From: Neoconidiobolus thromboides FSU 785
Taxonomy: Eukaryota; Fungi; Entomophthoromycota
DNA length: 64,000 nt
Assembly: GCA_025603075.1 (NCBI GenBank)
Contig: MU626324.1
Span: 40,611-104,610, forward strand
Direction of reading: 5' to 3'
Each line of letters opens with the position of its first letter. The stretch's first letter is position 1. Below the pieces are notes generated by a model. The model had not been told where the DNA came from. It searched no databases and saw only the letters and a program-made list of their open reading frames with translations. Made by a program: the position numbers and the translations under genes. Below are positions 1 through 64,000 of the stretch, one piece after another.

Positions 1-112
1 AACAAAAACAGTCTTATTATTTTAGTAAAAAAACTAACAAAACATAACTTTCTATTAACTATTTTAATAAATCATTACCCTCCCCTGCTTTCAACTATTG
101 AATTTTCATGCC

Positions 113-1497
113 TTATTTTGTATACTTATTAATAATGTCTACAATTGCTAAATAAGCGCCAAGAATACAACCTACAAGAGCCACAATCAATACTAACAAC
201 ATCCAAAGATATTCCCAATAAGGTCGTCCTTTAAACCCAAATAATTTAACATGACAAATAATAGGAATAATAAACACAACAGCACAATTGGATAAAGCGC
301 CCAAAAGTGACATAAAAAATGGGAAATCAGGTACATAAATAGCAATTAATGATAAGGAGATTAAAGCCACTAATCTTATTACACTACGAATTAAAAATTC
401 ATTAATTTTACTATAATGTTCTCGATCAATATTGAATCGTTTTTCAACTTCCAATGAAAATGCACATAATGTTATTGGTATAACCAATATAACATGTAAA
501 GTTATAGTGGCAGTGGCTATAGTATTGGGCAATTCAGCTGGTAATGATTTCATTATAGGCGATTGTACATGAATACCATAAACATAGTAACCAACAATAC
601 CAATTAAAGCATAAAATAAAAAAATTGTGGTCATTGAAAATCCTAGAACCTTAGTCCAATTTTTTGGTTTTTTCATACTAGCTTCAATATGTGGATAAAC
701 TACATTACCACCAAAAGAAAATGCAATTGTAGCTAACGATACTGGTATTTCAGGCCAATTGACTACCTGTGTTTCATTTAAAGTTTGATTTTTTAAGTCT
801 AATAAACCAGCTACAACAGATACTACAACTACAACAAAGGTAGCTAAAGCTCCAAAAGAAGATAGCCAAGCTACTTCTTTTAAGGTTTTTAATGAAATAT
901 AAGGAATAATAATTACTGCCCCACCAATAGCCGTCCAAACTTCCAATGGTAATTCGGTATAATTATACGTCACTGCTAATTGATAAACATTGATACCCAC
1001 TAACATAACATACAAACAAGAGACTCCTAAGAGTGTTGTATAATGAAATATTTGTACAATAAATTTACCCCATTTTCCAAACGATGCTTCCCCAATTTCT
1101 GGATATGAGTGTAATCTCTCACCTTCTTTACAATATAAACATTCCATCAATAATCGCCCTGTATAAAAGGACATACAAGCTGATAAAGCAAGGAATAAAA
1201 CGGCTATCCAGCCCCCTTGTTTTAAGGCATAGGGGATGCCCAACGTACCAGTACCTGCAACGACGCAAACTACATTGAAATAAGCACCAAAACTCGAACC
1301 AGTACGCGAAAAGCCTTCTTCTCCTTTAATAGTTTGAGTTAAGCTGTTGTTGGAGTCACTATATATATTGGTGATGTCTAAGGAATTTGAGTTAGGGAAG
1401 AAATGTTAGGAAATTATCAAAAGTTTTTACCTTTTTTTACATTATTAGTAGAGAATGTATCTCTTAATTCATAATCATTGTCAACTGTTGTAGACAT
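113..1497 (-). CDS. Amino acid transporter, Aa_trans/AAAP family (AVT-like); 2 exons
   Basis: Polytopic hydrophobic ORF. The frame extends above the track's TTG start through SSFGAYFNVVCVVAGTGTLGIPYALKQGGW, and later contains FSFGGNVVYP. A GT-AG intron at 1378-1430 joins it in frame to an ATG at 1497 (MSTTVDNDYELRD...). Confidence 0.85.
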
Positions 1498-1861
1498 TAT
1501 GATACTTCTTTTTTATTGAAAAATTGAAGAAATCTCAAATAAAGTGGTGTTTAATTTGAATTAAAAGTTAATAAACAGAGATTATTAAAATTTGTTTTAT
1601 TTTATTTATGAAAATCTTTGTAATTTTTATCGAGAAGAACTAATTCCTTAATTTAGTAGCTTTAAATTTTACTGATTATTATTTCAATCTTTTGAATGTA
1701 ATATGAGCTATAACGTGACTTGAGAATTAAGGTGTTTTGGTATTATATAAGCGAATATATGAATTTTTTTGAGATAAAAACTATTATGTTGAGAATTTAA
1801 TATTTTAAAATATTTAATATTTTAACAATAAACAATAGTAAGTAATTAGAATCGAGAAGTT

Positions 1862-1870
1862 ATGAGTCAT
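1862..1870. promoter_or_regulatory. Perfect Gcn4/CpcA-type site ATGAGTCAT
   Basis: Exact 9-bp consensus ~365 bp upstream of the amino acid transporter ATG. It could arise by chance in AT-rich DNA. Confidence 0.25.
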
Positions 1871-2465
1871 GATTTTAAAAATTTATTCTTTCAAAATAAT
1901 ATGAAATTGGACTATTTTACTGGTAATTAATTATGATACTCCTTTGGTAATTGAGCAATTAACTAGAAATATTTATTAAGTATACTAGATCTTATTCAAA
2001 TAGGATTTAGTAAAGTTTTATTCACTAATATTAGCGAGGTAAGTTCTTAATCTTATTTTTTACTTTGCTAAATTGAATAATATAGAATTAAAGTTTTAAG
2101 AGTTGAATTTTGAAATATTAAAAAAATATAGACAGATAAAGATCTTTTTCCTCCTTTTATTTAATATAAAAAAGCCCATAAATACTTTAACTTATGGTTG
2201 TTTAAAAAAACTCTACAAAAATTAGCTTATAAAAGAGGCCTTATAAATCAATTTAATAACAGGCCCTGTTATCTTTCATAAAATATAAAAATCTAGATAA
2301 TAATAACACCAGACTATATCTTTTTGATGATAGCTTTGTTTTTTATCTGAGCCTTTATTTAAATATTTATATTGTTTAAAAGCTGATAATAACGTATTAG
2401 TAATTCGTTATAAACTATAATATTATATAAAAAGTTTTAAAATATTCTATCAGTTTTATTTTTAT

Positions 2466-2562
2466 AAATGGGGTATTTTTTCCAGTTTCATCACTTTTTC
2501 CTTTCTTTAAGTACTATTTAAGCGGAAAAATTCTTAGTAAAGTTCTTAATATGTCCCCAAAT
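2466..2562 (-). mobile_element. Family-1 MITE-like element, copy 1 (one end partly deleted)
   Basis: ATGGGGTATTTTTT...AAGTACTATTTAAGCGGAAAAATTCTTAGTAAAG...TCCCCAAAT matches the reverse of the family consensus. Confidence 0.7.
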
Positions 2563-3276
2563 TTTAAATTTAATTTTTTTATATTTTGGCTAACAAATAA
2601 GATAATGATAAGTTAATAACTTTAGCTAAAATAGGCTAATAAGTTTGCTTTTGAAATGCACCTGAATTATTTATTATATAAGTTATCTTTATTATATAAA
2701 TATCAAAATTGTTTTGAAAGTGCATCAAGTTATTTTTGAGGTCACATACTTGAATCTATCTTCAACCTTTGTTTCTTACTACCAAATCTTTATAAGTAAT
2801 GAATAGTAGTTACTGAAAGGGCACTCTTTTTTAATAAGATTTTGTCAAATTAGTTTTTTTAAATTCATTTAAAAAAGCATTTAAAATAATAGTCTTTTTA
2901 AATTTTAATCCAAAATTGTCATTTTTTATTTTAAATTAATATTGTTATGAGGAAAAAAGCTAGGAACTCGAAAATTTAAAATAATAAAGCTCATGTCTAA
3001 TTTTATTATATTCGAAGTTTAAAAGTTTTCAAAATGTTTCTAAAGAATTATAAAAAATTTATTTAAGCTTTTGATTTATCTATGTTATCAAATAATTTAA
3101 AAAAATAAAATCAAAAAATCAATCTTTTGATTTTATATCTACAAAAAAGAAAATAAAACTTTGGAAATTTATTTATATTATTCTTAATATCTCTTCAATA
3201 TAAAAAACAAAAGTTATAAAAACAAGAAGTAAAAAAGGAAAAGGCAATAAAGTTAACTAAAAGAGTACGATTGAAA

Positions 3277-6200
3277 ATGGATCCCAAAACAGAAGAAAAT
3301 GAGCGGCTAAATACATTGTATGCTGTGACTAGTTTTTGCAATAAATTACCTACTCAAACAAGTCACGAAGAGGCCAAGGCAGTAGTGATGCAACTAGTAA
3401 AGCTGATACTAAAGCAGCAAGGTGATTTTATTGTTGTTAAATATTAATAAAATTAAACACTTTTTTAGCCACGAATTCTACTAACTTGTTAACGTCTATC
3501 AATCTTATACAATATCTAGTCGTAAATCATGCCAAAAAATTGGTGGATATTGTGATTTATCCAGACTTCAATAATGTGGGCAACAAAGTGGATATAGAGC
3601 CAGATAGCAGGTTTGAGGACAATGAATATGATGAGGATGACTTAACAATCACACCATCACAGAATATCATAATTGAAACTTTCATGACACATAAATTTTT
3701 ACACTCCGAAGACGAAATACCAAACTGTAATGTTGATTACTTAATCACTTATTGTATTTTGAGATTATTTTCTAAAGAAGAGTTAGATAATAAATGTTTG
3801 GAAATATCCAATGAAACATTGAAAAATATTATTAGTGTCTATTATAAAGATTTCGAGTTTACCCATGCCTATATTTATTTTACCCACCTTTGGGCATGTT
3901 TGAAATGTAATCATCTTTATTATTTTTAAGTTTGAGATTAATCTTTTAGGTACTGTTGTGTGTATTTTAAATGAAACGTTCGACCAAGAAAAACTCAAAC
4001 CCCGAGACATATATTCAGCTGAAATCGATAAATTGACAGAGCGTTTTTATAGTGATATACCCCTTAAAAATGCAGTACTTAAGGTAATTTTTTAAATCAG
4101 CTATTTTTATTGAATCTCATCTTTTTAGAAATTCAAATTTTGTCTTCAACCGGAAATAACAAGTATTAAAAATGCATTAGCTTATTTGAAAAGACTTGCT
4201 AAAATTATATTATACATGATGGAGCAATATGAAGGGCTATCAAACTACTGCCCAAGGATGCTTGACTTCTTTATCCAATTGTATCAAGATAGAGATGATA
4301 CTGAAATCTTAGAGGTAATAGTTTGTCAATAATTGCTCACAATGGATTTACTTCTTTATAATAGGTTTTAATCTTAATGAGCAATGTTGACGAATTTGAT
4401 TCATGGGTTCGCCCTTATAGCAAAACTCTACAGCAGAACATTTTTGAATCAGTGCTATTCTATGCCTCTAATTCACTTAGAAACCAAATTACTTTGTAAG
4501 TTTGTTATTTTGTTTATTTATCATACTAAATTTTTGTAAAGAACAGAAAAGGAAAAAGAAAATCTTATAAGGCAGGAAAGAATTTTTAGCAGAGCTCTAC
4601 CTCTTGCTTCACGATCCAGCTATTCCCACGGACAAACTAACTTTCCCAGTACTGATTATTTACATAATCTTGTAACAACTTTTTATCATTCACCTCCTTA
4701 TGATGTTGCCATTCTAGTAAGTTTCGATAGATATATCTAAGCTAATATTAAATTTTTATTAGATATCATTATGCAAGTATTTATGCAAGTATTTAAGTTC
4801 TTTTAGTGATTACCACTTAATTGAAAAGTTAGGATATAACTTTAAATTCCCAACAATTCATTCACAGCTATTTAATTTGATGGGATTAAACCAACTTATT
4901 CAGTATTATTGGAAAGAAGAAGTTTTTGATGGAGAATTTTATTTTGATATTAACCCAGTAAGTTTATTTTTATTATAAAAGCTATTCAATTTTTGACTTT
5001 TTTGTAATAGGATATTTTAGAGCATAACAATGAAGATGGCTATACAGATTCAGAACTAGAAGCTGAAGAAATGGGGTAGCTAAAAGTTTTTGTATTTATT
5101 CAAATAATTAATAGGATTCAATTCATTAGGATTACAAAGAAGTTCAAGATATCACATAACAAAGAAACACTCATCAGTAGCACAAAGCCCCGTAAAATAG
5201 GTAGAGGAAGATTCTCAGTGACAGAAAATCTCGATATAATAGATGAAATGATAATCGATGGTAGCCAGAGAAGTAATTTTGAAGCTACAGTATTGGGCTT
5301 TTTAAGTTTGTCTTTTAAAGCATGCTATCAAAAAATTACTAAAGAGGGTAGTTTGGATTGCAGCGATTTTCTTGCTTTTAGTGAGCTATTCACTACTTTT
5401 GGCACTTCACGTTTTAAAGATTATGCTTTCATCTTGGAAAAGTTCCTTGACCTTGCTATGGATGCCATAAAGCTATGGATTGAAGTAAATTGATCTATGT
5501 GAATGAATAATTATTTAATGAGCTTAACTTTAGGAAATTAGTAATGACATTGAATCTTTTTGCTTAAAAAATGTAGTCAGTTTTATTAGAGATATTTCTA
5601 TCTTAGCTACTATTAATACAAAATACACAGGTAATTTTATTAATACAAAGATACAAAGGATTAATTTTTATAGGAGAAAATGCTATTAAGTTTTATAAGA
5701 TTTTTTCAGCAGTATGGAGCTATGAACTAGAAACTTCTAATATCGACTTTAACATTGAAAATCGAGAAGTAGATTCAAAAATGATTGAAATGCGTGATGA
5801 ATATATTATTGAGCTTGGAAACATATTAGGTGGATACAAAATTGATTTGAGTAAGGTAAAAAATGACCAAACAGTTTATAACTCTATGTTACTTGAAACA
5901 TTAAAAGGCTTTTCTTGCTTGAAAATTGATAATTTCTCCTTTATTAAAGGATATGCTTTATTGGTATCCCTTGCAAAACCAGAGTCAGACGAACTTAACA
6001 TTGAAGCTCGTCGATTAAGCCCCATTTTTATTCAAACTAGTCCCGATAAATCAAAAAAAAAACTTTTCCAAGGGATTTTGGAATTCTTGAAGTAAATTAA
6101 TACATTAAATCTTTACTTTTTTAATCATTGTACACTAGGCCTGTACCTATAGATGATGTTCATAATGCTGACGAGATTAATTATGGTTCAGTTAGAACTT

Positions 6201-9200
6201 TTGGTATGTTATTTTGCGCCTATTCTGGCTTATGCGAAAATCCAAGTAGTGTATTTGATGGTGACTCAAACATTATGTTTTGTAATTTGTGCGATGTTGT
6301 ATCTTCAAATAACCCTCATAGAAATTCTAAGGTAAAAAATACATTAAGTAGGAAGCATCTAATAGATAAGGAGCTCTTAAAAAGTTTTGATTGGAGTGTC
6401 TACTTAACATATCTAGATAGTAGAAATGCTTCTTTAATAAGAGAATTATGTATGAATAGTTTCTATAAAATCATTTCTCATTCCCCATCAATTGATCTTA
6501 GCAAAGACATTCCTGTGATCATCAATGTTTGTTTTAACTTTTTAAAGGATGCTAGTCATAAAGTAAGACATATAGCTAACTTAATATTAGTAAAGACTGT
6601 AGAATCTGAAAATAAGGCTGAGATTAAAGAAATTAATTATCGGATAGTATTTGATAAAATTGAAGCAAGCTTTATTGATTCTAGTAAATTCGCAAGTAGA
6701 AATATTCTTTATTCATTAATAGATGAGCTTGCGTTTAATGCACCCGAATTTATATTAGCTAAAATTATAGATTTACTAATCAAATTACTTATGGACGCTA
6801 ATGTTATAGATGCAGCGATGATCAGTAATCGAATTCAAAATATTGAAAGGAATAAAAAAACTTGTCTTAAAGAGATTTTTGAGCCACTGTGGGATTATTT
6901 GGTTCCGACCATATTAATTGATTTAGAAAAGGGACGTCGTGCTATTAAAAAGTTAGCACATTTAATGGGATTTTATGTTAGTGATTTAGCTCAAATAATA
7001 CATCCCTTTATTTTGCCACAAATTATGTTGAATTGTGATACCAAGAGTTTAGATATTTTGTGTTTGGTTAGTGCTCAAGGCCCAAATGAAAATACAGAAG
7101 TAAATTTAGATTCGACTGAAATTGCTAGGTTGAGGGCTAGTATATGTTTAGCCAATTTAGATAAAATTTTGTCTATTTTACTTCTTGACTTGAAGAATAA
7201 TGATGAGCCTATGAGTTTGTTTCTACAGATTGTATCTGAGGAAGATAAACCTTTTTCACTTGCCAAAGCGATAAAGTACTGCACTGATGATTTGGTAGAA
7301 AATTTAGTGTTTGAGCTCGGAAGTCCAGATAATATAAGGAAGAAAGAAGTAAAGAAAATTTTAAGTTAGCTATATTTTATACTTATTTGATTTAGGCTCT
7401 TGACGCTTTAAGTTTAGTAGCTAATGCTCTAGATGAATCCAACGGTCAAAATGAAGCAAAAAGTGAAGTAAAAGACTTGTTAGCATCAAAATTCATGGGA
7501 TTTGTTTCAAGGTTTAATATCAAATTGATGAATAAAACAGATAATACAATAAACTCTATTCATCTAAAAATGATCACTGGTGTAGATCGAGTCATTTCAA
7601 TAATTGATTCAAGGGTAGATGAGTATGTAACCCAAATACAGGCATTTTTAAGAACTATATTGAGATTTAGAAAGCACCTCACCATTGCTTTAGAAGTTTG
7701 GAAAAATTACATATTTACTCTTGATGAAAGGTCTTTAGCTTTGGTACTAAATGTAGCAGTAGTAACCTTGACAGAGATTTATAGTAAACTTTCAAAAAAG
7801 CAAAAAAGAATCGTAATAGAGATATTGGATGACATATTTAAAAGGTGCTCGGAGGATCGTTCGCTCAATGATTTATCTTTCAAAAAAGAAGATTACTTGA
7901 AATGTATAGGGGAACTTAGTTTACTTCCAGAGAATATTGAAGAGTTCTCAAAGTACAACAAAAAGATTAAAAAACTAAATTCTACAAAAAACATTGAAGA
8001 GCTCGCTAATCTCCTAATCAGTAATACGAATCACCTAAATAGAGTAGGAAGAGAAAGAGCATTAGAGAAGCTTTATGAGTTTCTATGTGATAACCAAGAT
8101 GTGATATCAAGTTGGGCAATCGAAGTTCCAACAAATACAGTTATTGATAATGCTATTAAACAGCTGATGGACATAATTCACAAACATAAAGAGCAAGATG
8201 ATGAAAAAACCAGATATTTAGTTGCTAAATGCTTTGGGGCTATTGGAGCTATTGATCCAAATTGTTTCGAATTTAAACACACACCAAAAAGAAAATTAAT
8301 GTTGTTCGATCCTGATTCTAAAGATTCATGCATGAAACTTGCCGCAGATCTAATAAGTAGTAAATTAGTTGAGTTATACCACAAATCGGAAAATTACTCT
8401 GTTCAAATATCGATATCATACTGTTTGCAGGAGTTAATTTCTTTATGTTCATTTGATGATCCAGATATGGATAGTAAGGAGTATAATACAGATAAAACAA
8501 TATCACCTAGACTTTGGTTTAGCTTTCCACAATCCACAAGAGAAACACTTCAAGCTTTTACGAGAACTAGACTATCAACTTGGCCTTCAACCGCAGAAAA
8601 ACTTGTATATCCTTATTATAGCCCAGGATTAAATTTCCAAACATGGGTCAAGTCATGGACCATGGATCTCATTGATTATATAGAAGGGGAGTATTCTAGT
8701 CAGCTTTTCAAGCCTTGTTATTATTCAGCGAGTAGCTTTATTGACATTTCGCTCTTTTTATTACCATATATTATATTGACATTGATTGTTAGAAACAATA
8801 TAAATATAAAAGTGGGACTTTCAAAGGAATTTAACGCTATTTTAGATATATGGGAAGAAGCCGATAAGTTTAAAGATAAAAAGCTTGATCCACAGCCAAT
8901 CCATTTAATTATTAATATTATTGAAGGCTTGAGTCAAATCAAAATGGATATGGAAATACATTTATTTGAGATGTATAATGGTGTATATGGGGATAGTCTT
9001 GGTATGATTAAAAAAAGTATAGAAAAAGATGAAGCTTATTCTAGGTTAAAGAACTTTATCAAAGATATATCGCCATTCAAATTGGCAAAAGCGGCTATTA
9101 ATTCAAACTGTTATTATGAGGCTTCGAAATATTTAGAGCAATGCATTAAAATTGAAGAAGCTAAAAATAACTCAAATCAGAAAGTACTAGGTGATTTGAA

Positions 9201-12200
9201 TGATGATCTACATTTTGTCTATTCAAAAATAAATGATGAGGATAGTGCAAAGGCAATAATAGATAAATTGGATACCAAAACTATCGAACATAAAGTTCGA
9301 AATTATGAAGCTATTAAAAATTGGTTAGCAGTAGAAACGAGCTATGAAACATTAAGTAGAAGCAATTCGACCAATTTGGAGAATCAGGTTGGTTTTACAA
9401 ATTGTTTGCAAAAATTAGGCTATCATGGGTTAACTAAAAACTATATTCAAGAAATCATTGGGAAGGATCCGGAACGGGAAGCAGATAGTGGATTAATGAG
9501 AGTATTGGATGAATGCTCTTGGAGGGTTTGTAGTTGGGGCGACCCGGATAAGTACTTGAACGATAACACTTTCGATAACGTTGATAAATCCTTAGGCCAA
9601 ACATTACTTTCATTTAAAAAGAATAACGGAAAGGGATTTGATGCTGTCAAACTAGAAAATACATGGATGAAGATGTTACCAGATTTTACAATAACTATGG
9701 ATAAGTCATATACTGATGGCTATGAGTCATTAATGTGGGCTCATATGCTATATGAAGTTGAAGACTTTAACAAGTCTTTAGGTGAAGCAGTTAATAATGA
9801 AGATCAAATTGATATAATAAAAAACAAAGCGGCCAAATGGGATTCAAGGCTAAAGGTGGTAGCCCCAACTTATAAAGCTCAAGAAAAAATATTGAATTTG
9901 CAACGATCATTGGTTACCATGTATACTAGTCTTCCAGCACCGACAACTTATAATACTCAAACTGTAAGGGCCTCGGACAAAATTAAAGAAGCTTTGGCTA
10001 TTAATTTAGTCAAAAGTTCAAAAATTTCAAGAAAAGGAGGATACTACCAAACCTCATTAATTTCTATCCATGAATTCCCAGAATCTGATAATCCCCTTTT
10101 TATCATAGAGAAGGCAAAATGGTATCGAGGTCAAAACGATATACATAGTGCAATGAGAGTTTTGTCCAACAAGCTTAAAACTGATAATGCAGAAAAGGAG
10201 ATTGATTCGAAGCGCTCTAGTAGAAATGGATTTGTTAAAGATGATAAAAATATCTCAGAAATTCGACTTGAATTGATAAAATATCAAATTGAAGCTAATA
10301 CTGAGAGTTATGTAGATATCCTTGGTGAATTGGATAAAGTTATTAAAAGTCAACCACATTGGGATAAAGCCCATTATATATCAGCGCTTTATTATTTAAA
10401 TCAAATGGAAGATGAATTAAATGGGCGTGAAGAAAATATTAAATATGACTCTTTAGTACTTAATCTATCAAATGCTGCGGAGCATACCCTAAAATGTTTG
10501 ATGAGTAGCTCCAAATATATTTATCAATTACTTCCAAGAATTATTACTTATTGGTTGGATTATTGTGACACAACTTCAGTCAAAGAATATAACAAAAAAT
10601 ATGTAGATCTGGTGAATAAATATTTAAAGGGTATGGCTGAAAAACTAAAACCTTACCAATTCTTACCAGTATTGTCTCAATTAATATCAAGAGTATGTGT
10701 AGGATGCAAAGACTTATATAAAATACTTAGTGCTATGATCATAAAGATATTTATAGCATATCCCGATCAAACATTATGGGGATTTTTTAGTTCATTTTTA
10801 TCAGAAGACAAGACTAGAAAAGCGCTTAGTATTAAAATAATTGATAAAAGTTCACAAGAAAATAGTAGAGTAGGGGAAATTTACAAGGAAATGTTGAAGT
10901 TTGAAAGGTTTTTACTTCAACTCAAAAAACTATCTCGAAGCGAAAATCTAAGACCAGGGGCATATAAATTACAAGATGTTATACCTAATTTTGATACTAA
11001 ATATCAATTTACTTCATTGTTAATTCCAATAGAATCTCAACTAAAGTTTACCTTACCAAATGATATGAACACGAATTATGATAATAATTTGAACTTCAAC
11101 CCTTATAATAACAATTTGATTACAATGAATGGATTTGGTTCAAAGTTACTAGTTATGCCATCAATGATGCGTCCCATCAGATTTGAAATTAAAGGAAGTG
11201 ATGGAAATTTATACAGATTTTTATGTAAACCAAAAGATGACTTAAGGAAAGATGCTAGATTAATGGAGTTTTGTAATATATTGAATAAAATGTTTTATAA
11301 AAATCCGGAAAGTCGAATGAGACACATTAATATCAAAACATTCACTGCACTTCCTATTAATAATTCGGTAGGATTGGTTGAATGGGTGAACGATACAGAA
11401 TGTGTTAAGACTATTATTACAAGTGAATTAAATAAGATAGGTATTGGAGGCAATGATTTATACCTTACTTTAAAAAATGTCCTTGATGCCAAATTAGCAA
11501 CTACAAGAGTCAAAAGGATAGATAAGTTTGAGAACAAAGCTAAACCGGCATGTCCACCAGTCTTAATAAATTGGTTTTATAGGCAGTTTCCTAACGCTGA
11601 AGAGTTATATATTGCAAGGAATAAATTTGCACATTCTTTAGCAGCTATGTCAATAGTTGGCTACATTGTCGGCTTAGGTGATAGGCATGGAGAAAATTTG
11701 ATGGTAGATACAAAAAGTGGCCAAGTAATGCATGTGGATTTTTCGTGCCTATTCGAACAAGGGCTTGATTTGAGTGTACCAGAGCTTGTCCCATTTAGAT
11801 TGACTCATAATTTCGAAGCAATTTTAGGACCCTCAGGATGTGAAGGTGCTTTCCGTACAACATGTGAGATTGTATTACAAATCATGACTGATAATAAGCA
11901 GATTTTAACATCCAACTTAACTACCTTTTTACATGACCCGTTGGTTGACTTTAATAAGATCCGTCAACCAGCTGATCCTAGTGCTATTAATTTTATTGAT
12001 GCAATTAGAACTGAAAGAATGAGGTTTTTAGAAGAGAAATCCAAAAAACGGCCTCATCCCCGTTTATCCGAGTTTGCACCTGTAAATTCGCCAATAGCTT
12101 TGTGGGTCCTTAAGAGAATTTCTTATAAATTGGATGGTGGATATGGAACTAATATTAAATTATCCCGAAGTGGTTTAGTGACTAGATTGATTAAAGAAGC

Positions 12201-12255
12201 CACAGACTCAGAGAATTTGTTCTTAATGTATATTGGCTGGGGTAGCGTCTACTAA
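3277..12255 (+). CDS. MEC1: ATR/Mec1/Rad3 PIKK checkpoint kinase (multi-exon; 5' exon boundaries approximate)
   Basis: The 1592-aa ORF has the ATR kinase motifs KGSDG..FLCKPKDDLRKDARLMEF, GLGDRHGENL, HVDFSCLFEQG..VPELVPFRLTHN and the FATC end LIKEAT..NL..MYIGW. Upstream HEAT-like ORF pieces (3486, 5218, 5781, 6128) are linked by about a dozen short GT-AG introns, the last at 7349-7396. First in-frame ATG is at 3277. Confidence 0.9.
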
Positions 12256-12375
12256 AATTAAGTCAAAATAAAACTATTGATCTTATGTAAGTGAAATTGT
12301 TTGTTTATTTTGTTATAAAATAGGTTCGATTTTAATATCTTTTTACCTTATATCTAACTATACTGTTTGCTAAAC

Positions 12376-12482
12376 ATGTGGGGGTATATTTTTTCACTTA
12401 AGAATTTTACTAGTAATTTTTCCACTCAAATGGTACTTAAAAAATGAAAAAAATAATGAAACCAAAAAAAACATCCCCATAT
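12376..12482 (+). mobile_element. Family-1 MITE-like element, copy 2
   Basis: ATGTGGGGGTATATTTTTT...TTTTCCACTCAAATGGTACTTAA...AAAACATCCCCATAT, 120 bp after the ATR stop. Confidence 0.8.
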
Positions 12483-13004
12483 AGTGCCCAAAATACTGTC
12501 AATGGCTGTGATGATGAGATTACTGATGGTTACCGTATTTGAACCATTATTAAACAATAAAAGTGTTATTAATGAATCTCCAATCAAAAGTGAGTCCAAA
12601 AAAACCACAAACATATATAATATTATAGGTCGTTAGTCATTTTATTTTCTTTATGAAATATGTTTTTTATAGTTTATTTTAAATCTAAAACTCGGAATTT
12701 TTTCTATGAATATAAAACAAACTAGAAATAAATATAATATTAAAAGGCAGTAATTAATATGGTGATCTCTTATTTAATTTCATTTATTTGGTTGTTTTTG
12801 AATCTATTGAGTGGAAATTTTATTAATAGAGTCTTTAAACAAAAAAAAGATGTGCATGTGTTTTGAGTTAGCTGTATTTTAGTTATGATTCTTTTGAACT
12901 AAAATATGATTTGTAACTTATTTTAAAATATCATTAATATAAAATAGAGAAGTATGAATTTAATAGTAACTGAAATTGAAAGGTATCCCTTGTAGCAAGA
13001 ATAG

Positions 13005-13632
13005 CTATTCCTCTTTTTCGCCTTCAGCATTAAGAGTAGCAGGGATGTTTGAATTGGTGTTTTCTTTATGATTAGTACTATTACTACTATTGTTTAAATT
13101 ATTGTTTTGTGTAGTTGCATTATTTAATGAAGCTTGGATAGCTGCTAATGTGTTTTCTTTTTGTGCTTGTTTACTATTCTTAGCATTATTGATTAAGCCG
13201 ACTTTTCCAATATAACTATTGGAGATATTTGGTTTACGAATAGTCCTGATTTCTTCAGATGCAAATCCTGGTATTCTTATATTCCAATTTCTCTCTGTTT
13301 ATTATTAAATTACTTAATCCTATATTTATTTTTGATTTTATTTACCTAAATGAAGCTGCACGTCTTTTACTTCCAAATTTTGTGTTTTACGGTGCTTGGC
13401 TAATCGACATGCTGTACCTACAACGCTTTCAATAAATTCATCTGCTATTTCTAATAAAATCTATATATAAAAATTAACTGTCTAGCCATTGAAATATTCT
13501 TTTACTTACATCTTCTGCGTCTGGATCCATTCTTTCTAATGGGTTTATTTTGCTAACCAAATCTTGTATTCTACGCTTTGACACCAATTTTGTGTTTTCA
13601 CTCATCCCTATAGTGCGTGGTTTTGGTTGCAT
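13005..13632 (-). CDS. TAF12: TFIID subunit TAF12 (histone fold); 3 exons
   Basis: Spliced [27 protein letters not shown]|[38 protein letters not shown]|[11 protein letters not shown]. Introns at 13461-13509 and ~13295-13345; TAG at 13005. Confidence 0.9.
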
Positions 13633-13692
13633 TGTTAAAAAATGAAAATGAAATTTTACAAAATTAGAAATAAAATGTAATCTCATCTAAAA

Positions 13693-13701
13693 CGATTGGC
13701 T
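13693..13701 (-). promoter_or_regulatory. CCAAT box (AGCCAATCG) in the TAF12/PIG-X divergent promoter
   Basis: Matches the NF-Y/HAP consensus. A second CCAAT lies at 13710-13714 in the ~115-bp intergenic gap. Confidence 0.35.
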
Positions 13702-13746
13702 TGAATGCACCAATAAAATAGAAGACGTAATTTTTTTAAAAATAAC

Positions 13747-14764
13747 TTGGATGATGGTTTCTTTCATCGTTTTACTATGAGTAGTATAAATTTATTATTA
13801 AACTATACTTTAATAAATGAGGGTAGCCTTCATCCAAGCATCAAATATAGATTGAAGCTGGTTGAGAACAGAGAAATAAAGGAGGATAGTAAGAATAGCC
13901 AAAGTAACAATATATTAAATATAATCAATAAAATAACAAACAAGAAGGAAGATGAGCGTCAAGATAAGTGTAAAAATAATAATTATTTAATAATAATCCA
14001 TCAAAAAATCACTAAAGATTTATTTGTCGATCCCTATCAACTAGAACAGCACAAAGAATATTACAAAGATTATTTCAAAAATAAAAATATAGGTATTCAG
14101 TTAATTTATTCTAAGTTAGATTTAGAGTTACCAATTTACGAAGTCAATGATAGCTTTGTTAATTATTTTCAACTGTTATGGAATGTTAACAATTTCACCA
14201 ATAAAAACGAAATTAAATTTACATTACCATTACATTTAAGATATAGAAAACCAAATTATGATACTAGATATGAGATAATTAATATAAATCCCCCTAATTT
14301 GAGCTTAATGTGTTTAAATGGTAACTATTGATTATATTTTAATTTTCTTTAAGCTAACTATTTTAGATGTCAATTATAATACAAATAATTATAATAATTT
14401 GATTGATAATATAAACAATGTAAAGCAAATGCCATACAACTTAGCTCTATTTAATAGTAATATGGATATAAACGATAAAAACGTTATTTTAGTTAATAAT
14501 ACCAATGATAATTATAATTTACGAAAGATTAATAAACAAGAATACTACTTCCCAAATAACAATTTAGCTTTACCAAAAATGAAAATAAGAGCACCAAATG
14601 GAGATTTAAATTATGAAATAATAGTCGGTATAATCACTTTATTATCCTTATTAATAGTCATTTATTACTTGATAACCAGTATCAAATCTTATTCTCCAAA
14701 AAAGAATTTACTGTCTCCCCCTAATTCACCTACTTCATTAAAGCTTAAAAATAAAAACAACTAA
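13747..14764 (+). CDS. PIG-X/PBN1-like GPI mannosyltransferase I subunit; 2 exons, start uncertain (first ATG 13777)
   Basis: GFFHR, DLFVDPYQL, DLELP and FTLPLHLRYRKP motifs; intron from 14321; C-terminal TM helix IVGIITLLSLLIVIYYLI. Confidence 0.7.
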
Positions 14765-14781
14765 AGTTTGATTTATTTATT

Positions 14782-15018
14782 TCAGTTTCTACCTAAGGCG
14801 CCTAAGGCACCACCACCAAATACATTTCCTAACATCTCTTGAATTAAATTAACTGGAATAAATGGACCCATCACCCTTGGTGCAAAGTTTTGAGTAGTTG
14901 AAATTGGACCCCACGTACCTGACGTGACCTCAGTTGGATTGCTATTATTATCTGCTGGAGCACCAATTATAAGACTAAGAGATAATAATAAACAAAATAA
15001 ATAAGCTGTGATGTTCAT
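14782..15018 (-). CDS. Small secreted protein, 78 aa, unknown function
   Basis: Signal peptide MNITAYLFCLLLSLSLIIGA-P; coding-like GC elevation against the AT-rich flanks; Gly-rich amphipathic C-terminus. Confidence 0.6.
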   Translation of the reverse strand: MNITAYLFCLLLSLSLIIGAPADNNSNPTEVTSGTWGPISTTQNFAPRVMGPFIPVNLIQEMLGNVFGGGALGALGRN

Positions 15019-15367
15019 TAGTTGTATAATTTTTATTTTATTTTTATTTTGTATTTATAGTGTTCTAATTTAATTTATGAGTTACTCAAGTTTGAATTGT
15101 CTTTAATTTTTTAACGGTTCTGATTTTATATATCAAATTAATAATTAATTTCAGTAAGTGTATCAATTAATTATTTATAAATAGTTGCTCATTCTTATTT
15201 ATAGCATATATTAATATTTATAATATATCAAATATTATGATGTACGCCATTATTTATATTTCATTTAAATTACGACGAAAAAGTATTTACAAAGAATGAC
15301 TAATTTAAATTAACTTTTTTTAATTTAACAAAATAAAATAACAAACTTTAGATCTTAAAAAACGATA

Positions 15368-16225
15368 ATGAATCAGCTAAAAAGAATATTACAAACTAAT
15401 CAACATATAAAGTTATTAAAATCAAACTCATCATTTAATAATTTATTGAAAGCAAAATTTCATACTCAGATAGCCTATGGTTTATCTTCTGGATATCATT
15501 TTGATACCTATCAATTCTCACAAAGGTTAGAAGCAGAAGGATTTAACTCAAAGCAAGCGGAGACCATTGTCAATGCTTTGGATGAAGTATTGAATCAAAG
15601 GTAAAGTCATAGTCATAGTACTAATAGGAATAATAGTAACTGTAATGCATATGAATCAAAAGTTAAATAATAGAATGATTAACGTAAAGTTTAGTATAGA
15701 TGATTTAGCTAAGGAGATGGTAACCAAAGAAGAGCAAGAAAAAGTAATTTAATAGTCATATTTAATATTCTTGATTAATTAAATAATAAGAGCATTTATA
15801 CATATAAAATTGATTTTACGCAATTAAAAAATGAGATTAAGATGCATGAAAAGAAGGATTATGAGTTACTGAAGTTAGAAAACGAGCGTTTACTTTCTGA
15901 AGTTGAAAAACTAAGGAGAGAATTTAAAGATGAAATTAATAAGTCTCAAGCTGGCTTTCGACTCGATATGAATTTAGAAAAGGGTAGATTAAAGGATGAA
16001 GCTAATAATCAAGCTAGTAAATTAATTGACTCTCAAGCTAAAGTAGAACAAGAAATTTTTTCTCTTAAAGCTCAATTAGAGAATATTAAGTTTCAAATTT
16101 TACAATATATGGTCGGTACCATCACTGGTACTTCTGCTTTAATCTTAGGTAATTGGTTTTTATTTCATTTTATATTAATCATGCTCATGTGTTTTATCTT
16201 AGCTTATTTAAGAATGTTTAAATAA
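15368..16225 (+). CDS. DUF1640/CCDC90 (MCUR1/Fmp32/Put6-like) mitochondrial coiled-coil protein; multi-exon
   Basis: Basic N-terminal presequence; HFDTYQFSQRLEAEGFNSKQAETIV; coiled coil RLDMNLEKGR; C-terminal TM and end LAYLRMFK after a final intron. Confidence 0.8.
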
Positions 16226-16305
16226 AAGTATATTGTTTTTATTACTGCTTTTTATTGTTTTAATAGAAATGAAATTTAAAAATTATAACTATAACTGTTT
16301 ATAAT

Positions 16306-18063
16306 TTAAAGTGGAGGAAAAAGAATATTAGGATCATTAATAACAGAATCAGTAGTTTCATCTCGTACTTGTTTAAGGAAAGGTATAAGATCTGTACCAC
16401 CTGTACCACGGAATGTATCACTATCGGATTCTGCACTAGCTTTACTTCTGGCTAATCCAAATTCTAAATTAAATTTTGCACTATTTTTTCGGGTCAATTT
16501 GTTGGCTGAGTTTGCTAACTGTGGGTAAGACAAATCAACACTTCCTGACCCCGTTCCGCTTCTTAATCTTGGGCTCTCTCTTACAAATGAGTTTGGGTTA
16601 GAGCTATTTGAAGTTGGACTTTGACTAATTCCATTGCTACTATTATTTACATTGATAATAGATATAGGAGAAGAAGACCTTGTACTCCCTTTTGTATCAT
16701 TTTCTGGTATACTATCTAGAATATTAGTACTACTATTAGGGTTAGGATTAACTAAAGATGAAATAATAGAATCCTTTCTTAGATTGTCAGGTTTAATAGT
16801 ATGCTCAGAGTCAATAGTAAAACTACCAATAGAAGGCCCTTTTCTTGCAGGTACAATAATATATCGGGTTACTATTTTTATGTGTTGATCTCTGAACTCT
16901 TTTAAATTTAATACGCACTCATTATATGCCTCTGCACATTCTCCTCCATTTCGTTCCACAAATTCTTTTATATTGCTAACTAATGCTAAATCTTCTAAAA
17001 ATTTACGATGTAACCCTGGCATGTAAGCGCGCATACTGTATAAATAAGTTTCACTTGATTTCTTAATTTCACCTTTTTCCTTCATTTTTTGCCATTCAGA
17101 ATTTGTCGGATAATGCACAATGCCTAATGCAATGTCTAATACTTGAATCAAAGCGCTTTGTGCTGCCGAGCCACCAGCGTACTGACGAAATTGAATAGGA
17201 TCTCCGACTTTCCTATCAATATCATCAACCCCTTTATAAAGAATACCATGAGGCAATCCAGCTTCACTCATGTTTTCCCAGCCTGCTAAATAAGGTCTTA
17301 ATTTCCAATAAAATAAATAGGGATCACATTTCTCATACATTCTATCTAATAGTTCGGTCATGCCTTTGATTGAAGCTGCCATTTTTTTTAGTTCAATTAT
17401 TACGTTTTGTGTATCAATTGATTTTATATAATTTAGCGTATTTATTATTGATGATAATGCTATTCCTCCTTTTGCTTCAATTGCTACTGTAATTAAATAA
17501 AACCATGCTTCATCTAAAGATCCTGTAAATGAGCTTAGTGTACTCAAATTATTTAAGTCGACTTCTTCTTCTTCGTCAATCAATTTCCAATTCCACAATA
17601 CAACCGCTGCATTACAGCTTACTGGATTAATGCCTAATTTTTCCGATATTTGAACTAGTGGCACAGCAATGCATTCGGGTAAGGCTTGAGAAACAGGTTC
17701 ATTTTTACCCCAAATAAATGAGTGTTGAAGGAAAGTCAAAATTGAAAAAGCTCTCTGATATTCTTTTAAATTGATTAATTTATCGATTGATAACACTTTC
17801 AATTGTAAAATTCTATTACGATATTTCCCACATAATAAGAGATCCTTCATATCCGCAATTAATGTTTCCCAAGGTTCATAATAGATATCGCTTAATCTCT
17901 TTAGTGGCGGTGTAGCTGGAAGAAATCCAGTTTTTGGGTTCATGTCATAATCTTCAAGTTTGGGTATTTCCAATTTACTATTGTCTTCTTTTTTAGTAAA
18001 TAACTTTCCCAATTCACTGATGTAATTCTTTGGAGGAATACTTTCTACTTTAGTTTGTGTCAT
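16306..18063 (-). CDS. BNA2: Indoleamine 2,3-dioxygenase, intronless
   Basis: GFLP..PL..L, EAWFYLITVAIEA, LRPYLAGW, YAGGSAAQSALIQ, FRDQHIKIVTRYII and GTGGTDLIPFLKQVRDET are IDO signatures. Confidence 0.92.
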   Translation of the reverse strand: MTQTKVESIPPKNYISELGKLFTKKEDNSKLEIPKLEDYDMNPKTGFLPATPPLKRLSDIYYEPWETLIADMKDLLLCGKYRNRILQLKVLSIDKLINLKEYQRAFSILTFLQHSFIWGKNEPVSQALPECIAVPLVQISEKLGINPVSCNAAVVLWNWKLIDEEEEVDLNNLSTLSSFTGSLDEAWFYLITVAIEAKGGIALSSIINTLNYIKSIDTQNVIIELKKMAASIKGMTELLDRMYEKCDPYLFYWKLRPYLAGWENMSEAGLPHGILYKGVDDIDRKVGDPIQFRQYAGGSAAQSALIQVLDIALGIVHYPTNSEWQKMKEKGEIKKSSETYLYSMRAYMPGLHRKFLEDLALVSNIKEFVERNGGECAEAYNECVLNLKEFRDQHIKIVTRYIIVPARKGPSIGSFTIDSEHTIKPDNLRKDSIISSLVNPNPNSSTNILDSIPENDTKGSTRSSSPISIINVNNSSNGISQSPTSNSSNPNSFVRESPRLRSGTGSGSVDLSYPQLANSANKLTRKNSAKFNLEFGLARSKASAESDSDTFRGTGGTDLIPFLKQVRDETTDSVINDPNILFPPL

Positions 18064-19587
18064 TTTTAGTACCCTTTGTTTTTTCTCTTTTTTTCCACAA
18101 TTTGATTATCTTGGTTTTTGCTTTTATATCTTTATCTTATATCTTTATTCTTAAAAGGTTTTTATTCTAATAATGTATTAATAATAAACGTGATTTGACT
18201 TTAAGCTAATATTTAAATAAAAAGGACTAAAACAAGCAATTTTCGTAATAGTTTTTTTGCAGATCTAAATTTATGTAAAATTTATATAAAAAATGAAATA
18301 ATGTAGAATATAAGCGAGACGTAAATGTTACCAACTTAGCAAAAAAAGTTCTTAATAAAATAAGGTTTTTAAATCAAACCAATAATATCATTACTGAATA
18401 TTAAATAAATGCCTGTTGTTGTTTATAACTGTTATTTTATGTGTTGTTGTATTTAAAATTTCTGTTTTACAAAAAAAAGTATTTTATTCTCAAACAAAGC
18501 TATTAAACTAGTTTTAACGAATAGGTCAATAATGTTTTCAATACGTTTACACTAATGCTAATAAAAGCAGTAATGAAATGTTTAAGAAAAATGAATTCTT
18601 GAACTTTAAACATTTGCTATAAAAAAAACATATACTATTCTCAATTGGATCAAATAAAAGTAATTTCATTTAAATAGAGCCTATGAATACAACTATTGTA
18701 CTTTTGTTGACACAAATAGGAATAAAAGTAGTATTATAATCTGCTTGAAAGTAGTACGATTTTTAATTCATTCTCACTTCAATCAAAAAAACTTAAGAAT
18801 ATTATTTAAAAATTTGAGCGTTGTGTTATAAATAAGGTAAATAATAACAATAATTAGATCTTGTATTAGTATTCGATGCTCACAAAAAGAACAAGACGGA
18901 TGATGACTCACCTTTAGCAGTGTTTTTAATAATAATATAAGTAAATAAGCCCTAATCGTGGGTAGATAACTATAAATATAGCAATCAATAAAAACCAAGT
19001 GAATTGTTATAAGTTTACTACTTGATACTTATATTAATAAACTGGAACTCTGAACTTTAAATCAATATTATACTAAGTATAGGAATAATAATGCTAGAAT
19101 AAACTTTAATTCAATATTAACAATTATAATAAACTTAAAAATTTCACATAATTGTTATAAAGAATTACATGAAAACAAATGAATACCAATATTAATTTTT
19201 ACTCGTTTTTAAATACCTCTTATACAGATTATAGTGATAGTAGCATAGAAATATAAAATAAGAAAGTATATATTTTTGTAGTATGTTTAAAAAAAATATA
19301 TTCGAAATTCGTTTTATTTTTTATAGATGGTTGAAAATATAACGCATCAAGCGTTATTTTTTGCAAGCTGCTACTAAAACTCTATTAGTCTAACATAACC
19401 TTTTATTCCCTCTTGTGTGTTATGTGTACTAAATAATACGTATAATGGTCAAAAAAGAATTTATCAAAAATGTAACTTTTATATAGCTTTTGTAGATTAA
19501 AGGGTTTAAATATAATAAAAGTATTCTAACCCCCTATTATTTATCAGTGTTACTATTATAAAAAAGTAAAAACATAAAGAAATTAGA

Positions 19588-19693
19588 ATATGGGGATGTA
19601 TTTTTGTGTTTAAGAGTTTTACTGACAATCTTTCCACTCAAATAGTGCTTAAAAAATGGAAAAGTAATGAAATCGAAAAAAACACCCCCATAT
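19588..19693 (+). mobile_element. Family-1 MITE-like element, copy 3
   Basis: Near-consensus: ATATGGGGATGTATTTTTGTGTTTAAGAG...TTTCCACTCAAATAGTGCTTAAAAAATGGAAAAG...AAAACACCCCCATAT. Confidence 0.85.
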
Positions 19694-19722
19694 AATGCAA
19701 CTCATTAGTAGTTAAAGACATT

Positions 19723-19828
19723 ATATGGGGATGTATTTTTTTGTTTAAGAATCTTACTACAATTTTTCCACTCAAATAGTGCTTAAAAAAAGAAAGATAA
19801 TGAAACTAAAAAAAATAGCCCCCTATAT
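19723..19828 (+). mobile_element. Family-1 MITE-like element, copy 4
   Basis: ATATGGGGATGTATTTTT...CCACTCAAATAGTGCTTAA...AGCCCCCTATAT, 29 bp after copy 3. Confidence 0.85.
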
Positions 19829-19904
19829 TCAAGTTATTAGTTGATTGTAAATAATGGTTTTAAATTATATTTTTCAAAATTACAGTAAATCCAACAAAAA
19901 CATT

Positions 19905-20004
19905 CAGAGGTGTTGTTTCTGGTTTCATCACTTTTTTCATTTCTTAAGTGCTATTTGAGTGGAAAATTTTTTAGTAAAATTTTGAATAAACACATTATCT
20001 CCAT
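19905..20004 (-). mobile_element. Family-1 MITE-like element, copy 5 (eroded ends)
   Basis: Internal TTTCATCACTTTTTTCATTTCTTAAGTGCTATTTGAGTGGAAAA...TAGTAAAATT matches the reverse consensus. Confidence 0.7.
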
Positions 20005-20201
20005 TTATTTTGAATAGCACATTTATAAATAAAATAATAAAAGTCTTCTTTTCACATATATTGTTTCTATCTTCCAACATAAATTTTTACGAAAATAGTT
20101 TATACCATATAAAATTATTACTATTTTAAGTCAAACAATTAAGCTTTTATTTCATTAATTTAAAAATCATATAAAACCAAATTAAAGATAAATTATTAAG
20201 G

Positions 20202-20308
20202 CTATGGGAGTGTTTTTTTTGACTTCATTATTTTTTCCATTTTTTAAGCGCTATTCAAGCGGAAAATTTGTTAGTAAAATTCTTAAGCACAAAAATACAT
20301 CCCCATAT
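20202..20308 (-). mobile_element. Family-1 MITE-like element, copy 6
   Basis: TATGGGAGTGTTTTTT...TTAAGCGCTATTCAAGCGGAAAA...ATACATCCCCATAT; retains both internal CpGs. Confidence 0.85.
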
Positions 20309-21410
20309 GTTGCTAAAACCAACATAAAGCTTTATTATAAATTTCGAACTAAAAAAGAGTATTATAATAGAATCATTGATTTAACTATGATATATGATGG
20401 TTCAAGTTTTGTTCAATAATAATTTTAATATTTATTTTAATACCTTTTTAGTACTACTTGTAATTGCCTTTTTCATTTTTTAAATGCCTTAAAAATTCAA
20501 AAGTATTTTTTGCATCATTTTGTTACTATTACTTATGATTGATACGTTTAATTATTAAAAATAGAATATAAAAAATGCTAATAAATGTATAATAACACTG
20601 TGAGGAAGTTTCAATGACAATGCCAACAACCACAAAAATCCTATGAAGTCATCTGCTAAACTGTAGTAATCCCTTGGGTTTGCTCATTTGTTATACTGGC
20701 AACCTTTTGACATCTCATGCCCTATAATTAATAATATACAATTAAATCTATATATTATTATAGTCACTATAATGGCTATAATTTGCTATTTATTATTATT
20801 ATATACTTTTGTTAAACTTTGTATAGCTTTGAAGATAGAATAAAGTACAAAAGTATAGTGGTAAACTAGATAAAATTATACTAACTTAACAAACTTATCT
20901 CGTTCTTATTTTGAGAGTATACGTTACCAATTCTCAAAATTTAATCTGAAATCTGTTATCAAAATTTTTATCCCCTTTTATTCAAGATAAGCATTATCTT
21001 ACTAATATTTTAAATTCCAAGGGCATTTATACAGCGTTTTATAAATGCAATAGCTATTTTAATGGGTAAATTGGTGGATTAATAAGGTTGATTTTGATGT
21101 TGATGCTCTAGAAATACAACAAATTCTAGTTTAACTTTAGCTTTTTAACAATAGGGTGAATGTTTTTAGCCCTTTTAAGGAAATTCTCTTTATGTTATAG
21201 CTAAAGTCAGGAACTACAACATGAAAACCTTTTCAGCATCCAATTAAATCAAGCCAGATTTTGCTTCTAATGCATTAATTGTATTTTAAGCAAATGATGC
21301 CTCTACTTTATTACACATTATAGGATAAAAATCGACATGCTAAAGTATAAAGCCGAAACGTGAATTCTTTTCAAATTTCATTTTTTAAACTCCAAATAAT
21401 ATAAATTGTT

Positions 21411-22430
21411 ATGATTGCTGCTAATGATAGTTCCAAACCCAAAGAAAGTAACAAATTGTTAGATTGTTCATTAGATCAAGTTGTCTCTGAAATGAGAAAA
21501 GATCGCAGAGGTAATTCTAGGAACAAAAGACCAAATAGGAACAATAGACCAAGACGCATCTCAAATTCTCCTACTAATAACAGTAACGGCAGATGGAAAC
21601 ATGATAAGTTTGAGCAGAAGGCTGATAGAAGAGATGAGCGTCCAAAGGCTCTGTTTACTAGGGACCTTCGTAAAAATCGTGTTCCAGAAAAGGGTTTTAC
21701 CACTAGTGAACTTAGAAAAAGAGCTTCTCGATATCCTTCTTCGAGGAATGCAGACCATTATGACACTGAGTCTGGTCATCAAGGTGCCTCTTCTCAAAGC
21801 TGGAAGAGAGAGTTAGTAACTTATGACGACGCTGAAGATGAAGATTACATTAACGAGGAAAATGACTCACTTTTGGTTAACTTTCAAGCACCTTTGTCAC
21901 CATCTTTAGATAAGGACCCTATCACTATCCGTGGTACTTCTAAGCCAGCCACTGTGCTAATTTCTAACATGAGCTTGGGTGCATGTTCTGAAGATATTGA
22001 AGCTACGTTTAGCAAGGTTGGGCAAGTACTTTCGGTTGAGATGCTTTACAACTCTGAAAATAAATTTACGGGTAATGCTGAAGTATGTATGGGGTCCTTA
22101 CAAGATGCTAAAAAGGCTGTTGCTGAATATAATAATGAAATTGCTGATGGTCATCGTATACAATTAACCATCAAACCAGACTATTCTAGTACTAATAATA
22201 ATGATGGGTATGGTAGCTCTGAAAAAGGTAATAGGGGTCGTAATAGATCTCGTGAAGTTAGTTTAGAACGTTATGGCTCTGACTCTAATGATCGTTCTAA
22301 TTATCGTCGTGATGAAAAACTATTGGATGAAAATAAACGTGGTGACCGTCGCTCTACTCATCCTATTCGTCACCATAAAGAGTCATCTAAATACAGTCCA
22401 TATCCAAAGAACTCAACTCGTCGTCGCTAA
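21411..22430 (+). CDS. Aly/REF (Yra1/THOC4)-like RRM protein, intronless
   Basis: N-terminal LDCSLDQVV (REF-N/UBM type), WKHDKF (WxHD motif), RRM TVLISNM...IEATFSKVGQV...FTGNAEV, and Arg-rich flanks. Confidence 0.65.
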   Translation: MIAANDSSKPKESNKLLDCSLDQVVSEMRKDRRGNSRNKRPNRNNRPRRISNSPTNNSNGRWKHDKFEQKADRRDERPKALFTRDLRKNRVPEKGFTTSELRKRASRYPSSRNADHYDTESGHQGASSQSWKRELVTYDDAEDEDYINEENDSLLVNFQAPLSPSLDKDPITIRGTSKPATVLISNMSLGACSEDIEATFSKVGQVLSVEMLYNSENKFTGNAEVCMGSLQDAKKAVAEYNNEIADGHRIQLTIKPDYSSTNNNDGYGSSEKGNRGRNRSREVSLERYGSDSNDRSNYRRDEKLLDENKRGDRRSTHPIRHHKESSKYSPYPKNSTRRR

Positions 22431-22628
22431 TCTTTCTTTTAATTATTGTAAGGTATAGAAATTATTTATGTAATTTAAATGCTGATTTTTATATAAAATT
22501 CTAAAAAAAATAAAGTTTAATATTTTAATTTAATATTTCTACTATTTTAATATTTTATGAAAACAATGTCAATAGTAGTGAAAGTAAACTAGTGCAATTA
22601 TATTTATTACAATAATTGAAAATAATAA

Positions 22629-23412
22629 CTATTCTTTTTTAAACTCCATTACTTCGACTTGTACTTCTCCATCCTTGAGTTTATAAATATAACTTGTAAC
22701 TAAAGAATCTTGTAAATCTAATAAAATAAAAGATGGAATAGGTTCAATACTAAATAAAGAATAAATGTATGCAAATTAATATCGAAAACTCTTTTACCTT
22801 CCGCCTAGAGAAGAAAAAGCACCTGTACCCGTACCAGGATTAATAAAAAAGCGATTGTTTTTATCGTAAACTTGTAATTGATGAGTATGACCGAAGATTA
22901 AAATATCAACGTCCATCTGTTGAGCTTTACTTTCTAAAGTATCTGGATGAGCCCAAGGGGTAAATTGATGACCATGAATTAAACCAATCTTATAATTCCC
23001 ATGAGTTATTATTTTACTTGTTGGCCAGGCACCTACCTTCATAATGGATTTAAAATAAGTTGCTATTTTAATAAAACTATCAAATTATAAACTTTACTGT
23101 ATCATATTCTCCTTGAACTACGTGCACTTCATTACATACACTTTTTAAATACTGATAAGTTTCTGAACTATTTAAATTTCCTGTACATAATATCTGTTGA
23201 ATTCTACCCGGAATCTATATTTTAAATAAGTATTAGTATTTAAATTACAGGCACATTAGCAATCTTCTTTACCATTAACTTTTTAAATGCTTTTGGTAGA
23301 TCGCTACTTCTGTCAGGTATGTGTAAATCCCCTATTGCTAATACTAACTAATAAAACAAGAACAAGTTACTTATATGCTTCCATTAGCGTCGTTTCTTTT
23401 TCTTACCACCAT
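22629..23412 (-). CDS. VPS29: Retromer subunit Vps29; multi-exon
   Basis: Spliced MV|LVLAIGDLHIPDRSSDLPKAFKKL...GLIHGHQ..PW...DVDILIFGHTH...FFINPGTGTGAFS...SFILLD...MEFKKE*. Confidence 0.92.
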
Positions 23413-23568
23413 GATATTGCTTGTTTAATTAAAAAGTATAGAATAGCAATAGAAATGTGGCTTTCAATATTAAAAAATATTATTAAGTAACTCAATTTAA
23501 TTGGTTAGTTTGATTTTAGATATTTGGATACACTTTGTGAGTTTATTAGTTCATAGTTAGTATATAAA

Positions 23569-24291
23569 ATGAGAGCGTTAATTCAGAGAGTAAAAAGTGG
23601 TAGTGTTACAGGTAATTCAAGCTTTAGTATCCTAATAATAGTTTAATTAGTGTGATCTATTATTTAGTGGATGGAAAAATCATATCAAGTATTGGAAAGG
23701 GACTATTAATATTAGTTGGAATAACTACAAAAGATGAAGTTAAAGATATAGATTTTATGTATTTATTTAAGTTTTAGGTTGAATGATAACTAATATTTTA
23801 ATAACAGGATCAAAAAAATATTAAATTTTCGATTATTCGAAGATGAAGAAGGAAATCCATGGAAAAAAAGTGTTAAAGATTTAGATTTAGAAATATTAAG
23901 TGGTAAATAATTTATTTTATTAATTTATTAATCCCTCAAACTAATGATTGTTTATATTGATTATTATAGTATCTCAGTTTACACTTTATGCAAAAGTAAG
24001 AAAAGGTAAAAATCACATATCTTAATAGTTAAAACTAATATCTTCAAGGTAATAAACCAGATTTTCACAGAGCAATGAAAAGCACAGACTCAAAGTCATT
24101 TTACACTGAGTTTTTGAATAAATTAAAGTCGAATTATGCTGAAAATAAAGTTCAAGGTAACTATCCAATATGATAATTTACTTATCAACTTATACTTTAT
24201 AGATGGTGAATTTGGAGCTATGATGGATGTACAATTAATTAACGATGGTCCTGTAAGTATATGGATAGATTCCAACGATAAAGAAGAATAA
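23569..24291 (+). CDS. DTD1: D-aminoacyl-tRNA deacylase; multi-exon
   Basis: MRALIQRVKSGSVT, LVGIT, RLFEDEEG..WKKSV, SQFTL, NKPDFHRAM and GEFGAMMDVQLINDGPV motifs across short GT-AG introns. Confidence 0.93.
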
Positions 24292-24363
24292 AGTATTAAT
24301 ATACTTATAGCAACTGAGGCATTAATTTTGATTTATTATCGCTTTTATTATATTTAATAATAT

Positions 24364-25106
24364 TTAATAAACATATATCCTTGATGCAATATCCAATATT
24401 AACCAATCAATCCCTTCAAATAGATTTTGTCCTGTCAATGCGCTACATGGTAATACTTTCCAATGATGATTATCAATATTATCTAATTCTAAGTACTAAA
24501 TAATATTAAAAATATACCCATGCATATATATATAAATACTACCTTAGATATCTCTTGACAAGATAAAGCCCCTGAAATATCTTGTTTATTTGCCAATATT
24601 AGTATTGTTATTCCACTTAATTTCTATATACAGAATAAGATAAAAATTATTAAAAAATAATGAATTTACTTCTTGATCTAATAATTTATTTAACTCTATT
24701 CTGGTGTCAATTAACCTATCTTTATCTGAAGCATCGACTACCCATATTAACCCTTCTGTACCTTCAAAATAATTTTTCCAGTAACTTCTTAGTGATACTT
24801 GTCCTCCAACGTCCCAAAAGTTTAACTTATATCTTCAATATATTATATCTAACATTAATGAATTAAAATACCACGATCTTACTCTTTGTGACTTAAGCTT
24901 AAAATATTAAAACCTAATGTTGGACTAATACTATCAATCGGTTCCCCATTTAACTTTTTTAATATGCTTGTTTTTCCTGCGTTATCTAAACCGCTATATA
25001 AAGAATAAACATAAACTTAATACATATAATAAATAATTTACAGTACTAATATTCGCATCTCCTTTTCTTTACTTCTTATCTTCTTCAATAATGTTAGCAT
25101 ACCCAT
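24364..25106 (-). CDS. ARL2: ARF-like GTPase Arl2; multi-exon
   Basis: [81 protein letters not shown]. Confidence 0.9.
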
Positions 25107-25179
25107 GTTATTTAATTAATATTAAAAGCTAACATTTCGATTTATTATTTTTTTAATTATACTATTTTGTTTTAATTGG

Positions 25180-25280
25180 ATATGGGGATGTATTTTTTTG
25201 TTTAAAAATTTTACTGGTAGCCTTTACACTTAAATGATGCTTAAAAGTGGAAAAATGGTGAAATTAAAAAACACTCATAT
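25180..25280 (+). mobile_element. Family-1 MITE-like element, copy 7
   Basis: ATATGGGGATGTATTTTTTTG...GCTTAAAAGTGGAAAAATGGTGAAA...ACACTCATAT; starts 74 bp upstream of the ARL2 ATG. Confidence 0.8.
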
Positions 25281-26869
25281 GGAAATTTACAAAATTTGTG
25301 TTTGTTAATAACCAAAATGACGATTAAGGAAACGTATATCTTATAATAATAATGATACTTTAAGTTGGAGTATATCAGTAAAATATTAATCAACTACAAA
25401 GTATGTTAGTATAATGACTAATGAATAGTGGAATAAAACCCCCCTATAATATCAGCTAGTTTCATATTAGCTGATTGCTATAGTGAACTAAGACTATTTA
25501 ATTATAAAAAGCTTCAAGGTTCAAGATGAGATCACCTTCTTATAAATGATTCGCTGATGCACTTCTCTCTTTTCACACTTTCGATCAAACTCTTATTATG
25601 AAACTTATTTATGAGGGATTTGATTTTATAGCATTAAACTTTCTGACATAAATGAACCTATGTCTCACCTGTATCTTCATACGTTTTCTTTACCTAAGCT
25701 AATTTATGAAAATCTGGATTGAAATATGGGGGTGTGATCTTTTTAGAACTAAATAGGATAGAATATCAGCAAGCACCTCCTCAGATTCAGTTAATTTCCT
25801 TATTTAGTCTACTTCTTCCAACTTCGTTCCCTTTCTAGCTTTATGATCTAAATAAAACAATTAAGAGCTTTGCTCTTTAAAGCTATATCTATAAAAATCT
25901 GAAAGGAGTTTATTGTAATTTTATATTGTAATATAGAGGTTTTTTATATATCAAAATAACAGCAATAGTAATAACCGCTATCAATGACAATAAGGATATG
26001 TCACTTTCTTATAGAGTTCTATTAGTCCAAAATTGTATATATAATCCAGTATTTTAATAGAATTTTAATATTTTTACAAAAATTATAAGACATAAAAGTT
26101 GCACATAGTACTATTTGGATTTTGTCATACTATCATATTATATGAATATATATAAAGTATAGATGGCTAATGGCAGCTTTCCTGTTGCATCTACAAGAAA
26201 TCCTCGATAAAGATGGAAAAGTCAACTTTACGATGATTGTAAAAAGACATCTCTTTGATTCAGTTGGACAATCCCATGTTCTCCGCAGCAAGTAGACCCA
26301 TGGAACAGTTATTATCTTCCAGTCTCTAATTTCATATCCAACTTAGCTTAAACCACTGTCTCCATTTGAGACTAAGACTCTTTATCAGGATTTTAGTAAT
26401 CTAAAGTGAAATCCTTGCTTAATTTGGTGTCCCCCATCATATATATTAGGCAAGGAGTACTGAGTAGGCGCGCTGATACGGTTTATATTGAAGTAATAGT
26501 AAGGAAGTTAGCTAAAAACTTATTGCTTAAGCTAAAGGCTTTTTTATGCTAGATTCTCCTCATAAATATCGTATTTTCTAGTTCCAAGAGGGTCTTTCAT
26601 TTACGCTTAAATATAAAGATTCTTAACTTAGTTAATATTAAAAAGACATGGTTACATATCTTCATTGCTTAGGCTGCAATTATTAAATTGATACTTTACA
26701 AATAAAATGACGTCGCATTCAATTTTATTGCCAAAATTGGATTTTTTACTACACAGCTACTTTATCACCAATTTAAAAAACAGTGCTTCTAATATTACTA
26801 ATTCAAGAGCTTTATAAATTATAGTAATATCATATAAATTCTGATCTTCCTTAGTATTTTTAATTTGGA

Positions 26870-28216
26870 ATGCGACTAAAATTCGATGATTTACCAGTTT
26901 TACTACTAGAAGAAGTGTTCGAATGTCTGAATCCAATTGAGTTATTTGACATTCAATATTTAAACAGATATTTATATCAAGTTATCAATAAAGTCATCAA
27001 CTACAACTCCATCTATTCAATGTATGACAATACTATTTATGGACTCTACCAAGAAAGGTTCATCAAAGAAAATGGGAAGTTAATTAGACACTTAAATTTA
27101 AGTGAGAAGAAACTAGAATTGATTAACTATTGTCCTAATCTAACTTCTATAAAGTTTGGTGAGTTTATCCGCAGTGACTATGATGGGGATTACAATTGTA
27201 AGATTACTATGAAGTTACCAAAATTGAAAAAGCTGATATTATCGACTTATGTAAATTCCATTAAATTATTAGGATTATTCAGTTGTTGTTTGGACCAAAT
27301 TGAGTTCATTGAGGTGAATGAGTTTAGTAAATATGATGGAGAAGTTAAAAAGGTAATTAAATATTTCAACGCGGATGTAGTGAAAAAAATTGAGCTATAC
27401 TATGGTGGTAACTTAAGTCTCGATGGCCTCGACACAATCAAAGCCAAATTTACAAAATTGAAAATGCTGCGTTTATTAGCTAACAATAATGTTTTTAATT
27501 CTACAAAACTTGATCCAGCCATAAGCTTTGTTTCTCATTTAAAGTTAGAAATAGAAGGCAATCTAACCGTGAATTTTGATATCAATAGCCTTGGTAACTT
27601 ACAAAATTTAAGAAGTTTAAAGTTGTTGGATAATTCAGGTAGTCAATTTAATAAAAATAAAAAAAACAGCAATAACATAACATTCATTGAAAGCAAAAAT
27701 ATTACTGTTTCAGGATATTTGGATTTTAAAGTCGCAATGTTTTATGATATGGCTACATTATCTGGTTTAAGGGAACTACGCATTAATAATATATCATCAA
27801 AGCTATTTAATATCATTCCATTATTGCCAAATATCCAACAGCTTGATATTAAAGCCTTAGAAGTTAATGTTAAAAAAACGTTTCGCAAGCTTGATTCAAA
27901 AGGCAATAACATTTATAGATCAAACTATAAGCATCATTTATTAAATGAGAATAGCCGACTTAAATGTAAGTTTATAAAACAAATTAAAATTAACTTCTCG
28001 CACCTGTTTTTGGATGACTTTATCTGTTTTATATCTTTTTTTCCAAACCTTGAGATACTCAAAGTTGTAAATTTTAATTTAAAAGGCATAAAATCAGCTA
28101 TTGAGTATAAACTTAGTACTCCATTGTTGCTTATTGCTCCAATACCGTATGTTATAGACTCAACGCCTTATATTGCGTTAGAAAAGATGCCACTGCTCGA
28201 TTGGATAAAGATTTGA
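26870..28216 (+). CDS. F-box/LRR-like protein, 448 aa, intronless
   Basis: N-terminal F-box-like DDLPVLLLEEVFECLNPIELFDIQYLNRYLY, followed by LRR-like units (CPNLTSIKF, LPKLKKLIL, LQNLRSLKL, LPNIQQLDI, FPNLEILKV). Confidence 0.7.
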   Translation: MRLKFDDLPVLLLEEVFECLNPIELFDIQYLNRYLYQVINKVINYNSIYSMYDNTIYGLYQERFIKENGKLIRHLNLSEKKLELINYCPNLTSIKFGEFIRSDYDGDYNCKITMKLPKLKKLILSTYVNSIKLLGLFSCCLDQIEFIEVNEFSKYDGEVKKVIKYFNADVVKKIELYYGGNLSLDGLDTIKAKFTKLKMLRLLANNNVFNSTKLDPAISFVSHLKLEIEGNLTVNFDINSLGNLQNLRSLKLLDNSGSQFNKNKKNSNNITFIESKNITVSGYLDFKVAMFYDMATLSGLRELRINNISSKLFNIIPLLPNIQQLDIKALEVNVKKTFRKLDSKGNNIYRSNYKHHLLNENSRLKCKFIKQIKINFSHLFLDDFICFISFFPNLEILKVVNFNLKGIKSAIEYKLSTPLLLIAPIPYVIDSTPYIALEKMPLLDWIKI

Positions 28217-28334
28217 GTCATTGGTAAATAAATTTATAAACATAATATTTGAATTCGTAATAGCTACGTCTGTATTGGATTGTAATATTTTTTATTTTAA
28301 ATCAATACTTATTGGTACATCTAATTATAAAAGA

Positions 28335-28440
28335 ATATAGTGATGTTTTTTTGATTTCATCACTTTTTCTATCTTTTAAGTGCTATTTGAGCAGAAAGAT
28401 TGTTAATAAAATTCTTAAATAAAAAAATACATCCCAATAT
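28335..28440 (-). mobile_element. Family-1 MITE-like element, copy 8
   Basis: ATATAGTGATGTTTTTT...TAAGTGCTATTTGAGCAGAAAG...ATACATCCCAATAT. Confidence 0.8.
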
Positions 28441-28817
28441 ACTTTAGGTTCAATTATTAACAACTTTCACAAAAATTTAGACAAATATCCATTCAAAAAA
28501 TATAACTAAAATAATTCATTTAAATCCACTAATTTGTCCTTTTCCAACAAAATATCATAAGCAATCTAACTATATTAATATAATGTATAAAACTTACAAA
28601 AAGCACATTAATCATTTTTCTACCCTTTAAAATTTATGAACATTCATACTTAAAAAATACTGATTCAAATTTTGCACTATTTTTATTTAATTTTGCTTAT
28701 TTATTTTATTTGATATTACTTAAATAATTTTATCTATTAAGTTTGAAAGGTTTCATTTAATCTTCCCTAAAATAAATTGTTAACATCATAAAAATAGTAT
28801 ATTAAATACTAGAAAAC

Positions 28818-30176
28818 TTACTTTAAAAGATCAAGCGGCAAAGCCCGAATCTCCTGATGTTTTCTTTTATACTCCTTAATCAATTCAAATAATGCATCTA
28901 AATTAATTTGATTCAACTTTTGATTGTTGTATATAAATTCATTTTTTTCGTCAAAAGAAGGTAAATATTTCAACAATGCAAGTTCTTCTTGAATCTGCCA
29001 CTTAATTTGCATAATACTTTTATATAATTCAATATGTTCAAAATGCAATCTATCAAAATCCCTCTTCAATTCTTCTTTATCAATGAAGCTCTTGTTTAAC
29101 GTTGGAGTTGAATGATTAACTGGTGAAGGAGCAACTTCAACATTTTTGGCTCTTGTTCCATTCTCGTTAGTGTTATTAATATTGATAGTCTGCTTATTAT
29201 TCTTTATATAATCTTTGACTGACATTATACTTTCTTCAACTGCTAGCTCAGTATTAATATTGATGTTTTCATTTATAATAGAAGCCTGAGGCTCATAAAT
29301 AGGACTGTGAGCTGAAAATGGTCTATTCCTTGGGATGTTAGTTTCAATTTGTCGACTATTAATTGAAGTTTCATCATTAGTATTATACATTGTCCTATTT
29401 GTACTTAAAGCCTCTTGAGTTTCACCTGTGCCATGCAAAAAACAAGTTAGATGCTTAAAATATTCAGAATTTGGTATAATGGCTTGTTCTCCAAGAGCAC
29501 TAAAGCAATTCGTAGCTGCCATTTTTCTATCTGAAGGCGAATAATTAAACCAATTAATAACATCTACTTGTCTATAATATTCATCTTTTAATAGCCATAC
29601 ATTATTTTGTTTTCTTGCAACTTCATTCAAGATAGATTTGAGTCTTTGTCTTGGTATAGGTATACTTTCAACTAAAGTATCAATGGTAGCTGGTGTAAGT
29701 GCTAAACTATGAATAACTTTTCGCCTAAAATCCTCTAATTCCTCTTCAATAGATGGACTTGGCTCTCTTCTTAATCTAGACCTTTGATTTGTATCATGGG
29801 TAATTATTGGTTGATTATTATGACTTATACCATGGGCAGTCACCGATAAATTATTATGTTTTGTCCTTTTATTATTATTATTGGGATTTCTTACAACTAA
29901 ATCTTGACGAACAATATAAGTTGGTAATTCTGGTTTATAAAATGCCGCTTCATTATTACCATGAATAAATAAGTTACTGTTTTTTACTGGTCTACGACGT
30001 TGAATTTTATAGACTATATTATCTACCATAAACTCTAAATTAGCTTCATTTAATTTCGCTGTTTTGCCATCATTTCTTATATCATCAAGTAATTTTTCGG
30101 GTATTATTAATTTATAACGCTCCTTTTCCTTTTCTCTATTACTTTCTTTAGTTACCCTTGCAACATACTGTTCCAT
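28818..30176 (-). CDS. ELL-like RNA polymerase II elongation factor, intronless
   Basis: Central RRKVIHSLALTP...LKSILNEVARK..NVWLLKDEYYRQVDVINWFNYSPSDRK resembles the ELL winged-helix region. C-terminal EELKRDFDRLHFEHIELY...EYKRKHQEI resembles the occludin/ELL domain. Confidence 0.65.
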   Translation of the reverse strand: MEQYVARVTKESNREKEKERYKLIIPEKLLDDIRNDGKTAKLNEANLEFMVDNIVYKIQRRRPVKNSNLFIHGNNEAAFYKPELPTYIVRQDLVVRNPNNNNKRTKHNNLSVTAHGISHNNQPIITHDTNQRSRLRREPSPSIEEELEDFRRKVIHSLALTPATIDTLVESIPIPRQRLKSILNEVARKQNNVWLLKDEYYRQVDVINWFNYSPSDRKMAATNCFSALGEQAIIPNSEYFKHLTCFLHGTGETQEALSTNRTMYNTNDETSINSRQIETNIPRNRPFSAHSPIYEPQASIINENININTELAVEESIMSVKDYIKNNKQTININNTNENGTRAKNVEVAPSPVNHSTPTLNKSFIDKEELKRDFDRLHFEHIELYKSIMQIKWQIQEELALLKYLPSFDEKNEFIYNNQKLNQINLDALFELIKEYKRKHQEIRALPLDLLK

Positions 30177-30283
30177 CTTTTACTACCCTTTGTTTTTATC
30201 AATTGAGATTTTATAAAAAATTTATGAAAATGTTTAATCTTATTTCTTTAGTTATTTCTTTAAACTCGAGTGCAGTTTTTTTC

Positions 30284-30292
30284 AACCAATCA
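30284..30292 (+). promoter_or_regulatory. CCAAT box (AACCAATCA) upstream of the ELL-like gene
   Basis: NF-Y-type match ~110 bp upstream of the ATG. Confidence 0.3.
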
Positions 30293-30328
30293 ACTCTTCA
30301 TTTAGATTTCTGAGTGATAAATACTTTG

Positions 30329-30433
30329 ATATGGGAGTGTTTTTTTTGGCTTCATTACTTTTTCCATTTTTAAACACTATTTGAGTGGAAAAATTGTTAG
30401 TAAATTCTTAAACATAAAAATACATCCCCATAT
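30329..30433 (-). mobile_element. Family-1 MITE-like element, copy 9
   Basis: ATATGGGAGTGTTTTTT...CACTATTTGAGTGGAAAAATTGTTAGTAAA...ATACATCCCCATAT. Confidence 0.85.
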
Positions 30434-30596
30434 GGTAATTATCAATTAGTAGTTAAACGTCACAGAGTTAATACATATGACAATATGAGTTATCAATCGG
30501 CATAAATTACCCTCCCCTTTTTAAACTCAAAACAAGTAACATAGCGGTCCAAAATTTTATAGAAAAATTAAACTATTTTCATATCATTTTATTATA

Positions 30597-30785
30597 GGGT
30601 TGATGATGTGCTAATGATATGCTAATGATAAATTTGAACAGTTATAGTTATAGTAAAAATAAGTTTGAAGTATATATATACTCCATAAACAAGTAATGAA
30701 ATTTCTGCTAATTCTTGAGGCGATTGAGTTTTTATATTTAAAACTATAGCTACTTTCTAAAGCTTTATAAATATCTCATCAACCC
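30597..30785. mobile_element. Candidate family-3 MITE, 189 bp (GGGTTGATGA...TCATCAACCC) flanked by TATA
   Basis: Perfect 15-bp inverted repeat at 30592-30606 and 30776-30790; TATA on both sides of the GGG/CCC ends. One copy seen. Confidence 0.4.
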
Positions 30786-32506
30786 TATAAAACCTTTGAG
30801 ATTATTAACATTTTAGTCATCAATACAATGTTGAAAAAGCTGCAAATATAGGCCCTAGTATTATGCTCATAGTATTAAACTTGTAGTATGAGTAGTTAAA
30901 AATCTCTATTTAAAATAAAGGATAATTTAGTATACTTTGATTTTAATAAGTGAGTTAGTTATTATAAATTATATTTTAGCATAAAGTTGGTTTAAACTTG
31001 TAATTATAAAATAATATCGAGAAAGTACAAAACTGTTGTTTATTTTATTATAAAAATTAATGATATAGAGATATAAAGGTAGTTAATATCTGAACAATTA
31101 TAAAAGTATCTTTTATCTTATTAAGAATTCAAATAATCATAACAAACTAATACACTTTTAAATTTGTATTTAATTTCAAGTTTAATATATCATTTTCAAT
31201 AAATGAATTATTATAAAGCAGTACGATAATAATTGAAAATGTCTAAATAAAGTTATAACTTTAACTATTCCATATATTTAGGATACATTAATATTAATAA
31301 GTGCTAACTGAATAAATTAAATTTACTTAATAAAATCCGATTTATTAATATACATAAATCATTGACATTTTATAATACCGTAATCTAACAAGTGATAAAT
31401 TTATTTTGATTACAACAGTAAAACAGAGAATTTACTTTAATGTAAATTTTTAGAAAAAACTCATGAAGGAACCTATAGACTCTCAAATATTTTTATTTAT
31501 GGATAAAAATCATTAATGTGAGAATATGACACGAAGAGTAGAAGATGATTGATATGAAAGGTGCACTATAAGCACTTACATTTTTGATAGATGTTTAATA
31601 TAAGTAGCTTTTCTTGTCAGATTCTAGGCAAGAAAAATCATTTAAAGTCTTTCATTCTAATTGTTGATTAATTTAACTTCAACTAAATAACAGTTTGTAG
31701 ATGTCACTTATACAACAATTGTTAATTAAATTCAAGTTAAATTTATACAGCTATAATATTTTTTATAGCTTACAATAAAGTTATTATAAAACATTTGAAA
31801 TTACTTAATGGTTTTTTATGATAAGTATTTGATGAATTTGATATTATCTATACTTACAATACATGTGGTGCAGCTCTATTACGACCTTAGCTATGGTAAT
31901 TTCTAGAGCCAACTATTTGTTTGTTGGGCTTTAGCTTGATTTAAGTAAAATCTTATCCTTAAAAAAATTACAGGTGATAAAAGTTACGCCTGCTGTAACT
32001 CTGTTTCAACCTATTTATTTATGAATTTTGAGGTAATGAATGCCAAGTGTTTTCATAATTACCTTTTACATTTTTAAAGTAAGGTGGGGTGTAGTTTTAA
32101 AAATTAATAGAATTTGAAATCTTCACCTACACTTAAAATGACAATTAATGAAACCTATATTTTATGATGATAGGTAAGTTTTATATTGAAATGCAATAAG
32201 GTGATAAATTATAACAAAATAGCATTATTTTAATGTGTATAATGAATCAATGAAATGTTTATTTTTTATTGACTAGTTTTATTTTAGCCAGATTGCTATA
32301 ATAAGCAAAGATTTTTTTATAAGTTAAAAAATAGAATGAAACAAATCGAATGATTAAGTGAAAAGGGTGGTTTTAAATCAGGCTGCTGATCTTCCAATTT
32401 AAGAAAAAGTTGTGCCAAAACTTAAGAGCTTAACTTATTTTTAAAAATAAAATCCGCGATTTTATTGATTTTTTTCAACTTTTGTTTGTTCGATAATTAA
32501 ATTGTG

Positions 32507-33670
32507 ATGCGTCCTATTAGTTTTGCTGAAGAAGGTAAACTGGGAAGAAGTTCAGTGCCACATTTGATGCAGGTAAAATTTTACTTCATTGTGTTGGCTT
32601 TTAATACTATATATAGTAGTAAACAAAATTGAAAGAAAAAAGCTAATTGTAAATTGATTTAAATGTACTTGTTAAATCTTTACAGTTTTAAAACAGCATT
32701 ATTGATCATCAAAACAGAATGTTAATTATTTTATTTTAGGAACATAATTGGGATTGTGGTAAATAACAGATTTATCTTTAAAAAATACATAACTTAAAAT
32801 TTGATAAAGGTCTTGCATGTGTTGGGATGGTATTGAGGTAAGAACATAATGAGTAACAATTGAATAAATTATTAATATCTTATTAGAGCTTTAGGGGGGT
32901 ATACTGTTACATTACCCGAATTAGCAAACGAAGTAGCAAGTGAAAATGTTTGGACAATAGATTTATGTTATTTATTAGCTCATCATGCTAGTTGGTGCGA
33001 TTTTACATACTATACAACGTTTTTGGGAGCGAATCCAGATCATTTGAATGATGAGCCATTTTATAAAAATACTTCTGCAACTGAATTGGCCAGAGTGAAT
33101 CAAATGTTTAATTTAGCAAATAGATATAACATTTCAATTTTAAGGATGTAAGTAGATAAAATGCAATTTATACACATGTTATAGTGTTTATGACTTTTTG
33201 TAGTTAGATAAAGCAAATGATACAAAAAACTATTTAAGCATAACGATATTTAATAATTAATTTTAGGTTATTTCCAATAGAAGATTATAAACGATTTTTG
33301 GTTCACCGAAAGTTTGCTATTATTGCTTTAGTAAATGCAGAGCTATTAAAATGCAGTCACTGTGAGCAACAGAAGGATACAGGAAGGTGGGGATGGGTTC
33401 AAGAAATGTTTTGTTTTACACCATGTAAAATGAATATTAAACTTAGAAGGAGAGAGTATGTCGGACACTTTATTGTTTTAATTGGATATGAGCCAGAAAC
33501 AGATAGTTTTATCTATAGGGATCCAGCAGCCTCAGCACACTTTTGTATGATATCTGCAGAAGACTTTGATTTATCAAGACAATCAAATGGGACTGATAAT
33601 GACTGGTAAGTTTTATTTTTAGTTGTTTAATGAATATTACTTATTATTTAGTATTGTAATCAAACTTTAA
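32507..33670 (+). CDS. GUCD1: GUCD1 (guanylyl cyclase domain-containing 1 / C39-like peptidase fold) protein; multi-exon
   Basis: Spliced VPHLMQ|EHNWDCG|LACVGMVL, VWTIDLCYLL, IIALVNAELLKC, YVGHFIVLIGY, FIYRDP, GTDND|CIVIKL*. Confidence 0.8.
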
Positions 33671-33957
33671 TGCGCGTAATGGAGCTTATTTAACATCTTT
33701 ATTTTAAACCTTTTATTCTTTTAAATTATTTACAAAGATTGATTAATGTAACACGTCTAGATCATCATGTGACTTTAATCATCCCACCTATATCATAAGC
33801 AAGGTTTTTAATATCTTTCATCTTATCTTTTATTTAGTTTTGAATTCTTATTTATCATATAATCAAGTAATAAACTTCAGGTATAATTAAACCTAATATT
33901 TATTATTTTTCTAGTGAAATAATTAACAAATCCTGATTTAAACTTACATTTCAAACT

Positions 33958-34061
33958 ATATAGGGATATATTTTTTTGTTTAAAATTTTACTAACAATCT
34001 TTTCACTTAAATAGTACTTAAAAAATAGAAAAGTAATGAAACCAAAAAAACACCCCCATAT
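33958..34061 (+). mobile_element. Family-1 MITE-like element, copy 10
   Basis: ATATAGGGATATATTTTT...TTTTCACTTAAATAGTACTTAA...AAAACACCCCCATAT. Confidence 0.8.
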
Positions 34062-34322
34062 AATCTATTTAAATTAAAAAATGGGAATAGTTATAAAGAA
34101 TGTTAATTTACAAGCCATGTAAACAATATTACTCATCAATTTAAAAAGAATATTGTAATGAAAAAACATAAAATTTACATGTAATTTTATAATATATTAT
34201 GAGCTGATAATTGAATGAATTTTAAACTTCAAATTCAATCAAATGGGTTATGGTTTAAGGAGGAATTTTCTATATCATTTTCGAAACTATTTATCTAAGC
34301 ATAACAATGATATTTCATTGAC

Positions 34323-34426
34323 GTATAGGGATTTTTTTTAGTTTCATCACTTCTTCCATCCTTAAGTGCTATATAAGTGGAAAGATTGTTAGTAAAATTC
34401 TTAAACAAAAAAAAACACCCCCATAT
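34323..34426 (-). mobile_element. Family-1 MITE-like element, copy 11
   Basis: TATAGGGATTTTTT...TAAGTGCTATATAAGTGGAAAGATTGTTAGTAAAATTCTTAA...ACACCCCCATAT. Confidence 0.8.
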
Positions 34427-35153
34427 GTTATATTTTTAAAATTATTACTAGCACCCTAACACTAATTAGTGTACTTATAACTTGCTTTTGAGTATAAATT
34501 GATTGAAAGATTGAAATCTATTTTATTTAAATGTCAAAAGTAAACTGTTTAATCTAGTGTAAAGTATACTTTTGAACTACTTAGAATTGTTTAAATGCTT
34601 GTTATATATTTTAAAACTGTAAAAACTATTTATTATATAAATAATTTAAAGATATTTAATATAAAAACAACATATGATACTTAAATTAAGGCAATTTTAT
34701 TCATTTAAACCAGATAATTATAATTGAATAATGCCATACGATATAAGGCAATTTCCATGTATTTTATTTATCGTTATTATAAATCAATGCTAATAAGAAA
34801 TGCTTTGAAAAAAGCAAACATTTCAATAATCAATTAAATCTTGTCAAAGTAGATACAAACTTGACGGTTAATCTTGACCTAAAAAAAATTAATCGTGTTG
34901 TATTGCAGAATAGCACCTGATTCAAATAATCCAAATATTGAAATAGCCCTTTTTACAAATGTATTTGACAAAGAGATAGAATACAGCAACAAAAAATTCA
35001 TTCGATATGAACATGACCAATCTTACCTGTATAAATATTGACATTCAATAAATTGTTAATATGCATAAAATACGTATAAGAGTCTATTTCACATCAATGT
35101 ATAAATTATTTTAAATTTATTAGTTTTAGTCACCCAATAACAGTATGTATTGC

Positions 35154-35780
35154 TTAGATAAGAGCTAAATAGAATGTTAGTTAAATTCATAATTAATTAA
35201 TAAATAAAATTACTCTCATAAGGAGTTGGGGTAACGGTGATTGGAGCATTGGCCTTGAGAGAAACGGTACGGGCTTCACGTGGGGCTTCTGGAAGACGTT
35301 TGAGGAGAACAAAAGCTAAAAATATTAGTCTATTCAAAAATAAATAAATAAAAAACCTACTTCCATTAGCCTTAGCTTCAGCTTTCTTGGCAGCGTTTTC
35401 CTTAACACGGTTTAAGAAATCTTCACGGCACTTGGAGTGCTTGATGTGCTCAATACGTACGTTAATACGTTTTTCCATATAACGGTTACCTACACGTTTG
35501 TTGATGATGATACCAACAGCTGATTTGGTAACGTTGTAGATGATACCAGTTTTACTAAAGTTGATATTAGACACTTTTTAAAATATTTTATAATTTAATT
35601 TTACCCATGGTAGTATTTGTGTGGCATACCCTTTTGGACAGCACCGTTAGCTACGATATCAACGATATCTCCAACATTGTAGGTTTTGAGATAAGTTGAA
35701 AGAGCGATAACACCCTTCTCCCTGAAATTACGGGAGAACATAGAACGAGTACGACCACGGATACCGAATGAGTGAGGCAT
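35154..35780 (-). CDS. RPL21: 60S ribosomal protein L21 (eL21); 4 exons
   Basis: [17 protein letters not shown]...[12 protein letters not shown]|[44 protein letters not shown]...; GC-biased codons. Confidence 0.95.
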
Positions 35781-36265
35781 TTCTATATTTAATAGGTTAA
35801 ATTTCAGCTTTTAACGATTGAATATGTTTATCATTTTAGTTTAAAATTGACGTCTCGATTAAGATGTACTAATTGAGCTTGTAAATAATTCTGATAACGC
35901 ACCTGATAACTTTTATGTAATAGTTAAAGGCAGGGTGTCCTGTTTACTAAAAGTAGAAGAGAGCTTTCTACTAATAAATTTGTACCAATAAAAACTTTTT
36001 AAAAAAATTCGATTTTCTACCAATTAAACAGGGGTTTGAAAAAAATTTACTTTTACTCAATTTGTCCCATAAGTTTTTGCACTTGCTTAAATATAGAAAT
36101 TATTTTGTTGGAGTTGAGTTCATATCAATAATTACAATATCTAACAGGCAATATTGATACTTAAATGATCTATATTTTTATTTTCGATTTTTCTAAAATA
36201 CTATCCTTGCTTTATGCTAAGTATACCAAATCAATGTAAAATCCCATTAGTAGCCTGACTTTAAA

Positions 36266-36371
36266 ATATGAGGATGTATTTTTGTGTTTAAGAATTTTAC
36301 TAACAAATTTTCCACTCAAATAGTGCTTAAAAAACGGAAAAATAATGAAATCAAAAAAAACAGCCCCATAT
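36266..36371 (+). mobile_element. Family-1 MITE-like element, copy 12
   Basis: ATATGAGGATGTATTTTTGTG...TTTTCCACTCAAATAGTGCTTAAAAAACGGAAAA...CAGCCCCATAT. Confidence 0.85.
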
Positions 36372-36764
36372 AGTTTATTTCAAAGTTTAATCAGTCAATT
36401 TATGTTTAAGTTGAAAAAAATTACAAAATAAAATGAAAATTATAGAATGATAAATTTCAACTCTAAAGTATTGAATATTTTAAATGAAAAAAATGAGCTA
36501 TAAAGATCATAACTAGAATTAGCTTTGAGTAGTATAAAGTCTTTTCGAAGTTACATATTAACTATTAAATTTTATACATCCTAACAATATTATTTTAGTT
36601 ACTATAATAATGGTTTGTGTATTATTCAACACCATAAAACCATAAAAATTTACCATACGAAATTAAGCTATTTTTATTATTAAATTTATCGTTAAAATAT
36701 AGCGCAGTACAAGTTTCAGCCATTTTTGAATATCATAAATTTAAAATAAAGTTCTAAAATACAT

Positions 36765-36900
36765 TATTTAGGCTTTTGAAAAATAATCAGTTTTAACTTA
36801 AACTTTAAGACCAGACTTAAAGAGCATAGAAAGAACCCCTAATAAAAGACTTGGTTTTAACATACCAAGAGTTTAATGTAATTACATTTTGTTCTGAGAC
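36765..36900 (+). mobile_element. Possible relic of a GIY-YIG endonuclease (Penelope-like)
   Basis: One stop-interrupted frame reads YLGF*...NFKTRLKEHRKNP**KTWF*H. Spacing from the YIG-like triplet is longer than usual. Confidence 0.2.
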
Positions 36901-37203
36901 TTTACGGTACTAAATAAAACTTTAGTAAATCCACTAATTAAATTTTGTACTCACACTAGTGTAAGAAATAGTACTACATGTTCGAAACTATTCTAGGATA
37001 CAAAGCTCCCTACATTTGATAATATTTCAACATCAAACTCAGGCTAAATATCTTTTTAAGTCCCTGAGTTTAGTTACTCAAAATGCGAAAAAGAGACCAT
37101 AATTCTGCATTAATGTTTTTGCAAATGGAAGCAATTTCCAGTAACTATAAAAAAAGATGATGTGTTTAATAAAACCCTTAATTAATTTAAAAAACAATTA
37201 GCA

Positions 37204-38390
37204 ATGAATTTGAACGAAATAGTACTAAACTACAAGGAAAAAGTAAATGAAAATTTGATTTGTAGTATATGTTGTCAGCCATACATTGACCCAGTGACAA
37301 CCCCTTGTCAGTAAGTAGTTCAAGTCTATCTTATCAGTTACTAATATCTAGTCATTATTATTGTAAGGGTTGTATAAATCAAGCTTTAGACATAAAAGAA
37401 GAATGTCCAATTGATAGGCTACCGTTAAACGATTTGATTTTACAAGAGTGTCCTTCCATTATTTCAAATATGATTAATGAGCTTGAAGTTTTATGTCCTA
37501 ATAGTGAAATTGGTTGTGAACACTCATGTCAGCGCTCTTTATTATTGAATCATATTGAAAATTGTCAATTTAAGCGCGGTACAAGTGAAGGGAAGGATGA
37601 AATATTAAAGGTAATTATTTAAGTACTACTTTGAACTGATTAAAATTTAGGAAAATGAGAACAAATGTCCACACTGTAATAAGGAAATAAGGAAAGAAGA
37701 AATAATTAGGCATATACTGGATTGCGATCAATTAAAAATAAGCTGCAGTTGTCAGCGTTATGGATGTAGCTGGAGAGGGATAAAAAAGGATTTAGAACAA
37801 CACAATCAGTCTTGTTACTATATTAAACTAGAACCTATATTAGGAAAACAGGAAAATCGAATTACAGAGTTGGAAAATACTAATGGTCAACTAAAGGCTT
37901 TACTTCAAGAACTTAATGTTAAATTAAAACATACCGTCGATGAATTGCATCAGATTCGTAACTGTAATACTTCTAATAATTTAGAAGCACCACGACCAAT
38001 TGCTTTTCCTGGAGAAGAAATGGCGGCAGCAATGCTAGAAAGAATGCATCTAGAACACCAAAGGTTGAGATTTGAGGTTATTAATCTTACCAGTAATTTG
38101 CAATCAATGGATCTTAAACATGATCTTGCATTAGCTAATGAAACGTTACAATTAAGAGAACAGATTCAAAATTTAAGATCAAGCTACCAAGGATTAAGAT
38201 CGGATCTTGATACCTTTTCTTTAGAAAGACATGCTTCTACCCTTTCTGCTATTGCCAATTTACATAAAGCTTCTAGATCTACCAGGCCAACTTCTTTTAT
38301 GCACTCTAGTAAGTATTATATTTTTAAATATATATATTATTAATTTTTAATTTAGATAAGTCTGGAAGATCATCCGATTATAAACTTTAA
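37204..38390 (+). CDS. RING + TRAF-type zinc-finger E3 ligase-like protein; 4 exons
   Basis: ENLICSICCQPYIDPVTTPC|HYYCKGCI..AL....CPIDR (C3HC4 RING); NMINELEVLCPNSEIGCEHSCQRSLLLNHIENC and CSCQRYGCSW...DLEQHNQSC (TRAF-type Zn fingers); coiled-coil tail. Confidence 0.8.
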
Positions 38391-38625
38391 TTATTTTATT
38401 ATTTATTGATTAAATATCAAACTGTTGTATTATTAAATAGTTTTTATTTTATAGCTTATTTTTGATTTTTATAAAATCCATACTCTTGATTTGTTAGTTT
38501 ATTCAGTGATATCTAGTCATTGTTATGTACGTTGTTAATAATGTATTTGTCAAAAATTTATTTAATAATATCAAATAATAATGTTTATTTAAACAGCCAA
38601 ACATCTAAACATAAACCTGTCCAAC

Positions 38626-40034
38626 TTAATACAACCAACTAATACAATCTTTACACTCTGGATTTTCAAGTTTACATTCAGGTACATCATCAAAATAATT
38701 AATAACTTCTTCAATAACAACTCCTATGCGATGTTTTAAAATATCCATACTCCAATCTCTTTCTTTTTTAGTATCATAAACGCAAATCTTTCCAGTATGA
38801 CATTTACTAAACTAGTTAGTTTATTATTTATTATAATTAAAATTAGTGTATACCTTTCCATAGCATATCCACCAATATAACATGCACTTAATACACCCTA
38901 TTAACACTTAAATAAAATCATAATAAAGCAAAACAATATTACCTGACATTCTCCCATATAGATAGGGTCAGTATTATGACCAAAATGCCATATATGAGCT
39001 TCTTCTGGATCAATCGCAGGTATGCCTGGTAATTGAAGTCTTTCAAAAGCTCTTTTATCACCAGGAGCTTGAAAAGTAACCGTAGGTAAATTATAAGTTA
39101 AGCCAAGTAAAGCAGCTAAACCACCACCTAGAGAATGGCCAGTTAACCAAATATCTGCTCCTTGGTACATATCCTCGATTTTCCTAAGAATTTTCTAAAA
39201 ACAAATTATAAGCAGTTATTTAGCATTATTCTGATTTCTAACCTGGGCAGCAAAATAATAAATATCCGTATTATTAGCAGCTAAACTTTTTTCAAGGCAT
39301 TGACCATTACATTTATTACCACCTTCAAAGCAGTCACATACTTTGTACCAAGTTTGATCCACTCTTGCACAACAACAAGAAAATAATAAATTATCCTATA
39401 CAAACAATAAATGAACTATTTCTAACAATTTAAAATGCAACTTTACATTTAATTTATCTTTTCCAGAAGTTTTACTATCTCCACCTACCAATCCAGCACT
39501 TGTGCCTTTAAATGATACAATTATCGAACTATTATCTTTGTTAGCAAATACATAACCACGTAATCCATTTTCACCCTCTTCCCAACCAAAAGGTTCTCTC
39601 TAATTAATAGTTATTATTATAATCTCATAAGATGAATAAATCCCTACTTCCTTTACATCGTTTCCTAAATCTAACCAGTTCGGGTTACTAGGAGTAATGT
39701 AAGCATTAAAAGTCATTCTAGCTAAACTCAAAATCGTTCCTTTGTCTGTAACATCTGGAATGGTACGATTGATTCTTTTAGTAAAAAACTGTTGATTTTT
39801 TTTAAATTTAATTTTGTTGTCAATTGGCATGGGTATTCTTTTTATTGTATGAGTAAAAGGTACGTTGTGTCTTTTTTGGTCTTCATGAATGTGTTTTTCT
39901 TCAATATTTAAACTACGGAATATATCTTGAAATTCAATTCCATGGTGTAATACCTGATCTAGTTTAAATTCCTCATGGTAACTTAATGAATAATTGATAA
40001 AATTTAATAATATTAAAAATAGTTTGATTAACAT
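38626..40034 (-). CDS. ATG15: Autophagy lipase Atg15; multi-exon
   Basis: N-terminal hydrophobic anchor; PDVTDKGTILSLARMTFNAY, FGW...GLRGYVFAN, SFKGTS, DKLNDNLFFSCCCARV, IWLTGHSLGG, FQAPG, HFGHNTDPIYMGEC, KCHTG...HRI. Confidence 0.92.
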
Positions 40035-41095
40035 TCTTTTTAAAAAGAAAGAAAAGTAAAGTCTAAAGATTAAAAAAATGATAGTTTATTAAGCTTAGTT
40101 ATTCTAGGCTTAATAAAACTAATGGACTTTTTCGAATTGAAACCTATGGTTTAAAATTAATCTATTTTATTGGCTATTATTTTTTCATCTTATTTTGTAG
40201 TAGTCACATTTTATTAAAGTTTCTACTAATTATTAGGATATTTATATAATTAAGATAATTGTAAAAAGATCTTTAATAGGCACTTTGAACATTCAAATGT
40301 TTGAATTATCCAGATAACTACATTAAGAAACACCACTTATATTATAGTAATTATTTTTTATGGCTATTATTAAAGTGGACTATAGTGATATATATGTGTA
40401 TTTATGTACAAACTTCAAGTTTGGCTTGTAATTTCTAATTTAATCAAGTGTAATTATATTATATCATCTTCAAGAGCGATTTTCTACAACCCAGTACCTG
40501 TAAATAAATTATAATTGGGCTTATGTAGCTATTTGTAGTTTAATATTTAAAAACTCAAACTACAGTTTGAAAAATCAACATGATTTATATTATCAATCAC
40601 TATTGTAACTAGTTTATATAATAAATAAATAAATAAACTTTGATATGAAAATAATATTATACTTAAAAATCCTAATAATTTATTGAGTTTTATTATTTTA
40701 TTTTAATACCAAACTAGTTTTAATACTTCTTTTATTATTGGTTAATCTCCAACCCACCATTAACTAGCATAAATATAGAAATAAAAATTTGGGTGACTAG
40801 AGAAGAATCATGGTTAGCAAGTGGCTACAATTAAGATTCTAAATTTACTAAAAAAAATAAATGCTTCAAACCAAAAAATCGGCTTCAGAATTATTATTTA
40901 CACTAAAAAATTCAATTAAAACGTTATTTACACTTGGAGTTGACATTGAAAATAGGTTCGGTTCACTTTAAGAATGCTTTAAATTTTGCCTACAATTATC
41001 CGACATCATCTCTTCTAAGTATCTAAACTTTTATCTTCAAATTTCTTTTAATCGTACATGGATTCCATTTAACTTGTCTTTCTTCCTTCAAACAA

Positions 41096-41575
41096 TTAAT
41101 TCTTCTTTTTAGTAGCTGCTTTCATTTGCCAAAAGGGTTTGTTTTTTTCAATAGTTTTGATTTTCACTGCTCTCATATCCATTGAAGCTTCTAATTTTTT
41201 GACATTTCTCTTTTTCTTTTTAGTAATTTCTAAACAATTTAACAATACAGACAACGAATCAATGGAAGGTACAATAGGAGAATTAACAATATCAAAGGAA
41301 ATATCTGGGTTATCTGGACTAGATATATATTCTTTTACCATTGCTCTTCGCCATTCTTGTTTGTTTCGATATTGGAAAGCTAAATTACTTAATACATTTG
41401 GGGAAGTTTTATCCACTATTACATCCATGGAATTAATTAATAATACCCTTTTACATAAACTGGAGTTGGTGGAACTTTTTAATTTGGACATACCTAACAT
41501 CAAAGCTTGATTAGGCGCCTCAAGTGGATTCTCTTTGGGTGATGTATTCATTATTGTAGTTGGTGTAGTTAACAT
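41096..41575 (-). CDS. Hypothetical 159-aa protein with a SERTA-like motif; 3' end may be frameshifted
   Basis: Open frame with QALMLGMSKLKSSTNSSLCKRVLLINSM and a basic tail. Coding-like sequence continues in another frame past the stop. Confidence 0.5.
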   Translation of the reverse strand: MLTTPTTIMNTSPKENPLEAPNQALMLGMSKLKSSTNSSLCKRVLLINSMDVIVDKTSPNVLSNLAFQYRNKQEWRRAMVKEYISSPDNPDISFDIVNSPIVPSIDSLSVLLNCLEITKKKKRNVKKLEASMDMRAVKIKTIEKNKPFWQMKAATKKKN

Positions 41576-42027
41576 AATAAAATTTCAAATTTAAATGAAT
41601 TGATAACTTAAGTTGACATTTCATTTATACTTTTTACCCTTAAAATTTCAATTTATTATTGGTAGTCAAGGACAATAACAAATTAGATTCCTTTTATGGG
41701 TTCAATAGAATTCAGAGCCTATTATTAAATTTAAAAGTTGACAAATCATGCTAGTGGATAGTTTCAGCCAATTAATTACAATTTTTTGTCATTTGATTTT
41801 TTAATTAACATATTTGGAATGTTTTTTTCGTTTCAGCGTTGGAATTATGTTTGTTTTTAATTCTATGTGATGTAAAGAACGAACAAAATAGTTAATATAT
41901 TTTTTGTTAAACTATTAAAAATAAAATATATATTTAATATTCTTTTATAGTTTTTGAATTTGTTAAGGTTGAATTCTAAAAATAATCATAGAATAACATA
42001 TACCTAAAACAAGTATATTAAGATAAT

Positions 42028-42128
42028 ATATGGGGATGTATTTTTGTATTTAAGAATTTTACTAACAACTTTTCCGCTTATAGCGCTTAAAAATGGAAAA
42101 AATGAAGTCAAAAAAAACACTCCCATAT
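42028..42128 (+). mobile_element. Family-1 MITE-like element, copy 13
   Basis: ATATGGGGATGTATTTTTG...TTTTCCGCTTATAGCGCTTAAAAATGGAAAA...ACACTCCCATAT; small internal deletion, both CpGs retained. Confidence 0.85.
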
Positions 42129-42408
42129 AATAATCTATTTAGACTAATATTATGATATTTGAAAGAAAATTAAGATTAGATCAATTTTAAATATTTATTA
42201 TTAATTTATGTTATATTAGTTTAGTTTATTTGCAATATAAGTCTAGTTCTTTATATGTTATTTTAAATGTTAATTGTACAGTTATTTTTTCTATGTTTTT
42301 ATCAATTTCAAAAGTTTAAAGAATATATTTGTCAATTATGAGTTAAATAATTTTTAATAATACAATTGTAAATAATAAAATATTAATATAATGAATTTTA
42401 ATTTAACT

Positions 42409-43907
42409 TTATAATAGAATCCTATATTTTTCTTGATCTGGTACGTTATGAAGCATTAATTGACCATCATAAGAAAGAGAAGCAAATAGCCAAGGATTAG
42501 ACTTTGACCATTTAATTGAATAAACAGAATCTTCATGCTGTTCATAACTAGCAACTACTTTATCAATTCTTTGTTGTTCATTATCATTAAATACGTTTAC
42601 AGAAGATAAATTAGGGTTGGAATATAACAAGATTCTGCCATCTGATCCTCCACTTAATATTAATTCGTCATAATTTTCATTAATTTGTAAACTCCAAACC
42701 CTAAATATTATTATTATTATTATGTTATGATAGTATGAATATGTTATTTTAAAACTAGCTTACCAATGAGTATGTTCTTCATAAATTTTTAAACAATTTT
42801 TTAAATTTCTTAAATCCCAAAGTTTAACTTTACCATCAATACCGCCAGTAACAAATTGGTGATTTAATTTTTTATTTAAATTTAAACAATTTAATTGACA
42901 ATGATCTGTTTTTAATTGATGATTTATTTTATTACTTTTACTATCAATTCCTACTAAATTATCTTGATAACCTAAAAAAAATGTTTGTTCTTCATTGTGC
43001 CATTCTCCACAATTAATTTGACTTGTTTCATTATTACTTTGATCTAATAAACTATGAATTTCATGTTTGAACTTTATATTAATATTAATATTAATTAATA
43101 AAATAAATTAATAATAATAATAATAATATTTACTATACATTTACTCATATCATTCGATAAACTCCATAGATTTATACTGTACTTATTGATAGAAAATAGT
43201 TGATTGTTATTAACATTATAATCCCATAGTATTCTTAGTAAAGGTTATTAATTATTATTTTTAAATTATTAATAAATATTTTTTACTTCTTAATAGGATC
43301 TTTCGAATCCTTTTTCATAGTAGCTATTGGTACTAAAGAACGAGAAATTTTACCATCTTCTCCTTCATTATTTAATAACTCAACATCCGGCATCTTCCAT
43401 AATGTACAACCATAACTCATTTGTTCCAAATTAGAATTCTAAATTATTTTTATAAATTTATTGTTAATTTTATAAATATTCAATATTACCATATGACATG
43501 TAAATATTAAGCTTGTATCTTTTGGACATGGTGATAATGACAATACTTGTTCTGGATGTTTATAAATGATATTTGTGATGTTATTTGTGACTGAGTTATA
43601 ACCTATTAGATGTACCTATATTTTAATAGATGCTATTTAATCGTGTTCTTCTAACATAAATTCGTTTATTATTAAAATTTATTGAATTGTTTACCTCATT
43701 AGTAGAATCCAAATCACAAGTACCAACAACAAATTTTGATATTTCATTTTCAGTAATATTATTGGGATCATTATATACCGATTCTAAAGCCCTTGCCTAT
43801 AAAAAATAAGAAACTTATTTAAACATTAATTGAAATACTCAATTTACTTGATGGTTTAACCCATAAGCATAGGTGTTTTCCATAGAATTAAAAACATTGG
43901 TTTCCAT
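42409..43907 (-). CDS. EIPR1: EIPR1/TSSC1 WD40 protein (EARP/GARP interactor); multi-exon
   Basis: N-terminal YAYGLNHQ|ARAL...FVVGT and C-terminal EQHEDSVYSIKWSKSNPWLFASLSYDGQLMLHNVPDQEKYRILL match the family ends. Confidence 0.85.
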
Positions 43908-44371
43908 TAAACCTAAAAAATAGCAACTTAAAACTTCAAAAAGAGACTAAACAAAACTAAAAAGAAACTTTTAAGTTGAAGTTATTTTCAAATTCTTCAT
44001 AAATTTAATCTATTTATTATAATTTCGATGTATGATTACATACTAAAGGAAACAATATTATAACTTTTTAAAAAAAGTTAATATCAGAGTCCTAACTCAA
44101 ATGAATCGATAAAAAATTACACGGGCCAAAAGAAGACCTTTTGGTTAAAAATTGTGTAAAATTTTTTAATATTTCACAAATGTAACAGACGTATAAGCAT
44201 TAAAATTATCTTCTATGAAAAAGATATGTTAAGGTCCTGACAAATTGTGGATAAAAGTTTATAAATAATAGAAATAATTGTTTTTTATACATATTCTTTG
44301 ACCGGATTTTGTGGGATTTTATATTTTCATTAAGTTGTTAGTTTTAAAAAATGAAAATTTGAGTGATCATT

Positions 44372-44379
44372 CATTGGCT
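44372..44379 (-). promoter_or_regulatory. CCAAT box (AGCCAATG) upstream of NOG1
   Basis: NF-Y-type match ~150 bp upstream of the ATG in the EIPR1/NOG1 divergent region. Confidence 0.3.
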
Positions 44380-44523
44380 ATAGAGATCAAATTTAAAAAA
44401 TTTCGATAAGATGGGATTTTGGGGGTTCTTTAGAAAATTGCTTTTTTAATTGCTACTTAGTCTTTCAACTAATTCAAATTAAAAAGTACTCAATTCAATT
44501 TATTTCAACATAAAACAATCAAT

Positions 44524-46799
44524 ATGTCGTCCATTTATAATTTTAAAAAGATAGCAGTAGTTCCAAATGCAATGGATTTTTTAGATATTGTATTATCTAA
44601 AACCCAACGCAAAACACCTACTGTTATTCATAAAAATTTTAAAATCTCTCGTATCCGTAACTTTTATATGCGTAAAATTAAGTTTACCCAAGAAAATTTT
44701 GAAGAAAAATTAAAGGGTATTTTGGATGAGTTTCCTGTATTGAATGTAAGTATTTATTATTGTTTTTCAATTTGAATTTTTATACTAATATAACTTTCTT
44801 TACTTCTATTAGAATATTCATCCTTTCTATGCTGATTTAATGAATGTATTATACGATAAAGATCATTATAAATTAGCTTTAGGTCAAATTAATACTGCTC
44901 GTACTTTGATCAATAATGTAGCTAAAGATTATGTCAAATTAATTAAATTTGGTGACTCTTTATATCGTTGTAAACAATTAAAAACTGCTGCCTTAGGAAG
45001 GTAAACATATTTTAATACACATTAAAAAATAATAGTTTTAAATAATAATAATAATAGAATGGCTACTATTATGAGACGTCAAAAAGATAGTTTGGCTTAT
45101 TTAGAACAAGTACGTCAACATTTAGCTCGTTTACCATCGATTGATCCAAATACTAGAACTTTATTAGTGTGTGGTTATCCAAACGTAGGAAAATCAAGTT
45201 TTTTAAATAAAATCACACGTGCTGATGTGGAAGTACAACCATATGCTTTCACCACTAAATCACTATTTGTCGGACATATGGATTATAAATATTTACGCTG
45301 GCAAGTAATTGATACACCTGGAATTTTAGATCATCCATTAGAACAACGTAATACAATTGAAATGCAATCGATTACGGCTATGGCACATTTAAGGGCTTGT
45401 ATTTGTTTTTTTATTGACATATCCGAACAATGTGGATATTCTATTCAAGATCAAGTGAATTTATTTTTAAATTTAAAACCTTTATTTAGTAATAAGCCAA
45501 TTACTCTTTGTATTACTAAAATTGATACTATTCGTCCAGAAGATTTAAGTGAGGAAAATAAAGCTTTACTTGAAAGTATTTCAAATCTTAAGGGTGTAAC
45601 TGTATCTCAATTCTCCTCTTATACCGATGAAGGTCTCATGGAAACTAGAAATAAGGTAGCTTAAATTAAGATTATTTTTTTATAAAGGTTTGATATTAAT
45701 TGTTAAATTTCATAGGCTTGTGATGTACTTCTTACTGCTCGTGTTGATAACAAACTTCGTAGTTCTAAAATTGGTGATGTACTTAATAAACTTCATTTAG
45801 CTATGCCAAATCAACGTGATAATCAAGTAAGTTTATTCAATCATAAATTATTAATAAATGTTAATTTAATCAAAATAGGATCGTCCGCTTCAAATACCCG
45901 AAAGTGTTGCAACCCGTCAACGTTATGATCCAAATGATCCAAACAGACCTAAACTTGAAGTTGATGTTGAAAAGGAAAATGGAGGAGCAGGTGTTTATAA
46001 TGTTGATCTTAAAAAGAAATATATGCTTGAAAATGAAGAATGGAAATATGATGTTATACCTGAAATTATGGATGGTAAAAACGTGGCTGATTTCATTGAT
46101 GCTGATATTATGGAAAAATTAGAAGCACTTGAAAGAGAAGAAGAAAAATTAGCTGAACAAGGGGTTTATAATTCAGATGATGAAGAATTAGATCCAGATG
46201 AAGAAATTATTCGTGAAGCAGCTTCTAAAATTCGATATAAGAAACAAGTTTTAATAAAAACTCATAAATTAGAAAAAGGTAAAACCGGTTCAATTATGGG
46301 TAAGAAATTTGCTGCTGCTGTAAGTTTTTATTTTGTTTAAAATTTAGATATTAACATTAATGCTTTATTTTTAATTTAGCGTTCTACTACCAATACGCTT
46401 AGTAAACATCTCACTTCCCTTGGATTGGATCCTACTAATGCTGTTAATTCAATGGAACAAAGTAGAGTTACTACCAGATCTAGATCTATTTTACCAACAA
46501 AACAAGAAAGAGAACAAACTGTCACTAGAGCTGATGGAAGTAAAGCACGCCGTGATCGTAGTACCCATGGTCTCAAGAATGTTGAGGTAATTATAAATAG
46601 TTAAATTTAACAAGAATAATATTTAATGTTATTTTTTAAATATTAGGATCTTAATATGGCTGATAAAATACGTAAATCAGCTCGTAAAATACCTAATCTT
46701 ATGGCTAAGCGAGGAGAATCAGATCGTGCTATTTTAACTAAAATGCCTAAACATTTGTTTTCTGGTAAACGTAAGTCAGGTACTACTGATCGTCGTTAA
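44524..46799 (+). CDS. NOG1: Nucleolar GTP-binding protein Nog1; multi-exon
   Basis: [76 protein letters not shown], and the end [19 protein letters not shown]. Confidence 0.95.
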
Positions 46800-47265
46800 A
46801 AGAATCGATAGTATTAATTATCTTCTCTTTTTACAAATTAATGTGGGTTTTTATAATGTGAAAGTATTATAATATTACAATAATAATGCTTTTTTTTATG
46901 ATTATTATTATATATATTAAAGATAGAGTTTTAAAAATTTATGAGTTTGTTAAATGGAATTGTTTTGTTTTTCAATTGTTTCTGATTTCTATGTGGTTTT
47001 GGTTCTGTCTAAAGTCTCTTGATTTTATTGAGCATGCTAATTAATTTGATTTAAAAATAAGCATAAAATACTATTATTATTGGCCATAAAAAGAAGAAAT
47101 GGGAATTTCAAAAAAAATCGGTTTAGTACACTAATAAAAACATAACGAATAATTTTTAGCATTTGCTTACACGCTACAATAAAATAAAAAATTTAACCAA
47201 AATAAATCTCGACCCCTCAAAAAATAGAGATAATTTTTTATTTCAACAAAAATTAAAACTAGAGA

Positions 47266-48337
47266 ATGAAACCTGTATTAAGTTATATAAATGAAGGAAT
47301 GACTTGGGTAGTAGAAACAATAAGTCAAAAGATGCCATTAGAAACAGATTTCAATAATCCATTAGGTGGTTCTTGGTATATATCACCCGCTCAACACGGT
47401 TATGAAATTTTATTATTATTTATTTTATTTTGTACTTTATTTCTTTTTACTTTAAAGAAGATTATTAATCCAGAGTAATTTTTATTATCAGTTACTAGTA
47501 AGATTAATACTAATAATTTGCACTTTCATTTATTGTACTCAGGTCCAAACAATGGAAATTATTAGCTAAATTTGATAAACAAAAGTCTGTGACAATAATT
47601 GAATATATATTAGCCATATTAACCTTAGCAAGCTGGGTATTAATAGTTAATTACAAATACCAGCGTAATCAATTAATTGTATTGTTACAACCATGTCACT
47701 TTAATCTATTAGTATTAACTTTTATTCTATTATTTCCAAAAAAATATAATATAACTCACTTAATTTATAATATTTATGTTTATGGTTTATGGGGAACGTA
47801 AGTTTGTTATCGTTGTTATTTATGCATTAGTTAATGATTTATTTTGATTTGATTAGTACTTTAGCTATTGTTCAACCAGATTTAAGAGGCTATGACTTTT
47901 TTTTTGAAGCTGAAAACTTTTGGATAGGCAAGCTCATTTAGTACATTTGAAAAAAACAAATAAACCCTTTTATCTTTTCTTTAGAACACTATGTCCTGCT
48001 TCTTGCCCCCATTTTATTGATGTTCACTGACAGATATGTATTATGGCCTCCAAGTCTAAGCGTTGGAATAATGTCATTCTGTTTAAATGCATTTTATAAT
48101 ATGACATTTTTAGCTTTATTTGCTTTAATTACTGGACAAAATCTAAATTATTTATTATCTCCACCACCAGGTATTTTAGAATATTTTGGAAAATATTATC
48201 GTACAGTTATGTTAGCTGTAGCTTGCCTTTCCTCTTTTGTGTTAAGGTTAACTTTTGTTGAATTGGGTGCTTTTATTTCTTTGAAGATTAAAGCGGCTTG
48301 GAAAAATAGTACAGAAGACAGTAAAAAGGTACAATAG
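47266..48337 (+). CDS. TMEM164: TMEM164-family membrane protein; multi-exon, one GC-AG intron
   Basis: GGSWYISPAQH, LLQPCHFNL, QPD, FWI|EHYVLLLAP, GQNLNYLLSPP and G..YR resemble TMEM164. Confidence 0.7.
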
Positions 48338-48843
48338 TGTGTCTAAGAAACAGAAGAAGTGATATTGTTGCAGTTTACCTAGAAGTTTAGTGGATTAATT
48401 TTAGAGTTTTATTATCCTTTAGTATGAGCTTATATGAAATATTGAAATATATTTTTTATCAATAAATATATAAGTTATAATATTTTGGTATTCAAAATGT
48501 GTTTATATCTTTTATATAATTTTACTTGTCTTTATTTAAGATTTTGATATTTTAATATTAAACTTTCAATAATAGCAACTGGATTTTTATTAATATTTCA
48601 AATAATTTATCCATTTTCTATTATTACAAAATGGAAGTTTATTTGATGTCACCTCCTTACAAATAAACCAATAAAATTAATAAAACTTCCTAATCAAAGG
48701 AATGGGTTTACTAAATTTAGAAAAAAGAGTAACCATTTTTTAATTCACCCATTGAAATTGTTCTAGTATTAAAACTGAACATTTCAATTAAATTTTAGTT
48801 TTAATTTTTAATTCACTTAATATTTTTTATAAAAAAATAACGG

Positions 48844-50661
<1,818 letters not shown>

Positions 50662-51998
50662 AGAAGAATGGAAGATATATAGCTAAGGATGTAGCTATAT
50701 ATATTTGTGGGTTGATTCTATTTTTTAAATTTGAAATAAATACTAAATAAATATAATTAAAAAATAGGTTGTTTTATTGTTATTTAAATTTACTTGTGAT
50801 TAAATTTTTTAAATAAAATTAATAATAATAAAAATAGCTTAATTGTTATAATAATTGAAATATGGTGTAATTCGTATTTTAGAGTATTGTTTTATGAACA
50901 TGAGTAAATATGAATAAACAAAATAACTCCGTTTAAGATTATATAAAATTATATAGGATGTATATTATTTAAGTAATATGTGAAATAAGGGAACAGGATT
51001 TAATTTAAATATGAAATAAGGGAATAATATTTATTTATTTATATTTAACAAAAATTAACATAAATGAACTTAAGACTTAAATCGAATTATTAAATGCCCC
51101 CTTTTGATTTTTTATTAATCTTATTTTACTAAAATAAATTCTTAAACATTATTAAAAATAAGTTGAAATAAATTATTTATTATCACATTTCAGTACCAAC
51201 ATCTAATTAAAGAATTAGAATAACTATTTAATTTTATACGTTAATTTTATACAAATGATCGAGTTTTTAGTGATTTGGATGGATGAAAGTAAACTTGAGT
51301 GATGATATCATCCCCAAAATAATCAAAATAAAGGCTTAAAATTTCTTGTGAAATAAGAAATTTAAATAACAAAGATAATTGGCTAGAATTTTAAAAAATG
51401 AACCAAATTAAGTAAAAGAGTAACCCAGTTTCAAATGTTAGTATAACGAATTGAAATTAAGTAAAAAAGTTTAAGACTTATTTTTTATATTAAAAAAGAG
51501 TGAGGTAAAAATATAATATTAATTTTATATTTTAGCTTTTATTTTATAATTGTTTTGTCTTTTTTCATCTTTTTTCCATTTTTTATTTAATATAGAGTTG
51601 ATAGATTAGTTTATAAAAATTGTATATATATTAATATCTATCCTTTTTTATTTAGTTCAATTTCTTTGTTTCTCAAGGTTAAATTCCCAACTTACAGTTT
51701 GCTCAACTCAATTATATATTTTTTATTATTTGAATAATAAAACATAGAATTAAGCTTTATTGTAAACCTCAATTACTAATAATAAAAAAAGAACTGTATC
51801 AGTTTGTTATTTATTCGTTATAAAACTAGCTTCCATTTAGAAAAGTAAGCTACAATCTCGCCCCTTACATTGTTTTTTATTGTTTTATCAACTCTCCCTT
51901 TTTGTTAGCGTAAAGGTTTATAAGGTAAGTTATTTATCATCATTGTAGTTAAGTTATAACCTTTAATTCCTTATTTAAAAATAGAACATTCAACTTAA

Positions 51999-52741
51999 AT
52001 GGCATCCATAATAAGCTCCTTGTTAAACTGGTTAAGAAGTCTATTTTTCAAAGAAGAGATGGAGTTAACTTTAGTTGGTTTACAAAACTCGGGTAAAACT
52101 ACTTTAGTTAACGTTATTGCTGTAATCCATTTATTATTAATTTTACTTACTTTTTTATTTACTTTTTCTCAACAAATAGTCAGGTCAATTTTCCGAAGAT
52201 ATGATACCAACGGTAGGTTTTAATATGCGAAAAGTAACCAAAGGTAATGTGACTATGAAATTATGGGATATTGGCGGTCAACCTAGGTTTCGTTCCATGT
52301 GGGAAAGATATTGTAGAGGAGTCAATGCTATTGTGTAAGTTATTATTTATATAATAAAGGAAATTGTAATGCTAACATTTTTTAGTTTTGTTATTGATGC
52401 AGCAGATAAAGAAAAGATAGAAGCGGCTAAAAGTGAACTTAAAAATTTATTAGAAAAACCACAATTAGCCAATATACCTGTATTAGTCTTAGGAAACAAA
52501 AATGACCTTCCAGATGCTTATACAGTGGATGAACTTATTGATCTTTTGTAAGTATATTTACTACTGCTTATTATACTATATTATAGCTATTTTATTTTAT
52601 AAATACTAATATGTATATTAAAATAGAAACCTTAAATCTATTAGTAATAGAGAGGTCAGCTGTTATTCTATATCAGCCAAAAATCAAGTCAATATTGATA
52701 TTACTTTACAATGGTTGATAAAGCATGCAAAATCAACTTAA
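51999..52741 (+). CDS. ARL8: ARF-like GTPase Arl8; 4 coding exons
   Basis: [87 protein letters not shown]. Confidence 0.93.
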
Positions 52742-53046
52742 ATAGTGTAAGTGATGTAACAATATATAAGTAATTATTATTGATTTTAATAGCTCTCCCT
52801 CTTTAATCTCATTGAATTCTTTCTATTTCTAATCTAATTTTTTTCTCCTTTCTTTAATATACTTACACATTTTCTTTAATTGTTTCTGTATCCGTTTATT
52901 TTACATTATATTAATTAATTTTAATTTATCATTATGAAAATATCAAATCTATTAATTTTGTTCTTAAAGCCTAAACAAAACCTTTTTTTAAACTTATGAT
53001 ATCATGCTTTTAATTTTTAAACTTTATTATTCATAGTTATTTATCA

Positions 53047-53801
53047 TTACAATACTCCTTTAGTACTAGGAATTTCGTTAGATTCCGTTCTTTCAGTGGC
53101 TTGTTTAACAGCTAACGCTAACGCTTTAAATGCAGATTCAGCTCTATAATATAAAATCAATAAGTCTAAACCAACTGATAATGGAAAAGCTTACTTATGA
53201 TGATCATTTTCACCTTTGAGTACATCTACATGTAACGTAACACCTGCAGCAGTAGCAAAAGATTGAAATACATGAGGTATCATTTCACAAGATAAAGTAC
53301 CTAACATTTCTCTCTTTAAATTTAAGTTAATAAATGCACCCGGTCTACCAGAGATATCAATAACTGCTCTAGATAAAGCCTAAAAGTTGATGATATTATT
53401 ATTAATTAATAAAATAAAACTCAATAAAAAACTCACTTCATCTAGAGGTGCATAAGCATAACCAAACCTTTTAATCCCTTTCAAGTCACCTAAAGCTTGC
53501 TTAAAAGCTAAACCCAAAGCAATGGCAGTGTCTTCAGCAGTGTGATGATCATCAATATGTAAGTCACCTTTACAATTTAAAAGTAAATTCCAACGCGAGT
53601 GCTTGGCCAAGGCATGATACATCTAATCACAAATATTACAAATGATACAATAGACAATATAATTATACTTACATGATCTAAAAATCCAATGCCAGTATTG
53701 ATCTCTTGGGTTGACTGTACAGATAACGGAACGTTAATCTCTAACTCTATATTTATATCAGTTTCATTTGTTTTTCGAGTTAATTTTATCAGTTCTGACA
53801 T
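53047..53801 (-). CDS. HIS3: Imidazoleglycerol-phosphate dehydratase; multi-exon
   Basis: [16 protein letters not shown]|[32 protein letters not shown]|[43 protein letters not shown]. Confidence 0.95.
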
Positions 53802-54085
53802 GATTATTGTATTATTTTTGATTTAACAAAAGTAGTAAAAGCAATGATATTAGGAATTGATTGTTGATTCCTTTTTATCAATGATTAGGTATTACTCACT
53901 ATTTAGTGGCATCCCTTAGTCAAGTTAGTAGAAGATCTTCTATATTTGGTAAATCTACTACATTAATAACGTTTTTCATGTGAAATGTTAATTTGTGGAT
54001 TTATCTAATTTTGCAAACTATTTTTTTGTTTTTAAGAACCTCATAATAAGCATTGTTTGATTAAATACACAACTGTATTTCAAAT

Positions 54086-54541
54086 ATGTCAAAAGGAACT
54101 TACTTTTACTTTTTATCGAACTTTAGTCAACTTGAGACAGAGGAGATCAAAAAGAAAATAGTAAAAATAAGAGGTGTTATTATTGCCAAAGAAAATACTG
54201 AACAAATTGAGCCTTACGAATATATTGATGATATTAAATATCGTGATGTAACTGATGAAGATTTAATACGAGATACTTATGAAAGAGCGCTAAATCCTTA
54301 TTATGATGTTGAATCTGTTATTATAATGATTATTAATAGAGATATGTATGAGAAAGGTTATATTAGAGTTGTAACAAATACTACAGATGAAGATGAAGTA
54401 AAATCCATCGATAAATTTAAATGCAAATTAGAGAACGTATGGGAAATATTACATATAGGTAGTGATTTGATTAATGAATATCTACCATCAAGCATAAACA
54501 ATCTGGTAAAAAATGGCGAATGGACATCCTTTCTCATCTAG
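54086..54541 (+). CDS. Hypothetical acidic 151-aa protein, intronless, no family recognised
   Basis: ATG-initiated 456-bp ORF with globular-protein-like composition, divergent from HIS3. Confidence 0.5.
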   Translation: MSKGTYFYFLSNFSQLETEEIKKKIVKIRGVIIAKENTEQIEPYEYIDDIKYRDVTDEDLIRDTYERALNPYYDVESVIIMIINRDMYEKGYIRVVTNTTDEDEVKSIDKFKCKLENVWEILHIGSDLINEYLPSSINNLVKNGEWTSFLI

Positions 54542-55329
54542 TAGGCTTAGGTGTTAACATGAAATTATAAATACTTTGCCTGGTGATTATGTAACTATTA
54601 TTAATACTTATACATCCACTATCAATGAGAATAATTACGATAGATTAATCTTTTCAAAAGAAACTATTTCAACTGTAAGACAGAGAGAGTATTATGAAAT
54701 AAATAGCTCAAATATTTAACTGAATTATATAACATTTTGAATTTTATTTTTAATGAAAATATATGAAATTTTTTTACTACTTTTTCCTCCTAAATCCCCA
54801 CTTTCAGTTGTCTGATATAGCTTTTTCCGATAATGTACTTGTCTATAATATGACTAACAGTGCTATGTTTAAAGTCCTTTACTTTGTAAATGCTTATTAT
54901 ACAATGTCTATTTTATATCAGTTAGTGATTCTTTCTCTACATTCATTATTGATCTAATTATTTTTTTCATTTAGAGACTTAGATGAAGTTTAAAATTAAA
55001 GTTAAAATAGCTGTAAATCTTTGGCTTTTTAAATTTGTACATTACTTTATTTCTATTTACAATAAAATTTGTTGATACTCTTTAATTTGCTTAATAAATA
55101 GACAAGAGATTGAGCCAGAAAAAGGCACTGTCATTTAGCAAAAGAGCATAGGGGATTGATGTGACGTCATAAAGTTTTAAAATACCAGATTACATTTATT
55201 ATAGTATTAGTTTAAAAGCTTCAACTTTTCTTAAATTCAATATCTATTCCTTAATAAAATTAAATACCATCATTAAAATTAAAATGAGAATAAAAAATAA
55301 AAGAGTTGAAATAATAATGTCCTACTTTT

Positions 55330-56707
55330 TTAATATGACATAGAATTAGATTGAATGGCCTTAATAGCGCTTTGCATTTGTGCATTAGAATCTGAGAAGA
55401 ATAAAAGCTCATCCTTAGTTTCTCCTTTGTCAATACTTAAGTGAAATGAATTTGGAATCAAAGTATCTATACTGCATTCCTTAACATATACTTTTCCACT
55501 ACCTAAATCTAAGCATGAAATTGGGTATTTTTCCTATATAAATCATTAATACTGGAATAAAATCATAGTTAGTACTAATTATTTACAATTGGATCTCTGT
55601 AAAAATAAATAGTTTCACCACGTATTACATACCAACGTCTTTTCCAAAACTAAATTTACTTTTAGTATTAATATAAATCCTTATAAAGTTATATTACATA
55701 AGACCCATCACCTTGTACGGTTATATAATCCATAATTTGAGATGCCTATAAAATTAATTAGTATATTTAATTGTTTTCCATTGATTCTTACATCTTCATC
55801 TGGGAGATTAGTAAACTGCAAGCGTACAGATTGTCTCTTTTGCCAAGCTTCTTGAATTTTTCTTTTAGCTTCTTCTTCTAAATTGATTTTAGCTGGAAGT
55901 TCTTTTGGCAATGTAGACTCTTCTTCAAAAACTGGGGTGGATTGATTAAATGCTGAAGAATTAGGATTAAATAATATATTAGAATCTTCAGTATCATGAT
56001 CCCCAGCAGATAAAATAGTTTCTGAAGGGTATATGTCAGATGGATTGCTTTCCGATGGGTAAGCACCTGTAATTGTACCTGCTGAAGATGCTATAATATC
56101 GGCTAAATTTCCATTCTCCTTTGGTTCGGAAATTGCGTTTCCAGCTTTATTTTTAATTGCATTTTCTACTGCTTCGACCGTTAAATTGTCCAAGTTGGTA
56201 ATATGTAAACTAACATCAATTTGCTAATTTTATAGTTAATTCATATATAAAAATACAATCGTTAGTTTTACTTCAAAAAAAGCTGATACAGAACGTCCAT
56301 GAACTACAGTCCTAGCTAATTAATTCTATTTAAATAAAGTAGTTTGTGATTAAAATGATACTACCTCTACGGACACCACTATACAAAAAGTATTTAATAA
56401 AAGTTAACGAAGCAATAAAAAGAATACCTTAAGTTTTCATCAACATATAAAACATAAACTAAATGGTCGTTATATAAAAGTAAGGCATAATGAATAGAAT
56501 CAATTAAATTTTTTTTCAAATCCTCAACATCACCTAAACCTTTAGAATACAAGAATAATTTTTCCCTGGTGTCACCATAACCTAAAACAAACCTAAATAG
56601 TTATGATAAAAATATTTTAAAATTAAAATTAGTTACCAACTGATTTCACGATTTAAAATTTTTTGGTAGGACTCTGCGATTGAAGCTTCACTTAAATCAC
56701 AACTCAT
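55330..56707 (-). CDS. ADF-H (drebrin/Abp1/coactosin-type) plus C-terminal PH-domain protein; multi-exon
   Basis: Spliced N-terminus MSCDLSEASIAESYQKILNREISW|FVLGYGDTREKLFLYSKGLGDVE...ARTVVHGRSVSAF. C-terminal DYITVQGDGSY|FWKRRWYVIRGETIYFYRDP...LLFFSDSNAQMQSAIKAI is PH-like. Confidence 0.7.
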
Positions 56708-57151
56708 TTTCTTTTATTACGTATTATTATTATTATTATAAAAAAGTAAAACAAAGCAAATTTATTGTTCTGCCTTTTAATCAATTTTAAGCCATTTTGT
56801 AAATTCATAGAACAACCGATTAGCTTTGATTGGTTTGATTTTTAAGAAATAAGAAACTAATTATAAAAAATCATCATTTTGTTATTATCATCATTATGAA
56901 AAAAATAACAGCTGCTATATACGAAACTAATGTATATTAACATATCTAACAACCAGGAAATAACACATTATCCCCTTAAAAAAGCTTCAAAACAAAACAA
57001 AATTAACTAACTTCTACACAGCATATTCTACTATTCTGATATGAAATAAAATTCAATTTCTCTAAATTTAGTTTATCTATTAAACGTTTAAAAAATATAA
57101 CATCTTCAATAATAACAAAAGTCAAACTATATGTAAAATTATTTTAATAGC

Positions 57152-57421
57152 TTAATGGTCAGCCTTTTCATGAGCACCAGCTTTAGAGTTATAATAAGCG
57201 TTTTTGGCATTACCCCAAGCGTAAACGGAGTAGCCTAAAGCGAAAGCTGGAGCAATGTAAGGTACTTGAGCACCGAAACGTTTTACCATACCAAAAAAGC
57301 TTTTTTTGAAATAACCAGCATAAGCTCTTTGCTGGAAAGGTGATAAAGAATAGGTAACAATTCCCTTTTGAGTTGGTCCACCCATATATCCCCAGTGTCC
57401 TTGATATTTTCCTCCGGCCAT
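57152..57421 (-). CDS. QCR8: Cytochrome b-c1 complex subunit 8
   Basis: Y.GHWGYMGGPTQKGIVTYSLSPFQQRAYAG...QVPYIAPAF..GY..YAWG...YYNSKAG. Confidence 0.92.
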   Translation of the reverse strand: MAGGKYQGHWGYMGGPTQKGIVTYSLSPFQQRAYAGYFKKSFFGMVKRFGAQVPYIAPAFALGYSVYAWGNAKNAYYNSKAGAHEKADH

Positions 57422-57907
57422 TTTTATTGATTTATGTTTAAACTTCTAATTAATACATTATTATATTTTTTCTTATTTTGTTGTTTAAGGTTACCTAAAA
57501 TTTAATTAATTTAAAAAATGTTTTCTAGATTTTAATCTAATCACACGCTTAAATCATATCTTTAAGTAAATTGATTCTTGGACTTTAACTGGTTTAATTG
57601 AAATCCCATAAATTTCAGCTAAGCTTATCGGTCCATTCATTTATAGTAAATTGTTTTATTTCTTTCAATAATAAGTACTAATGAGAAAAACATTAACGCT
57701 ATCATTTATATTATTTTATTCGCTTCTTAAATTAGATTCGACTTTAAAGAATTTTTTTTGTTAAAAGGGAGAGCGTCGTTTTTAACTTGAAGCATGTTCA
57801 TCTTTTGACTAGCTTAAAATCTGAACAAGTTACTAGCAAAACTAAAAATGAAAAAACATACTTTGTGATTATAGTTTTTTCATCACTACATAATTTAAAT
57901 TCTTTGT

Positions 57908-57916
57908 GGCCAATCA
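57908..57916 (+). promoter_or_regulatory. CCAAT box (GGCCAATCA) upstream of NEDD8
   Basis: NF-Y consensus match 77 bp upstream of the ATG. Confidence 0.35.
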
Positions 57917-57992
57917 AAGTTGTTCCAATTTTACGTAAAATCTGAATTTGCTGTATTTAAAAGCTTTTTTACAATAATACAGTCATAATAAA

Positions 57993-58470
57993 ATGTTAAT
58001 CAAAATCAAAGTAAGTTAGCTACATGTTAATATTTCTAATACTAATTAAAAACTTAGACTTTAACAGGAAGAGAGGTATTGGCTAAATATATTTTTTGTT
58101 GATTAATTTTTAAAATTTAAAAGTTTGAATTTGATATTGAACCTGATGATCCAGTAAGTTTAATTTAAACGTATAAATTAATGTTATTGATTTATCTAAA
58201 AAAGATCATGCGCATCAAAGAGAGATTGGAGGAAAAAGAAGGTATCCCTCCAGCACAACAAAGGTAAAACAAGTTAAATTCAAATTAAACAGTGATTAAT
58301 TCCATTATTTAGATTAATTTTTGGTGGTAAACAAATGTAAGATTAAAGTTAGGTAAAAAAAGTCATATAATAACATTGAATTTAGGGCTGATGATAAACC
58401 TGCTTCCTCTTACGGAATTGAAGGTGGCTCAGTGCTTCATTTAGTTTTAGCTTTACGTGGCGGAATTTAA
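57993..58470 (+). CDS. NEDD8: NEDD8/Rub1 ubiquitin-like protein; 6 exons (absent from the ORF track)
   Basis: Spliced MLIKIK|TLTGRE|FEFDIEPDDP|IMRIKERLEEKEGIPPAQQR|LIFGGKQM|ADDKPASSYGIEGGSVLHLVLALRGGI*. LALRGG (Ala72) separates it from ubiquitin. Confidence 0.92.
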
Positions 58471-59196
58471 GCAAATAATTAAATTAGATGTTTTCTACCT
58501 ACATAACTTTTATTTCGACTGTTTGGTATAGGTTTGGATGTCATATAATTTTTATTAATAAATTATATTTGGTACAACTTTATGATCACCAGCTGTTAGT
58601 TGTACTTTAAATGTAATTTAGTAACAGCTCTTTAGTTTTTTATAATTTAGAATCTTTGAAAAAAAGTAACTAGAGATTATTTATTTTGACAGAAAACGAA
58701 TTTTTTATAACTTCCATCAAAGTGTATGCCCGCTTTGTAAACATAAACATTTATCATTAAAGTAACTCCTTCAGTATATCTTTTACATTACTTACAGTTT
58801 ACCTATAAAAACAATAATGGTTAGTTTTTGAGATTATGAGTCTTAAGCTTAACATGGTTGGTTTAGCTCCTTTTAGTTCTCAACGTAAGAGCTTATAATA
58901 TACAATGCTAATATATTTTGATTTAAAACCATTTGAGTCTTAATTTATAATGATTTTGACTATATTTAGAGTTCTTTTTGAAAGTAATACACAAAAATAT
59001 ATCATTGTTTCGTTTGATCCATCTTGTTTGCTGTTGTTAAAATGACTTTATAAATGGTATAGTTTGTATTGAAACATTGTGTGATATGAACTATTTTGAG
59101 TTCTAAAAGAGAGGATAATTTATGCTGGTTAGGGAGTACACATTTGTCATAGATATTAGTGCTGGGTCACTTAGCTAACAGTTCAAAGTTATTGTA

Positions 59197-59275
59197 CTCG
59201 GTCTGTTTCGGATTAACTGTCACAATTTTAGCACTTTTAGCTGAAAATATAATGGCTAATATGAAGCAGACCGAG
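59197..59275. mobile_element. Candidate family-2 Stowaway/Tc1-mariner-type MITE, 79 bp
   Basis: TA|CTCGGTCTGTTTCGGATTA...TAATATGAAGCAGACCGAG|TA: imperfect ~20-bp TIR, TA on both sides, GC-rich ends. Confidence 0.5.
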
Positions 59276-59429
59276 TACTAGACTATCTATCATTCAAAAT
59301 CTAGATGATAAATTGGTTGGTTAAAAAAATCATAGTCGAATTTTAAATAAAATTGGCTATAAGTTATAACTAAACATTTTTGTGGAGTTTGGTTAAAAAT
59401 TGGATTTTTAATAATGGGAATGGTATAAT

Positions 59430-61036
59430 ATGGAAGGTTACTCTGTAAGGATAAAGGAAAAAAGACTTTGAGAGCGGGAAAAGGAGTATTATAAGTTGGT
59501 AGTGCCGGAAAGATTACTTAATAAAATCAAAGGTGATGATAAATCAGCTAAATTGAATGGAACTGATTTACAATTTTTGATTTATAAACCAATTCATAAA
59601 GTCAAACGTAGTCAATCTTCAAAAAATAATAACCTATTTCTTCATCAGAATAGCCAAGATGCTTTTTACAAATCTGATATCCAAATTTCAACTGTTTGCG
59701 AAGATGTGATTAGACGAACTTGCTGAAAATCGAATAAAAGGGTCAAATATTTTGATCAACTAATAATTAATTATAATTTAAATGATAGATCAATCTTCAG
59801 AGATATGAATAGCCCATCTTCGGACGTGCTTTTGAAAGACAATAAGCGAGCAGCTATTTATAAATTAGGACTTTCACTAACCATAATTGATACCTTGCTT
59901 TTAACTATACCCATCCAAAAGCCTAGACTCAGGTCTATCTTAGAACAAGTCGCAGAAAGACACGATGACTTATGGATGTTGAAAATGAAGCCTATAGATA
60001 AGTGGATATTGTTTATTGGTCTAATTATTTACCTTCTGAGCGAAAGATGGTGGCCATAAATTATTTTAATGTGCTTGGTGAATTAGTTATGATCCTTAAA
60101 TCTGAATATTTTAGTCATCTGACTCCTTTAAAGATTAGTATAGGCGAGATTCAAGGAACTATATGTACAAGCCCTATAGTGCAAAATCCAAGTTCATAGC
60201 TCATGAATTCAAGCAGAACGATGCAAAATATAGTTTCCCAAATCACAAGTAGAACGACGCAAATTATAGACCAATAAAGCATGACTACCAGAGAGTAATG
60301 CAAAATATGAACTCGCGAATTGCTGGAACCAATAGGGCAGTACGAAACACAGCTCAAAAAGTAGCAAATATTCTTAGTAAGAATATACCAGGTAAAGCAG
60401 CTTTACTAGTACATAGACCGCTTTTACCTCATAATCTTTCCAATAACCAATGAGCTTCCAATAGGCCTATGAATAACACAAATGTTCAACCTGCGAATAA
60501 TATCCATAGTAATCCATCAGTTAATATCATTGTTTAAGAGCGCAGACAATTGACTCCTTGCAATCCTAGCTATGGCCCTGTAACTCTTAACATATGCGAA
60601 AGAATAAATAGTAATACCAAACCTGGCCCTAATGAAGATCTAATACTCGTTATAAATCGTATGCAAAGTAATGAAGGAATTATTTATATTAGTGGTAGTA
60701 ATAGAAAAAAACCCGAGAAATATTACAGTACACCAATTGCTTGTGTGCCTCCAATGGAAAAGAAAAATTTCGCTAATAATGAAGAGTTGGCTAAAGAGTT
60801 TAATAGATTACATTGGGCATACCGAGTTATATAATATAGTTATTAGTTTTAATGAGAAATCCAGGAGGAACTTGTATTGCTACAATATCTCACATCTATT
60901 TAAGAGAAGGAAGAACTAGTTAGTTTTGATTTAAAGCTTAATAAGGTTAATTTAAGTCAGTTATTTGAGCTGATTGAAGAATAAAAAAAAGAAATACACA
61001 CAGATTCATGCTTTATCACTTGAACTTTTAAAGTAA
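59430..61036 (+). pseudogene. Disrupted paralog of the ELL-like gene at 28818-30176
   Basis: Collinear matches along the whole length: LVVPERLL/LIIPEKLL, NNLFLHQNSQDAFYK/SNLFIHGNNEAAFYK, IDTLLLTIPIQKPRLRSILEQVA/IDTLVESIPIPRQRLKSILNEVA, WSNYLPSERKM/WFNYSPSDRKM, EELAKEFNRLH/EELKRDFDRLH, HALSLELLK*/RALPLDLLK*. In-frame TGA at 59469 and several frameshifts. Confidence 0.85.
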
Positions 61037-61063
61037 GCATGATATTTGATTAATTAATTTAGA

Positions 61064-61168
61064 ATATGGAGCTGTTTTTTTGTTTCATAACTTTTTCTAT
61101 TTTTTAAGCGCTATTTGAGTGGAGAGATTATTAGTAAAATTATTAAGCAAAAAAATACATTCCCATAT
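61064..61168 (-). mobile_element. Family-1 MITE-like element, copy 14
   Basis: ATATGGAGCTGTTTTTT...TAAGCGCTATTTGAGTGGAG...ATACATTCCCATAT, 27 bp after the pseudogene stop. Confidence 0.8.
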
Positions 61169-61460
61169 TAACGATTTATTTTAGGAAAAATTTAAATAAA
61201 ACTTTTAGTATATCATATAATATATTAACAGTAAGGAATAATTAAATATTTATCAATATTAAATAAGCTTTTAAAGGAGCTTTTAACATTCAAGAAATCA
61301 CTTTTATTATATTAGCAATTTACCTTAGTAAATCAAATAAAGCTTTCAAGTAATATAGCATAAAATTTTAGTAGCAAGAAATAAATATTGATCGGTATCA
61401 AATACGAAATCATGGTTTCTTATATAAACTAACAGTTTTATAATGTACAAAAGTTTGACA

Positions 61461-61574
61461 TAAGCACTATTTGAGCGGAAAATTTGTTAGTGAAATTCTT
61501 AAAAACAAAAATACATCCCCATAATAATAATAATTTAAAAAATGGAAAAAATAGTGAAGTAAAAAAAACACTCC
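61461..61574. mobile_element. Family-1 element, rearranged copy 15 (left ~63 nt inverted relative to right ~40 nt)
   Basis: 61461-61523 is the reverse complement of the left part. After an AAT repeat, 61535-61574 is the right part in forward orientation. Confidence 0.7.
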
Positions 61575-61944
61575 TTTATTGTTATTTTATTATAATTTCT
61601 AGTTAGTACAAATTATTATGTTATTATCTACTTCATCATTAAAAATCGTCATTAGGATAGAGTATTATTTTAATATTCGTCATTTTCGAAAATAGCAATA
61701 CTTGAGAAAGCTTTAAACAAATTAAGCTAGTCATATTTTTTTAACATTGTACTTAGTAAAAGGCTAATTATTTTGTTACTACAATAATCTGTATCAACCT
61801 CTCCAAGCCAGACAAGCTTATAGAAGCCAAAAGTAAATATTTCTTATAACATTTGTCTTTTAATAGTACATCTGTTTAGCAATTTTCTATTGAAGATATT
61901 GGGTATTTTTATACTTGGTTTAAGAAATACCAAAATCCACTCAA

Positions 61945-62037
61945 TGTGTCTTTTTTGGTTTCATTACCTTTTCCTTTTTTTAGCGCTGTTGAGCGTAAAA
62001 AGGAAGTAAATTTAAACAAAAAAAAATACATTTCCAG
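61945..62037 (-). mobile_element. Family-1 element, degenerate copy 16
   Basis: TGTGTCTTTTTTGGTTTCATTACCTTTTCC...TAGCGCTGTTGAGCGTAAAA...AAAAAATACATTTCCA. Confidence 0.6.
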
Positions 62038-63333
62038 TTTTTTTAAAAGTTTCTGTAACTTGAACCATAGAGTGCGACTGATTTTATAAAACCATACTCA
62101 AAGTCAGTTGTTGATTCAAAACTCATATGCTAATCAGCCCCTATATTCTTATAAAATACCTTGCTTTTTTAAAAACGATGATTATGAAGCTATTTATATC
62201 ATTTTGATATAGTTACTTAATATTTTTATGACTTTATTAAATAAAACACTTTAGTAAATGGTATGAGTATAATCATTAGCGGAATTATCACCAAACCAGA
62301 TAAGTTTAACAGTGAATTTTTTCAAATCAGTCCTGTTGATAATAAAGATAGCAGTAATTCCCGCTACTATAAAATAAACAAAACTTTCATTGTAATCTTT
62401 TTTTACCCCCATATTATTATTGTTATTCGAAATATAGAAGCTCATCACCCACCTTGCACATGATATGTGTTAAGAAATAAGTCTTGTTTTCTATTATTTA
62501 ATAGGATTTTATAGAAAAATCTTGAGGTAAGCTAACTAAGTTTGAAACTAGAACTAAAATAAGATCCTAAAATGTATTAATATTTATCCTTTCAAATTAG
62601 CTATTCAAATAGTATATATATGTATATTTATTTATATTTGAACATTTGTCTATTCCAATATTTTATATATGTAATTAGCATTTAATGTTTACTTTAAATA
62701 ATAATCGAGCTATACTACTTTCTATATAATCTCATCAAAAATATTTTTAGTAATCAGATTTATTAGTTAATGATAAATCTAATATTTATTGGTTTAAAAC
62801 TATATCAGGATGATTTTGAGTGAATGAATATAAAAACTCTGACCTTTCATCATCTGTTCACCTTTTGATGCCTTTACTCATCATTTTTACAACGTACTAT
62901 TACATAATATAAGCCATTTAGAATCTGGTACAAATAATTACAAAGTAAAGGGATTTATAAATTAATACTTGTACGTTTATAACATTTAATAAATATTGTT
63001 TGTATTAGCTTTAAAAAGTTATATATATATAGTAAAATATCATTGCCTTAGTCTTTTAAAAGGTTTGATTAATTATAGTTTTGAATTTAGCGACATGAAT
63101 GTCATTAAAAAATAGAGAGTTGATAAAAAGTTCAACTATTTACTTTAGTGCAAATCCGTTTATTAAATTTATTAGCTAGCAATTAATATCACGTTCCAAA
63201 TAGTATCATCAGATAATCCGAGGCTTAGTTAACTTAGTAGCACCAATGTTTACATAATAGAATTTGGTATGACCTTTGAAATAGGATTATTGTCAGCTAT
63301 TTGAAAACAAGATTTAAGCTATCAGATAGTTAT

Positions 63334-63440
63334 ATATGGGGGTGTTTTTTTTTGACTTCGTTACTTTTCCATCTTTTAAGCACTATTTGAGTGGGAAAAC
63401 TGTTAGCAAAATTCTTAAACACAAAAATAAATCCCCACAT
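63334..63440 (-). mobile_element. Family-1 MITE-like element, copy 17
   Basis: ATATGGGGGTGTTTTTT...TAAGCACTATTTGAGTGGGAAAACTGTTAGCAAAATTCTTAA...ATCCCCACAT. Confidence 0.85.
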
Positions 63441-64000
63441 AATATAAAAGATTTTTTAAAACTAATACTAATTTATATAAGAGGAATCAATTTAAGAGAT
63501 AGATATGATATTTTACTGTATATCGATAAATTTATAAGGATCACATGGGTTCTATGACATGAAATTTTTGAGATAATAAAAATAGTTTAGTTTTATTTAT
63601 AATCTAACTTTAATAAACTTTACTTATTTATGTATAATTTATTTCATTGGGTAACTCGAAAATTCCCTTATATTGGATCAGCACTTGACATTTAGGACAA
63701 AAAGATCAATTTACATTTCAACATTAATTATTTTTAAATCAGATTTAGTAGCACAATTTCATAACTAGCTATCACAGCCCAAATCACACTATGGTCTCAA
63801 TGCTCATACTGCCCTATCTTTTGATGTCTATATTACGTAAAAGTGGAAGGGAGCTTTAGATAAAAATTTCGTAGAGTATAAATAGGTCTGCATTTTTAGA
63901 ATATCAATTATCAATTTCAAAGTAAAATGGTATCAACAAAAAACATTATCTTGTTCACTTTATCGTTTGGTGCTGCTATTTATAAATGTCAAAACCCTGA

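Follow-up and report, generated by a model that had tools for sequence, protein, structure and literature searches.

A high-copy family of Sola2-type miniature elements, with AWWT target-site duplications, in the genome of Neoconidiobolus thromboides

The short repeats dispersed through the window, that is, the whole stretch of 64,000 nucleotides analyzed here, are copies of a single family of non-coding, non-autonomous DNA transposons (MITEs), which were inserted by transposition. The host is Neoconidiobolus thromboides FSU 785, an insect-pathogenic fungus with a genome of 24.6 Mb in 799 contigs. This one family was very probably moved by a Sola2-type cut-and-paste transposase, and is either a derivative, or a close cousin of a derivative, of an element of approximately 2.46 kb found elsewhere in the same genome. 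In the mechanism proposed here, a DDD transposase would make a 4-bp staggered cut at an AT-rich AWWT target, mostly ATAT, and the repair of this cut would duplicate the four base pairs that flank the MITE. The MITE would retain just the two transposase-bound ends of such an element and would be mobilized in trans, as the short offshoot, direct or collateral, of a ~2.46-kb Sola2 transposon that persists as a few hundred decayed copies.

Copies, ends and target sites

The repeat family first described from a sequence-only reading of the window proved to be real. A probe of the terminal 21 nucleotides, with up to three mismatches allowed, matched the window 15 times, against an expectation of 0.00 from shuffled sequences. 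An nhmmer profile derived from six window copies returned 20 hits, one of which merely repeats, on the reverse strand, the copy at 12375-12486, so that 19 remain. These hits correspond to about 18 loci spanning positions 2470-63441, and both orientations are present, as had been reported, with nine copies on the forward strand and ten on the reverse. Both termini are retained in thirteen copies, whose element measures 93-99 bp; of the other six, four have degenerated and two are neighboring half copies. The copies, by position in the window, are as follows:

2469..2558, minus strand, degenerate copy of about 90 bp (nhmmer E 1.1e-14)
12380..12478, plus strand, full copy, 99 bp, flanks ATGT/ATAT, similar to the end of the Sola2 element
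12761..12855, minus strand, strongly degenerate copy (nhmmer E 3e-4)
19592..19689, plus strand, full copy, 98 bp, flanks ATAT/ATAT, the representative copy, 94% identical to the family consensus
19727..19822, plus strand, full copy, 96 bp, flanks ATAT/CTAT
19909..19999, minus strand, degenerate copy, both termini eroded (nhmmer E 5.8e-15)
20206..20304, minus strand, full copy, 99 bp, flanks ATAT/ATAG
25184..25278, plus strand, copy of 95 bp, eroded 3' terminus
28339..28436, minus strand, full copy, 98 bp, flanks ATAT/ATAT; the open frame 26864-28213 ends 118 bp away
30333..30429, minus strand, full copy, 97 bp, flanks ATAT/ATAT, open frame 28821-30179 at 150 bp
33962..34057, plus strand, full copy, 96 bp, flanks ATAT/ATAT
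34327..34422, minus strand, full copy, 96 bp, flanks ATAT/ATAC
36270..36367, plus strand, full copy, 98 bp, flanks ATAT/ATAT
42032..42124, plus strand, copy of 93 bp, flanks ATAT/ATAT, slightly shortened by an internal deletion
61068..61164, minus strand, full copy, 97 bp, flanks ATAT/ATAT
61476..61520, minus strand, 5' half (model positions 7-69), terminus facing right
61542..61575, plus strand, 3' half (model positions 67-115), in inside-out order, about 20 bp from the preceding half
61944..62035, minus strand, degenerate copy (nhmmer E 6e-11)
63338..63436, minus strand, full copy, 99 bp, flanks ATGT/ATAT

The MITE occurs at 0.30 per kb in the window, and its density in the sampled loci is similar (about 0.3 per kb). 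A first-look search of the 24.6-Mb genome recovered 3229 candidates, which bears out the earlier projection of thousands of copies.

The element proper runs from GGGG to CCCC, and is 97-99 bp long in 75 of the 92 full copies, a length at which no ORF is possible. Its 5' start, GGGGATGT, pairs with the 3' end, ACAYCCCC, and an imperfect pairing of the terminal inverted repeats (TIRs) extends to about 24 bp. The four base pairs immediately outside the element are identical on the two sides in 69 of the 92 full copies, whereas the next four base pairs outward, which serve as a control, are identical in none of the 92. Most of the matched pairs (57 of 69) are ATAT, while the other 12, which include one locus counted twice, from the opposite strand, are ATTT (four), AAAT (three), GTAT (two), ATGT, TAAT and ATAC. 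All of the non-ATAT flanks recur as direct, and never inverted, repeats, and the target preference overall is for an AT-rich AWWT, with A at -3 and T at +3.

Paralogous sites with and without the element were compared in three cases:

Site A1, flanks ATAG/ATAT
Site A3, ATTT
Site A4, ATAT

In each of the three, the filled site is longer than the empty one by exactly the element and 4 bp, and from these pairs we infer that the MITE has been mobile. The consensus drawn up in the sequence-only reading is essentially right, except that the outer ATAT, which had been counted as part of the inverted repeat, is the 4-bp target-site duplication. The element is therefore 97-99 bp long, as indicated by flank identity and the empty sites, and not ~105 bp, as first proposed. 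Its original classification as a non-autonomous DNA transposon stands, given the terminal inverted repeats, the target duplications, the paralogous empty sites and the lack of coding capacity.

The partner element and its transposase

As the earlier reading had it, the window contains no transposase detectable by blastn or tblastn, and the same searches found no pieces of the partner element there beyond the MITE-like ends. The search for a long element that shares the termini of the MITE and encloses a transposase, which that reading had recommended, was successful in that a ~2.46-kb element was found elsewhere in the genome, and unsuccessful in that all the readable copies are decayed. About 275 first-look candidates were recovered, many with stops; 150 of these were scored, and about ten copies were read, including:

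L041, 6436-8896, copy of the partner element, with further copies in L042, L043 and L047-L051

Among the copies read, there is no intact transposase frame, and the longest clean frames cover 377-415 aa of about 560. A 566-aa open frame in L047 was discarded as a candidate, since it crosses a block of N and is uninformative on intactness. A composite element was also considered, on the basis of a 559-bp repeat beside a MITE in L001, with two MITEs bracketing it, and was rejected, since this repeat belongs to the 2.46-kb Sola2 element, as its 5' portion, and flanking MITEs are absent from most copies of it. MITEs are repeatedly nested within the partner element.

The termini of the partner element are GGGGYTGTC, with ATAT-type flanks, as in the MITE. 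Its A end (the first 78 bp) aligns with the MITE at window positions 12401-12478 (73% over 79 bp, E 7e-5), and the ends correspond in a consistent order, with z = 2.3 for the 5' end of the MITE against the B end and z = 3.0 for its 3' end against the A end, in contrast with the crosswise pairings, where z is about 0. Past the first eight bases, the ends of the two elements are only about 65-73% similar, and for this reason the 2.46-kb element would be best regarded as a relative of the MITE, and not as its proven direct parent. A more similar parental element may survive, or may have disappeared. We infer that the transposase lineage of the partner element moved this MITE. The MITE copies have a median identity of 89% with the family consensus, and a maximum of 96%, and because of this, together with the lack of any intact transposase frame among the copies read, the amplification of the family would appear to be over, or nearly so.

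The transposase was assigned through homology. Pfam returned no significant match for three pieces of the transposase ORF, and a word-based protein search found only three hypothetical proteins of N. thromboides and one Logan protein (34% identical), and an exhaustive profile search was therefore used. This search matched 1306 representative proteins, among them PPL_04538 (P0096) of Heterostelium album PN500 (9e-30), which aligns directly with the partner ORF in BLASTP at 28% identity over 333 aa (E 1e-26). P0096 shares six short strings with the published transposase Sola2_PPa-1, and the link between the two consists of the comparison of these strings with the supplement text of PMC3627910. 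Three aspartates, D174, D257 and D299, are invariant across 25 diverse members. In the predicted structure (pLDDT 82.7), which has an RNase H-like order of strands 1-2-3, helix, strand 4, helix and strand 5, D174 lies on strand 1, D257 after strand 4, and D299 after strand 5. These are the places expected for a DDD triad on such a fold. The nearest solved folds to this model are those of DDE transposases and integrases, namely IS21 IstA, the retroviral integrases and Mos1. The assignment of the partner element to Sola2, as against Sola1 and Sola3, is based on its close similarity to a published Sola2 protein and on the AWWT target.

Alternative origins and genomic setting

The commonest flank, ATAT, has TA at its center, as it would in a Stowaway-like MITE of the Tc1/mariner group inserted at TA, in which case the ATAT would be a TA duplication plus terminal bases. 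Such an origin is extremely improbable, given that the matched flanks ATTT, AAAT and ATGT have no TA at the required place, that the first and third bases of the 4-mer co-vary in direct orientation, that the empty sites gain 4 bp rather than 2 bp, and that the partner transposase is Sola2-like, and not of the DD34E/D type. The MITE and the Sola2 element are only modestly similar in their subterminal parts (z = 2.3-3.0), which would be compatible with movement by another superfamily that duplicates 4 bp, such as piggyBac, Kolobok, Ginger or Chapaev, with a coincidental likeness to the Sola2 ends. The target duplication of piggyBac and Kolobok is TTAA. This tetramer is found in none of the 69 matched MITE flanks, and the terminal octamer, the flank consensus and the 78-bp end match (E 7e-5) all link the MITE to the Sola2 element, in which MITEs are nested time and again, and whose flanks match theirs. 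As AWWT is also the published preference of Sola2 (PMC3627910), a different 4-bp superfamily is very unlikely to be responsible.

The ends of the MITE are able to pair, and the element is located near genes, as might be expected of a structured ncRNA gene or a regulatory hairpin repeat that has spread without transposition. It is scarcely credible that the family arose in this way, however, as there are no Rfam matches in the window, the folding energies are no better than those of shuffled sequences (z = -0.8, -1.8, +0.5 and +0.2), and the insertion of exactly the element plus 4 bp, relative to the empty paralogous sites, is a signature of transposition. Movement by a Sola2-type transposase is thus the reading adopted here.

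All the MITE copies in the window are clear of stop-to-stop open frames of at least 80 codons, neither overlapping nor adjoining them, and the nearest such frames are 118-2418 bp away, whereas a random 105-bp segment of the window would touch one with p = 0.50. The earlier description of all the copies as intergenic therefore holds at this resolution, with short exons and introns falling below it and requiring gene annotation. The simplest explanation of this intergenic spread is that the ATAT target is common in AT-rich spacers and that insertions into genes are selected against. As the copies are almost confined to gene-flanking spacers, at about one per 3-4 kb, it is also conceivable, if unlikely, that some of the copies were recruited as shared modules, cis-regulatory or transcript-end, or as hairpins that give rise to small RNAs, or else that the Sola2 lineage entered the Entomophthoromycotina by horizontal transfer. 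The sequence-only reading had also proposed the MITE as a major source of promoter and terminator sequence, a role that the copies may have in view of their positions.

No name for the family was found in the searchable literature, in agreement with the sequence-only reading, and no paper there contains the terminal 14-mer of the MITE as a string; a metagenome scan with a 33-nt MITE pattern also gave zero matches. The proposal of an undescribed system has to be abandoned, by contrast, given that the homology of the partner transposase and the AWWT target place the family in a known superfamily, Sola2, to which it is a fungal addition rather than a new system. Published repeat surveys of the N. 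thromboides genome report only 13.5% repeats, with Sola and MITEs unmentioned (PMC11105155). The present results leave the knowledge of transposon mechanisms unchanged, and provide a clean, well-bounded description (ends, target and partner) of this genome's most abundant small repeat. The family is worth masking or annotating in gene, promoter and 3'-end modeling for N. thromboides, and its insertions could be used as strain markers.

Comparison with known systems

The Sola superfamily is cited in PMC5751038 and PMC3627910, and for Sola2 elements, 4-bp duplications of the AWWT form have been published (ATAT, AAAT and ATTT; PMC3627910). The Sola2-Fanzor elements DFa and PPa of the dictyostelids were described by Bao & Jurka in 2013 (PMC3627910). 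The N. thromboides family resembles the dictyostelid Sola2 in its 4-bp AWWT duplication and short, imperfect TIRs, and the partner transposase shares with Sola2_PPa-1 the D-D-D triad and the colinear blocks TDxCxxC, DFK[EQ]N, LNHxS, WxDxxxHF and HGKSxxDxHF. It differs in its host, an entomophthoralean fungus, and in its termini, GGGG...CCCC, as well as in the shortness of the partner element (~2.46 kb), whose transposase has about 560 aa, in comparison with 888 aa or more in the dictyostelids. No Fanzor passenger was seen in the partner element, whereas one is carried by the dictyostelid Sola2-Fanzor elements, and the very high-copy 99-bp MITE offshoot of N. thromboides has no counterpart in the dictyostelid description.

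The Stowaway and Tourist MITEs of plants and fungi are similar to the N. thromboides MITE in their size of about 100 bp, their TIRs, their lack of coding sequence and their thousands of copies, and have a common life style, with enrichment in gene-flanking, AT-rich DNA and a transposase that acts in trans. Their duplications are TA (Tc1/mariner) or TWA (PIF/Harbinger). In the MITE of N. thromboides, in contrast, the duplication is of 4 bp (AWWT), and the enzyme linked to it is of the Sola2 type.

The protein BB558_007265 (P0013) of Smittium angustum, which is a hypothetical protein in its database entry, has 33% identity with the N. thromboides ORF over 306 aa (E 2e-45), and is thus closer to it than the dictyostelid protein, which suggests that the Sola2 lineage may be present in other early-diverging (zoopagomycete) fungi. 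A 2017 survey of fungal genomes reported a single case of Sola2, in Aspergillus flavus (PMC5751038), and an entomophthoralean fungus, and probably Smittium as well, can now be added to these very few fungal records.

Abundance and setting of the repeat

The repeat is a real and very abundant non-autonomous DNA transposon (MITE) of the known Sola2 superfamily. A 21-nt probe from the consensus of the sequence-only reading found 15 matches in the window (up to three mismatches), against 0.00 expected from shuffles, and an nhmmer profile made from six of the window copies returned 20 matches or, discounting one reverse-strand echo, 19 at approximately 18 loci between positions 2470 and 63441 (nine on the plus strand, ten on the minus strand), which bears out the family proposed in that reading. 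Both termini are present in 13 window copies, four copies are degenerate, and two are half copies; repeat finding placed the copies in overlapping families of 95–115 nt. At 61476–61575, adjoining MITE halves lie approximately 20 bp apart in inside-out order (the 5' half on the minus strand, then the 3' half on the plus strand), which may represent a copy that was rearranged or truncated twice.

The window has a G+C content of 23–32%, and the proteins it encodes (ATR kinase, indoleamine 2,3-dioxygenase, and an amino-acid transporter) are eukaryotic. Two stretches of approximately 930 bp on opposite strands (29399–30323 and 59284–60170), which are 64% identical, are probably paralogous genes, and one of them overlaps an ELL-like ORF at 28818–30176. 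None of the window copies overlaps or adjoins a stop-to-stop open frame of at least 80 codons, the nearest lying 118–2418 bp away, and the probability that a random 105-bp segment touches such a frame is p = 0.50. The claim that all the copies are intergenic is thus supported at the resolution of open frames of this size, which is coarser than short exons and introns.

The genome search returned at least 3229 first-look MITE candidates in the 24.6-Mb, 799-contig assembly, in agreement with the thousands of copies that had been anticipated genome-wide. The family reaches 0.30 per kb in the window and approximately 0.29 per kb in 20 sampled regions, once the targeted copy is removed, and extrapolation from this biased density sample would give a genome total of approximately 7000 copies or fragments. 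Identity to the family consensus has a median of 89% (range 67–96%), with a mean pairwise identity of 82%, and the closest match of the representative copy (window 19592–19689, plus strand), itself excluded, is at 96%, so the burst was not very recent.

Termini and insertion sites

Among 92 non-redundant full copies, drawn from 20 further genome regions and later loci, the MITE proper starts with GGGGATGT and ends with ACAYCCCC, and is 97–99 bp long in 75. The 4-bp flanks are identical in 69 of the 92, and the next 4 bp outward in none. The matched pair is ATAT in 57 of these 69, the other 12 being ATTT (four), AAAT (three), GTAT (two), ATGT, TAAT, and ATAC, one of which is the same locus read from the other strand. 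As a variant flank base reappears on the opposite side as a direct, rather than inverted, repeat, the ATAT that had been read as the terminus of the element is a 4-bp target-site duplication. The sequence context outside the duplicated 4 bp is palindromic, with an A in 68% at −3 and a T in 80% at +3.

Paralogous empty sites were supplied by other repeats of the genome (L-numbers denote regions sampled elsewhere in the same genome).

Empty and filled sites of the MITE
A1, in a 464-bp repeat: empty TTA-ATAG-TAT, three copies; filled TTA-ATAT-[element]-ATAT-TAT, L011
A3, in the 2.46-kb element: empty with one ATTT, L041 and L042; filled ATTT-[element]-ATTT, L043
A4, in the 2.46-kb element: empty with one ATAT, L041 and L043; filled ATAT-[element]-ATAT, L036 and L037

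At all three sites, the filled copy differs from the empty ones by precisely the GGGG...CCCC element and 4 further bp, which is the signature of cut-and-paste insertion, and the repeat had thus been correctly recognized as a MITE. A duplication of TA, as in Tc1/mariner, or of TTAA, as in piggyBac, is ruled out by this same difference, and the duplication thus speaks against Tc1/mariner and piggyBac/Kolobok as rivals. The repeat might instead be a structured RNA, but this is not supported, given that its fold energies are no better than those of shuffles (z from −1.8 to +0.5) and that an Rfam search of the window returned no match.

Two copies of the 2.46-kb element share a MITE at one ATAT site, identically oriented in both (L036:523–634 and L037:900–1011). 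These MITEs differ from each other at approximately 13 of 98 positions and the flanks at approximately 4 of 75, which may reflect either a hot spot for insertion or the inheritance of a nested insertion. Positions 29–35 of the MITE consensus (window 19620–19626, for example) contain TACTAAC, the yeast-type branch-point heptamer, probably by chance in AT-rich DNA.

The 2.46-kb partner element and a second repeat

A 559-bp repeat adjoining a MITE in L001 is part of an element of approximately 2.46 kb, with the ends GGGGTTGTCTGAATTAGTTTCA (A end) and GGGGYTGTCCTAATTGGTTTCA (B end), flanked by ATAT-type 4-mers.

Approximately 2.46-kb element: L041:6436–8896, with further copies in L042, L043, and L047–L051

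Against shuffles of all the sequence after the shared octamer, the pairing of the ends scored z = 2.3 for the MITE 5' end with the B end, z = 3.0 for its 3' end with the A end, and approximately 0 for the crosswise pairs. By BLAST, the MITE at window 12401–12478 is 73% identical to the opening 78 bp of the element (E = 7e-5). Given this specific pairing and end match, the layout of the MITE is that of an internal-deletion derivative of the lineage of the 2.46-kb element. With a subterminal identity of 65–73%, however, the sampled element is to be seen as a relative rather than as a demonstrated direct parent.

The element encodes a single protein, on the minus strand of L041. Transposase fragments occur at 275 first-look places in the genome, most with stops or frameshifts, and the longest clean frames reach 377–415 aa, against a full length estimated at approximately 560 aa. 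In the otherwise best-preserved copy (L047, contig C11), a 566-aa frame crosses an N block (L047:1998–2489), which leaves its intactness unreadable.

MITEs are repeatedly nested within the 2.46-kb element, as is a second non-coding element with terminal inverted repeats, of approximately 464 bp, with the termini TGTGAAAT...ATTTCACA.

Copies of the approximately 464-bp element
L010:2645–3109
L019:3623–4084
L003:96–559
L040:533–996 and 1419–1882, inverted relative to each other
L043:4596–5058

Two copies have clean 4-bp duplications (GAGA and CTTA), and the flanks of the two inverted copies are swapped (AAAC/GAAG), a pattern suggestive of an inversion between the two. The L003 copy adjoins TTAGGG-type telomere repeats at the start of contig C51 (L003:1–95).

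The transposase and its placement in Sola2

Pfam has no model for the transposase of the partner element, and a word-based protein search matched only hypothetical proteins of N. thromboides FSU 785 and one distant protein, which justified an exhaustive profile search; this recovered 1306 cluster representatives at E ≤ 1e-3, including 82 at E ≤ 1e-30. One match (P0096, 9e-30) is PPL_04538 of Heterostelium album PN500 (= Polysphondylium pallidum), a species with Sola2-Fanzor elements that have 4-bp AWWT duplications, as described by Bao and Jurka (PMC3627910). Six strings of the published Sola2_PPa-1 protein are present in P0096, in the same order, and the N. thromboides ORF L051:1297–2430 is 28% identical to it over 333 aa (BLASTP, E = 1e-26).

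In an alignment of 25 members (22–33% identity), D174, K176, S223, D257, F262, H293, G294, K295, D299, and F302 are invariant, with a near-invariant TDxCxxC motif upstream. The AlphaFold model (pLDDT 82.7, pTM 0.71) has the strand and helix order of an RNase H-like fold, in which D174 lies on strand 1, D257 follows strand 4, and D299 begins the helix after strand 5. The best solved Foldseek matches (IS21 IstA, retroviral integrases, and Mos1) are all weak, with E values no better than approximately 3e-4, which is to be expected of a superfamily not known to have a solved structure.

The partner element is a member of Sola2, based on its Sola2_PPa-1-like transposase, the RNase H-like model, and the AWWT duplication, in a comparison restricted to Sola2 references, and the MITE is placed there by association. 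The MITE might be moved by another superfamily that duplicates 4 bp, but nothing among the transposases covered here points to one, and the similarity of the ends, the common flanks, and the published target preference all favor Sola2. The repeat, noted as a candidate for an undescribed system, instead falls in a known superfamily, to which the partner transposase and the AWWT duplication lead.

The terminal sequence of the MITE was not found in a literature search, and a comparative study of the Entomophthorales, which reported 13.5% repeats in N. thromboides, contains no mention of Sola or of MITEs (PMC11105155). Among the DNA transposons surveyed in fungi, Sola2 was recorded once, in Aspergillus flavus (PMC5751038). 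The value of the MITE lies chiefly in annotation and in being a rare record of Sola2 from a fungus. The N. thromboides transposase ORF is closer to a protein of the harpellalean gut fungus Smittium angustum (P0013, BB558_007265; 33% identity over 306 aa, E = 2e-45), which hints at a Sola2 lineage common to the Zoopagomycota.
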